From positions 24,342 through 88,341 of the IMG/VR virus record IMGVR_UViG_3300028030_000007: a stretch of DNA of 64,000 nucleotides; one strand, given 5' to 3'. Below, in pieces: positions 1-64,000 of this stretch. The notes under the pieces were generated by a model. It was not told the origin of the DNA. It searched no databases and worked only from the letters and a program-made list of their open reading frames with translations. The DNA is from a virus. How positions within the stretch are numbered: the first letter of the stretch is position 1; each line of letters begins with the position of its first letter. A program made the translations under genes and the position numbers.

Positions 1-578
1 GACCTTAAGTACTTTTCATTGAAATTTGATGGATCGATAGCGTATTCAACGCCAACATCGTCTAAATATTTTTGAATTTGATCTTTTCTTAAGTGAAGGA
101 TCGGTCTGATGATCGTTATGTTTTCATCACTATTTTTATTCATGGGTGGCATGACTGAAAGACCGTTCGGACCGGATCCTCGAAGGATTCTCATGAGAAC
201 GGTTTCAGCCTTATCGTCGGCGTGATGTCCTAGAGCTAGTTTATTACGATCGTGTTGTTTGGCTATTTTGTATATTACCTTGTATCTTTCATCCCTAGCA
301 TTTTGCATAACATTTCTTGACCCATCAAAATGAATAGAAACACCGGTAAACATGAACCCGAATGATTTAGCTAATTTCCCTGCCAGTTTTACTTCATCTT
401 TTGACTCTGGTCTTAGGTTATGATCTACTGATATTACGTGTACGTTTTTATAACCCAGTTTCCCTAAGGCATAGACTAAAAGTTGTGAATCCGGCCCGCC
501 GGACGATCCAACAGCGAGTCTATCGTCTTCGTTAATTAAACCGTGTTTTTTGATGTATGATGCGATTGATGATATCAT
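1..578 (-). CDS. tilS: tRNA(Ile)-lysidine synthetase TilS (3' end beyond the left window edge)
   Basis: Not in the ORF track; translated by hand from ATG at 578. Contains LAVGSSGGPDS (PP-loop), VDHNLRPES, QNARDERY, LALGHHADDKAETVLMRILRGSG, IIRPIL and IDPSNFNEKYLR. Confidence 0.92.
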   Translation of the reverse strand, partial: MISSIASYIKKHGLINEDDRLAVGSSGGPDSQLLVYALGKLGYKNVHVISVDHNLRPESKDEVKLAGKLAKSFGFMFTGVSIHFDGSRNVMQNARDERYKVIYKIAKQHDRNKLALGHHADDKAETVLMRILRGSGPNGLSVMPPMNKNSDENITIIRPILHLRKDQIQKYLDDVGVEYAIDPSNFNEKYLR

Positions 579-623
579 TTGTTTTTAAATCTTTTTTCTA
601 TTTTGTTTATGTAAAATTACACC

Positions 624-631
624 TGTATGCT
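624..631 (+). promoter_or_regulatory. TGTANNNT -10-like motif, 6 nt before ATG 638
   Basis: TGTATGCT-aaaaat-ATG with no Shine-Dalgarno. Confidence 0.55.
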
Positions 632-637
632 AAAAAT

Positions 638-1045
638 ATGAAGACATCATCTAAAATGAAACAATACTCTGGGTGGGGAGAGTATGAAAATAGTCAGCTT
701 TGTATCGATATTAAAAACGATATTATAAAAAGGGCTAGAAGGCTTGCTTCAACGTTAACGTTGGATGAAGACATTGTTAAATTTGACCCATACGCTAATG
801 AGTTTATTGATTTCATTAAAAACACTATAGATGATATTTATAATTGTGATTTGATCAAGGAGTTAAGAAAAATCCTTGAGGGTGAGTTTAAATCTGTTCA
901 TGACAACGCGTACAAATTTGAAATAAATCCTCCGACATATAAACAATCAAGTGGTTGGAAAATTTACAATAAATTCATTGGAAAGATCTACGCTATAATA
1001 TATTATACCGATAATATAGGTAAAGGAAATAGAACTTATTCATGA
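638..1045 (+). CDS. Hypothetical protein
   Basis: Track ORF 557..1045. Start moved to ATG 638 because 557 overlaps tilS and TGTATGCT sits 6 nt upstream of 638. ATGA overlap with the next gene. Confidence 0.65.
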   Translation: MKTSSKMKQYSGWGEYENSQLCIDIKNDIIKRARRLASTLTLDEDIVKFDPYANEFIDFIKNTIDDIYNCDLIKELRKILEGEFKSVHDNAYKFEINPPTYKQSSGWKIYNKFIGKIYAIIYYTDNIGKGNRTYS

Positions 1046-1614
1046 AAAAGTCGGACGGAATAAGGTCAAAAATAATTGACGCGGTTGTAAAGAGCACACC
1101 GTCAGTAATAAATAGAATACTAGTTGATGGACATGTAATAATAGATGGTACAGAAATTTCCGCGTATAAGAAGAAAGATGGTATCATAATAGAGATAGAG
1201 GTTCCGACAGACTCAATAAAAATTTCCGGGAAAGATGACAATAAACCTGCTAAAAAAAGAATAGAAACCGCTAGGGAAATATACGAAAAGAATCAAGATA
1301 TAATACACGGCAGAAAAAATGTCAGTCGAGGGACTAAGGGGAAAGTAGGCGTTAGCAAAGCATATGCATCAAAGAATTTCAATCCAACAACGAAAAGAGA
1401 CGTTAGACAATTGTCTAGAAAACAGGTTGAATATAACGTTGATATTGACGATGAAGTAGAAGTATTCATTGAAGACAATGGTAAAGTTATTAGTGTGAAT
1501 TCCGATAAACAAAGGAATGACATACTAAACAAATACTCTGAAAAGATAACTAAGGTTATAACTAAATCACTCTCTGAACATATTGAAAAACTGATCGGTG
1601 AAAGTAAATTATGA
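1042..1614 (+). CDS. Hypothetical protein, possibly neck or tail-completion protein
   Basis: 190-aa ORF with ATGA overlaps on both sides. Function inferred only from position ahead of the tail genes. Confidence 0.55.
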   Translation: MKKSDGIRSKIIDAVVKSTPSVINRILVDGHVIIDGTEISAYKKKDGIIIEIEVPTDSIKISGKDDNKPAKKRIETAREIYEKNQDIIHGRKNVSRGTKGKVGVSKAYASKNFNPTTKRDVRQLSRKQVEYNVDIDDEVEVFIEDNGKVISVNSDKQRNDILNKYSEKITKVITKSLSEHIEKLIGESKL

Positions 1615-2231
1615 AAGCTTACAAAATAACAAATAACTCAAACATGAACATAAGAATAGAAGATATCGGTGTTCAGATAAACTCTAAATGTTCTTGTATC
1701 GTATCTCAACAACAACTCGGTTCATCGAGTGATATAAATAGATTTTCAGATTACATAACAGTAAATGAAATAGTAGTAAATAACCCGTCATCAATACATA
1801 AACCGAGTTTTATAAAAAAGCATGGTCAGATAATATTCAATCCGATCATGGAAAAGAAAGAAAGTCATACCGAAGAAAGAATAGACGATATAAACAAACA
1901 TTTAGTCGGGCTTAACAAATCGATAGAAGAATTGAAGAGTCTAATAAATGAAAGAGCAAGATTGATTGAAGAAAGTAAATCGATCATAAAGTATGAAATA
2001 GAGAAACAACCGGGGTCAGAAAGTAAAATTGATGAAGATCCGGAAAGTATGATAGTTGTTGGTGAACTTGTTCCGACACCTAAAGAAACACAGATCAATA
2101 TTAGGTCAAAAGAAACTGAGTCAGAATCGTTTTCTTCTGCTAGAAAGGCGTTGAAAAACGCTAGGAAATCCACTAAGAAGCCGTCAAGAAAATCAACCAA
2201 GAAACCCGCCAGGAAATCAACTAAAAAATGA
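1611..2231 (+). CDS. Hypothetical protein with central coiled coil and basic RKSTKK-repeat C-terminal tail
   Basis: Heptad region IDDINKHLVGLNKSIEELKSLINER; C-terminus ARKSTKKPSRKSTKKPARKSTKK. Confidence 0.7.
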   Translation: MKAYKITNNSNMNIRIEDIGVQINSKCSCIVSQQQLGSSSDINRFSDYITVNEIVVNNPSSIHKPSFIKKHGQIIFNPIMEKKESHTEERIDDINKHLVGLNKSIEELKSLINERARLIEESKSIIKYEIEKQPGSESKIDEDPESMIVVGELVPTPKETQINIRSKETESESFSSARKALKNARKSTKKPSRKSTKKPARKSTKK

Positions 2232-2602
2232 ATAAAAAACAGTTTTTATTGCAACTAGCGGATCATCACTCTAGACTGGCGGCATCATTCAATAAGATCG
2301 CTCGCGATGAAGAGTGTCGTACATTATTGGACACTGCAAGCACACTTATAAAAAAGTCCATACAATACTCATTTATGAGTAGACTTGATAATCCGATGTT
2401 GTATGTTCAACAGTTTAATAATATATTAAATAATAATCTTGATAAACTCATTGAATGCGGGATCACTAAAAGTTATATGTTACAACTTGTTCAAGATTTG
2501 ACTAGATATGAAGTTGATAGAGCGTCAAAAGTATCCGATAACAAATTTCATGAAAATGTATTAAGAAAACTAATACAAGTTGTAACCCGTCAAAATTGGT
2601 AA
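2228..2602 (+). CDS. Hypothetical helical protein with conserved basic N-terminal leader (leader paralogous to 5685..6149)
   Basis: Begins MNKKQFLLQLADHHSRLAASFNKIA; ATGA overlap with the upstream gene. Confidence 0.7.
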   Translation: MNKKQFLLQLADHHSRLAASFNKIARDEECRTLLDTASTLIKKSIQYSFMSRLDNPMLYVQQFNNILNNNLDKLIECGITKSYMLQLVQDLTRYEVDRASKVSDNKFHENVLRKLIQVVTRQNW

Positions 2603-2669
2603 AAACGTAGGCGGCTGTTGTATTGTATTGTTATTCAATGACCGCCTACGAAAGTATTTGGAGATACTA

Positions 2670-3653
2670 ATGGAACCTGGAGTTGGACTAGATTGTGGAA
2701 CAATGAACTTTGTCTCTGCCAGAAGAAATGGCAAGAAGATATCTACATCGAGACTTCGGGATGTGTTCATTGATCTTCCTAAAGAAAATAAAAGGATGCT
2801 TAAACTATCAAAAACCTCATACATAGAGTATGACGGAAAATTGATAGTAATAGGTGATGAAGCTATACAAACGGCGAACTTGTTTAATAAAGAGGTTCGT
2901 CGTCCAATGAATAACGGAATAATTTCATCAGGAGAGATTGAAGCCAGAAGCGTCATGGCAATAATGATGAAACAGCTTCTAGGCGATCCGATAGCAGAGA
3001 ATGAAAAATGTTGTTACTCTGTTCCGGCGAAGTCCATAGATAACAATTCTGACATTATCTATCATAGAGCGATGTTAGGAATGATACTCGAAGAAATAGG
3101 GTATGACCCTGAGCCAATAAATGAATCTCTGGCCGTTATCTATTCTGAGTGTGAAAAAGATAACTTTTCAGGGATCGCGCTTTCATTTGGGTCCGGGATG
3201 ACCAACGTTTGTATGTCGTATAATGCTATGAGCGCTATGGAGTTTTCCCTAGGTAGAGGCGGCGATTGGGTTGACAATGGAGCGGCGAAGGCTGTTGGAA
3301 GTACATCAGCTAAGATGTGCTCAATAAAAGAAAAGGGTGTGAATATTAAAGCACCTAGTAGTAGAAATGAAGAGGCCATAGCGCTTTATATAAGGGAACT
3401 CATCGATTATTCCATTAAGGGAATCATTAAAGAGTTTTCATCGAATGATAACATAATGACGATCCCAACATCTATCCCGATCGTTATATCTGGTGGTACG
3501 TCACTCGCTGATGGTTTCGCTGATATGTTCACTGAGAGATTCGAAAAATTTAAGGATAAGTTTCCTGTTAGCGTGTCAAACATCAGGCAGGCTAAGGATC
3601 CACTTACTTCTGTCGCTAATGGTCTTTTGTTAATATCATCACTTGATGATTAA
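2670..3653 (+). CDS. Actin-fold ATPase, volactin/MreB-like
   Basis: Phosphate-1 GLDCGTMN, connect-1 EPINESLAVIY, phosphate-2 SFGSGMTN, adenosine IVISGGTS, connect-2 DPLTSVANG. GGAG precedes ATG 2670 (track start 2628 is a TTG). Confidence 0.88.
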   Translation: MEPGVGLDCGTMNFVSARRNGKKISTSRLRDVFIDLPKENKRMLKLSKTSYIEYDGKLIVIGDEAIQTANLFNKEVRRPMNNGIISSGEIEARSVMAIMMKQLLGDPIAENEKCCYSVPAKSIDNNSDIIYHRAMLGMILEEIGYDPEPINESLAVIYSECEKDNFSGIALSFGSGMTNVCMSYNAMSAMEFSLGRGGDWVDNGAAKAVGSTSAKMCSIKEKGVNIKAPSSRNEEAIALYIRELIDYSIKGIIKEFSSNDNIMTIPTSIPIVISGGTSLADGFADMFTERFEKFKDKFPVSVSNIRQAKDPLTSVANGLLLISSLDD

Positions 3654-3711
3654 GATTTTTTTATTTGATTAAGTTTAGACAATTTCTAAACCTAACGCAA
3701 GGAATATATCG

Positions 3712-4020
3712 ATGGCGAAGATAATGTACAAGGGTGTTACTTTTGTAGTCGGAGATCCGAAAAAGCCTGAGCCCAAGAAGGTTGAAAAGAAGGCCGAAAA
3801 GAAGGCCGAGCCAAAGAAGGCCGAGCCAAAGAAGGTTGAAAAGGTTGAAAAGGTTGAAAAGGTTGAAAAGAAGCCTGAGCCCAAGAAGCCTGAGCCCAAG
3901 AAGCCTGAGCCCAAGAAGCCTGAGCCCAAGAAGCCTGAGCCCAAGAAGGAAGAGCCTAAGAAGGTGATCACCAGAAGGGCTACAAGAAAAAAGTCAACTA
4001 GAAGGTCATCAAAGAAGTAG
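3712..4020 (+). CDS. Low-complexity Lys/Pro/Glu/Val-rich protein with basic C-terminal tail
   Basis: AAGGA Shine-Dalgarno; KKPEP, KVE and KKAE repeats; ends TRRATRKKSTRRSSKK. Confidence 0.75.
   Translation: MAKIMYKGVTFVVGDPKKPEPKKVEKKAEKKAEPKKAEPKKVEKVEKVEKVEKKPEPKKPEPKKPEPKKPEPKKPEPKKEEPKKVITRRATRKKSTRRSSKK
3832..3942 (+). repeat. Coding tandem repeats: (AAGGTTGAA)x4 followed by (AAGAAGCCTGAGCCC)x5
   Basis: Perfect 9-bp units at 3832-3867 and perfect 15-bp units at 3868-3942. Confidence 0.95.
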
Positions 4021-4027
4021 ATGATAA

Positions 4028-5170
4028 ATGATATCATGGATATCAAACCCAATAAAGAAACGGGTAGTTGAATTATTAAAGAATATACTATCCGAAAATC
4101 CTAAGTATGCACAATATTCCGATAATATTCTAAATAAATTTTCATATAAAGAGAGACAATCTGTCGGAATAATAGTAAACTCCACATCATCAAATAAACT
4201 TCACATGTCAGCGGATAACTTCCTAGGGAATTATTATTCGTTTGTCATGTTATCATCGGTCGATGGTTACTCATCAAAATCCATTGAGTGGGTGAAAGAA
4301 GACAGGTATAAACTTCTTCAGTTATCGTCAAAGGCCGATAACTTCCCTACAAAGCCAGGATCATACGTCGTTGAGATAACGAAAGTTCCGGACCAAACAC
4401 CCGGTACTTTTGTTATTTACAGTTATCTCGATGTACGCAGTGAACAGTTAATTCTTGTAAATACCGGGTCATCTGTGGAGGCCCAACTTCCAGCGACCGA
4501 TATCGTTGAAAATTCTGTTGATCTGTACTATGATGACAAATATGCGTTAATTAATGGAAGTGATTACACAATAGATTATGAGTCGGGTCTTATAACGTTC
4601 ACAGAATTGACCGCTGATGCTAACGTAACCGCGTCATACCGTTATTATAGTGGTAAATCGTCCGAGTATGAGTATGAATATGACAAATACAATAACACGG
4701 CTTTACCTGGTGTTATAATAGCATTTGGTGAGTATTCACAACTAGGTGATAAACAAGTAATAACAGTCACGGATGAGAGACTTCACGTTTATGATACATA
4801 TGGTGGGAGATTTGAAACTGATTTTGGATTAACTTTATTCACTAAAGATCCAGAAGAAAGAGAAAGACTGACAGATTATATAATACTAAAGATACTTCAA
4901 TCACAAAGTAGTCTAGCTGATGAGGGAATAGAAATTCTTAACGTAGGTCATGGCGGGGAAGACGAAGAAGCTTATAACTCAGAAACTGATGAGTATTACT
5001 ACGAATCAAACGTAAGTTTGCAACTTCGCGTTGATTGGATGATTTACAAGCCAAAGGTTATAACTTCAATAGGCTACAATTTGAATGATGATAATCATCC
5101 AGAAAAAGCTAGCACAGTTATAAATGTGTGCAATGTATACAGAAATACAACAATACCGATGATGAGATAG
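4028..5170 (+). CDS. Putative tail terminator / tail-completion protein with inserted beta-sandwich domain
   Basis: Lies upstream of the sheath. C-terminal FGLTLFTKDPEERERLTDYI...YYESNVSLQLRVDW resembles tail terminators; internal DYTIDYESGLITF...VTASYRY module. Confidence 0.55.
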   Translation: MISWISNPIKKRVVELLKNILSENPKYAQYSDNILNKFSYKERQSVGIIVNSTSSNKLHMSADNFLGNYYSFVMLSSVDGYSSKSIEWVKEDRYKLLQLSSKADNFPTKPGSYVVEITKVPDQTPGTFVIYSYLDVRSEQLILVNTGSSVEAQLPATDIVENSVDLYYDDKYALINGSDYTIDYESGLITFTELTADANVTASYRYYSGKSSEYEYEYDKYNNTALPGVIIAFGEYSQLGDKQVITVTDERLHVYDTYGGRFETDFGLTLFTKDPEERERLTDYIILKILQSQSSLADEGIEILNVGHGGEDEEAYNSETDEYYYESNVSLQLRVDWMIYKPKVITSIGYNLNDDNHPEKASTVINVCNVYRNTTIPMMR

Positions 5171-5212
5171 TGTATAGTTATATATGTTAACCCACTACAA
5201 GGAATCACTATA

Positions 5213-5659
5213 ATGCCGATATATGAATACTACTGTGAAAAATGTAACTATTTGTTTGAACAGTTACTAAATAGTTCTGAAAAAGAAGAATATAAAGACG
5301 GTTATCCATGCCCACAATGCGGTAAGATCGCCACAAAGTTGATATCAAAGTCTAATTTTGTTTTTAAATCAGACACTCCCGGTAACTCTGGAGTCCATGA
5401 TCTGGACTACCCATCGGTTGATAAAGCCGTAGGACGTTCAGCCAATAGAAAGTGGAAAGAAATACACAAACAACAAGAAGCTAGGGACAAGGTAAGGAAA
5501 GAAACCGGTAAACAAGCACTGTCTACCGTATCAATAGCTGAGAATAAATACAAGCCAGCTAGCAAGGACATACTAGAAGACAGAAAAAAACTAAACAAAA
5601 AACTATCCAATATACCAGAATCTAATTTCATTAAATACGAACCATCAGTGAAAAAATAA
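5213..5659 (+). CDS. FmdB-family zinc-ribbon protein
   Basis: MPIYEYYCEKCNYLFE...CPQCGKIATKLIS signature; AAGGA Shine-Dalgarno. Confidence 0.8.
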   Translation: MPIYEYYCEKCNYLFEQLLNSSEKEEYKDGYPCPQCGKIATKLISKSNFVFKSDTPGNSGVHDLDYPSVDKAVGRSANRKWKEIHKQQEARDKVRKETGKQALSTVSIAENKYKPASKDILEDRKKLNKKLSNIPESNFIKYEPSVKK

Positions 5660-5684
5660 AACTACTATAAAGTTTGTTATACAA

Positions 5685-6149
5685 ATGAATAAAGTAGAAT
5701 TTTTAATGTCGCTGTCAAAGCATCATGAAAGGTTAGCCTCATCGTTTAGAAAAGAGGCTTCACTCATTAGTGATGATGTTGATCAGTATGGTCCCCAGGA
5801 AGACTCTATTGACATTTGGAAGTTAATTCCCATTGTTGATAATGAGGTTGTCGGCATAGGTGATATGCTGGAGGACCTTAGAGAGACCATCATGGGCGAG
5901 TACAATGGTACACGCTCTGTTAACGATATACTATCTGTATTCTACACTATATATGACATGATTTCTCATCTTGCAGAAAGTGTCAAGGAAATCGATAAAG
6001 CTATTGGTGGCGATGAATACACGAAAAAGTACAGGTCAAAGCTTTTGAACATGATCCATTTTTCTGAAATGCCTAATAAAAAGTATGCATGGATGAAGAG
6101 TGAACTTGCAGAGTTTATCGGTGAAAAGCTTTCATCAAATTTGTGGTGA
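5685..6149 (+). CDS. Hypothetical helical protein with conserved basic N-terminal leader (leader paralogous to 2228..2602)
   Basis: Begins MNKVEFLMSLSKHHERLASSFRKEA, followed by an acidic segment. Confidence 0.7.
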   Translation: MNKVEFLMSLSKHHERLASSFRKEASLISDDVDQYGPQEDSIDIWKLIPIVDNEVVGIGDMLEDLRETIMGEYNGTRSVNDILSVFYTIYDMISHLAESVKEIDKAIGGDEYTKKYRSKLLNMIHFSEMPNKKYAWMKSELAEFIGEKLSSNLW

Positions 6150-6179
6150 TAAGACTGGCGTACGGTGGCGCATGGTTAA

Positions 6180-6578
6180 ATGTCAATTCTAAGAAAAGTT
6201 AGCCATCGATATAGAGTCGCCGCATTTACTAGAACAATACCTAATAACAGTGAATATTATAAAAATCAAATAACATACGATAATGAAAAAATCAAATCAT
6301 TAATACTAGAAGCCAACGAAAAACTTAATGACCTGAGAGAATCACTAAACAACGTAGGTAGTGTTATCACACCTCCGTCATTGATGATATACAGGATAAT
6401 CAATATAGCTTACATATTACAGTATACAAATATGTTTAGCAATGATATATTAATGGACTATATGTATGAAATAATGATTGTACTAAATAGTTCATTACCA
6501 AAAAGTTCACCCATTAGATTTAGATTGATCGATAAATTGATGTCCGCTGAGTCATTTTATCGATCTAAATTTAAATGA
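6180..6578 (+). CDS. Hypothetical protein with basic N-terminus (RKVSHRYRVA)
   Basis: 132-aa ORF filling the gap before the sheath gene. Confidence 0.65.
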   Translation: MSILRKVSHRYRVAAFTRTIPNNSEYYKNQITYDNEKIKSLILEANEKLNDLRESLNNVGSVITPPSLMIYRIINIAYILQYTNMFSNDILMDYMYEIMIVLNSSLPKSSPIRFRLIDKLMSAESFYRSKFK

Positions 6579-6740
6579 TATAAACAAAACCATACCGAGT
6601 AATTTACAAAAACCATGTCAGTTAAAAGTTTTTTAGGGAATCATACATGTAAAATATGACTATACGTCACAAATTTTACATGAGATATGAAACTATTATA
6701 AGTATTTGTTAACAGATAAAAACATCTAAGAGGTTATAAC

Positions 6741-9700
6741 ATGGGTATCGGACCTTACACCACTTATGCTCCCCCTGGCGTATACACTAGAACGATTAAC
6801 GAACCAACCGGTGGAGTTTCTACCGGTGGAGTTAGAATCCCCGCTATCATCGGAACTTCTGTAGAATACATTTCACAGTATAACTATGAAATGATCAGAG
6901 GTTCCTCGTCTGTTGCAGATACTCAAGTTTTCAATGAAAACGTTGCATACAGATGGGTTACTGGCGGAACTGATGATAACCCAAAGTTTGGACAGCAAAA
7001 CGGATCACTCACTAAGTTTAGAGTGGCTAACTACCCGATCGTTGATGGTAACGGTTCTGGGACTGTGGCTATTAACTCTTCATCAATATCAGTCACTGTT
7101 AACGGTGAAGAAGTTCCGGTTCAATCAGTTAACGGTAGCTACGGAATAGTTTCCCTTGTTGCTCCTACTACGACTACTGATGAGGTTCTCGTAACTTATT
7201 ACTTTGATCGTAAAGATACCCAGATCACTGATGATGTATCTGACCAGGTTACGTCAGGTGTTGCTTCATTGACCTCTAGTAAAGCCGAGTCATACGAGAT
7301 AACTAGCGGTACGAATGAAAACCTCTACGTTAAGGTTGATGACACCACTGATGTTACGATACCGCTTACTGCTGGTACAAGATCTGCTCAACAGATCGTT
7401 GATGATATTAATCTAGTCTCAGCTACCACTGGGTTATCAGCAACCGTTCACTCTGATAATAACAATGAAAACAGAGTGAAGCTCGTTGCCACAAGTAATA
7501 TAGAAATTCTGAGCACGACCAATAATGCGGCTTTCGCACTTGGTTTCACCTCAGGTCAATATTCTGGCAGAAACCTCGTTTTCACTGTTTTCAACGGTCC
7601 GATCGTTGATGGTTCAGACGGTGGTATTACCACGACTGATCCGACTAAGGTCACAGTGACGATTAACGGATCCACTGTTGCAGCTTCTGAAGTTAACGGT
7701 TCTACTAGAGCGGTGACGCTACCCTACGCCCCGGCTTCCGGGTCTACGGTTAAAATTACCTATTACTTCAATACCTTCCAGGATACGTTTGACTATCTTC
7801 CAAATTCAAACATCCTTACTATCAACTCAGTAGGTATCGCTCCTGATAACACTGATTATACTGAGGGTAACGATTTTGTCATAGTTAATGATGGTGATCA
7901 GTCCTACATTAAGTGGGGGACTAGCGCTCTTGTTTTTGAGGGGACCACAACTGGAACCAAGCCTTTCAACACGCAAGAGACTATTAATCTTATCGATGAT
8001 AGAATCTACATGGAACAGTGCTCTGATTACACTGATCCATCAACGAATACGGTTTCATTGGTTAAGTTCTCTCTTCAGTCAATCCCCACTACCGGTAATG
8101 GAAGAGACACGGTACTTGATTCATCTACCTATAATTCAGTCTCGAATGGTAGAATTGGGCTGACGACTGATAATCCCGGTCTTATCAAGGCTTACGTCGG
8201 TAAAGATGTTATCGACGCGATGTCACGATCTAACGTGACAATTAAGAGTGTTGATGGGTCTAACGGGATCATTGAGCTTGTTGACGCCATACCGAGTGGT
8301 AGTAAGGTATTCGTTACTTACTGGTACAATAGAATATCTGACGATGAGTACACACTTACTTGTACTACGTCCGGAGCATCTGGTATTGGTAAATACAAGA
8401 TCACCGATAAGTCTGGTAACACGATATACACCACGAAGTTTGGTTCAAAGTCTGGAATGTCAAAGGATGTGAACTGGCCCTCCGGCGTTGAGTCAACCCC
8501 TGATGCGTTCCACTCTGGTGGGAACCCGGTGAATGAAACCGTTACGGTAACGTTCGATAACACGATTTATCCTGCTACTCACGCTACCATAACGACTGAT
8601 CCTGGTCCATTTGATATTTATTCAACAAAATCAATCTTCGGACCGATTCTTGTTGATAACGCTACGGTTGCTGGTGCTAATCTTGGACATGGATCAGTAG
8701 CTACATATATTGGTGATCTTGTTGATAACCCTGGATCAATGTCGTTCACTGCAAGTGACTATCTTTCAATAACAGTGGATAGCATTGATATCGATCCAAT
8801 AGCACTGTCATCAGCTACATCACTTGCAAATGTTGCTGCATTGATCGATACTGCCATTTCTAATGACACTCAGACTCATAGTGATGGATCCGACATTTTC
8901 GCTGCAGGAACTGTTGCAACATTAGTTACAGCGGTGAATGAGCTTAAAGCTAATTACAATCATCACGTGAGTAATGAGGATAATAGTGGTGGTCACGCTA
9001 CACCAGCAAATGATTATCATAACAACCTAGGAACTGCAATATCTACTGCAGATGCTACTGATTGGGCCACTGCTAAAGCTTTGATAGATGAAATAGCAAC
9101 GGCTTATGAGTTACATAGAGTTGATACTCCTACTTTGCATGCCGCAGCTGATAATACAAATAAATTGGATCTAACATTAACATCAGATACTCCATACGAT
9201 GCAGTTGACAAATTAAATGATATAATAAGTAAGTTTAATAGTCACATTTCAAATGATTCCGGTGTATCTGGTTATCATACAAATGCTGACACATTCAACG
9301 GAGTGATAACAACAGCGGTGTTTTCACCTAACAATCTTGTAGATAGCATTACTTATGGATCACAAGGATTCTTGGTGATCAAGAGCAATGAATCATCAGG
9401 ATCAGATTACTACGTTAACGTAAAAATTAATAAGCCATCAGGCAGTGGACAGTCAGATGCTTCTGCTAAGGTTGGACTTGACACTACCAGAGAAGCTAAC
9501 GCGTATGATTGGTTAGCAGTCGATTATCCTGCATTTGTTTACGGAACGAAAACCCCGAGCTTTAACATTCAGTCACTCGTTAGCGATTCACTGAGTCTTG
9601 GTATCGATGGACTTTCGTTCTCCGTTCCTCTTGTTACAGGATCAGCTAGATCGATAAGATCAGTTGTTGATAGGGTTAATGCATCATTTGTTGGTGCAAC

Positions 9701-11801
9701 TCAATCATCAACGATCCAATTGATGGCATTGTCCTCACTCATTCTTACATTAAACAATGTAAAGAGCGTATACAATGTGCATGAGGCTAGCGTAACATAT
9801 CATAATGCACCCGGTGGAACAAACCCGGTAACAGCTGCAAATGCCACTGATTTAGCTACATCTATTACGCTAGTTAATGACATCAAGTCTATGTTTAATA
9901 ATCATATAGTTGAAGCTGGCATTCACAAAACTGATGATTTGAACTCAATAACAACAGCTGATGCAACAGATCTTGGATCTGCTTGGCTGCTTGCCGCTGA
10001 AATAGTTGAATTATACAGTACACATATTGTATTAACAGTATATCATACTAATCCTGACACTACTGATGTCGTGTCTGTCTTCCTTGGTCAGTACGTAGCA
10101 GAAATTGGTGTACATGCTCATGATAACATGCTGAAATTAACATCACTAACGGATTCTGTTGAATCACAAGTTTATATCGGTAGTGGCCTAGCCAATGATG
10201 TCCTTGGTTTAACACAGGGTACTTATAGTAGACATCAACCTACTGCTGATGATATTATTAATTACCTTGATCCTAGTTCAAATATCATTTATCCTAGGGT
10301 TATACTTGGAACGAATGGCAAGTACATCGAGATTAACTCACTGACAACAGGAACATCATCGGCTCTCACCGTTAACTCTTTCGCTACATCAGCGTTCACC
10401 GATGAGTCCGGAATTGGATTCGTGCAAGGATCAACGAGTGATATTGGTGAAAACGCCACAATGGCCTACAACGTCGGATCATCTGACGCGGCACATGGGT
10501 CATCTGGTGTTGGCATTCCCGACCAGACTTACAAAGATGCAAGAACCGGTCTTACGTTTACCGTTCTCAAGCCTTCAACCGGTGATTACACGAACGGTGG
10601 ATCATTTACACTGATAGTGTCAGACACCGCTACTACTGACGCGGCGATCCCCGTTAAGTCAATTGCTGGTGTTGAGATGACGGTATCTGACACCACTGAT
10701 GTCGCGTTGAACTCAACGGCTATCGTTAAGACCTACAAGAAGAGTGGGTACGAGCCCGACATAGGCGATATTTACTACATCTCCTATGATTATGAAAAGA
10801 CTGACATGAGCCCGACTCTTGTTAATAGCACGAGCCAGATTCAATCTCAGTTCGGATCATCAGACACTACGAATCAACTTTCGTTAGCTGGTTCAATTGC
10901 TATGGCTAATGGGGCCGAATTAGTGGCGTTGGTTCAGGTTCAAAAATCGACCGGTTCAGAATCCGCTCCTTCAACGGCGTTCATGGCAGCGATCGATGAA
11001 CTTAACAAGCCGATCGATGGTTACAACAAGGTTGATGTGATCGTTCCTATGTCAACCGACACGTCGGTTTACAGTTACTTGAGCCGAAATTGTTCTGTGA
11101 TGTCATCGCCTAGAATGGCCAGTGAAAGAACCGGGATAATCGGCGTTGCAGCTGGAACCTCAGAATCAACAGTTAAGGCGCTTGCCAAGTCAATTAAGTC
11201 AGAGCTGATCACCCTGGTTTACCCGGACATGTTCATCGTAACCACTGTTGATTCCTATGGTAATCAAAGTGATAACCTAGTTGACGGAACTTACGCTGCT
11301 GTGGCAGTGGCTGGAATGTCCTGTAACCCACAGAATGACGTTGCCACACCGTGGACCAGGCAACGAATTTCTGGATTTAAGGGAATAGGAAGGTACATTG
11401 ATCAGGTTACTGCTAATAGCATAGCGGCAACCGGAATTACTGTTATCGAGGATAGCAGTAGCGGAATGATCATAAGGCATGGTCTTACGACTGATGTAAC
11501 TACTATTCTGACTAGAACTCCGACTGTTATCACGACGAAGCATTTCGTTCAGATTAAGCTGCGAGAAACCCTGGATCCTTACATAGGCTTGAAGCTTGAT
11601 GGATCGCTTCTGTCATCCGTTGATCGCTCAGTTAGGGATTTGTTTGAATACCTGATGTCGTCAAAGATCGTTAACACTACTGAGACGATAAACGTCGGTA
11701 TTGATGAATCGGACCCAACGATAATTATGGTTGAGGTGATATACTCACCTGTTCTTCCTGCTGAGTACATTGTTGCGACAATGCAGATTAAAACTAGGTA
11801 A
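6741..11801 (+). CDS. Contractile tail sheath protein, 1686 aa, with multiple inserted domains
   Basis: N-terminal YAPPGVYTRT...RIPAIIG. C-terminal sheath core: IQSQFG...LSLAGSIAMANGA, ERTGIIG, LITLVYPD, AAVAVAGMS...DVATPWTRQRISGF, IIRHGLTT, IYSPVLPAEYIVATM. AAGAGG Shine-Dalgarno. Confidence 0.9.
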   Translation: MGIGPYTTYAPPGVYTRTINEPTGGVSTGGVRIPAIIGTSVEYISQYNYEMIRGSSSVADTQVFNENVAYRWVTGGTDDNPKFGQQNGSLTKFRVANYPIVDGNGSGTVAINSSSISVTVNGEEVPVQSVNGSYGIVSLVAPTTTTDEVLVTYYFDRKDTQITDDVSDQVTSGVASLTSSKAESYEITSGTNENLYVKVDDTTDVTIPLTAGTRSAQQIVDDINLVSATTGLSATVHSDNNNENRVKLVATSNIEILSTTNNAAFALGFTSGQYSGRNLVFTVFNGPIVDGSDGGITTTDPTKVTVTINGSTVAASEVNGSTRAVTLPYAPASGSTVKITYYFNTFQDTFDYLPNSNILTINSVGIAPDNTDYTEGNDFVIVNDGDQSYIKWGTSALVFEGTTTGTKPFNTQETINLIDDRIYMEQCSDYTDPSTNTVSLVKFSLQSIPTTGNGRDTVLDSSTYNSVSNGRIGLTTDNPGLIKAYVGKDVIDAMSRSNVTIKSVDGSNGIIELVDAIPSGSKVFVTYWYNRISDDEYTLTCTTSGASGIGKYKITDKSGNTIYTTKFGSKSGMSKDVNWPSGVESTPDAFHSGGNPVNETVTVTFDNTIYPATHATITTDPGPFDIYSTKSIFGPILVDNATVAGANLGHGSVATYIGDLVDNPGSMSFTASDYLSITVDSIDIDPIALSSATSLANVAALIDTAISNDTQTHSDGSDIFAAGTVATLVTAVNELKANYNHHVSNEDNSGGHATPANDYHNNLGTAISTADATDWATAKALIDEIATAYELHRVDTPTLHAAADNTNKLDLTLTSDTPYDAVDKLNDIISKFNSHISNDSGVSGYHTNADTFNGVITTAVFSPNNLVDSITYGSQGFLVIKSNESSGSDYYVNVKINKPSGSGQSDASAKVGLDTTREANAYDWLAVDYPAFVYGTKTPSFNIQSLVSDSLSLGIDGLSFSVPLVTGSARSIRSVVDRVNASFVGATQSSTIQLMALSSLILTLNNVKSVYNVHEASVTYHNAPGGTNPVTAANATDLATSITLVNDIKSMFNNHIVEAGIHKTDDLNSITTADATDLGSAWLLAAEIVELYSTHIVLTVYHTNPDTTDVVSVFLGQYVAEIGVHAHDNMLKLTSLTDSVESQVYIGSGLANDVLGLTQGTYSRHQPTADDIINYLDPSSNIIYPRVILGTNGKYIEINSLTTGTSSALTVNSFATSAFTDESGIGFVQGSTSDIGENATMAYNVGSSDAAHGSSGVGIPDQTYKDARTGLTFTVLKPSTGDYTNGGSFTLIVSDTATTDAAIPVKSIAGVEMTVSDTTDVALNSTAIVKTYKKSGYEPDIGDIYYISYDYEKTDMSPTLVNSTSQIQSQFGSSDTTNQLSLAGSIAMANGAELVALVQVQKSTGSESAPSTAFMAAIDELNKPIDGYNKVDVIVPMSTDTSVYSYLSRNCSVMSSPRMASERTGIIGVAAGTSESTVKALAKSIKSELITLVYPDMFIVTTVDSYGNQSDNLVDGTYAAVAVAGMSCNPQNDVATPWTRQRISGFKGIGRYIDQVTANSIAATGITVIEDSSSGMIIRHGLTTDVTTILTRTPTVITTKHFVQIKLRETLDPYIGLKLDGSLLSSVDRSVRDLFEYLMSSKIVNTTETINVGIDESDPTIIMVEVIYSPVLPAEYIVATMQIKTR

Positions 11802-11814
11802 TAGAAAGTTAATC

Positions 11815-11853
11815 TACCCGGTTTAGTAGGAATTAAAACTACTAAACCGGGTA
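11815..11853. other. Perfect 15-bp inverted repeat just after the sheath stop (terminator, processing site or mRNA stabiliser)
   Basis: TACCCGGTTTAGTAG (11815-11829), 9-nt loop, CTACTAAACCGGGTA (11839-11853); no clear U-tract follows. Confidence 0.75.
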
Positions 11854-11887
11854 TGGTTATAAAGGCTATAACATTTCAGGAAATAAG

Positions 11888-12550
11888 ATGAAAAGAAGAA
11901 ATAAAAGAGTTTCATGCGGTGATTGGTACTCAGGTATGGGTCAGGGTCCTATGATGCCTCCCCGTGGTGGTAAAAGAGCCCCTGGTATGGGTCCTATGAT
12001 GCCTATGCAAGAAGAGCAGGTTCCAGAATTTCAGCCCGATCCTGATTATAGCAAGATCATGCAGCACGGACCGTTTGAGGCTGAGTCAAAGGGTGAATAC
12101 GCTGAGGTCAATGGCGAGCCTGTTGTGAATGAATTGGAATACAAGGATTCATTCGGAAATTACGAAGAGGGTCCTATGGTTCCTGAATTCCAGTCAATCG
12201 GTCCGGTTTCTCCCCTATCTGATAGACATGATTATGGATCCGACCCGATCGGTGACATGATGGTCGTGGCTTCAAGGGCCGCTAGAAATTATAGAAGAAT
12301 TGCTAGCGTGCTTTCAAAGCTCTATCAAATCCGCAAGTCAACTAAGGGCAATCGACGCATGGCTTCCGATGTCAGTAACATGACGAAAAAGGTTGCTGGC
12401 CTTTTCTCCCTTATAGACACTGTTGATGACCTTGATCGTCCGTTGGATGAAATCGAACGCGCCGTTCATTCAATGTATGGAGATCAGTCAAAGAATTCGA
12501 CTTTTTACCTCAAGAGAAGAGGTAAGGGTCATCTTGAAGACAAGGAATAA
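11888..12550 (+). CDS. Hypothetical protein between sheath and tube, Pro/Met-rich N-terminal half, several R-x-A motifs
   Basis: 220-aa ORF with CAGGA Shine-Dalgarno. Confidence 0.7.
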   Translation: MKRRNKRVSCGDWYSGMGQGPMMPPRGGKRAPGMGPMMPMQEEQVPEFQPDPDYSKIMQHGPFEAESKGEYAEVNGEPVVNELEYKDSFGNYEEGPMVPEFQSIGPVSPLSDRHDYGSDPIGDMMVVASRAARNYRRIASVLSKLYQIRKSTKGNRRMASDVSNMTKKVAGLFSLIDTVDDLDRPLDEIERAVHSMYGDQSKNSTFYLKRRGKGHLEDKE

Positions 12551-12556
12551 ACTCTG

Positions 12557-12784
12557 ATGGACTTGAATGAATCAATAAAAAACCTTGATAAATTCAAGTT
12601 AAACCCTGGTTTGGCTCTTCACCATTATGACAAAGAGCCAAACTGGAGGCCAGAGTCTATCCCCGCTCCTTTTGTTGACGATTACAAACCAACAAAGCTA
12701 TCATATATTAATAGTGAGCCTTTTGTTGAATTTGAATACGAAGGAGACATATGGGCGCAAAAGTTGCCTAACGAACAGCTCTAA
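12557..12784 (+). CDS. Hypothetical protein
   Basis: 75-aa ORF with AAGGA upstream, filling the gap. Confidence 0.6.
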   Translation: MDLNESIKNLDKFKLNPGLALHHYDKEPNWRPESIPAPFVDDYKPTKLSYINSEPFVEFEYEGDIWAQKLPNEQL

Positions 12785-12802
12785 AATGTAAAAGGGAACG
12801 AA

Positions 12803-13501
12803 ATGAGAACACAAGACAAATCCTACATCTACTACAAAGGCGCATCACCTAACACTAGGGTAGCACTTTCACAAAAAAACAAGATTTACTCAAAGCCTTA
12901 TGGCAGTAGTAAAATCTTGCAGATAGGCGTAGTTTCTTCATTCAGTTATAATGAGTCAAGAAACATCAGCCCAGTGAGAGGTGTCGGATTTGGCGATCGT
13001 CTTCAGGATCTTGTCCCCTCAGTGACTGAGCCTGTTAACATTTCGATGAATCGAACCCTGCTTTACACTTCTTCCATCGCTCAGGAAGTTGGTTATAAGG
13101 GCGGCTCTGACGGTATTGTTCGTTCCCTTCGTCATCATAAATGGCCGTTTGACATAAGGTCTGAGCTTGTTTTCTCAGAGCTTGTTATGAACACTGACTA
13201 CAATGACATGGACCCGTCATTCAAATCAAAGTCATTCGCTACGGACTCTGATCAGATGGCAGGGAACAACATCGGTGGTGGCGTGTTAGCCATCATAACT
13301 ATGCTCCATACTTGTTGGTTCAGTTCCCTTAGCGTTAACTTCACGTCAGACAATAGCACTGTTGCTGAAGACGCTAACGCTGTCGCTATGGATATCACCG
13401 ATGGCGTGACATCAATCATTGAATACAACGATCTGCTCGAATCCGGTAATAACCCATTTAATGGGGATAAAGCTTACGCCGGTTGGTACAAGCAGTCATA
13501 A
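12803..13501 (+). CDS. Tail tube protein
   Basis: Follows the sheath. IGVVSSFSYNESRNISPVRGVG...LVPSVT...ISMNRTLLY...PFDI...CWFSSLSVNF matches the myophage tube pattern. Confidence 0.8.
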   Translation: MRTQDKSYIYYKGASPNTRVALSQKNKIYSKPYGSSKILQIGVVSSFSYNESRNISPVRGVGFGDRLQDLVPSVTEPVNISMNRTLLYTSSIAQEVGYKGGSDGIVRSLRHHKWPFDIRSELVFSELVMNTDYNDMDPSFKSKSFATDSDQMAGNNIGGGVLAIITMLHTCWFSSLSVNFTSDNSTVAEDANAVAMDITDGVTSIIEYNDLLESGNNPFNGDKAYAGWYKQS

Positions 13502-13519
13502 CATACCTCACTTCAATCA

Positions 13520-13527
13520 TGTATAGT
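13520..13527 (+). promoter_or_regulatory. TGTANNNT motif, 5 nt before ATG 13533
   Basis: TGTATAGT-atcac-ATG with no Shine-Dalgarno. Confidence 0.6.
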
Positions 13528-13532
13528 ATCAC

Positions 13533-14231
13533 ATGATTGACATACAACTCCTCGAACAACTCGACAAATCAATTTCAAACATAGGCACATCAGTCATTTG
13601 GAAACAAAAGATTGGTGACATAACCGTTTGGTTATCTCCTATATCGTTTGAAAATCAACAAAAAATCACTAGCAGGATAAGTGAATCTGATAATACGATG
13701 GAAATCGTGTTTGATGTGAAACGTATAACACTATCTTACGCTATAGTCGGACTCAATGATGTAGACTTAACGCCATACACCAACGAAGAGCCGAATTTCA
13801 AAATTTATAATAAGAAGATAAAAAAGGACGTTAACGTTCCTCTTCATACTTATATCTATGAAAAGATAATGACCTGGTCGTCAGAGTATGTTGATAAAAC
13901 ATTTTCAGTATACTCAACTTTGTTGGATAGTTATAAGGATAAAATATCAACAGATGTTAAATTCGATGACGTAAAAGATCCACAGGATGAACTCAATGAG
14001 CTTGAGTTCAGAATCAACGAGCTTCGTTTGAAGTTAAACATGAAACCCATTAATTTCCAATCATATAACGAGCAAGAACAAGAAGACGCCACGAAAAGCG
14101 ATTTTGACCCGTTCAAGCCCGTAAATAGCAAAAAAGGCGAAGAGGCCGAGGAAGATACCACGGAAGCCAAGAACGATACCATAGAAAAACCAAACCCCGA
14201 TCAGCCGACTGAAAATATAAGATTCAAATAA
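13533..14231 (+). CDS. Putative tail assembly chaperone 1
   Basis: Between tube and tape measure; LSPIS...LSYAIVGLNDVDL...SEYVDKTFSVYSTL pattern. Confidence 0.6.
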   Translation: MIDIQLLEQLDKSISNIGTSVIWKQKIGDITVWLSPISFENQQKITSRISESDNTMEIVFDVKRITLSYAIVGLNDVDLTPYTNEEPNFKIYNKKIKKDVNVPLHTYIYEKIMTWSSEYVDKTFSVYSTLLDSYKDKISTDVKFDDVKDPQDELNELEFRINELRLKLNMKPINFQSYNEQEQEDATKSDFDPFKPVNSKKGEEAEEDTTEAKNDTIEKPNPDQPTENIRFK

Positions 14232-14234
14232 AAG

Positions 14235-15224
14235 TTGGTCGATAAAAAAGACATAGTAATAGATATACCCGATGATTCAACTGTTGTTGGTCAAGAGGTA
14301 TGGGATGGAATCGAAGAGTATATAACTAACGGTTTTTTATACTCTAAGGGGATGATACTAGGGAAACCATTTGTAATTAAAAGTATCAATCATAATGAGA
14401 TCAAAAATATAAATCTAAGGATACCGCTTAATTACGATATAGTTAAACGAAAAAATTTACACCTTTCCATTTTGATATCATACGGGATATTTATGTATGA
14501 TGGATATAATATGCTAATAAATAGAGAAGACAATATTTATAAATTAGTTCAAACAATAAATAAACTTCCTGAAAAGTTAAAATATGAGATAGTTTTTGGT
14601 ATAAACTCTCTTAACATGAAAGCGTCAAGACTCCATCCACTTGTTGAGTTTTACGTAAAAGAAAATAGGTCAAAATATCTTTGGTATATAGTAAAGAATA
14701 ATGGATCAATAAATCAGGTTATCAATGGTATACAGGGGACTGATAATATAGGACTTAATTATACACAAATGTCATGGATAGCCTTAAATGAAATAGATGA
14801 TATAAAACAAATTAACGATGTTAACTGGGAACACTCAAAGTTTGTTGGATCATGTCTAGCCTCAGATGGCGTAAAACAAATAAACGAACAGGAAAGATCA
14901 AAAAGACAATTCGATGAACAAGAGTTTGATGACAAAAGAAACGCGGCAATAAATACGTATATGAGAAGAAAAAATAATGACCAGTTCATGCCGGTCATTG
15001 AACTTCCTGACGGTAGAACGGCGGTCGTTGAAGGAAGATACAACGCCATGAGTTCAAAGGAACTCGCTGAACAAATGAGGATGGCTTTAGTCGGTGAAAA
15101 AGACTATCATGATATGATGATACAGAAGTATATAGAGCAAAAGAGAGCCGAACTAAATAAAAAGAAAAAGAAGTCAATGGCCAGTAGAATATTCAAATCT
15201 GCTATTGATAAAATAAAAAAGTAA
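14235..15224 (+). CDS. Putative tail assembly chaperone 2 (TTG start)
   Basis: Immediately before the tape measure; ISYGIFMYDGYNM resembles the LSYAIVGLND segment of chaperone 1. Confidence 0.55.
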   Translation: MVDKKDIVIDIPDDSTVVGQEVWDGIEEYITNGFLYSKGMILGKPFVIKSINHNEIKNINLRIPLNYDIVKRKNLHLSILISYGIFMYDGYNMLINREDNIYKLVQTINKLPEKLKYEIVFGINSLNMKASRLHPLVEFYVKENRSKYLWYIVKNNGSINQVINGIQGTDNIGLNYTQMSWIALNEIDDIKQINDVNWEHSKFVGSCLASDGVKQINEQERSKRQFDEQEFDDKRNAAINTYMRRKNNDQFMPVIELPDGRTAVVEGRYNAMSSKELAEQMRMALVGEKDYHDMMIQKYIEQKRAELNKKKKKSMASRIFKSAIDKIKK

Positions 15225-15275
15225 ATATTTATAACCTTGTGTATATAGGATCAATCTGTACTGATGGGACTATAA

Positions 15276-18200
15276 ATGGCTGATAATACATCAAATATTA
15301 CCGTAGGCGTTGGATTTAATGTCGATCAGACTCAATTCAATGATATAATAAAACAAGTAAATAGTATCGGCGATGCGATGAGTAGAGGGATGTCAGATTC
15401 CCTTTCTGAATCGAGTAAATTGTTAAGTGATTTGGCTAAAGTTAGTTCAACTATGGGTCAAGTCATGAATATGGCTAAAAATATAGAACACGCTAGCGCC
15501 GCGTTCGGAAGAAGACTCGATGAAACATCACGAAAGGAGCTTGAGGTAGCTAGAAAAAAGGCCAAAGAATATGAAAAAATGGCGAAAGAGCTTCGTGATG
15601 TAGCTGAAAAAAGTTCAAAAACGAGTGATCCATCTAGAAAAGCTGAGTATGGAAGACAGATGGAACAGCTTATGAAAAGCTTGGATAAGCTCGGTAAAGA
15701 CATGAGGTTGAATGACAAAACGTTAAAGAAATTAACAAAACAATATGATAAGATGTCTCGCAGATATGGAAATCTAAAAGACGTCGTTGATAACACATCA
15801 GTCAGTAAAACAATATCGGAATCATTTAAGAAACTTGATCTAGGTAATCTTAGCTCGATGTCACCGGAAAAACTGGGCGGATTTATGAAATCCGCTGCTG
15901 AGGGTAGCGCGAAGAATATCATAAAGATGATGGGGAAGGGGAAAGTAAATAAGGTTGAAGCAGCAGGCGGTATTGAGACTACTGAGGGGGCTGCAGCAGC
16001 AGGAGAAATGAGTGGGGCAATAGAAGCATTAGGGACCGCTGTGGCTGGTTTATCGGCTGGTGTTGCTTTATTCGCGGTTTTTGTTAAGTTAGTAGCTGAT
16101 GCATCTGAATCTATGACAAAGCTTAATAAGGCTTTAGTTGAGGGTCATGGATTTGCAAGAGATATGAATGGTACAGCTCAAGATTACTCAAAGAGTCTTG
16201 AAAACATAAGAAGCGCCACGATAGCTATTAACAGTGAGCTAGGCGCTACGTTCCAACAGCAAAGTGCGGACGTAATGAAGACTGTTAAGTCATACATGGA
16301 TAAAACGTCTTCATCACTTCATGGCGTTTCTGACGCGATGGAAGAAATAGGAAGAGGGAAGGGGCAAGAGGCGTTAGAAAGAGGCATTAAATCATTTTAT
16401 ACAAAAGCCGCGTCGTATGGTATGGCTCTTGGGAAGTCTGCTCAAGATGTTGCGGCCATGATGGGATCTTTCGAAACTTCAATGGGACTGTCGCACAAGT
16501 CAGTAGACAAACTCATGAAAAAAGTTGTCATTTTCGCTAGAGATGCGAGAATGCCGATGGAAAATTTTATGGACATATTTAAAAATGTCATACCATCAGT
16601 CGATCTTTATAGGAACCGACTCGATGAACTTACTGCTACGATCGTTAACCTATCAAGAAACATGAGCCCTGATGCAGTAAAACAGTTCATGGACGCATTT
16701 GCCAATGGTTTTAAGGGACAATCGTTCATGGAACGTCTTCATACAGTGTTTACAGCTGGACCTAAAAATGTTCAAAGTGCGTTAACTGAAGATGTAAAAC
16801 TTAAAGCTCAACATATAAGTAATGACATAAAAGAATTAATAAAAGGAAAAAAAGGAGATCAATTCGCAGTAGCACTAAAAAAAGCTATAGAAAGTGGTAA
16901 TGCGAAAAGAACAAGGGATGTGATAGCACAGATACAAGATTCAACAAATGGTAAACTTAATGGGGCGATGATAGAAAAAGCTACGAAAGCTACATATTAT
17001 GCTAAAAATGTTGCATCTGGCAGTCCACTTAATATGGCCACAGCAATGAAAGATACCGGCATGTATGGTATGTATAAAATACTTGAGAAAAAAGCTGGTA
17101 ACTTTGGTGTAAACATTGAAAACATAGCTGGTTTGAATGAACATGTTTTGGACAAACTTGGTATTAACAAACAAATGCAAGAAGCTCTTCAAAATTTCAG
17201 AAGATCCGTTCTTCAGTATAAGGAAAACATATCAACAGCAGGAACAACAGGAAGCAAATCTCTCAACGAGATGATACTTAAGGTGATGAAAGATAGAGGG
17301 GCTAAAAATATTGATTTGAGTAAAGCTACCGTCGATGATATAACAAAAGCAACATCAATGTCTCAACAAGACTTAACAGAAAGGCAGCAAAGAGCGGCGG
17401 CAGAGGCTAAAGATTTCTCAAGAGAACAAACAAATGCTTTAAACTCAATAATGGATATGATCAAGAATCAAATCACATATATGTTGGAAAAAATGTATGG
17501 CGTACTTAATCAGATAGCTGAATGGGCCAAAGGTATATTCTCATGGTTTAGTAGTGATAAAAGTAAACAAGAAGAAATGAGAAATCAAAAAAAGTCACTG
17601 GATGACTATTTTGGTGGTATTAAGAATGCAGTCGGTGGTGATCAAAATGCAATTCGTAGAGCTGAATCTATAAAATCATCACTTACAGATGATATTAACT
17701 CTGGCATGAGTAAGGATGAAATTTTATTTAAGCATAGAGGGATAATTAAAAAGTCAATTGCATCTAAAAGTGATGAAGAATTATTGAAAGACTATAATAG
17801 ACTTAGAAAAAGTAAGGGTGAAACATTATTAAAAAATACAAAAGAGATGAATAGAAAGGGTGCAATAAAAGAGTTAAATAAATCAATAGATAGTGGCAAT
17901 GAAGATGTATTAGGTAAAGTATATAACGCTGGTGATTTGTTGAATATGTATATGTATGATAAAAATGGTTTGACTCCTGATATGGCTGAAAAGTTAAAGG
18001 ATAGAACAACATTTAAAAGACCTGGCGCTAAGAGTATCAAGGAACATGAAAAAGGTCCTGAAGGTTTAGGCAAAGGATCTGATAGGGATGATAGTGATTG
18101 GAGAGGAACAGGAACTGGACTGGATGAGATCACTAAGGCAAAAAGTGCTACAGGATCAGCGACAGTAACACAAAAAGAACTTAAGACACAAAGCGTTTCA

Positions 18201-18761
18201 GGTGGCGCGCTGAATGCCCAACCGGCAACTCAGTCAAGAGCGGAAGAAACCGGTAAAAAGTCACTTGAAGAGTCAAAGAAGACTAAAAAGATAAATGAAA
18301 AACAAGAAAAGCATCTGAAGAAAACTCAGGATGCTATGGTTAGTTTGAATAAAAATATAAATAAAATAATGTATAGTAGTGTATATGCTGCTGTTAGCAA
18401 AGCATTACAGGAATATCTAGTAATGAAATTGGCCGCAGAGGATGAAAATAGTCCGATAAGAACATATATAAATGAAAATTTTGAGGCTTTGCAAACAGAT
18501 CCTACATACAAGGGATGGTATAAATCTGCAAATCAGGCTATGTCAAAACCTAAAGATAGTAAAGATGGTGGTGGTATAATTCCAGAAACTGGTTTATATA
18601 AATTAAATAAGGGTGAAAAAGTTATAACACAAATGGGTGCTGGTTATGGACAGAGTAATAATGTTAATGTTACTATTCACGTTAACGGCGCTCAGGACCC
18701 GACTGAGGTGTCAAGACAAATAAAGAGCACACTACTCAACATTTCATCTAAGGGTAACTGA
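15276..18761 (+). CDS. Tape measure protein
   Basis: Long helical Ala/Gly/Lys-rich protein with a hydrophobic segment (ALGTAVAGLSAGVALFAVFV). C-terminal DGGGIIPETGLYKLNKGEKVI and VNVTIHVNG are typical; position is canonical. Confidence 0.85.
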   Translation: MADNTSNITVGVGFNVDQTQFNDIIKQVNSIGDAMSRGMSDSLSESSKLLSDLAKVSSTMGQVMNMAKNIEHASAAFGRRLDETSRKELEVARKKAKEYEKMAKELRDVAEKSSKTSDPSRKAEYGRQMEQLMKSLDKLGKDMRLNDKTLKKLTKQYDKMSRRYGNLKDVVDNTSVSKTISESFKKLDLGNLSSMSPEKLGGFMKSAAEGSAKNIIKMMGKGKVNKVEAAGGIETTEGAAAAGEMSGAIEALGTAVAGLSAGVALFAVFVKLVADASESMTKLNKALVEGHGFARDMNGTAQDYSKSLENIRSATIAINSELGATFQQQSADVMKTVKSYMDKTSSSLHGVSDAMEEIGRGKGQEALERGIKSFYTKAASYGMALGKSAQDVAAMMGSFETSMGLSHKSVDKLMKKVVIFARDARMPMENFMDIFKNVIPSVDLYRNRLDELTATIVNLSRNMSPDAVKQFMDAFANGFKGQSFMERLHTVFTAGPKNVQSALTEDVKLKAQHISNDIKELIKGKKGDQFAVALKKAIESGNAKRTRDVIAQIQDSTNGKLNGAMIEKATKATYYAKNVASGSPLNMATAMKDTGMYGMYKILEKKAGNFGVNIENIAGLNEHVLDKLGINKQMQEALQNFRRSVLQYKENISTAGTTGSKSLNEMILKVMKDRGAKNIDLSKATVDDITKATSMSQQDLTERQQRAAAEAKDFSREQTNALNSIMDMIKNQITYMLEKMYGVLNQIAEWAKGIFSWFSSDKSKQEEMRNQKKSLDDYFGGIKNAVGGDQNAIRRAESIKSSLTDDINSGMSKDEILFKHRGIIKKSIASKSDEELLKDYNRLRKSKGETLLKNTKEMNRKGAIKELNKSIDSGNEDVLGKVYNAGDLLNMYMYDKNGLTPDMAEKLKDRTTFKRPGAKSIKEHEKGPEGLGKGSDRDDSDWRGTGTGLDEITKAKSATGSATVTQKELKTQSVSGGALNAQPATQSRAEETGKKSLEESKKTKKINEKQEKHLKKTQDAMVSLNKNINKIMYSSVYAAVSKALQEYLVMKLAAEDENSPIRTYINENFEALQTDPTYKGWYKSANQAMSKPKDSKDGGGIIPETGLYKLNKGEKVITQMGAGYGQSNNVNVTIHVNGAQDPTEVSRQIKSTLLNISSKGN

Positions 18762-18762
18762 G

Positions 18763-19299
18763 ATGTCGCAGTCTATAATAACTAACGTACAGGACGGGGT
18801 AGAAGACGCCAGAGGTTATATAATGATGGCGTTCCAATTAGCGAAGATTGGAACAGTAACGGAACCGCTTTCACCATATACTCTGATACTAAAAGCATCA
18901 CCTAACTCATTCTCAGAGTCCATGTCAAAATCAAAGAGTGTTGCTGTGACAAAGGGAGGGTACGTTGAATTTCTTTGGGCAGATGAACTCGATTCAGTTT
19001 CCGCTTCCGGTAGTACTGGGGCATTTATAGGTCCCGAGTTTGGCTTAAACAACGTCCACAAAAATGAATCGATAGCATATAAGAAATACAAACAATTGAT
19101 AAAAATTTATGAAAATAATGGTCAAATATTTAATAATAATGGTACACCAACTATAAGAACATCAGTAATAATGATATATGATAGAGGTATATATAACGGT
19201 CATTTTAAGAGTTTTGACGTATCTGAAGATTCAAACGTTCCCTATGCTTTTAATCTGAGTTGGACATTCGTTATAGATAATCATAGGATGTATAAATGA
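18763..19299 (+). CDS. Baseplate tube-initiator protein (T4 gp48/gp54-like)
   Basis: Directly after the tape measure; LKASPNSFSES...TKGGYVEFLW...IYDRGIYNGHFKSFDVSED...AFNLSWTFVI. Confidence 0.65.
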   Translation: MSQSIITNVQDGVEDARGYIMMAFQLAKIGTVTEPLSPYTLILKASPNSFSESMSKSKSVAVTKGGYVEFLWADELDSVSASGSTGAFIGPEFGLNNVHKNESIAYKKYKQLIKIYENNGQIFNNNGTPTIRTSVIMIYDRGIYNGHFKSFDVSEDSNVPYAFNLSWTFVIDNHRMYK

Positions 19300-21086
19300 A
19301 TTTTTACCAGTTATTAAGCAAAGTAAAAGCGGGAGGTTATAATAACATAATTCAGATGTTATATTACTATAAGGATAGAAAACCTAATGAATATAGTATA
19401 TCAGGCGATACGAATTATGCGAGTGTAGCATCATCAGCTAACCCATATCCTATGCTAATAGGATTAGTTTCACCGGACAATACCGCTGATTTCGTCCCAT
19501 ATAGACCGATAATGAATGTAGTTAGTCCAAGATTGTCAGCACTTCATACGGGGTCTGGAGGTGGAAAAACAGAAGTAGTTAAAATGGAGTATGAATTTGC
19601 TCGTTACACTGATATAGTAAACGAAATATCAGCAAAGGTATACGCTTGTACAGAAAGCAGACCTAGCCAAGCAACTATAAAATTGTTACTAGCTCAAATA
19701 ATGATAGAAAATGGAGCTATAAGGAAATTTAACCCGAACGGTGGTATACAAGTACCAAATTATAACATGGCGTCGATACATGCTGGTAAACCAGGATCAT
19801 TTCATGAAACTCTTACATGTGGTATCCATGGTGACATTAGTACAAGAGGTGTAGCTAACGCCAGACAAATTAAAAAATGGTTTGACTCCGGTGAATGCCC
19901 TAACTTATTTAATGATGCACTACCAGTTAAGTTAAAAGGCGCTGCTAAGGATGCTTTAAAAGAAAAAGAGAAAAAGTTAATTGATAAGTATAACAGTGAG
20001 ACTGATGCTAAAAAAAAGAAAAAGATAGGTGAAGAACTTGATCAAGTAAAATCTGACATTGAGTATAGAGACCAGATGAATACATTTGGATCATCTAGTA
20101 GTAATAATCAAAGTGTTGATGGCACAGGTAGCATATCAAAACAACCGAAACCAGTCGGAAAAGCTTTTCTTTCTATAGACACACAGGGTGCTAAGGCTTA
20201 TCCAACGTATTTTAAATCATTCGATAGTCTTGGCGATGGTATGGCATATTATATTAACCTACTGTGTAATGTATACCCTGACGCCATGAAGGCTACATCT
20301 TCAGATGAATTTGTTGAAGGTTTAGTTAACGGTAAAAAGACTAAAGATGGTAGAGCACGAAGTTATATGGATGCTGGTGCTAAAAACCATTATAAGCAAT
20401 CAATAGATATAAGATTAGAAGAAATAAATAAAAATATTGATCAGTTAGGTATATCTGATGGTAATACAACGATGGAAAGCGCTACATTAATAACTAGTGG
20501 TGAAAATGCTACGAAATTAACTGGTGATGGTGATAGAGCTTGGCTAGATAGTAAAATAGCGACAATTGACATGGATAGGGTACTGGTTGAGGCTAATAAC
20601 AATCTGTGGATAAATTCTCAGATAAATATAATAGACAACACTCCATTTTTACGTTTGTTGGTTAACCCAGATCGAATATCAATAGCTAGGGTGTCTAATG
20701 TTAACCCAAATATTAAAACTAGGTATGGAAACATAATAGCGACATGGTTTGATCAACCAATAAAAATACAAGCTAATGGTCAAACGGCTACTCAGTATAT
20801 AATAACAGAAGATTTAAGTGGTGGAATTACTACAAGATATAGGGTACATACAATAAGTTATGCTAATTTAATGAGTTTGATTAGGATATATAGAAGTAAT
20901 GGAATAATATACTCAAAATCAGATCCACCGATCCCAGTAGCTATCGGTAATGCGGTTATTATATATGATAACGTAGCTTATTTTGGGAAATTTGATCAGT
21001 TATCGATCGATGACGACGCCGAGAACACGGCAAACATGAAGTATAGTTTTTCGTTCACTGTGAATTATACCCTTCAAAGTCAGTAA
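19296..21086 (+). CDS. Baseplate protein: GH73/FlgJ-like muramidase domain fused to a second tube-initiator domain
   Basis: LLLAQIMIENG...YNMASI...YFKSFDSLGDGMAYYINLL...Y..A...FVEGL...Y. The C-terminal ~150 aa are paralogous to 18763..19299. Confidence 0.6.
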   Translation: MNFYQLLSKVKAGGYNNIIQMLYYYKDRKPNEYSISGDTNYASVASSANPYPMLIGLVSPDNTADFVPYRPIMNVVSPRLSALHTGSGGGKTEVVKMEYEFARYTDIVNEISAKVYACTESRPSQATIKLLLAQIMIENGAIRKFNPNGGIQVPNYNMASIHAGKPGSFHETLTCGIHGDISTRGVANARQIKKWFDSGECPNLFNDALPVKLKGAAKDALKEKEKKLIDKYNSETDAKKKKKIGEELDQVKSDIEYRDQMNTFGSSSSNNQSVDGTGSISKQPKPVGKAFLSIDTQGAKAYPTYFKSFDSLGDGMAYYINLLCNVYPDAMKATSSDEFVEGLVNGKKTKDGRARSYMDAGAKNHYKQSIDIRLEEINKNIDQLGISDGNTTMESATLITSGENATKLTGDGDRAWLDSKIATIDMDRVLVEANNNLWINSQINIIDNTPFLRLLVNPDRISIARVSNVNPNIKTRYGNIIATWFDQPIKIQANGQTATQYIITEDLSGGITTRYRVHTISYANLMSLIRIYRSNGIIYSKSDPPIPVAIGNAVIIYDNVAYFGKFDQLSIDDDAENTANMKYSFSFTVNYTLQSQ

Positions 21087-21738
21087 GTTTTACTATTGTT
21101 TTCTTTCTGTCTTTGATTATGCTAATAGTATTGCCATCCCCTGTTAATACTGTATCGACAGGATCATGTGATGTATCAAACAGTGAATAGCCAACATTTC
21201 CTTTATGCGTGTGTCTATATAGTATAAGATTTTCTTTTGACCTTTTCCTTATGATAAAGATTCCTCCATTGTTCATTGAGTATACATTACCATAATAAAA
21301 TGACAGTCTTTTAACGTCAACGGAAAATACGCTTCTGCTCACGCTTTTGAAATCAACGATTCCTACTTTTTCCCATCTTGTGTTGTCAAGCTTATGTAAG
21401 TACAGTCCCAATTCTGAGTACAGTTCATGATACATAAGCCCCCATCCATTCAAATCATCATATAGTCCGGACAGTTGTGGCCTGATGTCGTTTTTTACAC
21501 AGATTTCCTTATACTTTCCCTTCGGGATATTGGTTAATGATGGTGATCTTAAGGTATTTCCGTTTACGTTATATCCTAACCTATTGTTTGGCTCGTTAGC
21601 GAACTTAAACCACAGTAATTTTAGTCTTTCATAGCTATGATTTGAATTCGTAATCCAGCTTCTTCCCTCTTTTGATCGCATAAACTCAGTGAAAAACTGT
21701 TCTTTATTGATCGACAACTTTTCTTTAGATTTTTCCAT
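21055..21738 (-). CDS. Hypothetical protein inserted antisense in the tail operon
   Basis: 227-aa ORF filling the gap; TGTAATGT 7 nt upstream of its ATG. Confidence 0.7.
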   Translation of the reverse strand: MEKSKEKLSINKEQFFTEFMRSKEGRSWITNSNHSYERLKLLWFKFANEPNNRLGYNVNGNTLRSPSLTNIPKGKYKEICVKNDIRPQLSGLYDDLNGWGLMYHELYSELGLYLHKLDNTRWEKVGIVDFKSVSRSVFSVDVKRLSFYYGNVYSMNNGGIFIIRKRSKENLILYRHTHKGNVGYSLFDTSHDPVDTVLTGDGNTISIIKDRKKTIVKLTDFEGYNSQ

Positions 21739-21745
21739 AACGTGT

Positions 21746-21753
21746 ACATTACA
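21746..21753 (-). promoter_or_regulatory. TGTANNNT motif, 7 nt before ATG 21738
   Basis: TGTAATGT-acacgtt-ATG. Confidence 0.55.
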
Positions 21754-21812
21754 TTTAAATACCGGGTTATTATGGACTGTTTAATGTGTATCGTTTTGTT
21801 GAAGGTTAAAAA

Positions 21813-24800
21813 ATGAATAGACCGTTCATATCGCTCGCTCCAGACGCCTACATATCACTTCAAGGAAGCACAGACACGGTAACGTGTGGGAAGTGTCAAG
21901 TAAAAGTAGACTTCAATAAATTTGTTACAAGTATATCAACAGATTGTGATGTAAACTCTCCTCCAGGGTCGGCATCCATACAGATGCAAATTCCTGATAC
22001 AGAACTAAATCAGTTCATGATTGATGATGAGTTTATAGTAAAACCTATGATGGAGATAGAAATATTTGGCAAGGGATACTATAGCATAGGTGGAACGCCA
22101 CGTTATTACAGGATCTTTTGGGGTCTTGTGATGAATATAAATAAAAGTTGGTCAAATGGCGTAACAAATATAAGTATATCATGTAGTGATATGTTAAAAT
22201 GGTGGGAACTTACATATGCTGTTATGAATCCTGCGTATATCACCCCAGAAGGATCATCGGCTGGAAACTTTCAATTTTGGGGTAACAAATTAGCGGGAAT
22301 GAACCCGTATGCTGTTATAATAGCCATGGCAAAAGATAGCATGAGCGATTTTTTGCTTACTACCGGATCTTTTACATCATATAAGCCTGAAATAGGTCCG
22401 GAAAAAAGAGCTATTGGCAAGTATATGCTTGAGGCCATGGAATATTGGCAACTTAAATTTGGAGAAATATGGAATAACCTGGTTCTTTATGGCGTATCCG
22501 GAACCCCATATCAATTTACTGATAGTATGATAGGTAGGTCGCCTGTTTTCCTATCAAAGAGTATATTTGAAAATGAAATGAGCCATACCCTTTTCAATAG
22601 AGAGACAACGCGATTTAGAATACAGCCTACGGAAGTAGCAGCGTATAAAAGAGAATTGGCTCGTGTTGTTGATATTAAATTTTTTCAACAAGAAGCTCAA
22701 ACCAAACTTCAAATAGCTCAAACGGCTCGCGATCAGATAATGTACGAATTTTATCAGGATCCAAATGGGACAATAATATTTAAACCACCGTTTTATAACA
22801 TGAACGTAATACCGAATAAACCAGTATCATGGATCAATGATTTCGAAATAATGCAGGAACAAATAACAGAGTCAGGAAATGAGGTATATACACATGTTAC
22901 GTCAAATGGTCATGCATTTGGCGGAATTATGGATTATGGGATGAATGATGAAATTTTGACACCAAATACAGGAGTGATCGATTATCATCTTCTAAAACAA
23001 TTTGGGTGGAGAAAGACTAACGTAGTTTGTGAGTGGTGTGGAAATCCAAGAAAACTTTTCTATTATCTACTAGATTATTTGGATCGCCAAAATTCAAAGA
23101 GAGTTTCCGGATCTTTTACTATTCCGATGAGACCTGAACTTCGACCCGGTTTTCCAATATGGGTTCCTTCGCATGATGCATTTTATTACATACGATCGAT
23201 TTCTCATGCTTATTCTATAGGTGGACAGGCTACTACTACAATAAACGTGATAGCTAAGAGGGGTAAATTTATAGCGCCTAAAAATATAGGAATGATGACA
23301 TCACACGTTATTCATAAACCTCCAGAGAAAAAACTTAGCAGAAGAGAGGAAATGGAAAAGGCCAAAAGGGAAAAACAAAAAACAAATAGGATGTCCGGCA
23401 ATAAATATTTTGCATATAATAAGGAAAAACAAAGAAAAGCTAGGTGGGCGAAAGAAAAGCATGAAGCTAGAGGAAATAATCTAGCATTTAAAATTACGTT
23501 TCCTGAAGACGTTGGATCATCGATCGGTTTCACATCTGGAGACAAATCATCTGGTGACGCTAACGCTCCCATGATAATAAGGGATCCTGAAACCGGAAAG
23601 ATAATGGGATATCCGAATGTTGTTATGGTATATAGAAGGTCGCTTGACAATGTAAGAAGAGCCAGACTAAAAGAAGAAACACAGCTTAAAACATACGGAA
23701 AAAGTGCTAAATTTAAGGGACAGAAAAAGTATTCATTACCAAATTATACATATGACGCTACTGTTGGTAGAACAGCCAGAATGATAGCAACAGATAAAAA
23801 AGAAAAAATAGTAGAACAGTTAAGAAATAATAGATATGAAATAGGGTTTGATAATTCAGGACTCTATGATTATGCAGTTGATAAATCAAAGATCATAAAT
23901 GAAATCACAGTAGTTAACGCTTCATCAGTTACATGGGGTGATGAAAGTGCGGCTCCTCAGGGATATTCATCATATAGTGATCCAAAATTAAAGGAGATGA
24001 AGGAGAAACTATCAAAAAGAAAGAACGATATAATACAAGAGATTAAACTAGCTAAAAAACAAAAATCCGCACTTGAAAAACAAAAATCTAAGGCATACAG
24101 AAATCTAGCAATAGTAAAGGGTAAATGGAAAGGCTTACGTGATGAGAAAAAAATTGCGGAAAAACCAGATGTTAAAAAAGCTAGTGAAGATGTTAAATCA
24201 ATAAGTGATAAAACAAATGATATAAATGATAAATTAATAAAACTAAAAGAAGAATATAGTGACATAATGTTTAGCTTAAGTAACGTGGGTTATGGAGCTA
24301 AAGATATAAACATAGTGATAAGACCAGTTTCGGATGAATTTGGATTCGAGGTTATAGGACATAATAGATACGGAAGAGGATCATTCATAGATATAGGCAG
24401 ACTTCGCGTTGAAAGTTTGGATGAAAGTAATGGATCTAGCAAGCCAAGTACGGAAGAAGTGAATAATATTAGAATACAATTTGCAGCCGGATCATCCATG
24501 GCTAGTATGTCAGATCCCATGACGTCCCATAATTTTTCCGCTGTTAAATCGGCTGAAATGTTGAATGAACTTCAACCATCAGATTACAAAACAGGGGCGT
24601 CAGCGTACTCTGGAGATAAGATAAACTTCACAAATAGCAGAACGTACACAGATCAAATAAACAGAGAGCGAACGTACGCCGGTAAAGTTATCTATGCAGA
24701 CGTTGACTCAATAATGAAAGCTAAGGGCTTAGATCAACTAAAACCGACAATAAATAAAGATATTTATATGACAGCCGATTGTGATTGTGGGATGATGAAG

Positions 24801-25142
24801 AGAGGTATTCTTGACATATTGCCCAAGTCAACGATAAAACAAATCTTGACTAGAAAACCAGAACTTAACGATAGTGCGATAAAAAGTTTGAAAGCAGAAA
24901 AAGAACAGCTTAAAAAAGAACTTGAAGATGCAAGAATAGAGGGTTGTATAATTGAAGATGGTGGAGTTGAAGATGCGTGTACAATAATAGAAAAACAAAT
25001 AGCGATAATAGATAAAAAGATAAGAGATAACACCACACAAAGTGTAACGTCAGCAGTAGTGACACAGAAGAGTTTCGTGGACGCGATCAATGAACATCTA
25101 ACGCGCGTTCTAGAACAAGCAGCGAAAAAGGCTAATAAATGA
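21813..25142 (+). CDS. Baseplate hub protein (gp27/VgrG-like) with long coiled-coil insertions
   Basis: PGSASIQM...PMMEIEIFGKG...FWGLV...ISCSDMLKWW; YEFYQDPNGTIIFKPPFYN; FGWR; GSFTIPMRPELRPGFPI...YYIRSISH. Confidence 0.8.
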   Translation: MNRPFISLAPDAYISLQGSTDTVTCGKCQVKVDFNKFVTSISTDCDVNSPPGSASIQMQIPDTELNQFMIDDEFIVKPMMEIEIFGKGYYSIGGTPRYYRIFWGLVMNINKSWSNGVTNISISCSDMLKWWELTYAVMNPAYITPEGSSAGNFQFWGNKLAGMNPYAVIIAMAKDSMSDFLLTTGSFTSYKPEIGPEKRAIGKYMLEAMEYWQLKFGEIWNNLVLYGVSGTPYQFTDSMIGRSPVFLSKSIFENEMSHTLFNRETTRFRIQPTEVAAYKRELARVVDIKFFQQEAQTKLQIAQTARDQIMYEFYQDPNGTIIFKPPFYNMNVIPNKPVSWINDFEIMQEQITESGNEVYTHVTSNGHAFGGIMDYGMNDEILTPNTGVIDYHLLKQFGWRKTNVVCEWCGNPRKLFYYLLDYLDRQNSKRVSGSFTIPMRPELRPGFPIWVPSHDAFYYIRSISHAYSIGGQATTTINVIAKRGKFIAPKNIGMMTSHVIHKPPEKKLSRREEMEKAKREKQKTNRMSGNKYFAYNKEKQRKARWAKEKHEARGNNLAFKITFPEDVGSSIGFTSGDKSSGDANAPMIIRDPETGKIMGYPNVVMVYRRSLDNVRRARLKEETQLKTYGKSAKFKGQKKYSLPNYTYDATVGRTARMIATDKKEKIVEQLRNNRYEIGFDNSGLYDYAVDKSKIINEITVVNASSVTWGDESAAPQGYSSYSDPKLKEMKEKLSKRKNDIIQEIKLAKKQKSALEKQKSKAYRNLAIVKGKWKGLRDEKKIAEKPDVKKASEDVKSISDKTNDINDKLIKLKEEYSDIMFSLSNVGYGAKDINIVIRPVSDEFGFEVIGHNRYGRGSFIDIGRLRVESLDESNGSSKPSTEEVNNIRIQFAAGSSMASMSDPMTSHNFSAVKSAEMLNELQPSDYKTGASAYSGDKINFTNSRTYTDQINRERTYAGKVIYADVDSIMKAKGLDQLKPTINKDIYMTADCDCGMMKRGILDILPKSTIKQILTRKPELNDSAIKSLKAEKEQLKKELEDARIEGCIIEDGGVEDACTIIEKQIAIIDKKIRDNTTQSVTSAVVTQKSFVDAINEHLTRVLEQAAKKANK

Positions 25143-26422
25143 AGAAAAACTACGTGATCGATACTAACGTTCTTATTCATGACCCTGACTGTATATACAA
25201 ATTTGAAGATAATAACGTATACATACCGATATACGTTATTGAAGAAGTAGATAATTTCAAAAAAGAGTCTTCTGAGAGAGGAAGAAATGCAAGAAGGGTA
25301 ATACGGATCATAGATGGTATGTTATCATCGAATGATAGACTAGAAAACGTTAGTATAAATGATGGACAACTTTTCCTTTATGTTCCTGATTTTCTAAATT
25401 TCGATACAAAGGTTGCTGTAGACAGTAATAAATATGACTATAGAATATTACAAACTGCTATTGAAATAAAACAAAAATCAGATTTGAAAACCATAATGGT
25501 ATCTATGGACGCTAATCTAAGGGTTAGAGCCCAAGCTATGAAACTTCCATCACAGAATTATAAAAATAACTCTGTTAGTGTGAATTCAATAAAGAAAGAT
25601 TATGAAATACACTATGTTGATGATAATACAATAGATCTTCTTTACTCAAAACAAACAGTTAACATTCCCTCATTGCAATTAAAAAACAATGAGTATGTAA
25701 AACTCATATCATCAGAAAACGGATCTAAAACGGTCCTTTGTAGAAATCTTCCTGGGGGACAATTATCAAGAATACAAACAAGTTCCGAAATTTGTGGAAT
25801 AAAACCACTTAATATGGAACAACATTTTGCACTTGACGCTTTGCTAGATCCGGCGGTAAACTTTGTAACGCTGATAGGGAAAGCTGGAACAGGAAAGACG
25901 TTGTTGGCTCTAGCTGCAGCTTTTCAAGGTGTAAAAAGAAAGCAATATACATCAATACTCGTAGCACGACCGGTAATCCCTATGGGTAAAGATATAGGAT
26001 ACATACCGGGGGATATCAATGAAAAAATGCAGCCGTGGATGCAGCCTATTTATGATAACATTGACATATTATCTATGAATGATAATGAAGACTATAATTT
26101 GTATTTCAATGATGGAACGATAAAAATAGAGCCTCTTACCTATATAAGAGGTAGAAGTATACCGAATCAATACATGATAATAGATGAGTCACAGAATCTT
26201 ACCCCTCATGAGGTAAAAACAATACTAACTAGGGCTGGTGATGGGACTAAAATAGTTCTTACCGGCGATCCAAATCAGATAGACAACCCATACATGGATT
26301 CAACATCAAACGGTCTTTCCGTTACGATGAAAAAGTTTTTAGGGAATGAAATATTTGCTAGTGTCGTTTTGCATAAGAGTGAAAGAAGTAAACTAGCCGA
26401 TATTGCCGCTTCCATTCTCTAA
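25139..26422 (+). CDS. phoH: PhoH-family protein with N-terminal PIN domain (PhoH2/YlaK type)
   Basis: PIN YVIDTNVLIHDP; Walker A GKAGTGKT; DIGYIPGDINEKMQPW; YIRGRS; IIDESQN; LTGDPNQID; SERS. Confidence 0.95.
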   Translation: MKKNYVIDTNVLIHDPDCIYKFEDNNVYIPIYVIEEVDNFKKESSERGRNARRVIRIIDGMLSSNDRLENVSINDGQLFLYVPDFLNFDTKVAVDSNKYDYRILQTAIEIKQKSDLKTIMVSMDANLRVRAQAMKLPSQNYKNNSVSVNSIKKDYEIHYVDDNTIDLLYSKQTVNIPSLQLKNNEYVKLISSENGSKTVLCRNLPGGQLSRIQTSSEICGIKPLNMEQHFALDALLDPAVNFVTLIGKAGTGKTLLALAAAFQGVKRKQYTSILVARPVIPMGKDIGYIPGDINEKMQPWMQPIYDNIDILSMNDNEDYNLYFNDGTIKIEPLTYIRGRSIPNQYMIIDESQNLTPHEVKTILTRAGDGTKIVLTGDPNQIDNPYMDSTSNGLSVTMKKFLGNEIFASVVLHKSERSKLADIAASIL

Positions 26423-26725
26423 CTTTTTTAGTATGATGTCTATAGCGTTGTCTGGTGATATAAGCATAACATTTGTCTCTATGTTCCCATTTTCTCTTAG
26501 CATATGACTCACAGATTCTATCTTTAGTTTAATTATTATATTTTCATCTATGCTTATATTCTTTGGATGTTTCTCATTTATGAACGCTAACATTTTCTTG
26601 TCATCTGTTTTAAACTCCGTGTAAAAATCTTCACCGATGTGTACGTTATATAGATCCTTCACTGTCCATGAAAGCCCATTCACTATCGTACCGTTTGTAT
26701 AACACACGTTTACAGTAGTTTCCAT
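26393..26725 (-). CDS. Hypothetical protein (antisense insertion)
   Basis: 110-aa ORF convergent with phoH; TGTATAGT upstream on the minus strand at 26764-26771. Confidence 0.55.
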   Translation of the reverse strand: METTVNVCYTNGTIVNGLSWTVKDLYNVHIGEDFYTEFKTDDKKMLAFINEKHPKNISIDENIIIKLKIESVSHMLRENGNIETNVMLISPDNAIDIILKKLENGSGNIG

Positions 26726-26807
26726 TTTTAACCGACCTAACTAAAAAATTATTATTCAAAGTTACTATACATTAGTTATGATGTGTGTACAGTAGGGTAA
26801 GTATATC

Positions 26808-29006
26808 ATGAATGACGCACCGTTTATTGTAACAGATGACTTTGAATTATACGACAGATTAAGTAATAACCCAAAGCAGTTCATAACAAGTGGTTTCATA
26901 ACGTATATAGATAATGAAACCATGAAATGTTCTGTACGAATGGATGACAATAATGAGTATATAGGTGTTCCAATATACATGTCCGGGGCTGGTCCTAGGT
27001 CTCAGTTTACTTTGATGCCAGAATTGGGGTCTAAGGTACTCGTTGGATGGAAACAGTCAGGAAGACGCCTTGTCGAGCCAGTAATACTAGGTTATGTGAA
27101 TACCGGTATTTATCAATCTAAAGATTTTAAACCATTTTCTGTCGGATCACCTGAAGAAATTAAAAATATACTGAATGAATTCCCTGATTTAGGTGACATA
27201 GGTGCTTTGAACCTAGGTGTTACTCGTCTAAAATCTAAAAAAGTAAACTCCGGTGACGTGTTAGCACTGTCGTCGAAGGGGTCAGATCTTACGTTAGACA
27301 AAAATTTCTATTTGTCATCCAGAGACGGGCAAGAGATTTTCACAACAGACGATTCTGTAATTCATCGGATTAAAAATACGTTCGTTTCTGGATCTCATGG
27401 ATATGAACGAAAGGGAATTATAAAAAGGTCCGGGTTTAATCTACCACCCGATTTAATAATGTCTGGTCAGGAGACCGATGGAGAGATTAACGGAAAAGAT
27501 ATCGAAGATTATATAAATGAAAATATAGACGGTAATGGTGAGTTTAATGTAAAAAAGATTGATATAAACTCTCCGGCATTCAGGAAACTCTCCCAATTTG
27601 GTTTAGTGGATACTGAGGGAAATGTACTAATAGATTATGATAAAGAGCACAAATCATATCCATATGTTACAACTCCGTCAGGAAATCGAGTATCATATGT
27701 TCATAATATGTTCCCAGATTCTGAGTATGATGATACTAAAGAAATGTATGTGGAGAATAGGCTAGAACTATTTCATACAGATGACGGTTCCCTGAAAGTC
27801 AACGAAGAGACTGACGGATTTCAAATTGACCATCCCCTGCAACGTGTGTTTATAACAGATGTGGTAGGCACGGTAGTCGGAAACGACGCTTATTCAAAAC
27901 AAGGGAGACAACTTTATAAGAAAATATTGTCGGCTTCACTTTTCACTGATCCCAGTGGATGGGTTAGCCCTGATAAAAAACCGGCGTTGGAACCGATTGA
28001 CATGATACACCACAAAAGTTGGTGTGATTCAACCGCATTAGCTAAATACTTTAGTATAAAAGCTCCGGAAGATTCATCAAATGAATATGTGTTTGGTGTT
28101 ACAAAAGAGGGTAGGGTATTCCTTCACGTTCCAAAAAGTAAAACAGGGAACGTGGATCAGATAGGCAAATCCGTTGATATGACAGTTTCCGGGCTCATTA
28201 ACGCGGTGATAGGAAGTGATACAGACGGTAAATCACTTCGAATGAAAACGTCAGGTGGTATGGAACTTGACATAGGAACGTTTAAAGACGATGAAAATAA
28301 AAACATCTCTCTTGACGTTAAGCTTAGGGGAAGGGTAAATTTAGCCTATCTTGGGGCGGAAGCTGTAGAAACCACATACGGCGGTGATAACGTAAACAGC
28401 GTCGCTGGTAGAAGTGCTAACATTGTTGGTGGCGATAGCATAAACATAACATCAGCAAGACATGTGATTCAAGCTGAAAGAATAGAAAATAACGCCAGTA
28501 GTATGGCTTCCATGATCGGCGGATCTACGCATTTAACGGTGCTTGGCAATGCAAATCAATACTACGGTATGCAAAAATCAACGACTTTAGCGTTAGGTCG
28601 TTCAGAAAAAATGCTAACTGGAACAGACTCTCAGATAATACTTGCCGGTGCAAAATCACTTAATATGATAAGTGGGTCATTCTCAGAAAACATAGCCGCA
28701 GGGTCTAAAACAGTTAATGTTGGAACTGGTAATTTTTCAGCTACAGTAGGAGCTGGTAATCTGTCGATGACAGTAGGAGCCGGGTCACTTTCCCTTTCAA
28801 CTGGTGGAGGATCTTCAAGTATACAATCTGCAATTATGACAAACGTAACAAGCGGAGCAGTAACAAACATAACATCGCCGCTTGTTAGAATAGGAATGGT
28901 AGGATCGTTTGGATCTGTTTCTGGCATCCCAGGCCCTCCTGGTCCACATATTGATTATGTAACTGGAGTTCCAATAATGGGTATGTCAACAATACTCGTT
29001 GGTTAG
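26808..29006 (+). CDS. Central spike protein (gp5/gpV/VgrG-like)
   Basis: OB-fold N-terminus GFITYID...MPELGSKVLVGW...PVILGY; C-terminal Gly-spaced beta-helix repeats (VGTGNFSATVGAGNLSMTVGAGSLSL). Confidence 0.8.
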   Translation: MNDAPFIVTDDFELYDRLSNNPKQFITSGFITYIDNETMKCSVRMDDNNEYIGVPIYMSGAGPRSQFTLMPELGSKVLVGWKQSGRRLVEPVILGYVNTGIYQSKDFKPFSVGSPEEIKNILNEFPDLGDIGALNLGVTRLKSKKVNSGDVLALSSKGSDLTLDKNFYLSSRDGQEIFTTDDSVIHRIKNTFVSGSHGYERKGIIKRSGFNLPPDLIMSGQETDGEINGKDIEDYINENIDGNGEFNVKKIDINSPAFRKLSQFGLVDTEGNVLIDYDKEHKSYPYVTTPSGNRVSYVHNMFPDSEYDDTKEMYVENRLELFHTDDGSLKVNEETDGFQIDHPLQRVFITDVVGTVVGNDAYSKQGRQLYKKILSASLFTDPSGWVSPDKKPALEPIDMIHHKSWCDSTALAKYFSIKAPEDSSNEYVFGVTKEGRVFLHVPKSKTGNVDQIGKSVDMTVSGLINAVIGSDTDGKSLRMKTSGGMELDIGTFKDDENKNISLDVKLRGRVNLAYLGAEAVETTYGGDNVNSVAGRSANIVGGDSINITSARHVIQAERIENNASSMASMIGGSTHLTVLGNANQYYGMQKSTTLALGRSEKMLTGTDSQIILAGAKSLNMISGSFSENIAAGSKTVNVGTGNFSATVGAGNLSMTVGAGSLSLSTGGGSSSIQSAIMTNVTSGAVTNITSPLVRIGMVGSFGSVSGIPGPPGPHIDYVTGVPIMGMSTILVG

Positions 29007-29013
29007 AATAAAT

Positions 29014-29595
29014 ATGCCGATTAGCCTTCCAACATTTGTTTCTTCATTTGAAACATCATTAAGATCTAGTGGACTTAATGGTTCAATGATTTCACAAATG
29101 TCTACTGCATTAGGTAGTGGTATGGCATCTATTATGGCAACGTCTGTTCAAGTATCTACCGTCGATGCAGGAACTAGTGGTGTTGGGACCGGTTATATGG
29201 TGGGAATAATAACAACAAAGAAAACAGATTATACACAAATGGTATCAAACCTTCATTCAAATGGAGTGAGTGGATCGTACGCTAATAATCTAGCTAATGC
29301 ATTGAGTGATGGTGTATTAAAAAATTTACTTTCTTGCGCTGTTAGTACTACGCATCCTATTGTTGGTAGTGGAAGTGGCACTGTTAAATTTACTATGAAT
29401 CCACTGCAGGCGTTACCAATACTTCAGCAGTCTATGGCTAGTAGTGGTATTAATGGTGAAAGTTCAATGAAAATTGCTAACGCTTTTGTTTTCTCTCTCA
29501 GTTCCATACTGAGTTTAACCTCTATGATCATTCCAATAGTTGGTCCAACCGGTGGCGTTTCGTTTACTGGAATTGGTAGTGGAAAAATAGTATGA
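29014..29595 (+). CDS. Ser/Gly-rich baseplate protein, possibly spike-associated
   Basis: Follows the spike gene and has an internal two-fold repeat. ATG 29014 preferred over the track TTG at 28999. Confidence 0.55.
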   Translation: MPISLPTFVSSFETSLRSSGLNGSMISQMSTALGSGMASIMATSVQVSTVDAGTSGVGTGYMVGIITTKKTDYTQMVSNLHSNGVSGSYANNLANALSDGVLKNLLSCAVSTTHPIVGSGSGTVKFTMNPLQALPILQQSMASSGINGESSMKIANAFVFSLSSILSLTSMIIPIVGPTGGVSFTGIGSGKIV

Positions 29596-32500
29596 AATTA
29601 CTTGATGGAATAAGATACGGTGACTATAACAATGTTAATACATTTCCACCAAATGTGGAAAAATATGCGACAATAAATGAACAACAACAATACTTGATGG
29701 TCGTTGATGGGCCTGATAAAAATTATGATATAGGATCTGAAAATTTAAGATTCCTGATCTCAAAGTCAAACTTCAAGTATGAAAATTCGTCCGGTCGTTG
29801 GGTTGTAAACGCCGGTATATTTGAAGAAACTAACAGTAAATTCGCTGACGTTGGTAAGGACCTAACATTAGACCCGATACCACCTGATGGGTCTTATCCA
29901 ATAGTTAAATTTTGCAATGAACTAGGTCTAACTCCTGTTCAAATGACAGATGAAACGTTGTCTAAACCATCAAGCGGAAAAGTTGCGTGGTCAGTAGATT
30001 CAGGGAAAATCTTACTTAATGACGATGACGTTTCTAAACATGAAGGAAAACAGATATCGTACGACGGTTATTATGATGACATAATGTCATTTGCTAGGAG
30101 CAAGATACAACACCCAGAGACTGACGCTAGTGTTGTATTTGATAAGATAAATAAATCTATATATGTGTTTGGAGTAAAGTCTGGATCACCGAATTACTAT
30201 TTTATGACAGAGTGGAAAGATGATCACAATCCACCAAAAGATTATGCATACATAGATCCAGATACTGGCGCGTTGTACATAAACCAGGATAGCGTTTCAC
30301 AACTAAAATCCGATGGATATGACATATACTATGTTATAGCATCACTTAAAATTGATGGAGCTATAACTTACTTTTATAGAAGTTCAAACAATACAAACGG
30401 TGAACCTGAGGTTCCCGATTTCACTATGATAACGAGCTTCACCGATGAAATGATCGTAAGTGAACTCATTCCATCACATACTGTAAGTCTTAGCCCTGTT
30501 CCATTGACATACAGCTTAACGGTAGAAATAAAAGACAATCCGAATAACAATAATGATTATACCGGGCAACTTTCTAGTGCTTACAATCCGAAATACAGGT
30601 ATAATTATGTGATTGATTGTTTAACGTCACAGCTTAGCATGTATGAAAACAAAAAGATGCTAAAAGTGATGGAGAAAGACTCGCCATTCATAAACTTAGA
30701 TGATTCGTATTTGTTTGGATATAACTCATATGTAAAGAAAAACGGTCAATTCCTGGTAAGTGATCAAGATTATTTTTTGAACGCTCAAGCCGGAATAATT
30801 GAGTTTATAAAACCGATGGGTGTCGGTAGTGCTTACTCACACATGGATGAGAAAGCATATTTTAATGGAACAATACTATCATTAGACAATATAGTATTTA
30901 CTGATAGTTATGTTGGATACTATGTTAGAAATGGATCTGAATATTATAAAATACTGTCTGTTACTAATGGACTAGCTACTATAGACTCTAACGTTACCAG
31001 CGGGGAAGCTACAGTAGATATAATAGACGGTTATGAAGTATCAGTTGAAAACGTTTTATATAAATTAAACTCAATACCTAAAAAATTCAATATGGTCATT
31101 GAAAACTCTGGTAACTCACTTGTTGTTGAGTGGTCAGACATAACGGTGAATGCTCAAGCCGGGCAAATAATGTTATCATTTAGGCTAAAACCCGGTGATA
31201 AAGTAACTACAACATATACTTATGTTGAAAGTGACGGATCCGAACACACAACAACAGAAGTCGCTGAGTGGGAAAATAGTGAAGTCGCCTCGATTTCTAA
31301 CGGAATAATAACATTCAATGAGCATGGAAATGAACTTGTACACACGTCAATAGACGTGTACGTTGGTGGCAGAGAATACGTATCGGGAATATTAATTAAA
31401 GACAATAGTCACATACAACTGTTGGAAAAAGTTGACGAAAGTAAAAATATAAGGATTAGATACAGCACGTATCAATCCAATGGCGGTCAAGGTGTTGTTC
31501 AATTACAAAATGAAAACGTTTTAGTCGATGAACTTAAAACAAACAAAAATACGAATAAAATAGTCCTGAACGGTAAATATGATATACCTAATAATGCAGC
31601 AATATTGATAGATAATATGGAATGCATAATTGAAACAGCGTCATCATATGACTCCAGCAATGATGAAACAACAATATACATGGCACGAAATCCAACGATA
31701 GAATCTGACAACATTATGGTGTCGGATTCTAAGATTGTGTTTGACGGGGTAGTCGATGAATCTCTCGTTGAATCAATAGCTAAAAACTCAAACTCAGTCA
31801 GTCTAACTGGACAGTTTGACATACCGCCGAATTCAATAATAACTGTTGGTGGTGACTCGTACATCGTATCTCATTCAGAGTTCGCAGATGGAAAAACCAA
31901 GGTAACTGTCAAACAATCATTCATAAAAAGCTACGTGGTATCTTCCTTGCTCTTTACGACTCTTCCGGTATATCAGGAAGGTGACAGTGTTCTGAAGCCA
32001 GGAAAACCCATCCACGGGCCTTCAGGACTATATGTTATAAGAAATGGTCAAAAACTACCATCATCTGATTATTCATACTCAGACAGTAGTGATGTTACTC
32101 TGAATAGTCCAATAGGGAAGGGTGACAAGATACAACTTCTTTATGCATACCATAACATGCAACACGCAGGAGACATGTTTGAAGTTGATTATCTTTATGG
32201 AATTATACCATCAAATGACAATGAGATACTAGGTCAATCCCTTGTGATGACGTTTGATGTTTATTCACCGGACACATTCTTTTATAGAACTATAGAAGAC
32301 GAAAAATTTAAGCCAGATGTCATAAGTTTTATAAATTCACTCTCACCTAGTAGAACAGCAACCGGACCCGTTGTGATGAAGTCATCCTCGGTATCAAATT
32401 ATGATAGTGGAATACCGGGGTTTTATTACAATCTAAAATTTTTGAATAATTGTGACTATTTTGTGGGAACGGCACTACTTTACTATTGTGACATTATAGA

Positions 32501-34277
32501 CGTACTTGATAATATAGTATCCAACTGTGACGGAACAGTTGTTGGTGGGTCTGATGGGAAGTTTAGGTATGACGGTGAATACAGGGTAGCAGATACTATT
32601 AAAGATGTGAAAAATGATATAAACGATGATCTAAGGTATAAATTAACATCTTCAATATCATCGATGACTCCATACACAATATCATATGAGTATGAATACA
32701 AACGAATGTATGAAACGTTTTCATACAGTAGAATTTATCCACAACTTGTTACTATTGATTGTCCAATAAATGATAAAACAGGGAAAGATGACGCTGGGGA
32801 AATAATAGGATCAACCGGATACGCGAATGTTACTGACGTGTATGAACTCGTTGAATCAAGACCTAGAGTAATTTTCACTAGTACCGTTGAAACATCTGGT
32901 CAAACTAACATGTTTGTCTCATACGATGACAATGAGCCAATACTTCATATAAAATTTGGTGATGAAATAGATGTATATGATGGATATGGAAACAAGTTCA
33001 ATAGTTATCCAGTTGTATATGCAGATGATGATCGTGTAATAATTAATGGTGTGTTACCATTTACATCAGGATCTGTACAAAAGAAAACCATAACTCAAGA
33101 TTATGTGATAGGCGCGAGTTATGTTATAAACTCCGAGACCGGTGAAATTAAAAATGCTTATTGTAAAGGATGTGATTCATACTTCAAGGCCATAGATGAA
33201 AACTCAGTCGTTAAAGTGACTCTGGCGTTTAATAACTCTGACACATCACCACTCAGATTACCGGCTTTGTTCAGTAGTCCCCATTGCGACGATGGAAATT
33301 TACCGGAACCGTTACTTTTCCGTGATAATGAAATTTCGTTCATTGAACAAGAAAAGTACACAATGAACAAGATTGGGTTTGGGAAAGTAGACTCTATAAC
33401 AAATAAGATATATGACGCTAATGGAATGGTAGTAGCGGGTGATACGATAAAATTTGTAAATGGTCCGAACTCAGGTCAGACAGCTAACGTGTTGTCAACG
33501 ACTGGCTCTAGTTTTATTGTTGATAAGTACTTTTCAAATGCAGATCCTACCGGAAGTGATTTCATTTTATCAGATTTAGTATACAAAGTGTTAGACAGTG
33601 AAATTGATATAATATCAACAAATACTTATTCTAGTGGGAACGTTGATCATCTAGCCTCACAATTCCAACAATTTGATGATTTTGTTTCTAAAATTAGTGA
33701 CATCGTAGCGTCCGGCTCATATACTGTAATAAGTTCGAATTCAATAGGAACAAATGGAGTTGGAGATGCGAAATCCGGTGACGTTCTATATATGAGAACT
33801 AACGGTGGTAGTAGATCCATCTATATGATAAAGGAAGTTAACGGAACGTCAATAACAATTGATGGTAATCTAGACTTTCCTGTAGATGGAACATTTCAAG
33901 TGGCTCGTATGAGTATGATAACGTCAACGACGTTGATCGTTGCATTAAACGATTTCATGGTTTCTACATCAAACTTCCTTGATGATACGCAAGCGTGGAA
34001 GGCTTCTGTATCGTATAGTGGCATATCGGGTCGAATGATAAAATTCAATGAAAGAAGATCTGATATCGAATCATTTCTGACTTCAATAAGACAAACGCTC
34101 AAACAACTCAATGAGGAGAGATATCTGTGGGTAAAACTAAAGACGGACAAACTGTCGGGAATAACAATACTGATAGGAAGAGAGGAAGAAAGTATAGACG
34201 ACGCGATCAAAGAGCTGCAGCAAAATCAAAAAGTACAACTTTTAATGGAAAAAATGAGTGGTCTGACTGGAACATGA
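29592..34277 (+). CDS. Large baseplate or tail structural protein, 1561 aa
   Basis: Beta-rich repeated modules (e.g. VNAQAGQIMLSFRLKPGDKVTTTYTY) and a helical C-terminus, within the baseplate cluster. Confidence 0.7.
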   Translation: MKLLDGIRYGDYNNVNTFPPNVEKYATINEQQQYLMVVDGPDKNYDIGSENLRFLISKSNFKYENSSGRWVVNAGIFEETNSKFADVGKDLTLDPIPPDGSYPIVKFCNELGLTPVQMTDETLSKPSSGKVAWSVDSGKILLNDDDVSKHEGKQISYDGYYDDIMSFARSKIQHPETDASVVFDKINKSIYVFGVKSGSPNYYFMTEWKDDHNPPKDYAYIDPDTGALYINQDSVSQLKSDGYDIYYVIASLKIDGAITYFYRSSNNTNGEPEVPDFTMITSFTDEMIVSELIPSHTVSLSPVPLTYSLTVEIKDNPNNNNDYTGQLSSAYNPKYRYNYVIDCLTSQLSMYENKKMLKVMEKDSPFINLDDSYLFGYNSYVKKNGQFLVSDQDYFLNAQAGIIEFIKPMGVGSAYSHMDEKAYFNGTILSLDNIVFTDSYVGYYVRNGSEYYKILSVTNGLATIDSNVTSGEATVDIIDGYEVSVENVLYKLNSIPKKFNMVIENSGNSLVVEWSDITVNAQAGQIMLSFRLKPGDKVTTTYTYVESDGSEHTTTEVAEWENSEVASISNGIITFNEHGNELVHTSIDVYVGGREYVSGILIKDNSHIQLLEKVDESKNIRIRYSTYQSNGGQGVVQLQNENVLVDELKTNKNTNKIVLNGKYDIPNNAAILIDNMECIIETASSYDSSNDETTIYMARNPTIESDNIMVSDSKIVFDGVVDESLVESIAKNSNSVSLTGQFDIPPNSIITVGGDSYIVSHSEFADGKTKVTVKQSFIKSYVVSSLLFTTLPVYQEGDSVLKPGKPIHGPSGLYVIRNGQKLPSSDYSYSDSSDVTLNSPIGKGDKIQLLYAYHNMQHAGDMFEVDYLYGIIPSNDNEILGQSLVMTFDVYSPDTFFYRTIEDEKFKPDVISFINSLSPSRTATGPVVMKSSSVSNYDSGIPGFYYNLKFLNNCDYFVGTALLYYCDIIDVLDNIVSNCDGTVVGGSDGKFRYDGEYRVADTIKDVKNDINDDLRYKLTSSISSMTPYTISYEYEYKRMYETFSYSRIYPQLVTIDCPINDKTGKDDAGEIIGSTGYANVTDVYELVESRPRVIFTSTVETSGQTNMFVSYDDNEPILHIKFGDEIDVYDGYGNKFNSYPVVYADDDRVIINGVLPFTSGSVQKKTITQDYVIGASYVINSETGEIKNAYCKGCDSYFKAIDENSVVKVTLAFNNSDTSPLRLPALFSSPHCDDGNLPEPLLFRDNEISFIEQEKYTMNKIGFGKVDSITNKIYDANGMVVAGDTIKFVNGPNSGQTANVLSTTGSSFIVDKYFSNADPTGSDFILSDLVYKVLDSEIDIISTNTYSSGNVDHLASQFQQFDDFVSKISDIVASGSYTVISSNSIGTNGVGDAKSGDVLYMRTNGGSRSIYMIKEVNGTSITIDGNLDFPVDGTFQVARMSMITSTTLIVALNDFMVSTSNFLDDTQAWKASVSYSGISGRMIKFNERRSDIESFLTSIRQTLKQLNEERYLWVKLKTDKLSGITILIGREEESIDDAIKELQQNQKVQLLMEKMSGLTGT

Positions 34278-34393
34278 GAAATGATGATTTTGTACAAAAG
34301 CTCAAGAATCTAAAAGGTATACTTGAAGCGTCTATGGAGAAGGAAAAGAAAAAAGTAAGAATCATACAACAAAAAATAGAAAAGTATAAATAA
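34274..34393 (+). CDS. Small basic coiled-coil protein (39 aa)
   Basis: MRNDDFVQKLKNLKG...; ATGA overlap with the upstream stop and abuts the next ATG. Confidence 0.55.
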   Translation: MRNDDFVQKLKNLKGILEASMEKEKKKVRIIQQKIEKYK

Positions 34394-36781
34394 ATGTCTG
34401 AAGAGAAACAAAGTTGGCAAAATGGTATTATAAAGTTTAGTGGTTTTGACACAGAACCACTAGATAGTATCATAGACGCTCTTCAATCTGTAGAAGATGC
34501 TCTTCAAGCTATCATAGACATTTTGCAAGCATTTATGATCGATGTTAATCCGTTTAGCATCGGTGGTATCATAAATGCTTTTATCCAAGCTATAAAAGAT
34601 TTTCTTGAACAAATAACTAACTCAGGATTATTTATACTACCGATCATTCCTGATATGTCAAGGGATGACCTTCAATCAATCATTGAATCAATACACGGTG
34701 GATATGATAAGTTTGAGTCAAAAGTAGTTGGAAAACTTTTAGATGAAGCTGATATAAATCGTCCTGAGTTTAATACTAAGATGAGCGTGGCTATGATGGT
34801 CATGTATATGGGTGCTGATTATCCATACGAACTCATTAGAGAAATAATGGCATTGATGCAGCTTCTTAATGTTGCTAACAAAGAGCTGTTTCTTCCCGCC
34901 CCAATAAATGTAAAAGTAAATCAAATAAAACAAAGTGGAGATGTTGTCGGAAGTTTCAAAGAACTTTTTGACTCTGATGATGAACTGAATAATTCTTCCC
35001 TTGTCGTTGAGTGGACTATGGGAAGTGCGTCTGCTAACGTTGAGGGAGCGATAATAAATAGAGTAACGTCAATGATATCTACCTATAGCTATCCGAATTT
35101 TCTTATTGAAAGATTTGAAAGTAAGAAAAAGACAATTGTTAAATTAGACTCACCGGGCGGGACGTTTGTAAGCAAGGCAAATGAATCAATAAAGGTATAT
35201 ACAGAAAATTCAAACCCACTAGTTACCACTAAGGTTTCATTAAGAGAGAAGGATGGGTCAATATTTAATGTACCTAATAAGGTAATGTTTTATGATAGTT
35301 CTGATGGTACGTCAAATATTATAGATAACATAACAGATAGTTTTAAATTCACTGATAGTAATCTAGAACCAGAAACCAGTTATTATTACAGGGTGAGAGC
35401 TTGTTTTGGTGACCCAAGCAAGTATATTGAGGCTGTTGACGATTTCAATAGCGGTAATGACAAAGCCTTTGATAATTATTATAAGAAAACTCCTGCAAAT
35501 GAATGCATACTTGAATTCGGTGGTGACTTTCATATGGGAAGATCATCACTTATGGTTGATGGTAAGATAGTAGACGCGATAACAAAGGTCCCAGGATCAT
35601 TGTCTAGTGATAATGATTTATATAATCAGGTTCATACTGTTATACTAGCCGGTGCTATACTTGGGATGGACATGCAGCCGTATAGACAGTATGATGATGA
35701 TTACCTTGTAAAAATGAAGACAGGATTTGGACTATTATCTAGTCTTCATAGCGATCTTCAAATGCTTAGGGGTGTTGAAAAATACTCATATGGATTTGCT
35801 AGGAGTAAATTAGTCTCAATATCTGTAAGAAAGTTAGCCAATAAAATAGTTGAAAGTCTGATAAATAATTATGAATTTAGGAATGATGTAGTCTATAAAC
35901 TCAGTGAAGCGTTCGAAATAGCAAGTACAATAACACATAGTAATGTAAGCTACATGTTATTCTATGATAAAACAGCGTCAGTTGGAATACAAAATGACGT
36001 GTTACTCGATGAATACCTAAGATTACCACTAAAGGATCCATTCAGAGTTGAGTATGCTCAGATAACGTCAGATAAACAGATACGTTTAGATTTCCCAATA
36101 CCACTTGAGCACGTTTCATATGAGTCTAGACAAAAGATAGCGGACGCTATAAATCAAATGATGGTATTAGACTCGTACAATAGTGGATATTTACAGTGGA
36201 GGTCAATAACTGTTGGGGACCTGTTTAATACAATAGTGCCATTCGTTATGGATCTGATTAATTATCTAGACTCACTCATGCATGCTTTAAAGAGTATACT
36301 ATCTAAAATAATACGTTTGTTAGAAAATCTTAAACAAAAAATAAATGATCTTAAATATATCATAGAAGCGATAGAAGCAATAATAAAGATGCTCGTGTTA
36401 GACATTAACGTATCGCTTCTAACCTATAGTGGTGATGCTACAAATCAAGATTTGGTTGATATAATGAGAAATTCTGACAATAAACCAAGTCTAAACTCTA
36501 ATAATAACTGTCATTCGGGTATTGTGTTCTTAGCTGGCGGTCCTGGGTCTGGTGCCGTTCGAGCGGTGGAAACGTTGGCGTTTTTACTAACGTTAGGGCA
36601 GATGAAACCGGAGTCAGGAGTTAACCCACAAATTGATAAATTGTTAGAATCATACGATGACACAAAAGAAAAGATCGATGAAACGTATGATGATATATTT
36701 GAACCGGATGATATATCAGAAGATGAAGAAAAGAACAAGAAAATAATAAGAGGCGATATTGATAAACTTTCAAATCTTTAG
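34394..36781 (+). CDS. Baseplate-region protein with helical termini and an Fn3-like segment
   Basis: LPAPINVKV...LVVEW...FTDSNLEPETSYYYRVRA. Confidence 0.65.
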   Translation: MSEEKQSWQNGIIKFSGFDTEPLDSIIDALQSVEDALQAIIDILQAFMIDVNPFSIGGIINAFIQAIKDFLEQITNSGLFILPIIPDMSRDDLQSIIESIHGGYDKFESKVVGKLLDEADINRPEFNTKMSVAMMVMYMGADYPYELIREIMALMQLLNVANKELFLPAPINVKVNQIKQSGDVVGSFKELFDSDDELNNSSLVVEWTMGSASANVEGAIINRVTSMISTYSYPNFLIERFESKKKTIVKLDSPGGTFVSKANESIKVYTENSNPLVTTKVSLREKDGSIFNVPNKVMFYDSSDGTSNIIDNITDSFKFTDSNLEPETSYYYRVRACFGDPSKYIEAVDDFNSGNDKAFDNYYKKTPANECILEFGGDFHMGRSSLMVDGKIVDAITKVPGSLSSDNDLYNQVHTVILAGAILGMDMQPYRQYDDDYLVKMKTGFGLLSSLHSDLQMLRGVEKYSYGFARSKLVSISVRKLANKIVESLINNYEFRNDVVYKLSEAFEIASTITHSNVSYMLFYDKTASVGIQNDVLLDEYLRLPLKDPFRVEYAQITSDKQIRLDFPIPLEHVSYESRQKIADAINQMMVLDSYNSGYLQWRSITVGDLFNTIVPFVMDLINYLDSLMHALKSILSKIIRLLENLKQKINDLKYIIEAIEAIIKMLVLDINVSLLTYSGDATNQDLVDIMRNSDNKPSLNSNNNCHSGIVFLAGGPGSGAVRAVETLAFLLTLGQMKPESGVNPQIDKLLESYDDTKEKIDETYDDIFEPDDISEDEEKNKKIIRGDIDKLSNL

Positions 36782-36790
36782 GACGTAGTA

Positions 36791-37447
36791 ATGTTTAATT
36801 TCAATGGAGTATTTACAGATAAACAATGGGAAGCTTTCAGAGCTTTCACACTCGTTCAAAGAGTTGATATAGAAAAAAGAATGACGTGGCTAAAAAGGGA
36901 GATACTGAAAACAGGCATATTCACTGCTGAGTATGAGGGAAACTTTCCTAAAAAGTTTTCGGTTTTTCCGTTAGATTCTTATGGTGCTAAATTACTTGAC
37001 GCATACAGAATGTTAGGTGGTGTACCTGAGAGGGACATGCTACTTCGTAATAAAGAGTACCCAGCGTATTTACAAAAGGGTACACAGTCAAGTATGGATG
37101 GCGACGCTACTAAATCGTTTGGATCATCATTCTCTGACGGATTTCAAATAAAGAGTGAAAACATAGACGATAGAGATACAGCTGGTGTCATAATGAGACT
37201 TAAAAGTTGGCAGTCTGACGTGATACAGGCTAAAAGAGAAGCCATTCAATATAGAATAAAAAAAGCGATGGACATGTCAGATCAAATAATTAATGAATAC
37301 GAACTTTTAAGTAAATCATTGAAAGACCAAATAGATCATGATATTGTAATAATATCTATGTATGTATATGATCCAAATAACATACAAATATATGAGGGAG
37401 ACCGATTCGGTCTAGAGAAATTTGAGCATGAAGATCCTCTTACATAA
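36791..37447 (+). CDS. Hypothetical baseplate-region protein
   Basis: 218-aa ORF with AGGA upstream. Confidence 0.65.
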   Translation: MFNFNGVFTDKQWEAFRAFTLVQRVDIEKRMTWLKREILKTGIFTAEYEGNFPKKFSVFPLDSYGAKLLDAYRMLGGVPERDMLLRNKEYPAYLQKGTQSSMDGDATKSFGSSFSDGFQIKSENIDDRDTAGVIMRLKSWQSDVIQAKREAIQYRIKKAMDMSDQIINEYELLSKSLKDQIDHDIVIISMYVYDPNNIQIYEGDRFGLEKFEHEDPLT

Positions 37448-37473
37448 ACCTTTAGTTTACGGTTGTTTGTAAG

Positions 37474-38592
37474 ATGTCTTATGACTTTAGAACACTTAGA
37501 CCGTGCAAGCATAGAGTAGAAAGAGCACAAGCTGTTCTTTCAGTTGATGGGCTCGGTCTTGTATTCGATGATGACGTGGCGTCAACGTCATCGGTAAAAC
37601 TTTATTATGATGGTACGGAAGTCCCCAGAGATGGTCTTTATTCGACGCCACAGCATTTAATAAAAAGTAAACTATCATATAGATTCACATCATCATGCAA
37701 TAAGTTTAAAATAAAGGTTAGTGGTAGTCCGGAAAGAGTTGTGCAACTTCCGATAAAAACAATGCTGACTGCTGACCTATATAGTGTACTGCGATCAAAT
37801 CTGTCAGATATACTGTCAGTGTCACTAGTTGACAATGGGATATTATTAAAATCAAAATCAATAAATCAATCGATAGCATTTATAGATCCTAGATCAACCG
37901 ATAAAGGTGAACTGTTTGATATAACTAAAAATATGTTGTGCACATTGAATACTATCGGTGTTACACCCGGAAGAGTAGCTAAAAGGAAACTGATCGTACC
38001 TGGATGGGACGCTGTAAAATCACCGAGTAACGTCTCCGTGCACACATACATGTTGATGTTTAGGTCAACATTTAAAAGTAAATCGGCTTTGTTTGAACTT
38101 TCGTACAACACAACACCGAGTTCTTGTAGAAGATGTTATGGACTCGGATACGAGTTTGACTATGGGAGACAAAACGATTCATATGAAACTGTTAATGGAA
38201 GGAACTTACTTGTTCAAGAATTTGACAAATTTCTTTATACAAAGTATGGATCGCATTTCAAGTGGCGCTGGTTTGGAACTCAAATCCTGGATAGGATAGG
38301 CGCAAAATCCGTTGGGTATATGATCCAGTCTGATGTAAATAAAGCATTTGATATTTATAAGGATATAAAAACACAACAGATGCATAGTTTCTTGTTTCAA
38401 AATGTGTCTGACGCTGAATTCCCTCAAAACTTAGATGATATATCGGTTTCAATAGATCCAAACGACCCAACTATAACAAAACTTAACATAGTAGTCTCTA
38501 ACTCAACATACGAATCTATTGATCTGTACAAACAAATCAATTCTAACCTTGGAGTTGTCATGTACGACAACTCTTACCTGCTTCGTGGATAA
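37474..38592 (+). CDS. Baseplate wedge / sheath-initiator protein with C-terminal gp25-like domain
   Basis: CRRCYG knuckle, then VNGRNLLVQEFDKFLYTKYGSHFKWRWFGTQILDRIG...DISVSIDPNDPT; lies directly before the baseplate-J gene. Confidence 0.7.
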   Translation: MSYDFRTLRPCKHRVERAQAVLSVDGLGLVFDDDVASTSSVKLYYDGTEVPRDGLYSTPQHLIKSKLSYRFTSSCNKFKIKVSGSPERVVQLPIKTMLTADLYSVLRSNLSDILSVSLVDNGILLKSKSINQSIAFIDPRSTDKGELFDITKNMLCTLNTIGVTPGRVAKRKLIVPGWDAVKSPSNVSVHTYMLMFRSTFKSKSALFELSYNTTPSSCRRCYGLGYEFDYGRQNDSYETVNGRNLLVQEFDKFLYTKYGSHFKWRWFGTQILDRIGAKSVGYMIQSDVNKAFDIYKDIKTQQMHSFLFQNVSDAEFPQNLDDISVSIDPNDPTITKLNIVVSNSTYESIDLYKQINSNLGVVMYDNSYLLRG

Positions 38593-38597
38593 AACCT

Positions 38598-41500
38598 ATG
38601 GCTTCTACTCCTGTTGTATCAGTTTTTGATAATAATTATGTGGAAAGCTTGAGCTTTTACACGAATAGCCAGGATGTGTTCATTCATGGAATCATAGATA
38701 GTAATGCTGTTGATGTACAAGTTTCAATAGATGGAGGTCAATACACATCAGACAGTTCATTAGTTAAAATTGATGGAACGTCAATCACGGTTCCTAACCC
38801 AGATAGTTTCCAAGATGGCTATGAACTTCATGACGGGTCGAATGAGATAAAAATAAGGTCAATAGACATAAACGGATCTGCGAGTCAAGCGGCTGTTGTG
38901 TCTATCAATTATATATCATCATCCCCTACCATGTATTACCCACCGTCTGGTGTTTATGTAAAAAGGAATTCGAATGACGTTGAGGTTTTCTGGTCAATAA
39001 CTGGAAACGTATCAAAACTTGTCGGGTTTAACGTCTATGCGTCAACATTGCCCGGTGGGCTAGGTTCTGGATATTTGAAACTTAATCTAAACACCGTACC
39101 TAGTGATTCAATATATGATACTAAAGCACAATATGATGAAATAGACTCAATATCATACACTAGTATTGACACTACTAACGGATATTTAAATATAAAATCA
39201 TCAGTTAGTAGCCTGATTAATCCAACAAATGAAACTACAAAAACAATAAATTCTATAGATGTATTGGATTATAGCGCTGTAAAACTTGACGTTACTGTAT
39301 CTGAAACTACGCTAACTAACGTATATAGATTTGTCCATGATAGGTCTGGTCTTGCGTCAAAAGGGATCTTAAACAGTGACACGTTTGACGCCGTTAACAC
39401 TGAGGATGATATATACTATGTTGTTACGGCACTATATAAGGATTCAAATAATAACGTGTATGAAAGCGCATACTCTATCGAAATATCAGGGAAACCACTT
39501 AATATGGACTCAACGATAGTTGGTATAGACATAAGATCCGATAGTGATATATCGACTAGCTACATTCAATATATTCAATCAACGAATCCAGAACTTTCAT
39601 TGATTCCCGGATCGACGATAAGAGAGATTCACATTGAACCGTTGGCTAATGAGGTTCAAAAAGTTTATTTCCTGGCTGACTTCGTTCATCGATCGAAATC
39701 ATTCCATGCTTTACTTCAGATTGATGATCCGAATAGAACAGGGCAGTCAATACCGGTCGATAACTCACAGTATAAGATAAGTTTAAGGAACGCTCTTAAC
39801 ACATCAGATAACGTAGCGGTTCAAACTTTGATAGACGCGGCGTTTTCTTCCCTATCAGAAAACTTCGGAGTGACAAGGGGTGGCAAGACCGCCGCGTCTG
39901 TTATCCAAACGTTTTACACTACCACAAGACCCACGAAAGATATCAAAATATCCGTTGATACGATAGTCGGTTCATCGTCATCACCACAGTCCCCTAGATT
40001 CTATTCTAAGGGAGTGTACTATATGTATTATTCAGATATTGATAGCTATTATAATTCTGATGAAGATAGATATGAAATCGATGTTGAAATGTACGCGGAG
40101 TGGCCGGGATCATCTGGGAACCTGCCAGCCGGTGCCATAGACTCAGTGCTGTCGAATGATATCGGTTTTAAGACCGTGAATAAAAACGCGGCGTATGGCG
40201 GCGCAGATGAGATGACAAACACGCAGCTCGCTGAAGCGGCCATGAGAAAGCTAACGTCCCTTGATACCGGCACTATAGGCGGGTATATGGACACCGCCGC
40301 GTCTGTTCCTGGAGTGACTGACGTGATAGTCGTAGAGTCCGGAAGCGACTATATGATGCGTGATTGGGATGAAGTTAGGGGAAAACACATTGGAGGGAAA
40401 GTCGATGTGTACGTTCGCGGGTCAATAGATAGAACGATCACCCAAATGTTCGCGTTCAAGTCCATGGAGGCTAAGTCCATGAGGTTTGACGTGATCGACC
40501 CGGTAAATCTTATCTTTAGATCATTCGATACTAACTTAAACTCTAATAATACAATAGTAAAACTAATTAGTCTAACAAATAACACAGTATCATCTAGTTA
40601 TGATATAGTTGGATACAAGATACTTGACTACAATACTATCCAACTATCGAGCACTGTGTCTCAACCAGTCACCACAGTGGATGATTTTGTTGTTGGCAAT
40701 TACCTATATAGTGTAAATAAATATATTCCAACTATTCAGCCTATCGAAAGAATAGTGTCACTTACTGGTGAGATCACCGGTCAATTGGAAGAGGATATTG
40801 ATTATAAGCTATATAAATCAGAGGATCTGCTTCTTTTGGGTGGTAGTACGAAAGCGTCAGACTACGTTTCTGTTACGAATTTGAATTCCCAGCAAATTCA
40901 CGTATCTGACGAGAGCCACGTTCTCGTCGATTTGTTTGAACAACCGTTAGGGAAGGTTGGTGTAGACGTTTCTTCTGTTGTTGTGACAGATTCTGGGTCG
41001 ATCACCACATACAAGGGATACGGTTATCCAGACCCGGATTATGAGGTCGATGATACAGGGAATCGAGTAACAATAAGAAGAACGGTCGGGTCTGCTATAC
41101 CGAATGGGTCTACTGTTTTAATATCATATGACTATAATGAAAACTTTGTTATCGAATACGTAGTTAACGATGTTGTTCAACGAGTGGATGATGAGATACA
41201 GAAAATGCGTCATACAACAGCGGATGTTGTAGTAAAGTCGGCGTTTGAAAACTATGTGGATCTGGCTTGCACTGTCATTTTGCGCCAGGGAGCTTCAAAA
41301 TCTGAGGTCGATAGTCAGATAAGAACTGAGCTTACAACACTTTCTACGTCAAGAAAAATCGGTGAGCCAATATATCAATCAGACATTATAGGACGTATGG
41401 AAAACGTTACCGGTGTTGACTTTATCGTCCAACCACTGCAAAGATTTACGTTAGGCGATGGATCGATGAGATTCATGGAAACCGTCATGGAAACCATGAT

Positions 41501-41882
41501 CTACATACCTCAACTTTCTAAATATAACAATAAAGTTTATATGTCATCGGAGCCACTTATATATTCAACCGTTGAGTATGGGTCAAATGATGGACAATTC
41601 TCGGCGGTTTATGTTGATGATATCATGATGACAATGGTAACTAATCTTAATAAAATAGGAGAGAGTAACAAAAATTGCTATATCTCCGGTAGTGATGGTG
41701 TTACTATAAGTGGATACTCAGGTGATACATCAAACAGAGCGTTCATATCAATAAATGACGATGATGAGCACGAATACAGATGTACATATGTCATATACGG
41801 TGATACACAAACCATAGACATAGACACATCAGATATGGAGTACATAGTGCCAGGTAATGTATCGATTACCTATACATACTAA
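38598..41882 (+). CDS. Baseplate J / gp6-like wedge protein with N-terminal Ig/Fn3-like domains
   Basis: LIPGSTIREIHIEP, LSENFGVTR, PGSSGNLPAGAI, VNKNAAYGGADEMTN, GTIGGY...VPGVTDV, GGKVDVYVRG, IGEPIYQSDII...VTGVD. Confidence 0.85.
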   Translation: MASTPVVSVFDNNYVESLSFYTNSQDVFIHGIIDSNAVDVQVSIDGGQYTSDSSLVKIDGTSITVPNPDSFQDGYELHDGSNEIKIRSIDINGSASQAAVVSINYISSSPTMYYPPSGVYVKRNSNDVEVFWSITGNVSKLVGFNVYASTLPGGLGSGYLKLNLNTVPSDSIYDTKAQYDEIDSISYTSIDTTNGYLNIKSSVSSLINPTNETTKTINSIDVLDYSAVKLDVTVSETTLTNVYRFVHDRSGLASKGILNSDTFDAVNTEDDIYYVVTALYKDSNNNVYESAYSIEISGKPLNMDSTIVGIDIRSDSDISTSYIQYIQSTNPELSLIPGSTIREIHIEPLANEVQKVYFLADFVHRSKSFHALLQIDDPNRTGQSIPVDNSQYKISLRNALNTSDNVAVQTLIDAAFSSLSENFGVTRGGKTAASVIQTFYTTTRPTKDIKISVDTIVGSSSSPQSPRFYSKGVYYMYYSDIDSYYNSDEDRYEIDVEMYAEWPGSSGNLPAGAIDSVLSNDIGFKTVNKNAAYGGADEMTNTQLAEAAMRKLTSLDTGTIGGYMDTAASVPGVTDVIVVESGSDYMMRDWDEVRGKHIGGKVDVYVRGSIDRTITQMFAFKSMEAKSMRFDVIDPVNLIFRSFDTNLNSNNTIVKLISLTNNTVSSSYDIVGYKILDYNTIQLSSTVSQPVTTVDDFVVGNYLYSVNKYIPTIQPIERIVSLTGEITGQLEEDIDYKLYKSEDLLLLGGSTKASDYVSVTNLNSQQIHVSDESHVLVDLFEQPLGKVGVDVSSVVVTDSGSITTYKGYGYPDPDYEVDDTGNRVTIRRTVGSAIPNGSTVLISYDYNENFVIEYVVNDVVQRVDDEIQKMRHTTADVVVKSAFENYVDLACTVILRQGASKSEVDSQIRTELTTLSTSRKIGEPIYQSDIIGRMENVTGVDFIVQPLQRFTLGDGSMRFMETVMETMIYIPQLSKYNNKVYMSSEPLIYSTVEYGSNDGQFSAVYVDDIMMTMVTNLNKIGESNKNCYISGSDGVTISGYSGDTSNRAFISINDDDEHEYRCTYVIYGDTQTIDIDTSDMEYIVPGNVSITYTY

Positions 41883-41893
41883 GACATTTTTAG

Positions 41894-41901
41894 TGTATAG
41901 T
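41894..41901 (+). promoter_or_regulatory. TGTANNNT motif, 4 nt before ATG 41906
   Basis: TGTATAGT-ttgt-ATG. Confidence 0.55.
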
Positions 41902-41905
41902 TTGT

Positions 41906-44900
41906 ATGGCTAGCTCATATGATATAATGTCCATGTCGGACAGAACAATATTTGTAAATGAAGGAACGATAGTTAAAAAATCAGAGGCTATAATAACAGG
42001 ATCATCGTTTGATATAGTAAGCCCAAATACAATCGATCTTAATACAACCGTGGGTAGTGTTGACGGTTATTCAATATATATAGCTACGTTAGGCGAAACA
42101 GAAATCCTAGCCGCTTCTGGTAGTCAGTTAATACTAGATACAATACTAAATATAACCGATGAATATGCTACCCAATCTAACCTAATAAATAGCACAAATT
42201 CCCTTGTAAATTGTTTAAACTATCACTTAAATGACATCTCGTCCCATGATAATACATGTGATAGCATATCAGGAACATGTAATAGTTTATCGACATGCGT
42301 CACTCTGTTAGGTCAGATTCAACAGGCTCTAATAGATCATATAAACAATAAGAATTGTGAGTGTCATTGTGTCGTATCAACAATCCCTGTTTTCAACTCG
42401 ATACAACCTACCCTAAATTCCTGTGAATATGCATATAAGGAAACGTTGAAAGCTATAAACGACCACTTGGACGATTCAACGTGCCATCTGTTTCTTGACA
42501 CGACAGCACACACATACTTAGTTGATTACTCTCACGTGAACGTAACGTCCATGTCTCACAACTGGACGATCTACAATATGCACACCGGACAATGGGCGGA
42601 CAGCCCATCGGACGTCACGGTAAAGATAAACGGAACTGAGGTTACAGCCCAGTATGTGTTTGGGAAGATAGGGGCCGTTGTTCTTCCCTCAAAGCCTGCT
42701 CCTACAGATACGGTAACGATTACATACTGGTATTTAGTTAACGGCGGTTCCTACCTTCAAACATGTGAATGGGAATCGCAGACCAATCAGTGGGAAAACT
42801 TCGCCAAATCTGGAATTCCATCCCATAAATACAGACTCCGTGGATACTTAGTTGATCCGTCAAATAAAACAGAACTGTTGGCATCACCGATTGAGCCAAC
42901 ATCCGTTGGATGGAAATACAAAGCGATAGAAAAAGAATACGCGGCTGTTTTGAATGATCCAACATCTCTCATTCAAAACATGTGGGACGGTGCTTATACG
43001 GCTTTGGATGAAACTATAAAAGAGTACACAACAAAGGTCAACAATAAAACAACGTCCGGTGATTATAAAACTATAAATCTGCCTATTTACACCGATAGCG
43101 TAGTGTCAGTAGCGTGGAGAAATCGAATAACCTCGGTTAATCTTACCGGTGATTTTACAGGGGTGTCAGTTCTTGTAGTAAATGAGAGTCGATGCGCACT
43201 GTTTGGATATTTACAGGCAGAGCCTAGTAACCTAAAAACAGCAATAAGGACGGCTAATGATATAAAACACGCATTTAATGCGCACATTCTTGAGTCGGAC
43301 TCGCACAAAAAAGTAGACACCACTGATACGTTAATTTATGCTGACGCTAGTGATCTAGACTCTCTTGTTCGTCTTGTCGATGAACTTACAACAAAACTAC
43401 CAGCGCACTCAATTAACACAGATTATCATGTAAACGCGGATCCCACTCCAACGTCTTATGGACCGGTAACGGATCTGCAGTCATCTATAGACAACCTGGT
43501 GCTACTTCGATCAAGATTCAATGATCATATGTCGGTGAATCTTGTTCACATAGTTCAACCAATTACAGGTCAAGTTGATAAACCGACTTCAATCGGTATG
43601 TTAACAAATAAAGATCGTCTAGAGTATTCAGACGGATGGGACTTGTATCCCATTGATTTTGATGAAGAGACATCATTTCGTACATATAGCATAGATGGAA
43701 AAATATATCTATATAAATCCGGTGATACACAACCTATAATTTCAGGAAACATTAATACAGATATTTCAGATATCCCGATACAACTCGATGAACTACATCA
43801 GTTAGTATATGGATCAATCATGGGATCTTCTGTGTCGGAGTGGACGTTGGTAATGACTAACGTAAACCCGGTAGTAGATACCAACATACTAAAGACTAAA
43901 TCCGTTACATACGATGGTAGCATTAAACCACAAGAAAGCGATCCTCCGTGGTTTAACTTTGGACATTCTGATCATATCATAGATTCCAGTGAATTATCAA
44001 TTCTAAACTCTTATATAGATGAAAATCTTGACCTAACATCTTATGGATACTTCAGCGGTTATTATCGATTTGAACCAATAATAAATGAAAAGGCAAACGT
44101 AGCCATAGAAGCTGAAATCTCAGTTCCATGGAACGCTTCAGGAATCAGTAATAAATCAAACGGACTGTATATAAACAATCGTGACATCTATACATCACTT
44201 AACTTCTTATATTATGACCCAATTTCAGCGTCAGTAACAGGAACGGTCCCTAGCTCTTCATTTATAAATGTTAGCACATATGACAAACTATCAATTAGGA
44301 TCGATGATTCATATATAGTAGACATAGTAAATGGTGGCCCGGCAATAACATCGTTAACTAGTCTAGTTAGTTTTATAAACTCTGAATACGGTGACACGAT
44401 AGCGTATTCAAAAACTGTTGGGGCTAACACATACTTAAACATTAGATCGACCACAAAAGGGCACAACTCTAGAGTTTCAATATATCAAAGTGAAATAGCG
44501 TCGAAAACTGGTCTTGCCGTTGGTGATTATTATGGACAAGACTTTGAGACTATCCCACAATTTTCATACTCACCGTTTAAACTACCAACAGATCTTGGAT
44601 GGACTAAAAACGGGTCTCAACAGTCATACGTTAGATCTGAGTCCTTAGTATTGAATGACACATCAGATTCCGACTATATTAGCTATGCTAACTATATCCC
44701 AACACAAGTAGATAATATATTTGAAAGTAATATATCATGGTCTATAGGATTCATGATAAACATTGAATCGTATACAGCTGGCGACACTGTAGCTCCCGGT
44801 GAAGATCTTCTCGGTCCGATCGTATCGATAGATGAAGGCTCGTCCGGAATAACCGTTGATTTTGCGTTTACTACAAACGGTCTTTCCATTCTATCATATA

Positions 44901-47749
44901 ATAGCGCGACAAGTTCTGTTGATTATATAGGAACAATAACAGCGGACGTGACAAATGGATTTCATTCAATTGAAATCATGTCCAATAAATCATCACATAT
45001 AATCTTAATAATAATAGACGGTGTTGCATCAGCTCCGTTACCACTATGGTTATTAAATAGTGGGGTTGGTCCAAGAATGATATCGTTCGGTAGCGGAATG
45101 TCAACTATTGGCGGTATTGATTTCAGTAAATCAAAATCCGTGTCAAAATTTAGAAGTATATACGCATTCGATAACACTAACTTTGCGTACTCAAGTTATG
45201 TGGATAAACTTTACGTCGGGCTATATAAAGGCGGAAATCCGTCATATCTAGATTCATATCATTACATGAAATTTGACTATACGTCAAATCATACGTATAG
45301 ATTAGTCTTGTCACCAATAAAGACAGTTGATTTGTTCATTGACGGATCTGACGTCCCCTCACTCTCCATACAGTATGATAAAATATCATTCACACCATCC
45401 AAGTACGGAATACTAAACTTTGTATCTGGAGTGGATAGATATGTTGCGTTTGGATCATTTGACAACACAACAGTATCAAAAATGGTGGTATCTAGCGTCA
45501 AATACTCTGTCGGAATACTTAATGATTATAACTTCACACCACAAAGAGATCATTTACTAAATTATGCTAACATTATAACATCTCCTGACCATCTGTTTAC
45601 TACAGTATCACACGGTCATTACAACACAAGCATAATATCAAACGGAACTCCATCGGATGAGTTTTTATCTGATAATAGTGTAGATTCCTATATAAATTTG
45701 ATGAAAGGAACACCAATAATAGAAAAAACTCAAAGTCTTGAGTATAGAGGTGGGTTAAAAAAGACAGTAACAAAAACATCAAGTGCACTACCTGAAAACT
45801 TTATCTACAGTGGCGGGTACATACGAAACTTTGTTAATGATTCGTCAACGGTAAGTTGTACAATAGACACCGTTTCTAACGTTCAAACGTCTCTCCAATC
45901 AGAGGCTAATGCATTGAAAGCCGCATATAACATTCATATACCAGATACAACCTATCATAATGTAGCTGACGGCCTTAATAGCATAACATCCCCTAATAGC
46001 ACAAATCTAGCTAGTTTAATAACACTATTGAATGAGATGAAGGGTGATATTAATAATCATATATCAGATACAACTTATCATTATTTTATAGATAGCATAT
46101 CAATTACAAGCCCGAACGCTACTGATTTGTTGTCATGTATAACACTATTCAATGATATAAATGAGGTTTATACACGTCACATAGACTCCGGTAAAGTGCA
46201 TAATTATGATGACATTTCAGACACAATAACAACTCCTAACGCGACATCAGTTCAAGAGGCGGCTGTTTTAGTGCAGTCGATGCTAATTCCGTTTAGATAT
46301 CACGGTGATGAAACCTTAACCGGTTTCGCGTGGCACCACAAGCAAAAAGATTTAAACACCGGAATCGGTAATAGCATAATCGGTCTTGGACAATTTAGAG
46401 TGTACTCTACGTCACATCTTGATATGATATATGTTTATGAAATGAATCTGGATGTTGGTGATGTTATCAGACCGATAGATGGTGTAAACGCTGGCACTAC
46501 ATTTACTATATCACAAGTTATTGACGCTAGCGCGCGTCTGTATAGACTATCATCAAGTATGGTGCATGAAGCTTCAAATAGATATTTTGAGATATACAGT
46601 GGGTCTGTTTCATCTATACAGAAATCGTCTATTATTACCATATTGAAAAAATTGATCAAGGCTTATGATGACCATTATATCAATGAAAATTATCATTATA
46701 ACCCACACGGAATCCATGTAGATGACATTGATTTTATAACAGACTCGGACATCATAAATAAATCGAACGAGCTTAAATACGCGTTTAATGAACACCTACT
46801 ATATAATCTAGAGCATAAACAAAAAGACACTACTAACGTAGGGTCGTCCATAGTATTCAATGATCCTGTTCAAAACGGTATTGATTGTGCGAATTCCCTT
46901 AAAACCGTGTTTAATGAACATTTAGGGAACACAAATTCTCACGTTTTATCTGATTATGTGAATGTCATTGATGACACATGCACAAGTTCTAACTTCATAT
47001 CATTTGTAAACAATTTCAAGAAGTTACATAACCAGCATTTATCACAAGTCATAGATGAATCGAATGTTCACGTAACGAATGACACGACGAACATCATATC
47101 AACCGTAGATGCGACAGATAATGATACCGCACTAACATTACTTAATGATGTATATCACAAATTACTGACGCACTTCACACAATCAGGTGTCCATGGATCG
47201 TCAGTGTTTATCAGTTACTCACTGCCATCAAGAATACTGTATGATAGAATAAAAATATGGGAAAAGGAAACCGGTGACGGAGCCGATTTGTCAACAATAA
47301 GCGATGATGACACACTATACATGAATGGACAGTTCTTTAATACAACACAGACTGTTACTTATGGAATATATGAAGGTGCGGATTTTAACACTGAGTTCGA
47401 ATACTCAGATGATCATGGTGCGTATACATATGATCATAAAATACAATCAACATCATCATTTGAATTTACTGTTGTGGTGTCACCAGATGAATCTGAACTT
47501 GAGTATGGGTTCACGATGGATAATGGGAAGTTCATTAAGTTAAAGTTAGGTATCACACAGTTGGAAATTCCTGTTGTAAGATTACTTGACGCCAATGATA
47601 AAATATTGTATGAAGAAGTGTTTGAATGGTGGATGGGTACTTATATATATACAATAGATTATAATAGTAATGATAATACAATAGGCTTAACAATAAATAA
47701 ATCTTATGGTGATGACGGTGGTAAAGGTGATGACGGTGGTGGAAAATGA
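41906..47749 (+). CDS. Very large tail fibre or baseplate protein (1947 aa) with 15 H-x6-H helical repeats and lectin-like beta domains
   Basis: Follows baseplate J and shares beta-sandwich and His-repeat modules with the sheath. Exact role unknown. Confidence 0.65.
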   Translation: MASSYDIMSMSDRTIFVNEGTIVKKSEAIITGSSFDIVSPNTIDLNTTVGSVDGYSIYIATLGETEILAASGSQLILDTILNITDEYATQSNLINSTNSLVNCLNYHLNDISSHDNTCDSISGTCNSLSTCVTLLGQIQQALIDHINNKNCECHCVVSTIPVFNSIQPTLNSCEYAYKETLKAINDHLDDSTCHLFLDTTAHTYLVDYSHVNVTSMSHNWTIYNMHTGQWADSPSDVTVKINGTEVTAQYVFGKIGAVVLPSKPAPTDTVTITYWYLVNGGSYLQTCEWESQTNQWENFAKSGIPSHKYRLRGYLVDPSNKTELLASPIEPTSVGWKYKAIEKEYAAVLNDPTSLIQNMWDGAYTALDETIKEYTTKVNNKTTSGDYKTINLPIYTDSVVSVAWRNRITSVNLTGDFTGVSVLVVNESRCALFGYLQAEPSNLKTAIRTANDIKHAFNAHILESDSHKKVDTTDTLIYADASDLDSLVRLVDELTTKLPAHSINTDYHVNADPTPTSYGPVTDLQSSIDNLVLLRSRFNDHMSVNLVHIVQPITGQVDKPTSIGMLTNKDRLEYSDGWDLYPIDFDEETSFRTYSIDGKIYLYKSGDTQPIISGNINTDISDIPIQLDELHQLVYGSIMGSSVSEWTLVMTNVNPVVDTNILKTKSVTYDGSIKPQESDPPWFNFGHSDHIIDSSELSILNSYIDENLDLTSYGYFSGYYRFEPIINEKANVAIEAEISVPWNASGISNKSNGLYINNRDIYTSLNFLYYDPISASVTGTVPSSSFINVSTYDKLSIRIDDSYIVDIVNGGPAITSLTSLVSFINSEYGDTIAYSKTVGANTYLNIRSTTKGHNSRVSIYQSEIASKTGLAVGDYYGQDFETIPQFSYSPFKLPTDLGWTKNGSQQSYVRSESLVLNDTSDSDYISYANYIPTQVDNIFESNISWSIGFMINIESYTAGDTVAPGEDLLGPIVSIDEGSSGITVDFAFTTNGLSILSYNSATSSVDYIGTITADVTNGFHSIEIMSNKSSHIILIIIDGVASAPLPLWLLNSGVGPRMISFGSGMSTIGGIDFSKSKSVSKFRSIYAFDNTNFAYSSYVDKLYVGLYKGGNPSYLDSYHYMKFDYTSNHTYRLVLSPIKTVDLFIDGSDVPSLSIQYDKISFTPSKYGILNFVSGVDRYVAFGSFDNTTVSKMVVSSVKYSVGILNDYNFTPQRDHLLNYANIITSPDHLFTTVSHGHYNTSIISNGTPSDEFLSDNSVDSYINLMKGTPIIEKTQSLEYRGGLKKTVTKTSSALPENFIYSGGYIRNFVNDSSTVSCTIDTVSNVQTSLQSEANALKAAYNIHIPDTTYHNVADGLNSITSPNSTNLASLITLLNEMKGDINNHISDTTYHYFIDSISITSPNATDLLSCITLFNDINEVYTRHIDSGKVHNYDDISDTITTPNATSVQEAAVLVQSMLIPFRYHGDETLTGFAWHHKQKDLNTGIGNSIIGLGQFRVYSTSHLDMIYVYEMNLDVGDVIRPIDGVNAGTTFTISQVIDASARLYRLSSSMVHEASNRYFEIYSGSVSSIQKSSIITILKKLIKAYDDHYINENYHYNPHGIHVDDIDFITDSDIINKSNELKYAFNEHLLYNLEHKQKDTTNVGSSIVFNDPVQNGIDCANSLKTVFNEHLGNTNSHVLSDYVNVIDDTCTSSNFISFVNNFKKLHNQHLSQVIDESNVHVTNDTTNIISTVDATDNDTALTLLNDVYHKLLTHFTQSGVHGSSVFISYSLPSRILYDRIKIWEKETGDGADLSTISDDDTLYMNGQFFNTTQTVTYGIYEGADFNTEFEYSDDHGAYTYDHKIQSTSSFEFTVVVSPDESELEYGFTMDNGKFIKLKLGITQLEIPVVRLLDANDKILYEEVFEWWMGTYIYTIDYNSNDNTIGLTINKSYGDDGGKGDDGGGK

Positions 47750-47758
47750 GGAGGCAGT

Positions 47759-48088
47759 ATGATAATACTAGGAACTAGATGTTGTTCGATACCGATTTCT
47801 TCTATAGCCGCATCATCATCGACTCCAGGAATGATGTACACCACGGAGCCGGGAATACTGTTAGTAACGTATCTGGCCAATGACACATACGAAACCGGCG
47901 AAAAAAGAATGGAGACAAAACCGTTTATCGTTGGACCACCAACAGCGGCCAGAAACTTCCCTCCAAATTTTGATATGACACACTATATGCCAATAACAAA
48001 TTCTGATGAGTATGGTATAATAAATACTAAAACTGGAGTTGAAGGAACGTTAGACGACGGAGTTACAATAACAAAACTTGTTGTTTAG
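47759..48088 (+). CDS. Hypothetical protein, in frame with 41906..47749 across a single TGA
   Basis: GAGGAGG Shine-Dalgarno; 109 aa. Confidence 0.55.
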   Translation: MIILGTRCCSIPISSIAASSSTPGMMYTTEPGILLVTYLANDTYETGEKRMETKPFIVGPPTAARNFPPNFDMTHYMPITNSDEYGIINTKTGVEGTLDDGVTITKLVV

Positions 48089-48097
48089 GAAACTATC

Positions 48098-48667
48098 ATG
48101 AACATAGAAAGATTCATTCCCATAAAAAAGGGTGAGATTTTTTGGACGTTAACACTACCGGACGGTAGTGAAAAATCCGGGAAGTTAATAAACAAAGTAA
48201 CGTTGGACTCATCGGTCGTCATCGCTAGGCTTATGAGCGGGGCGTCAACTAACGGTGTTGTAGCTTTAGCAGTAGGAACGGGTGATGGGGCTTGGGATCC
48301 GCTTAACCCACCGGCGGCTACTAAGTATCAAAGATCACTCTATAATGAGATTTCAAGAAAAGCATATAGTTCAACGCAATTCATAGATTCGTCAGGTACG
48401 GTGTCTGTTGTCCCCACTAATATCGTCGATTACATTTTTACCTTCGGCGCTTCAGAAGCCGTAGGTCAACTAACTGAAATGGGTCTTCTCGGTGGTGATA
48501 TAAACTCAAACATGGCCATTACAAACCCGATAACACCCCCTAACGGGTCATACGATCCAACGGTCGATATAACAGGGAAAGACGCTTTGATTAACTACAT
48601 CACGTTCCCTGTGATCACTAAACCAGTCGGATCAACACTTTCGTGGACATGGAGACTTACTTTCTAG
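48098..48667 (+). CDS. Tail-fibre attachment / baseplate protein (tail-collar-fibre N-terminal-like fold)
   Basis: ALAVGTGDG...LYNEISRK...FTFGASEAVGQLTEMGLLG...INYITFPVITK...WTWRLTF. Confidence 0.7.
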   Translation: MNIERFIPIKKGEIFWTLTLPDGSEKSGKLINKVTLDSSVVIARLMSGASTNGVVALAVGTGDGAWDPLNPPAATKYQRSLYNEISRKAYSSTQFIDSSGTVSVVPTNIVDYIFTFGASEAVGQLTEMGLLGGDINSNMAITNPITPPNGSYDPTVDITGKDALINYITFPVITKPVGSTLSWTWRLTF

Positions 48668-48680
48668 GGTATAGTTTCAT

Positions 48681-49265
48681 GTGAATGATCTCAACGTACT
48701 AGTAATCGAATCCGAATCAATAATCAAAAGAATAGTAGGCTCCTGCAGTATTGAGGCTATAAAACAAGATAGCCCGTGCATGAGTTGTAACAAATCATAC
48801 TGTTGTAAAAGAAATATTACTATAACACTTCTTGAGGGACTTGTAATAGTAAAATATCTTAGACAATCAGGAGATTTGCCACGTGTTATAAAAATATGTG
48901 AGTCATACTTGAAAAAATATAAGAACGTGAATGACTTGGCGTGGTTTACCTCCGAGATACCGTGTCCTCTACTCAAAGACAGTAAGTGCTTGGCTTATGA
49001 GGTTAGGCCAATTGAATGCGCGTCTCATCTTGTAAGGTCAAAACCGTTTTTATGTACACCACGATCTTCCGATGAATACGAACGAATAAACATGGAAGAC
49101 GTTATATATAAGGATGTCCTTGAATTGTTAAAATTAACAGAAGATAGAGCACTAGTAGCACAATTACCACTTTATGAGGCTATACTAATATCATCATATA
49201 TAATGAAGTATATATCAATAAAACCTGATACTGATGATTCTATACTATCTAATTTTAATCTCTAG
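48681..49265 (+). CDS. YkgJ/CxxCxxCC-family Fe-S or Zn cluster protein
   Basis: CMSCNKSYCC...CPLLKDSKCLAYEVRPIECASH...C; GTG start. Confidence 0.85.
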   Translation: MNDLNVLVIESESIIKRIVGSCSIEAIKQDSPCMSCNKSYCCKRNITITLLEGLVIVKYLRQSGDLPRVIKICESYLKKYKNVNDLAWFTSEIPCPLLKDSKCLAYEVRPIECASHLVRSKPFLCTPRSSDEYERINMEDVIYKDVLELLKLTEDRALVAQLPLYEAILISSYIMKYISIKPDTDDSILSNFNL

Positions 49266-49547
49266 TACCTTTGGCTTATTCAATTTTTTGATGGCTTTAT
49301 CAGTTTCACTTTCAATGAATTTGATAGATTGAGACACTAGTTCATATCTTTTTCTTAATTGTTCATTATAAGTGTCATTCATGTCCGGATGGTATACACG
49401 CATAAGGGCTTTAGCTACCTTTTTAGCGTATACAAGGTCAAACATAAGTATTTTAGCCCTATCGTCATTAGTCTTGCATGACTTGATGATCTTTATGACA
49501 TCATCAGGATCCCTCCCTAACGCTATCCATGCAGTTCTAAAGTCCAT
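49245..49547 (-). CDS. Small J-domain (DnaJ-like) protein
   Basis: AWIALG...AKKVAKALMRVYHPDMN...RYELVSQS: HPD motif in a J-domain helix context. Confidence 0.75.
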   Translation of the reverse strand: MDFRTAWIALGRDPDDVIKIIKSCKTNDDRAKILMFDLVYAKKVAKALMRVYHPDMNDTYNEQLRKRYELVSQSIKFIESETDKAIKKLNKPKVLEIKIR

Positions 49548-49581
49548 ACTATTAATGATCTAAAAAAATTTAAATAACAAA

Positions 49582-49589
49582 TGTAATAT
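49582..49589 (+). promoter_or_regulatory. TGTANNNT motif, 4 nt before the sigma factor ATG
   Basis: TGTAATAT-attt-ATG. Confidence 0.5.
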
Positions 49590-49593
49590 ATTT

Positions 49594-50181
49594 ATGCAAT
49601 TTTGTATTCAATCTTCCGGAGGGACTGTTGACATGGAACCAGAGATATCGATGGGAATAAACGTTGAACAAAAAATGGAGGATATTAAAAAGATTGTGTA
49701 CAAATACTTCCATGTCCCTAACATTCCTATGGATGATCTTGTTCAAGAGGTGTATGTAGCGATACTGCATAAGAATAATGGGAAATCCGCGCATAATCCA
49801 ACGAAATCATCGTTCGGTCATTATGTGTATATGGTAGCAAATAACGTATCAACTAATATGGTAAATAGAAATAGAAGAAAATTTGGTAATACACTATCAC
49901 TAGATTATGTATCGTCAGATGAAAAACCGATGATAGAATCCATAACGTATGAAATGAACATGATGGACTCAAGCCACGTGGACTCGATAGAAAAGTCTCT
50001 TATGGAGATGGGAGAGTGGGAACTCGCTAGGTATGTAAGATCCGTAAGATCCGGCGCTAAACAAGCGGATATAAGACGAGCGATGAGTTATAATGGTATT
50101 GTTATGGATAAGATAAAAATAAGAAAAATTCGTTCAAGGATTTCTAAGATGCTAGAAAATGGGATGATAAAACTGTCATGA
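49594..50181 (+). CDS. Phage RNA polymerase sigma factor (sigma70/ECF-like)
   Basis: Region-2-like DDLVQEVYVAIL...HNPTKSSFGHYVYMVANN...NMVNR, then LSLD and an HTH-like C-terminus. Confidence 0.75.
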   Translation: MQFCIQSSGGTVDMEPEISMGINVEQKMEDIKKIVYKYFHVPNIPMDDLVQEVYVAILHKNNGKSAHNPTKSSFGHYVYMVANNVSTNMVNRNRRKFGNTLSLDYVSSDEKPMIESITYEMNMMDSSHVDSIEKSLMEMGEWELARYVRSVRSGAKQADIRRAMSYNGIVMDKIKIRKIRSRISKMLENGMIKLS

Positions 50182-50654
50182 AAAAAGATTTCATACAACA
50201 GTGCATGCAAGAGACAATGAGCGCCGCCAAATCGACCATACCGATCAATGAATTTACTATGGCGTTCTGTTCAAAGTGTTTCAATCCGGATTGTACAAGA
50301 AGCATGCACGGAGATACAAAATTCGATTATAGAACCCAAAATTGGGAATCAATACTGTTTAAAGATGCAAAGATAATAGACAAAACAGATCCACTGTTTG
50401 ATCAGTTAACTAACCCGAATTTCATCCCCATAGGAGCGTCGCCTAAAAAACCTAAAGCACCTAACAAGGGATTTGTCAGTAAAGAACCAAAAAAGAAAGA
50501 AAACAAGCCGATCGAAATCGAAAAACAAGAGGACCTCATTGAAAAAACAATGATGAACACGCCCCTTCAAGAGAAAATTATAATACAAGATAGTGAAAAA
50601 GATACTGAAGAAATAACAATAAAACCAGGACAAACATTTAAGTTTGGTGAGTAA
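50178..50654 (+). CDS. Hypothetical Cys-motif protein
   Basis: C...CSKC...C pattern; ATGA overlap. Confidence 0.6.
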   Translation: MKKDFIQQCMQETMSAAKSTIPINEFTMAFCSKCFNPDCTRSMHGDTKFDYRTQNWESILFKDAKIIDKTDPLFDQLTNPNFIPIGASPKKPKAPNKGFVSKEPKKKENKPIEIEKQEDLIEKTMMNTPLQEKIIIQDSEKDTEEITIKPGQTFKFGE

Positions 50655-50656
50655 CG

Positions 50657-51427
50657 ATGTCTAATCTTTTATCTAACAGAACAATAAATGACTCTCTGAA
50701 AAAATTCGATCCGCAACTCGTGAAGTATGTTAGATCTCAATTTGAGATGCATCCACTTGTTGCGTCACTCCTTCGTGATTACACGGATAACGTGAGTGAA
50801 ATCAGTGAACACATCAAGAACATAATATCGAGAACATCACATATAAATGTTAAATATGAGATAAATAATATCGTTGACTTGTTATTACAAGAGTATGCAG
50901 TTCTAAAAAAGGATCCAGGAGTATACTTAGTAAATGATAGCGGTCTGATAGAGACTAAGATTAATGAGTCAAAAGATTTGATTCATACCGGTGATGGTGA
51001 GGTAAAGCTGTCGCCTAAGTTCATGGTCAAATTCATGGTCGATAGGCAACAAGCAACGAGAATGCTTAGCTTATACGAAAAATATAAAAGAGGTGGACAA
51101 GACAAGTTTGCGTTTTCTCATCTTTTTGATATAGATAAGCTTACGTTTAACATACACAGTAAGCTCAAGGAATCCGGAGTTGAGGTTGATTGTAGCGTTG
51201 AATATTCAATGACATCTTCTATCGTATTCGGTGAAGAGTCATATGAGGGTATTTTTCAATCAAATAACTACATGTTTCATAGAATAGAGCTTCTTCCACA
51301 AATAGTAGCGAAAAAAGTTGAAGTTTCTGGGATTGAAAAATGTTGTATCGAAAACGTTCGGTATGAAAAAACCGGTGATATAATGAAGTATGTAGCAGAT
51401 ATTAAGTTTATAGAGAAATTGAAGTGA
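50657..51427 (+). CDS. Hypothetical protein
   Basis: 256-aa ORF within the operon. Confidence 0.65.
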   Translation: MSNLLSNRTINDSLKKFDPQLVKYVRSQFEMHPLVASLLRDYTDNVSEISEHIKNIISRTSHINVKYEINNIVDLLLQEYAVLKKDPGVYLVNDSGLIETKINESKDLIHTGDGEVKLSPKFMVKFMVDRQQATRMLSLYEKYKRGGQDKFAFSHLFDIDKLTFNIHSKLKESGVEVDCSVEYSMTSSIVFGEESYEGIFQSNNYMFHRIELLPQIVAKKVEVSGIEKCCIENVRYEKTGDIMKYVADIKFIEKLK

Positions 51428-51660
51428 ACATCTGTGAATTTTGTGGGAAACCGACTGAGAACGTTGTATTTGAAGACGATAGATACGGAAAATCGTACAT
51501 ATGTGAGTCGTGTTTTAGTCTACTTAAAGACCCGGAAATGGGAGGAAATCTTATAAAGAACGCTCTTTATAACTCACTCCCTGATGACATGAACCCGCTC
51601 ATTAAAGATTTGATAGCCGATAATATGATTGAACTGATAACAGGAAAGTCAGACAAGTAG
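51424..51660 (+). CDS. Small zinc-finger protein
   Basis: CEFCG...ICESCF; GTGA overlap with the upstream gene. Confidence 0.6.
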   Translation: MNICEFCGKPTENVVFEDDRYGKSYICESCFSLLKDPEMGGNLIKNALYNSLPDDMNPLIKDLIADNMIELITGKSDK

Positions 51661-52146
51661 GGAAACCGACTCAGCCAAAGCAAAGTTAAGTTCACCGATA
51701 CCAATTTCATTTATCTTTTTCAATCCCATCATTACGTATTTCATATCATCGAGCCCAACTTTATAATTGAACTCGATGAACACACCTATCGGTATCATAA
51801 ACGACACCGATTTAGGATCATTTATAACCTTTAATATATCATTAATACTATTTACATAACTATTCATGTTTACATCAATTATCTCATTGAGTTTTATATG
51901 AAAATCAGGTTGTTTTTCAATGAACTCGTTTTTGATGTCGTCTTTTTCAAATTGTGGTTTTATCGCATGAAGCGGGTAAATAACATTCAAATCATTTATT
52001 AACCCATACGCTAGAATTATAGGTAGAATTGCTTGAAATGATATGTTAGGTATTGATATATGATATGAAATATGTCTTAATTGTTCATCGAATACATCCA
52101 CACGAACTGTGCCATAACTAAGAACTTTCTTTTCGAACAGACTCAT
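51649..52146 (-). CDS. Hypothetical protein downstream of the polymerase
   Basis: 165-aa ORF whose start overlaps the polymerase stop. Confidence 0.6.
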   Translation of the reverse strand: MSLFEKKVLSYGTVRVDVFDEQLRHISYHISIPNISFQAILPIILAYGLINDLNVIYPLHAIKPQFEKDDIKNEFIEKQPDFHIKLNEIIDVNMNSYVNSINDILKVINDPKSVSFMIPIGVFIEFNYKVGLDDMKYVMMGLKKINEIGIGELNFALAESVSLLV

Positions 52147-54851
52147 AACCCAAACATTCTAGAGAGAACTTTAAACGTTGGGACGTCAACCTTATATTTG
52201 CTACCGTTGACTAAAACCTGTCCATCGATCATAATCTTTATCGGTGTATCTCCCTCAGACAGTATTAGTACCGCATTAATCTTTTTGATGAGATATCTGT
52301 TAGGAGTGGATGTCAAATTATAGACGAATATACTATTAGGTTTATCGGTTTTTAACTCAATCTCTTTTTGAACCGGTTGCTCAATTTTTTCTGGGATTGA
52401 TTGTTTAGTTTCTTCCTGAACCGGTTGTTTGGTCTCTTCCGGTATATCGCTTTTGACGTTTTCACCGAAGCTATCGACATCTACGGATTCCGGTATGTTC
52501 TTCTGGGCTTCCTTGGCCTCTTCCTTGGCCTTTACTGCCTCATCTGCTACGCTTACATTTTCTTCTGTCTCAGGCTCTTCCTTGGCCTCTCCTGTGTCAG
52601 GAATGATGTAACCCTCTAGAAAATCTGGGACTTTTTGATAAAGACGACCGTTCTTTATGTACTGATCGGACTTTAACTTCTTCTTTAACGTCCCGTCTTT
52701 GTTAAAATCGGTTTCGTGAAGCGGAACGCCGTGAACCATCATCGGAAAATCATAACGAGCCTTCCAGTTTTGATCGATGCCCGGCTCTGTCTCTAGGGGA
52801 ACGTCCCACTGTCTCCCATACGCTTTTTGAATTTTCCACGGACTACACATCCACTCATCGATTTTGGGAACCGCTTCCATGAGAAGATGCGGGCGAATCT
52901 CAAACACGATTTCATCATGAACCGTCATCACGTACCTGACGTCATCTTCCCACCCGTTATCACGAATTCCCTTATCGATTAGAACGAGAGCGATCTTCAA
53001 AACGTCAGCACTAGTGGCCTGAATAGTGAAGTTCGGTGCTTGTCTTTCCGCTTTTTTCCTTAATCCACGGATTTCAGAGTCTGTATTACTAATCGGGATT
53101 CGTCTACCGAAGGCCGTGTAAATACACTTATGTTTCATCGCGTATGATTTGCGACCATCAATGTACTTCATCAAAACGGGGACGGATTTCTTTAGTTGAT
53201 CCATCTTTCGTTGTCCCTCTTCAATGGAACAACCGATATTTCTTGCGATAGACCCTGCCCCACCCCCGTAAATGAACGCGAAGTTACAAGCTTTCCCCTT
53301 ACCGCGTTCTTGTTTGGTGATGTTATACTTCCCAAAGAGCGCTCTGGCCGTGATTGAGTGAACGTCACCGTCTTTATTCAAGAATGAGTCTGACCAAACA
53401 GGATCTCCTGACATGTTTGTAGCTACGCGGAGTTCCTCTCCGGCGTAGTCAAGCTTCACCATCACAAACCCTGGACGAGGTATTATGCACTCACGGATTT
53501 GTTTGAATAGTTCTGGCTTATCGGTATCAGAATCTCGTGGAATTCCCTGAAAGTTAATCCCTGAATATCCGTGTTTGATTTGTCCGGCTTTGGACGATAG
53601 ACGTGAAGTGCTGGTTCCGATTTGTTTATAACTCGGTCTAACGTCACCGTTTTTGTCAATTGAAAGCTCAAACTTCCCTGTATATGACCCGATAATCTTT
53701 TCGTAGTGTCTATACTCTGTGATCCACTTGAATATAGACATTTGTTTATCATCAATCGTTATTTCATAATTTTTTCCGTATCGATCATCAAGAAGTTTCA
53801 GCATATCATCGGCAAGACTATACTGAATTACCTTAGTTGACTCAGGATCATATTCATTTCCGTCCAACATCTCTTTTAGTGGACGCATTTTGAATCCGGA
53901 TCTATCGGTGAAGAATAAAGTTGAAAGTTGAGTCGCCGATCCGACATTAAGTGAAGACCAGTCGCCATCGGTTTTTTCATTTGAGAAGTTTACGATAGCC
54001 TCCGTTATCGTACTCATGTGATGCTTTGCTTCTTTATTGATATACCTGACTTTGTCGATGTCAATGTGTACACGATTCCTTTCCATTTTTTGGATCGTAT
54101 ACATGAATGCCTTTTCGAGCTTGTATATTTCTTTATCTGTATCGGACAGTTTTTCTATCAGTTTATGATAAAGTTTATAAGTGAAAATGCCGTCAGATGA
54201 ACCGTAGATCACGCCCTCTTTCGGGTGTAATAAAGAGAAGTTAAGCCCCTCTTTGTACATGTTCATTTCTTTCCTTTTCTCATCTGAGAAAAGTTCATGA
54301 AGCTCAATTTGATCGATGCCAAAGTTAGATTTCGTTAGCTGTTTTAGACCGGCTGAAACTGATAGGTCCGGGTTGATCACCTTGGCGATGATCATTGTAT
54401 CTTCAAACTCTTCCGGTGAAAATCTTCCCTTACCGATCAGAGGGTAGATCATTTCAATATCATATCGAGCGTTGTGAAATATTATTCGTGTATTATCTAC
54501 AACATCTTTGATTATTTCCCATGATTCATCCCATGGAAGATTCCCGCTATCCGGTGGCTTATGACCTAGCGGTATGTAGTATCCGTTTTCACCATCGTAT
54601 GAGATGCAAACACCGACCACCTTATCGACTGTTCGAATTCCGTATTTTGTTTTTACTCCGTCATCGAAGTATTCATCCTTATAAATTCGGCTATCTAGTC
54701 CTGTAGTTTCTGTATCTAGGGCTACAAGACCACTTTTTTTACAGATGTTAGCTAAAACTTTTAGTTTGTCGATAGAGTCTACTAAATGAAACTTGTACTG
54801 GTCATACCAATCTTTCTCGATCTCTATCTTGTCATCCATCGGTTTGAACAT
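52143..54851 (-). CDS. polA: Family A DNA polymerase (3'-5' exonuclease + polymerase, no 5' nuclease) with C-terminal extension
   Basis: ExoI LDTETTGL, ExoII FHNARYD, ExoIII YGSSDG; TSTSRLSS; motif A DYAGEELR; motif B RGKGKACNFAFIYG; motif C VHDE. Confidence 0.95.
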   Translation of the reverse strand: MFKPMDDKIEIEKDWYDQYKFHLVDSIDKLKVLANICKKSGLVALDTETTGLDSRIYKDEYFDDGVKTKYGIRTVDKVVGVCISYDGENGYYIPLGHKPPDSGNLPWDESWEIIKDVVDNTRIIFHNARYDIEMIYPLIGKGRFSPEEFEDTMIIAKVINPDLSVSAGLKQLTKSNFGIDQIELHELFSDEKRKEMNMYKEGLNFSLLHPKEGVIYGSSDGIFTYKLYHKLIEKLSDTDKEIYKLEKAFMYTIQKMERNRVHIDIDKVRYINKEAKHHMSTITEAIVNFSNEKTDGDWSSLNVGSATQLSTLFFTDRSGFKMRPLKEMLDGNEYDPESTKVIQYSLADDMLKLLDDRYGKNYEITIDDKQMSIFKWITEYRHYEKIIGSYTGKFELSIDKNGDVRPSYKQIGTSTSRLSSKAGQIKHGYSGINFQGIPRDSDTDKPELFKQIRECIIPRPGFVMVKLDYAGEELRVATNMSGDPVWSDSFLNKDGDVHSITARALFGKYNITKQERGKGKACNFAFIYGGGAGSIARNIGCSIEEGQRKMDQLKKSVPVLMKYIDGRKSYAMKHKCIYTAFGRRIPISNTDSEIRGLRKKAERQAPNFTIQATSADVLKIALVLIDKGIRDNGWEDDVRYVMTVHDEIVFEIRPHLLMEAVPKIDEWMCSPWKIQKAYGRQWDVPLETEPGIDQNWKARYDFPMMVHGVPLHETDFNKDGTLKKKLKSDQYIKNGRLYQKVPDFLEGYIIPDTGEAKEEPETEENVSVADEAVKAKEEAKEAQKNIPESVDVDSFGENVKSDIPEETKQPVQEETKQSIPEKIEQPVQKEIELKTDKPNSIFVYNLTSTPNRYLIKKINAVLILSEGDTPIKIMIDGQVLVNGSKYKVDVPTFKVLSRMFGL

Positions 54852-54857
54852 AACTTA

Positions 54858-54865
54858 ACATTACA
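54858..54865 (-). promoter_or_regulatory. TGTANNNT motif, 6 nt before the polA ATG
   Basis: TGTAATGT-taagtt-ATG. Confidence 0.6.
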
Positions 54866-54909
54866 GTTGTAGTTTACAAAACGGATAAATTTTTCCCGAG
54901 AAACGTTAT

Positions 54910-55485
54910 ATGATGGAACAAATTCACACATATATAAATAATTTCATCAACTTTTTGACAGTATGGAAGGTACTGATAGTCGCGATACAATCAACAGCTA
55001 TTATATTGATTTATAAGTTTTTTCGATCTTCATATAGATTAACAAAAAGTAGACACATGACGATAGATATCATGGACAGCATTACCGGTAAAGTGACGGT
55101 AATTAACATCGATATCATTTCTGGCAAAATAAGCGAAGAAATGTCTCAAGTTGAGTATGGTATCGGCGGATGGGGATATGAGTTTTACACTAGAAAAATC
55201 GATGGTAAAGTATATAGTAGAGCGATTTTTCCTGAAAAGATATCGATTGAAATCACGTCGAAACTTGAAGCCTTTGAACATTACAGTGTGATACACCTGA
55301 TGTCAACCTGTTGGCTTCCCGTAAACGATAAACTTTCTGATATTATAGGTAAAATCATAAGTAACGATAAATGTGCATATTCATTTGATACAGTGTACGA
55401 TGAAGAAAAGTTTAATGAGATTTCAAAACTTTTACCGGATAACATCAGACAAGATGTGATTGATATGATAAAGAGGATAAAATGA
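54910..55485 (+). CDS. Hypothetical protein with N-terminal hydrophobic segment
   Basis: FLTVWKVLIVAIQSTAIILIY; first gene of the + strand island. Confidence 0.6.
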   Translation: MMEQIHTYINNFINFLTVWKVLIVAIQSTAIILIYKFFRSSYRLTKSRHMTIDIMDSITGKVTVINIDIISGKISEEMSQVEYGIGGWGYEFYTRKIDGKVYSRAIFPEKISIEITSKLEAFEHYSVIHLMSTCWLPVNDKLSDIIGKIISNDKCAYSFDTVYDEEKFNEISKLLPDNIRQDVIDMIKRIK

Positions 55486-55868
55486 TAGCTTTTGTTGATA
55501 ACGTTATAAGCGTTCCCTATATCTACAAGTCTGTTTATATTGAAATCGACGGATCATTTCAAAAACTGTACGATGAGACAGAAGACGGATGTAGTATTGA
55601 CGGTGTGATAAAAGGAACAAAAAACTGTGTTCAGATTGAATGTGAAGAGTATAAAAAAGACCACAAGCTAGTGTTCGACGGTTTTATGAACATATGGGTG
55701 AAAGACACCGTGTCGTGGGGAAGGGAAACGTTCAAAAAATGGGTAGATAGAGCGGAAACCAACGACCCGGTAGAGTCCATAAATCGCGTTGAACAGATAT
55801 TTGAACTTTTACAAACTACTACACCTATTGAAACAGCACTGAAAGTATACTCTGAAGGAAAGAAATGA
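55482..55868 (+). CDS. Hypothetical protein
   Basis: ATGA overlaps on both sides. Confidence 0.65.
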   Translation: MIAFVDNVISVPYIYKSVYIEIDGSFQKLYDETEDGCSIDGVIKGTKNCVQIECEEYKKDHKLVFDGFMNIWVKDTVSWGRETFKKWVDRAETNDPVESINRVEQIFELLQTTTPIETALKVYSEGKK

Positions 55869-56461
55869 TTAAAGAAATTTTACAATGTGACGTGCATCGG
55901 ATCAATTATACTAAAAGGTATCAGACGATCCCCACTATGATACATGAAAACGTTCCAACCCATACGTTTTGGGTTTCATATTACGCTATGTCATTTCAAA
56001 TGCAACATGGATGGTGTCATAGCGTAATGAACAAAATCATGATGTATAGTTTAGTGCACGATATAACTGAATCTGTTACAGGGGACGTGGTAAGGACTTT
56101 CAAACATTCAAACAAAAAACTGAACCGAGTGATCTCAAAAAACGAGTCCAAACACTTCAAGTCTTCAGTGTCTGATTTGTCGAACGCTGTCGTTGAAGAA
56201 GTAATGTCCCGTGTTGATAAATACACAAAGGCTGTAGTAAAACTCGCTGATTTCATGAGTATTTACAAATATTTGTCAACCGAATACGAAATGGGAAATC
56301 GAGTTGTTGTTCCCTTCATTAAAAAGGCTATTGAAGATTTGGATAAGATGTCCAAGGGGGATACCAGCTACATATTTAAATGTGGAGACAAACCGGTTGT
56401 CGTAAATCTAAAGCCAGAATACGAAGAAATGCGCGATATGCTAAAGGAATTGATCCAATGA
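55865..56461 (+). CDS. HD-domain deoxynucleotide hydrolase (YfbR/DatZ-like)
   Basis: KRYQ...ENVPTH...LVHDITESVTGDV..TFK...VKLAD. Confidence 0.85.
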   Translation: MIKEILQCDVHRINYTKRYQTIPTMIHENVPTHTFWVSYYAMSFQMQHGWCHSVMNKIMMYSLVHDITESVTGDVVRTFKHSNKKLNRVISKNESKHFKSSVSDLSNAVVEEVMSRVDKYTKAVVKLADFMSIYKYLSTEYEMGNRVVVPFIKKAIEDLDKMSKGDTSYIFKCGDKPVVVNLKPEYEEMRDMLKELIQ

Positions 56462-56946
56462 TTGACACTAGTAACATAAAGACAAAACAACAAGCCAGTG
56501 CTGTTATTTCTGTGTTAGAACAGCTAAATCGCTCTTACGATGTTGAGAGCGCACTAAGTGATGTAAAGAAAAAGTTCAATGATCTTCCGTCTAGTATTGA
56601 ACAGAGCGTGATTCAGTCTCATATGGCGATCTGTAAAGCTAAAAATATGAAACCAAATGATGCCTATGGATGGGATCCATCAATTTACTACTCATCCGCT
56701 ATCGCCGGTGAAGCGGGAGAAATGGTGAATGGGATCATAAAAGAGATGAGAAAAGAGGGCAGGAACTCACCGACCATCAAGGATCGTCTTATTGACGCCG
56801 TTAAAGACGAACTTCCTGATGTGATTATCTACTCGTATATTCTAGCTTATATTCTAGGGATCGATTTAGAGAGTATCGTACAGGATAAGGTCAAGATCGT
56901 AATAAATAGGGCTGAGGATGGTTATTATGGAGGGAAACTAATTTAG
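56458..56946 (+). CDS. MazG-like NTP pyrophosphohydrolase
   Basis: IAGEAGEMVNGIIK...KDELPDVIIY...LGIDLESIVQDK (ExxE...ExxD). Start set at the ATGA overlap 56458 rather than the track start 56380. Confidence 0.85.
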   Translation: MIDTSNIKTKQQASAVISVLEQLNRSYDVESALSDVKKKFNDLPSSIEQSVIQSHMAICKAKNMKPNDAYGWDPSIYYSSAIAGEAGEMVNGIIKEMRKEGRNSPTIKDRLIDAVKDELPDVIIYSYILAYILGIDLESIVQDKVKIVINRAEDGYYGGKLI

Positions 56947-56949
56947 TTT

Positions 56950-57402
56950 CTACTCTTCCTCTTCCTCGTTTTCTTCTTCCTCGTTAAACTCTTCTTCCGG
57001 CTCCTCTTCCTCTTCCTCTTTGCCTTCTTCCCACCAATCGCACGCGTATTCATCGGCGTTTTCGGGGATTGCGTCTATTCCGTTCCAATCAACGAAATTT
57101 TCGTTCGTACAGATGTCATCGCCATCCTCTTCTTTGTAATATTTACAGTTAACGCATGACATACCGCCTACGGGAACCTTCCTACCGGCTAGATGCTCTT
57201 TGGGGAGGCTAAACTTTTTACCGCCGTAGTTTTCATCGGCCTCTTCTTCGGCCTCTTCATCAGACTCTTCCTCTTCCTCGTCAGATTTGTCCTCTTCCTC
57301 TTTACCCTCTTCCTCAAGGAAATCCTCAAAGTCAAAATCGTCATCATCTGACGCTGACGTTATTATCGAGGCTGCTATTCTTTTTATTTGGTTATTGTTC
57401 AT
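56950..57402 (-). CDS. Hyper-acidic protein with a central four-Cys (HiPIP-like) motif and basic leader
   Basis: MNNNQIKRIAASIITSA, poly-D/E tract, SCVNCKYY...C...CDWW, second poly-E tract. Confidence 0.7.
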   Translation of the reverse strand: MNNNQIKRIAASIITSASDDDDFDFEDFLEEEGKEEEDKSDEEEEESDEEAEEEADENYGGKKFSLPKEHLAGRKVPVGGMSCVNCKYYKEEDGDDICTNENFVDWNGIDAIPENADEYACDWWEEGKEEEEEEPEEEFNEEEENEEEEE

Positions 57403-57889
57403 TGTTTATTACCTGCTTTGTTTTCCTTAGTTTCTTTGTCGTTTTCACTATCTCATGAACGTACGACGAAAGTGGTCCACCTAACGCTAAGATTATTGAC
57501 TGCCAAAATGTCATCCCCAGCCCCATGTTAGAAACAACAAATATCACTATTGATAGAGCCGCGATCGACAAATGAAGGTAAAGTTTCCCCTTTTCACTCT
57601 TGAAAAGGTCTTCCTTCCATTTTTGAGCAAGTGAGATCAAAATCTTAAGTCCAACAGCTATGGAAGCCATCATTCCGATGAATTTTTCATCGGTTTTTTC
57701 GGTTTTTCCCTGAGCTTTATTTAGCTGTGTCCTAAGTTGAGTTACTTGATCGCATAGTTGTTTTGGACCGTTACATGACGTTGACTGAGCCGCCATGGCA
57801 GCTTGATCATAAGACGCATGGGACTCTGTTATATAAAATCCCGCACTAATTGACAAAAGGAAAACAATTATTGTTATGAAATATTTCAT
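57392..57889 (-). CDS. Membrane protein (signal-like N-terminus, coiled coil, 2-3 TM segments), possibly lysis-related
   Basis: MKYFITIIVFLLSISAG; hydrophobic stretches FIGMMASIAVGLKILISL and LSIAALSIVIFVVS; GAGG Shine-Dalgarno. Confidence 0.65.
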   Translation of the reverse strand: MKYFITIIVFLLSISAGFYITESHASYDQAAMAAQSTSCNGPKQLCDQVTQLRTQLNKAQGKTEKTDEKFIGMMASIAVGLKILISLAQKWKEDLFKSEKGKLYLHLSIAALSIVIFVVSNMGLGMTFWQSIILALGGPLSSYVHEIVKTTKKLRKTKQVINNEQ

Positions 57890-57927
57890 TATTGAGTACC
57901 TCTATCATAATTTTTTATAAATAGTAT

Positions 57928-57978
57928 ACACTAAAAAGGCCCTAACCATATTTGAAATGACTAGGGCCTTTTTAGTGT
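57928..57978. terminator. Bidirectional-type intrinsic terminator after the SbcC-half gene
   Basis: ACACTAAAAAGGCCCTA (57928-57944) pairs with TAGGGCCTTTTTAGTGT (57962-57978); T-runs on both strands. Confidence 0.85.
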
Positions 57979-57993
57979 GTTATACACAACGTA

Positions 57994-59220
57994 TTACAAC
58001 GGTCTACCGCACGTTTCGCATACAGGAATAGCGCTTATTTTTTCATCAAGCTGCGAAATGTCGTCATTAAGTTTTATTAACTTGTTTGACTCATCGTATA
58101 TCTCTCCATCAAGTTTCATGAGTTCACTTGATAACTGTTTTATAATTCCCAGATCATTGTTAACTTCGATATTCACATCAACGTCAATAGGGTCTATCTG
58201 TTCAATGAAAGTATCAAGCCGGTCTAGTTGTTCACTGAGTTTTGTGACCTCAACTATCTGATTTACCTCATCTTCGTTCAAATCAGGAATCTTGATGTCA
58301 TTAGACAGCAACGTTGTTAGTGGTAAAACTTGATCTAGTTGTTCACTGAGTTTTGTGACCTCAACTATCTGATTTACCTCATCTTCGTTCAAATCAGGAA
58401 TCTTGATGGCGTCTAAATCAATAGTCTCAAGTAATGAGTCTATCTTTTGGATGTCATCCCTGAAATGAACGGTTTTAATGAATGACTCGTAGATTTTATC
58501 GTCGATTGATGGAACGTCTTTTTCAATCGATATGGCATCTATGATCATGTCAAGTTTTATCAGATTAGATCTATGATCGGAAATTATGTCGAGTTCGTCA
58601 GTATCTCTTTTTGCCGCTTTTTTCTGTTCATTTATTTGTTCGTTGAGCTGTTTTAATTTATCAAAACCATCAAACGCTGAGATCTTACTTTCTAGTTTAT
58701 CGACCTCATCCTTTTCAATAGTCCTTTTCATTGACATGATTTTTATTCTGCCAATTGAAATTCTGATAGCGTTTTGGATCGTATCCAACCTCGTTATATT
58801 TGACATAAACTCAGTCAAATACGATCCATGAGAGTCTAGCAAAAACAGCGGGTTCCACTGAGAAGCATACCACGGATACACCTTCTCATTCATGACTGAC
58901 AAACTTCCAAATCCGATTTCAGAAATCTTGTCTAGCTTTCCTTTTACTTTTTCATACGATTGTCCATCAATCACATAGTCACTTTGTCCGTTGAACTTTT
59001 TAGTCCAAAGAATGTCATGATCGCCCGATATGTGAACTATTACCGGTTTTGACTTATCACGAATCGTAGACTTTACGCTTTCATTTGAAAGAGCCGAAAA
59101 TATGGCTCTCATGATGGCGGTTTTTCCGATGTTAGTTTTCCCTGATACTACCGTAAAACCGTCAATCTCAAAGTCAATTCGATCAATGGATTGGAAATTT
59201 TCTATATGAACTTTCATCAT
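57994..59220 (-). CDS. SbcC/Rad50-like ATPase, N-terminal half only, ending at the zinc hook
   Basis: VHIENFQS, Walker A SGKTNIGKT, Q-loop ASQW, coiled coil, terminal CETCGRPL. No signature motif or Walker B. Confidence 0.8.
   Translation of the reverse strand: MMKVHIENFQSIDRIDFEIDGFTVVSGKTNIGKTAIMRAIFSALSNESVKSTIRDKSKPVIVHISGDHDILWTKKFNGQSDYVIDGQSYEKVKGKLDKISEIGFGSLSVMNEKVYPWYASQWNPLFLLDSHGSYLTEFMSNITRLDTIQNAIRISIGRIKIMSMKRTIEKDEVDKLESKISAFDGFDKLKQLNEQINEQKKAAKRDTDELDIISDHRSNLIKLDMIIDAISIEKDVPSIDDKIYESFIKTVHFRDDIQKIDSLLETIDLDAIKIPDLNEDEVNQIVEVTKLSEQLDQVLPLTTLLSNDIKIPDLNEDEVNQIVEVTKLSEQLDRLDTFIEQIDPIDVDVNIEVNNDLGIIKQLSSELMKLDGEIYDESNKLIKLNDDISQLDEKISAIPVCETCGRPL
58223..58408. repeat. Perfect 75-bp direct repeat with 111-bp period inside the SbcC-half coiled coil
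   Basis: 58223-58297 is identical to 58334-58408; encodes IKIPDLNEDEVNQIVEVTKLSEQLD twice. Confidence 0.95.
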
Positions 59221-60617
59221 AGATCACTATCAATATCAGCGTCGATATCGGTAAGACTGTTTAAGATGTCATCATCAAGACTATCATCTAGTTTTATGAT
59301 TTCACCGTTGTCGTCCACCGTGTAACCTTCAACCTCATTACCGTTTTCATCGATGATCTTTCCATCGACAACCGCCATAATAATATCTTCGGTGTTTGAA
59401 GTTATGGTATCCTCCACATCAGCACTAACTTTTGTAATCACCGCCTTCTCAGCGAGCTTTGAAAGCTCATCGTCATCAATGTTTTTGAACCCCTCCATGA
59501 TCTTCTCTTTACACATGGAAAACATTTCTTCCATATGACCGAGTTCCACCATCTTATGTCGGAATCTTTCTATTCCAACGTATTCAACCTTTTTACCAGT
59601 TGATGGTGATGTGTACGAGAACACGTCACGTCTTTGTTTATTCTTAGTCTTTTTGACGATACCGTAAGCTTCTGCTACGTTAAGCATCGTTCTTACCTCG
59701 TCGATACCAACACCGTATCGAATAGTGATAAGACCAGAGTGCCCCTGTTTTGGCGCGATCTTATTCTTGATCATTTTAACTTCGATATCAGTGCTAATTT
59801 GAATGTCCTCATTCTTCTTAAGGATTGGATTATAGATCTTCGCTTTGGCAGACATCCTCGGTTTTAGCATCATCCTAATGACAGTCCAGAACTTCAAAGC
59901 GTTACCACCTGGAGTGGTCTTTAACGTTTCCTCGGCTTTAGCAAAAGAAGACGCCCTTAGGTTATCCCTTGTTTGATTGAGAAACAGAACAACAGTTCCA
60001 CTTCTTTTAATCACAGCTTGAAGTTTGGGGAGCCACGTGCTCATAAGACGTGGGATCTCAGCCATACCGACTTTGTCTTTTTCGTCCATTGAATCTCGAC
60101 TGGCTTCCTTTTTTGAAACTAGCCCGGCAACAGAGTCAATAACGATCATGTCAATCTTAGCCATAGCAGCGTTCATGACAGCCGATTCCGTTTCCTCGAA
60201 CGTACGCGGTGCGATTCTCATAGCCTGACCAGTTCCGCCCATTGACGGTGGACGAAAATCAACACCGAGTTTCATCGCGTAAGTGTCAACAACCGCGTGC
60301 TCTAGGTCAACATAAAGGCCAACCCCGCCTCTTTTAATCTCTTGTCCCATAGCAGTAAGAGCGATCGTCGATTTCCCTGATGATTCTCTACCATAAATTT
60401 CAACCATATGCCCCTTCGGCCATCCAGGGCATACCATAGAACCGTCAGAAAGTTTTGATCCGCCGATAAGCATATCAAGGACCGTACTTCCTGTTGGCGT
60501 ATAGTCCATTTTCAACGATGGGGTTACATACACATCATCAGAAAGTCCCTTGGCCTTTGCTAGTGCCATGAACTTCTTTAACTTCGCATTGAGCTTTGTC
60601 TTTACCTTAGCCATCAT
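59217..60617 (-). CDS. recA: RecA recombinase with acidic C-terminal extension
   Basis: PTGSTVLD, VEIYGRESSGKST, YVDLEHA, MIVIDSVA, FLNQTR, TTPGGNALKFW, KNKIAP. Confidence 0.95.
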   Translation of the reverse strand: MMAKVKTKLNAKLKKFMALAKAKGLSDDVYVTPSLKMDYTPTGSTVLDMLIGGSKLSDGSMVCPGWPKGHMVEIYGRESSGKSTIALTAMGQEIKRGGVGLYVDLEHAVVDTYAMKLGVDFRPPSMGGTGQAMRIAPRTFEETESAVMNAAMAKIDMIVIDSVAGLVSKKEASRDSMDEKDKVGMAEIPRLMSTWLPKLQAVIKRSGTVVLFLNQTRDNLRASSFAKAEETLKTTPGGNALKFWTVIRMMLKPRMSAKAKIYNPILKKNEDIQISTDIEVKMIKNKIAPKQGHSGLITIRYGVGIDEVRTMLNVAEAYGIVKKTKNKQRRDVFSYTSPSTGKKVEYVGIERFRHKMVELGHMEEMFSMCKEKIMEGFKNIDDDELSKLAEKAVITKVSADVEDTITSNTEDIIMAVVDGKIIDENGNEVEGYTVDDNGEIIKLDDSLDDDILNSLTDIDADIDSDL

Positions 60618-61297
60618 ATCTCCAGAAATTTTGATACATCGGTAGCTTTAGGAAGCATAATTTCATCTTTATCGACTTTTGAAAAGCGGTAGTATCTCTT
60701 GTTTTCTTTGAACAAGTGGGCTGTCCTAATAGTCTTTTTACCGATGAGAGTCTTCCTTGTACGCTTCCGCTCAAGGAAAACATGTTTTTGTTGTTTAGTC
60801 AATTCATCCACACTAATGGATTCGTTCGCAAATAGGTAGAATTGTGATGCAAACTTAGCGATACAATACGCGTCTGCTTCGTCATTTCCAATAATCTCTA
60901 ACATCGAGGTATCTTCTTTGACGTAGTTTTGCATGTATTTCTTATCTGCTTTTGCATTCCCTGCCAAATATTTGACAGTGGTTGGATCAAATAATACACA
61001 ATCTATTCTATTATTGAACACAGATTCCATGCTGTATATCATTAGTGCAAAATGATTTTCACTGTAGTTGCCTCCGCCATATGCTGGCGATTCGATCCCC
61101 ACAACGTCCGGTTTTATTCTTTTTAGTATTTCATCGATCGCATTTCGAATAATAATGAACCTCATCACCGGGACCATCTTCACATTCGTGTTGATGGTCC
61201 CGGAGTCGAGGAGTTTAAGTTGAGGGACTTTTGAGTTGCCATCGTAGGCTGCCCATCCGAAACTTCGTAACGATGGGTCTAAACCTACTGAAATCAT
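60614..61297 (-). CDS. ruvC: RuvC-like Holliday junction resolvase
   Basis: VGLDPSLRSFGW, PDVVGIE, PTTVKYLAGNAKADK, NDEADAYCIA. Confidence 0.88.
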   Translation of the reverse strand: MISVGLDPSLRSFGWAAYDGNSKVPQLKLLDSGTINTNVKMVPVMRFIIIRNAIDEILKRIKPDVVGIESPAYGGGNYSENHFALMIYSMESVFNNRIDCVLFDPTTVKYLAGNAKADKKYMQNYVKEDTSMLEIIGNDEADAYCIAKFASQFYLFANESISVDELTKQQKHVFLERKRTRKTLIGKKTIRTAHLFKENKRYYRFSKVDKDEIMLPKATDVSKFLEI

Positions 61298-61303
61298 TAT
61301 TGA

Positions 61304-62167
61304 CTATTTAGTGAACATATCATCATAAGATGAGACAAGTTTAGGTGCCTCTTCCTCACCAGATTCACCGACCGAAAGACCGAGCTTTTCGATGAGTTCT
61401 TCCTTTTTCATTCCATAACCTAGATTATAGGGAACGCTCTTATGAAGCTTAAGCCCCATTTCTAGGATCCACTTTCGAATCTCTGGATCCACATTCTTTT
61501 TCGCCCAAGCGGCGGTGCCAGCGGACTCGATGATCTGCTTTTGGTATCTTGGATCGCCATCCAACGTGACCCTCATGTCAACAGTGGTCTTACCGTCACT
61601 TCTCGCGTCAGCGTAGGTTGACTCAAGTTGCTTGAACTTCTTAGGGGAGAACGTCCAAACGTAGAATTTGGTGTACTTCTTTTTCATCAGAAGTTCCATG
61701 TCAACCTGTCCACGATCATCGACAGGATAGGTCATGATGACGGTGCCGATCTTTTGTGATGGTTCACCGATATGCTTGCAGCAAATCTCTTCTTCCACAA
61801 GAGTGCTGCCCTCATACTTGGACAAGCACTTGATCGTTCCGATTCCATCCTTGTAGTGGGTGAAAGAAAACGAGAACCTAGGGGACCTGATGTCAAGACG
61901 ATCGGCGTCAGTAAGTTCACTCACCGGCTTTTCGAGTTCGTCCGCGATCTTTTGGTCGATCTTTTCAAAAAGCTCTTTCTTTTCGTCCATCGACAGATCC
62001 GCTCCGCGTTCTCTTACCTTTCGAGCCAGAACGATGTCATGGTGCGTTTTGAACGAAATGATAGAAACGCGGTGACGCTCACCGGGCTTCGACTGTTTAA
62101 ACAGCTCAACGCTCTTAGTTTTTACGACGTTAGCATCATCAAATCCGAAATCAATTACTTCACTCAT
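61304..62167 (-). CDS. Putative single-stranded DNA-binding protein (gp32-like)
   Basis: Sits in the recA-ruvC cluster; THY...C...CC motif, FYVWTFSPKKF, DMRVT...YQK, acidic C-terminal tail ending YDDMFTK. Confidence 0.65.
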   Translation of the reverse strand: MSEVIDFGFDDANVVKTKSVELFKQSKPGERHRVSIISFKTHHDIVLARKVRERGADLSMDEKKELFEKIDQKIADELEKPVSELTDADRLDIRSPRFSFSFTHYKDGIGTIKCLSKYEGSTLVEEEICCKHIGEPSQKIGTVIMTYPVDDRGQVDMELLMKKKYTKFYVWTFSPKKFKQLESTYADARSDGKTTVDMRVTLDGDPRYQKQIIESAGTAAWAKKNVDPEIRKWILEMGLKLHKSVPYNLGYGMKKEELIEKLGLSVGESGEEEAPKLVSSYDDMFTK

Positions 62168-62193
62168 TTTGTTTTTACCTGTGTTATCTGTGT

Positions 62194-62240
62194 TGTGGTT
62201 TGTGGTTTGTGGTTTGTGGTTTTATTTGTGGTTTGTGGTT
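62194..62240. repeat. Heptamer array (TGTGGTT)x4 + 5 nt + (TGTGGTT)x2 in the 5' leader of the SSB gene
   Basis: Units start at 62194, 62201, 62208, 62215, 62227 and 62234; reads AACCACA on the coding strand. Confidence 0.92.
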
Positions 62241-62297
62241 TGTTGTTTTATGTCATGTTGCTCCTTTATGTGTTATATACACACTACATTCGTTATT

Positions 62298-62963
62298 TCA
62301 TAGTTTATCGAATGCAGTTGTAGGAAGTTTGACCTCTTCTTCATCGTTATCGCCCTCGTCTTTTTCTTCAACGATAGACACCTGATAACCGAAGATTTCT
62401 TCAATAGACCCACCATCATTTCTAACCGGGGTTGAAACGTTTCCATCAGCCATTCTAGGATCTGACCCCTGTCCGTCATACATGAAGGTCTGTTTGTCTT
62501 CTTTAATGATCTGTCTTTGCGTTTTTATGTCTGAGTTGGTTCTTACAAGATTTTGATGCTGCATCTTGATGATCTTATATACGTCTTCAAATGACTCCAT
62601 GTTCTGTTTTAATTCAGAGATCATAGAAAGTTCATCGTGAAGATATGTCATCGCTAACGCTTTTCTGTCCTCAAATGACGATCGTTGCTTTACAGATTCG
62701 TCATTTGCTAACAAATCGCTAAACTTCATATCATAATCAGTTTGAGCCAGTAAAAGTTCTCTTTTAACCGCTCTTATTTGAATCTGAAGCTTTTGCATAT
62801 AATAAACGATTCTATTCGTATATGACCGGCATTGACTTAGCCTTTCGTTTATATAAAGATTCCCTAAACTTGGAAGTGTCGGATCTTCCTCTAGTTGAAC
62901 TTCAAACCCTGACACCTCTTCAAGAATTTCATCGAGTTGTTCTTGTGTATATCTACTTTCCAT
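62298..62963 (-). CDS. Coiled-coil protein, possibly UvsY-like recombination mediator
   Basis: All-helical two-arm pattern with acidic tail, next to SSB and RecA. Function is inferred. Confidence 0.45.
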   Translation of the reverse strand: MESRYTQEQLDEILEEVSGFEVQLEEDPTLPSLGNLYINERLSQCRSYTNRIVYYMQKLQIQIRAVKRELLLAQTDYDMKFSDLLANDESVKQRSSFEDRKALAMTYLHDELSMISELKQNMESFEDVYKIIKMQHQNLVRTNSDIKTQRQIIKEDKQTFMYDGQGSDPRMADGNVSTPVRNDGGSIEEIFGYQVSIVEEKDEGDNDEEEVKLPTTAFDKL

Positions 62964-63762
62964 TACTAACTATAATCTCTGTGAATTTTTGCTTATAATC
63001 AGATGGGCCGCCTATTGTGCGAACCCCATCAGTGTATTCGATCTTATAATCAGAGTACATTTGTATGACGAATGGGTTATCAGAGTTAGATAGTGCCAAG
63101 CCACAGCCTATGTCGTTTAACCTGTCAAACTCTATGTAAAGTCGCGCGTGATCCTTTTTTGTAAAACCGTCAGACGTATAGCTCGTAAACTTTGAAGTTT
63201 TAGACAGCGGGAAGTATGGCGGGTCTAAATAAACGAAGTGATCCTTAGTCGCTAGTTTTGTAGTTTCGATGAAGTCACCACGAACTATGTCAACTTTTTG
63301 TAAAGCTTCAGAGCACTCTCTTAGGTTACGTTCCCTTAAAATCGTCGGGTTTTTACGATTCCCAAATGGAACGTTGAACGCGCCGCTTTTATTGACTCTA
63401 TAAAGACCGTTGAAAGACGTAGCGTTCAAATATAAAAACAGCACAGTTCTTTCTGTCGGATCCGTTGTGTTATTGAATCGACTTCTATTTTCCAGGTATT
63501 GTTCTTTACTTGTCTGATCAACAAGCTCATTGAGTCCATCGATTACATCATTAATGTTATGCTTGATGTTAACATACGCATCGATTAAATCATCACATTT
63601 ATCGGATATCGTGGCGTGGTCTATCTTTCCCTGTTCAATGAGTGAGAAAACAATAGATCCACCTCCGATAAACGGCTCTATGTAATCCTTCCTGTTTACT
63701 TTACTTATTATTTTATTGGCGATTTTTCTTTTACCGCCAACCCACTTAACGAATGGAGTCAT
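62953..63762 (-). CDS. dam: DNA adenine methyltransferase (Dam/D12 class)
   Basis: PFVKWVGGK, YIEPFIGGGS, FLYLNATSFNGLYRVNKSGAFNVPFG, FVYLDPPY. Confidence 0.93.
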   Translation of the reverse strand: MTPFVKWVGGKRKIANKIISKVNRKDYIEPFIGGGSIVFSLIEQGKIDHATISDKCDDLIDAYVNIKHNINDVIDGLNELVDQTSKEQYLENRSRFNNTTDPTERTVLFLYLNATSFNGLYRVNKSGAFNVPFGNRKNPTILRERNLRECSEALQKVDIVRGDFIETTKLATKDHFVYLDPPYFPLSKTSKFTSYTSDGFTKKDHARLYIEFDRLNDIGCGLALSNSDNPFVIQMYSDYKIEYTDGVRTIGGPSDYKQKFTEIIVSNGK

Positions 63763-63767
63763 ACTCT

Positions 63768-63775
63768 ATATTACA
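63768..63775 (-). promoter_or_regulatory. TGTANNNT motif, 5 nt before the dam ATG
   Basis: TGTAATAT-agagt-ATG. Confidence 0.6.
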
Positions 63776-64000
63776 ATCGTACGTATCCTAGTATCATATT
63801 GACAAAGTGTTTATTTGAAAGCGCCCAGCTTCCTCTTTTGTCTCTTATAAGATCAATAACAAATCTCGGGTCTAAACCGAATCCTTTCACTAACGTTAAG
63901 GCAGTGACAACACCAGATCGGTTTCTACCCTCCATACAGGTGATCAAAACTTTCTTTCCATCCATAGCGTCTTTTATTGCGTAATCCGACGCTTCGTTTA
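63771..64000 (-). CDS. Dual-specificity / protein-tyrosine phosphatase family protein (5' end beyond the right edge)
   Basis: KVLITCMEGRNRSG (CX5R); the frame stays open to position 64000. Confidence 0.85.
   Translation of the reverse strand, partial: NEASDYAIKDAMDGKKVLITCMEGRNRSGVVTALTLVKGFGLDPRFVIDLIRDKRGSWALSNKHFVNMILGYVRL

Follow-up and report, generated by a model that had tools for sequence, protein, structure and literature searches.

A Helical Repeat With Paired Histidines, Largely Counted in Threes, as a Candidate Metal-Binding Surface Module of Uncultured Phages

RESULTS

Histidine-Pair Repeats in a Tail Sheath and a Baseplate-Linked Protein

The window examined here, by which we mean the whole stretch of 64,000 nt of viral DNA that was analysed, carries the gene for a giant tail sheath protein and, further downstream, the gene for a 1947-aa protein (Table 1). 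A baseplate wedge gene is positioned directly upstream of the latter, which places the 1947-aa protein, for which no Pfam or PHROG family was found, into the baseplate/fibre module. A sequence-only reading of this DNA had proposed that these two proteins together contain 21 copies of a repeat with two paired histidines. An HMM built from these units recovered all 21 of them where they had been placed, and in a six-frame search of the window the significant units were confined to just these two open reading frames, with E values of 1e-7 to 3e-14 per unit and a next best match in the window at E 0.036. Both triplets of the sheath protein are located within its surface-insertion region.

Table 1. 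Position of the repeats and of the genes that carry or adjoin them; E values of single units are given in the order of the units.
Feature	Position (nt)	Strand	Residues	Content	Basis	E values of units
Giant tail sheath gene, 1686 aa	6741..11801	+	1336-1683 (matched part)		PHROG 2839 'tail sheath', E 2.5e-27	
Sheath triplet S1	8889..9299	+	717-853	3 units, 6 motif His	HMM	1.9e-9, 5.1e-11, 7.3e-11
Sheath triplet S2	9705..10070	+	989-1110	3 units	HMM	1.3e-11, 1.2e-13, 3.7e-13
Baseplate wedge subunit gene	38598..41882	+			PHROG 6 'baseplate wedge subunit', E 1.3e-24	
1947-aa baseplate-associated or fibre protein	41906..47749	+		15 units		
Triplet F1	42149..42511	+	82-202	3 units, unusually Cys-rich	HMM	1.4e-7, 1.6e-10, 1.6e-10
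Triplet F2	43211..43570	+	436-555	3 units	HMM	1.4e-12, 1.2e-11, 2.7e-10
Nine-unit array, units 1-4	45857..46360	+	1318-1485	4 units	HMM	5.8e-11, 2.9e-14, 2.5e-12, 4.6e-9
Insert in the connector after unit 4	46361..46597	+	1486-1564	~79 aa, non-repeat	Gap between HMM units	
Nine-unit array, units 5-9	46598..47215	+	1565-1770	5 units	HMM	2.4e-11, 1.5e-11, 8.7e-12, 3.7e-9, 3.2e-9

The clusters had been described as comprising 3, 3, 3, 3, and 9 units. The total of nine stands for the last of them, but this cluster is divided into four and five units by the insert listed in Table 1. A split of this kind, either 4+5 or 4+2, is also present in homologues (e.g., P0006, P0017, P0025, and P0009). Triplet F1 is orthologous across the family of the 1947-aa protein, whose members keep all six histidines and are devoid of the cysteines of F1.

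The Repeat Unit and Its Conservation

Each unit spans about 40-41 aa and consists of a helix plus a His pair; the motif, H-x6-H and longer in a few units, sits at the C-terminal end of the helix. In the alignment of the 21 units, the two histidines form the only invariant columns (the pairs of S2, for instance, are H1014/H1021, H1055/H1062, and H1095/H1102). Across 158 proteins, the first histidine (His1) is kept in 1349 of 1355 units and the second (His2) in all 1207 units whose alignment spans its column, figures that were drawn from the 150 best profile hits, a sample favouring canonical units; rare units lacking His do occur. His2 opens the conserved tail of the unit, H-x3-D-x2-N, in which D is found in about 99% and N in about 93% of the aligned residues of the same 1355 units. 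The spacing of six residues within the His pair, as originally proposed, holds in general but not for unit 1 of the sheath (in S1), whose loop between His1 and His2 is lengthened in the alignments, giving either H-x9-H or, in the triplet alignment, a far longer gap to 'DYH'. In our own reading of the family consensus, L9, A/L/V16, and Y/F23 occupy heptad position 'a', and A/L12, L/I19, and His1 (position 26) occupy position 'd'. The near-100% invariance of both histidines exceeds that of these hydrophobic core positions.

Occurrence of the Module in Uncultured Phages

The unit profile matched 1306 protein clusters (at 50% identity; 653 of them with E <= 1e-10), nearly all of which stem from uncultured phages. 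Sheath, tube, spike, and head-adjacent proteins are among the carriers, and the module resides in proteins with a sheath C-terminal domain, a Phage_tube_2, a K1-lyase_C, or a Big_5 domain. Two sheath-sized homologues, P0013 and P0008, show weak matches to PF17482 (Phage_sheath_1C) that are below the Pfam cut-off. The module had initially been viewed as one of the phage tail; this restriction has to be abandoned because small three-unit proteins of about 175 aa have genes that immediately follow the one for the major head protein. At the N-terminus of some small proteins, there is an additional unit or a long helix. When used as the tblastn query against cultured and GenBank phages, a triplet from the window gave no match, and the consensus-like homologue P0122 gave a single one, to a record of an uncultured Caudoviricetes. 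A search of prokaryote genomes with alignment A5 yielded only nine loci, all of them in metagenome-assembled genomes.

The repeat had not been recognised as a named domain in the sequence-only reading, and the database searches concur. Pfam returned nothing at E <= 1 for isolated triplets, and it returned no family for the repeat in the two window proteins and in 82 homologues. NCBIfam gave nothing meaningful for the triplets, and searches of the PDB with profiles of the unit and of the small proteins had their best matches (E 0.014 and 0.11) in unrelated proteins. Only unnamed viral clusters were found in the ESM Atlas, and a literature search for H-x6-H motifs or pseudo-trimeric His bundles in fibres uncovered nothing relevant.

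Predicted Fold of a Triplet

AlphaFold2 models were obtained for sheath residues 985-1125, which contain S2 (pLDDT 85.7, pTM 0.83), and for the small homologue P0122 (pLDDT 82.1, pTM 0.66). Both contain three helices of 19-31 residues (in S2 at model residues 2-32, 54-72, and 94-113) that are joined by non-helical connectors of about 21 residues, modelled as coil and not as β-sheet. In the S2 model, the chain is still confidently placed after helix 3, with values of 89 and 78 in the next two blocks of 10 residues. In the P0122 model, it is the leading segment that is well defined (pLDDT 73-93), and the tail past helix 3 falls from 73 to 50.

Foldseek searches against the PDB and BFVD found no match at E <= 0.001. 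The best fold neighbour in both VIA searches was single-chain gp41-5 (Z 7.6 and 7.0), and the search with P0122 also found the BARA domain 3vp7_A (Z 6.6, 115 residues aligned, rmsd 3.4) and the Beclin-1 ECD 4ddp_A (Z 5.5); these matches are weak, and the Z values of 6.6-7.6 lie within the chance range for helical models. The proposal that the three units of a triplet form a bundle within one chain is in partial agreement with these data: the models provide three helices with long connectors, and their weak neighbours have either a parallel core or three-fold symmetry.

Copy Number of the Units

The unit totals are divisible by three in 122 of 158 proteins (binomial p = 1.7e-29), which bears out the expectation of copy numbers in multiples of three. 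The same applies to 75 of 80 open reading frames from viral contigs that were fetched separately. We are therefore dealing with a strong rule, but not with one that always holds, as had been claimed, since proteins with four and seven units exist; these are read here as 1+3 and 1+6. Sheath-sized relatives (1560-1760 aa) contain 3 or 6 units. The family of the 1947-aa protein consists of proteins of 1800-2600 aa from huge-phage contigs with a common 3+3+n architecture; the totals of its homologues P0003-P0036 are mostly 9, 12, 15, 18, 21, or 27, the last being the largest number in one protein, and some relatives total 13, 16, 17, 19, or 20. Clusters split by inserts (4+5, 4+2, 1+5) add up to multiples of three.

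A copy number of this kind might also arise in an open-ended solenoid or rope akin to the stem of the phi29 head fibre, with the threes stemming either from duplication of a three-unit block or from three units per superhelical turn. The long arrays lend themselves to such an explanation. Those of 6, 9, and 12 units keep a spacing of about 41 aa throughout, with triplet borders left unmarked (p = 0.61), and similarity at a lag of three units is just marginally raised; closed triplets inside long arrays are therefore only tentative. Furthermore, helix-turn-helix elements form a regular supercoil in the phi29 stem (PMC6116203), and small homologues show weak similarity to PHROG 6994/20838 'head fiber protein' (E 1e-3 to 1.4e-8), although the matches to PHROG 6994 are short, covering about 30 of 67 profile positions, and none occurs in the two window proteins. 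On the other hand, a cluster is most often an isolated triplet, and by a wide margin: 155 of 375 clusters are of this type, or 156 if triplets are defined by the spacing of His1. Most singles and pairs that stand apart can be combined with a partner on the far side of an insert, and AlphaFold2 gives a triplet on its own a compact model. The either/or pattern of the additional His segments described below likewise fits a closed domain. No Pfam match to Phage_head_fibr (PF11133) was obtained at E <= 1 for the window proteins and four homologues, or at E <= 0.001 for 82 further homologues, and an entry for the phi29 head fibre was absent among the listed fold hits. Taken together, these data render a solenoid quite improbable.

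Still less credence can be given to bundles that assemble between molecules, with one unit contributed by each of three chains as in ordinary trimeric fibres. Many phage fibres are indeed homotrimeric (PMC6116203), and the extra N-terminal unit or the long N-terminal helix of some small proteins could trimerise. Yet multiples of three per chain would not be needed in such an assembly, and the module is also found on subunits of the sheath and the tube, whose arrangement is not trimeric.

The Six Histidines of a Triplet

Among the 156 isolated triplets, a trailing His2 segment without a leading one was seen in 115 and the reverse in 19; a further 14 carry both segments, and 8 carry none. In 134 of the 156, there is thus exactly one extra His segment, which precedes helix 1 or follows helix 3. 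Judged from the sequences, this looks as if a closed domain with three-fold symmetry had been circularly permuted. The leading segment is confidently predicted in the P0122 model and the trailing one in the sheath model, and the count of six histidines appears to survive the permutation. Together with the conservation of the histidines and with their heptad position, this suggests that the side chains converge, and metal binding by the six-His module is consequently plausible, with the balance of the evidence tilted somewhat in its favour.

The same closed three-unit fold might do without a metal if the histidines were part of a buried hydrogen-bonding or capping network with the Asp and Asn residues, or if they served as a pH-sensitive latch whose protonation would loosen the domain. 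His2 belongs to a longer conserved turn, H-x3-D-x2-N, that could be purely structural, and the His columns show none of the exchanges to Cys, Asp, or Glu that are typical of metal ligands. A pH switch also comes to mind as the nearest fold, gp41-5, is the core of a viral fusion protein, a comparison that is an analogy only. Three considerations speak against this metal-free variant. An invariance near 100%, above that of the core positions, is seen more typically in ligands than in residues that serve packing, the number of six histidines is kept through the permutation, and His6 metal sites recur in extracellular phage fibres and spikes (PMC6116203). We consider this variant unlikely, albeit deserving of serious attention.

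That the His cluster might be a catalytic metal centre, for instance of a small hydrolase or depolymerase module, is brought to mind by the K1-lyase C-terminal domain on one carrier. No enzyme family was matched in the Pfam and NCBIfam searches, however, the domain has just about 120 aa and no evident pocket, and its accumulation to as many as 27 units in one protein is reminiscent of a structural module. The probability of a catalytic role is in our view minimal.

DISCUSSION

A Model for the Three-Unit Module

The data reported here lend themselves to a model in which three consecutive units of about 41 aa in a single chain form a small, closed domain whose three parts are related by three-fold pseudo-symmetry. 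Its core would be built by three parallel helices, and three extended return segments would lie in the grooves between them, an architecture that would amount to a single-chain version of the six-element bundle of trimeric coiled coils. Each helix would end with His1 in a core-facing 'd' position, and each return segment would begin with His2, followed by x3-D-x2-N, so that all six histidines would be placed at one end of the bundle. There, they would most likely hold a single metal ion, with the conserved D and N as second-shell partners, and would thereby form the intrachain counterpart of the homotrimeric HxH-based His6 Fe/Zn sites. The module would be portable, would fold autonomously, and would be exposed at the virion surface, where it would probably act as a decoration or spacer knob that is stiffened by metal and may be adhesive, in the manner of the Ig-like decorations known from other phages. 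Iron scavenging, receptor mimicry, and mineral binding, which the sequence-only reading had also put forward, are purely speculative. The phage studied here would accordingly carry two such domains per sheath subunit and five per 1947-aa baseplate-linked protein.

We favour this explanation as a whole, namely a closed three-unit domain, probably with one six-His metal site, that is used as a portable module of the virion surface, and deem it slightly on the probable side. The more far-reaching notion of a natural single-chain helical domain with three-fold pseudo-symmetry, no solved relative, and an octahedral His6 centre, displayed hundreds of times over the length of the sheath, is one that we can entertain seriously but would stop just short of calling probable.

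With this module, a large family of uncharacterised phage virion parts emerges. The module has no entry in Pfam, NCBIfam, or the PDB and hardly occurs among cultured phages, and has consequently been missed by current annotation and structure libraries. It is accompanied by a testable structural rule, a copy number quantised in threes with six invariant histidines maintained through circular permutation, and it can be used as a marker domain to annotate surface-exposed proteins in huge-phage genomes. Should the metal site prove to be real, then the His6 site known from trimeric fibres would have been invented by phages a second time, within a single chain; this would explain the presence of such a site on the non-trimeric subunits of sheath and tube, would render the tail surface metal-studded, and would provide protein engineers with a small scaffold of natural origin in which a hexa-His metal centre is buried.

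Comparison With Known Systems

Ig-like, FN3, and BACON domains reportedly decorate the capsid, tube, and sheath proteins of phages (a finding said to go back to Fraser et al. in 2006). Like these, the module described here is small and presumably autonomous, varies in copy number, and occurs across unrelated phages on proteins of the head, tube, sheath, and fibres. Unlike these β-sandwich domains, it is helical, comes in threes, and bears an invariant His signature.

De novo designed three-stranded coiled coils of the TRI and CoilSer type contain His3 Zn sites with the histidine at a core heptad position. The likeness to the module lies in a core-heptad His of a parallel three-helix bundle that binds an axial metal, a property that we can only predict for the module. 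The TRI and CoilSer peptides are designed, assemble between molecules, and use three histidines, whereas the module is natural, comprises a single chain, and offers six.

The BARA domain of Vps30/Atg6 and the Beclin-1 ECD possess internal three-fold pseudo-symmetry, with three repeats of a β-sheet plus a helix about the pseudo-axis, and gp41-5 has a core of parallel helices surrounded by antiparallel outer elements. With a sequence identity of 6-10% to the module and no His cluster in any of them, these resemblances represent an analogy of architecture only.

A repeat of a helix plus a turn in an appendage of the virion is a feature that the module has in common with the three-stranded supercoil in the stem of phi29 gp8.5, a protein that we take to be a homotrimer lacking the His-pair signature. 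A further point of likeness is that small homologues of the module have their genes next to, and downstream of, that of the major head protein.

The closest parallel to the candidate metal site is provided by T4 gp37, P2 gpV, phi92, and the R-pyocin, in which homotrimers coordinate Fe octahedrally at His6 sites made of HxH motifs (PMC6116203), and the background on T4 gp37 and P2 gpV given in the sequence-only reading was correct in this respect. The proteins with such Fe/Zn sites (T4 gp37/gp12, P2 gpV, phi92 gp138, the R-pyocin fibre, and PA0616) are likewise extracellular virion proteins, and in both cases six histidines are present, two for each of three symmetry-related elements. The fibres and spikes hold a structural metal on their three-fold axis (PMC6116203); in the module, the metal is a candidate only. 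In the fibres and spikes, six N-epsilon atoms bind the metal, HxH is embedded in β-structure, and the elements are three separate chains, whereas in the module H-x6-H joins the end of a helix to a loop and the elements are tandem repeats of one chain that, according to the AlphaFold2 models, would pack against each other within it.

Results

Two proteins of the window, the tail sheath and a 1947-aa protein, carry a repeat unit of about 40 residues that consists of a helix and a histidine pair, with His1 at the end of the helix and His2 at the start of an extended segment. When both open reading frames were translated and their His pairs listed, every unit quoted in the sequence-only reading was recovered; in a MAFFT alignment of these 21 units, the two histidines are the only invariant columns. 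Our unit HMM, run over six frames, assigned 6 units to the sheath and 15 to the 1947-aa protein (each with E 1e-7 to 3e-14), while no match better than E 0.036 was obtained elsewhere in the 64 kb. The sheath has two clusters of 3 units each; those of the 1947-aa protein have 3, 3, 4 and 5. A single cluster of nine had been proposed in the latter; its total is right, but a non-repeat insert of 79 aa divides it into 4 + 5.

The window belongs to an 88-kb IMG/VR viral contig that is estimated to be about 20% complete and is therefore a fragment of a huge phage. About 1300 additional residues lie N-terminal to the PHROG 2839 core of the sheath. The 1947-aa ORF matched no family in Pfam or PHROG, and its gene position suggests a baseplate-linked or fibre protein.

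Coordinates of the unit-carrying genes, features within them and other genes of the window
Feature	Position in window	Length or protein position	Match or remark
Tail sheath ORF	6741-11801	1686 aa	PHROG 2839 on C-terminal 350 residues, E 2.5e-27
Beta-type motif, sheath N-terminal insertion	7086-7205	from aa 116
Flagellin hook IN motif, sheath N-terminal insertion	7338-7493	aa 200-251	PF07196, E 7e-4, sub-threshold (20.1 bits vs cut-off 22.7)
Beta-type motif, sheath N-terminal insertion	7650-7769	from aa 304
Triplet-coding region of sheath	8874-10115
PhoH-like ATPase gene	25139-26422		PHROG 2765, E 2.9e-103
Baseplate wedge subunit	38598-41882		PHROG 6
1947-aa protein ORF	41906-47749	1947 aa	directly after baseplate wedge subunit ORF
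First triplet of 1947-aa protein	42149-42511
Beta-type motif, 1947-aa protein	42614-42733	from aa 237
Insert in nine-unit array	46361-46597	aa 1486-1564	~79 aa, beta-rich by eye
ORF shortly 3' of tail module	49594-50181		weak RNA polymerase sigma factor match, PHROG 1740, E 8.5e-5

Several further observations concern these genes. The insert of the nine-unit array sits in the connector after unit 4, and a 4+5 or 4+2 split of such arrays is seen again in homologues of the 1947-aa protein. The first triplet of this protein holds about 10 Cys residues, several of them adjoining His2 (CECH, STCH), which could be additional ligands or form disulfides; the orthologous triplet in 16 family members has almost no Cys. 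Third-position GC in the sheath gene is 0.21 and 0.27 in the triplet-coding parts versus 0.38 and 0.44 in the N- and C-terminal parts, and could reflect a later acquisition of the insert. Both carriers share a second module, a beta-type motif of about 40 aa (V-x-V-x-x-N-G-...-V-x-(V/I)-T-Y-(Y/W)-(Y/F)), of which a looser third sheath copy was read by eye from the translation near aa 500-530; weak DUF2460 and E1_FCCH-type Pfam matches occur in the window sheath and homologous sheaths. The neighbors of the PhoH-like ATPase gene, between the sheath and baseplate genes, are large unannotated ORFs.

When 1.84 billion representative proteins were searched with a profile of the units, 1306 clusters matched at E <= 1e-3, of which 653 reached E <= 1e-10. 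Upon recounting units with an iterated HMM over 158 proteins, totals divisible by three were found in 122, the expectation being one third (binomial p = 1.7e-29), and a separate scan of IMG/VR contigs yielded 3, 6, 9, 12, 15 or 21 units in 75 of 80 ORFs. The suggestion that copy number is a multiple of three is thus borne out in both sets, with some exceptions, and we regard this rule as well supported. Contiguous clusters of three are the most frequent in the 158 proteins (155 clusters), followed by sizes 1, 2 and 6, and odd clusters mostly complement each other across inserts (4+5, 4+2, 1+5). Sheath-sized relatives possess either three or six units, and totals in relatives of the 1947-aa protein are mostly multiples of three between 9 and 27. 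The exceptions include some small proteins with 4 or 7 units whose unit 1 is an atypical long N-terminal helix, and a His is lost in a few units.

These small carriers, read as 1+3 and 1+6, include ORFs at two loci (L023, 5962-6522; L077, 3108-4169) and the homologues P0126 and P0122, the latter with an N-terminal helix of 46 residues in its AF2 model. The extra helix or unit might serve interchain trimerisation and anchor the protein to the capsid.

His1 is present in 1349 of 1355 units, and His2 in all 1207 whose alignment extends to that column. Among aligned residues, Asp at His2+4 (about 99%) and Asn at His2+7 (about 93%) follow, and hydrophobic core positions are just 50-80% conserved. 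The approximate family consensus reads [VI]-T-A-A-D-A-T-D-L-A-[ST]-A-I-T-L-A-N-E-L-K-A-x-Y-N-A-H-x4-G-V-H-x3-D-x2-N.

AlphaFold2, given an alignment of the window's six triplets, modeled sheath residues 985-1125 with a pLDDT of 85.7 and a pTM of 0.83, predicting helices at 2-32, 54-72 and 94-113 with non-helical connectors of about 21 residues between them; every His1 lies within the final turn of its own helix. Since the three units are nearly identical and should occupy equivalent environments, and since the connectors are long enough to return along a whole helix, we infer a core of three parallel helices with three antiparallel return segments. Foldseek found nothing at E <= 0.001 in the PDB or BFVD. 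In a VIA-wide search, single-chain gp41-5 was among the top two hits for each model (Z 7.6 and 7.0), and the three-fold beta-alpha BARA domain was also listed for the homologue model (Z 6.6), values that common helical arrangements can likewise yield; these searches agree weakly with the parallel three-helix architecture.

An alignment of 30 small three-unit proteins revealed that many start with V-H-x3-D-x2-N-x-V-x2-A-D-A-T-D ahead of helix 1 and end just past the Y-N-A-H of helix 3. They thus have a leading His2 segment; the sheath triplets are the opposite, with a trailing segment and no leading one. Among 156 isolated triplets, 115 carry the trailing segment alone, 19 the leading alone, 14 both and 8 neither, so that the numbers of helices, return segments and His are exactly three, three and six in 86%. 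Consistent with this, a second AF2 model, that of the small protein P0122 (30 sequences; pLDDT 82.1), scores 73-93 in the leading segment and falls from 73 to 50 after helix 3, unlike the sheath model, in which the trailing segment is the confident one.

Discussion

This segment pattern is that expected of a closed three-fold domain, provided that the groove between helix 3 and helix 1 can be filled from either chain end, and we take it as the strongest indirect sign that the domain requires its six His jointly. The pseudo-trimeric architecture put forward in the sequence-only reading is well supported. The domain, not recognised as a named one in that reading, is unnamed and has no solved relative. 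We consider the fold and the module highly probable. Bundles formed between chains are an unlikely rival arrangement. The long arrays may alternatively form an open solenoid, with unit numbers in multiples of three as a trace of duplication history; the uniform 41-aa spacing across triplet borders and a lag-3 similarity that is only marginal keep this reading viable.

Pfam domains on 82 carriers comprise sheath C-terminal domains, one Phage_tube_2 tail tube, Big_5 and one K1-lyase C-terminal domain. One-triplet proteins of about 175 aa, with weak PHROG 'head fiber protein' matches, are encoded directly 3' of the major head protein gene within terminase-portal-head blocks. Only 9 loci, all in metagenome bins, occur among 185,579 prokaryote species genomes, and a single one among 50,697 GenBank phage records. 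Because of this variety of carriers and this rarity, we view the module as a mobile unit with which uncultured tailed phages decorate the virion surface.

The heptad register deduced from the consensus would place L9, A/L/V16 and Y/F23 at 'a' and A/L12, L/I19 and His1 at 'd', so that His1 should face the core in the last helix turn. Designed three-stranded coiled coils bind Zn via core-position His. Putative metal binding by the module is plausible and moderately probable; the conserved His, Asp and Asn might instead build a network without metal or a pH latch. A catalytic role is a further, improbable alternative.

Octahedral Fe or Zn sites formed by the six His of three HxH motifs are known from trimeric fibres and spikes of phages (PMC6116203). 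A single chain of the module would reach the geometry of these sites and, as sheath and tube subunits are not trimeric, a single-chain site would suit them. The module belongs with virion decoration modules and, if it does bind metal, with the His-cluster metal sites of phage appendages.
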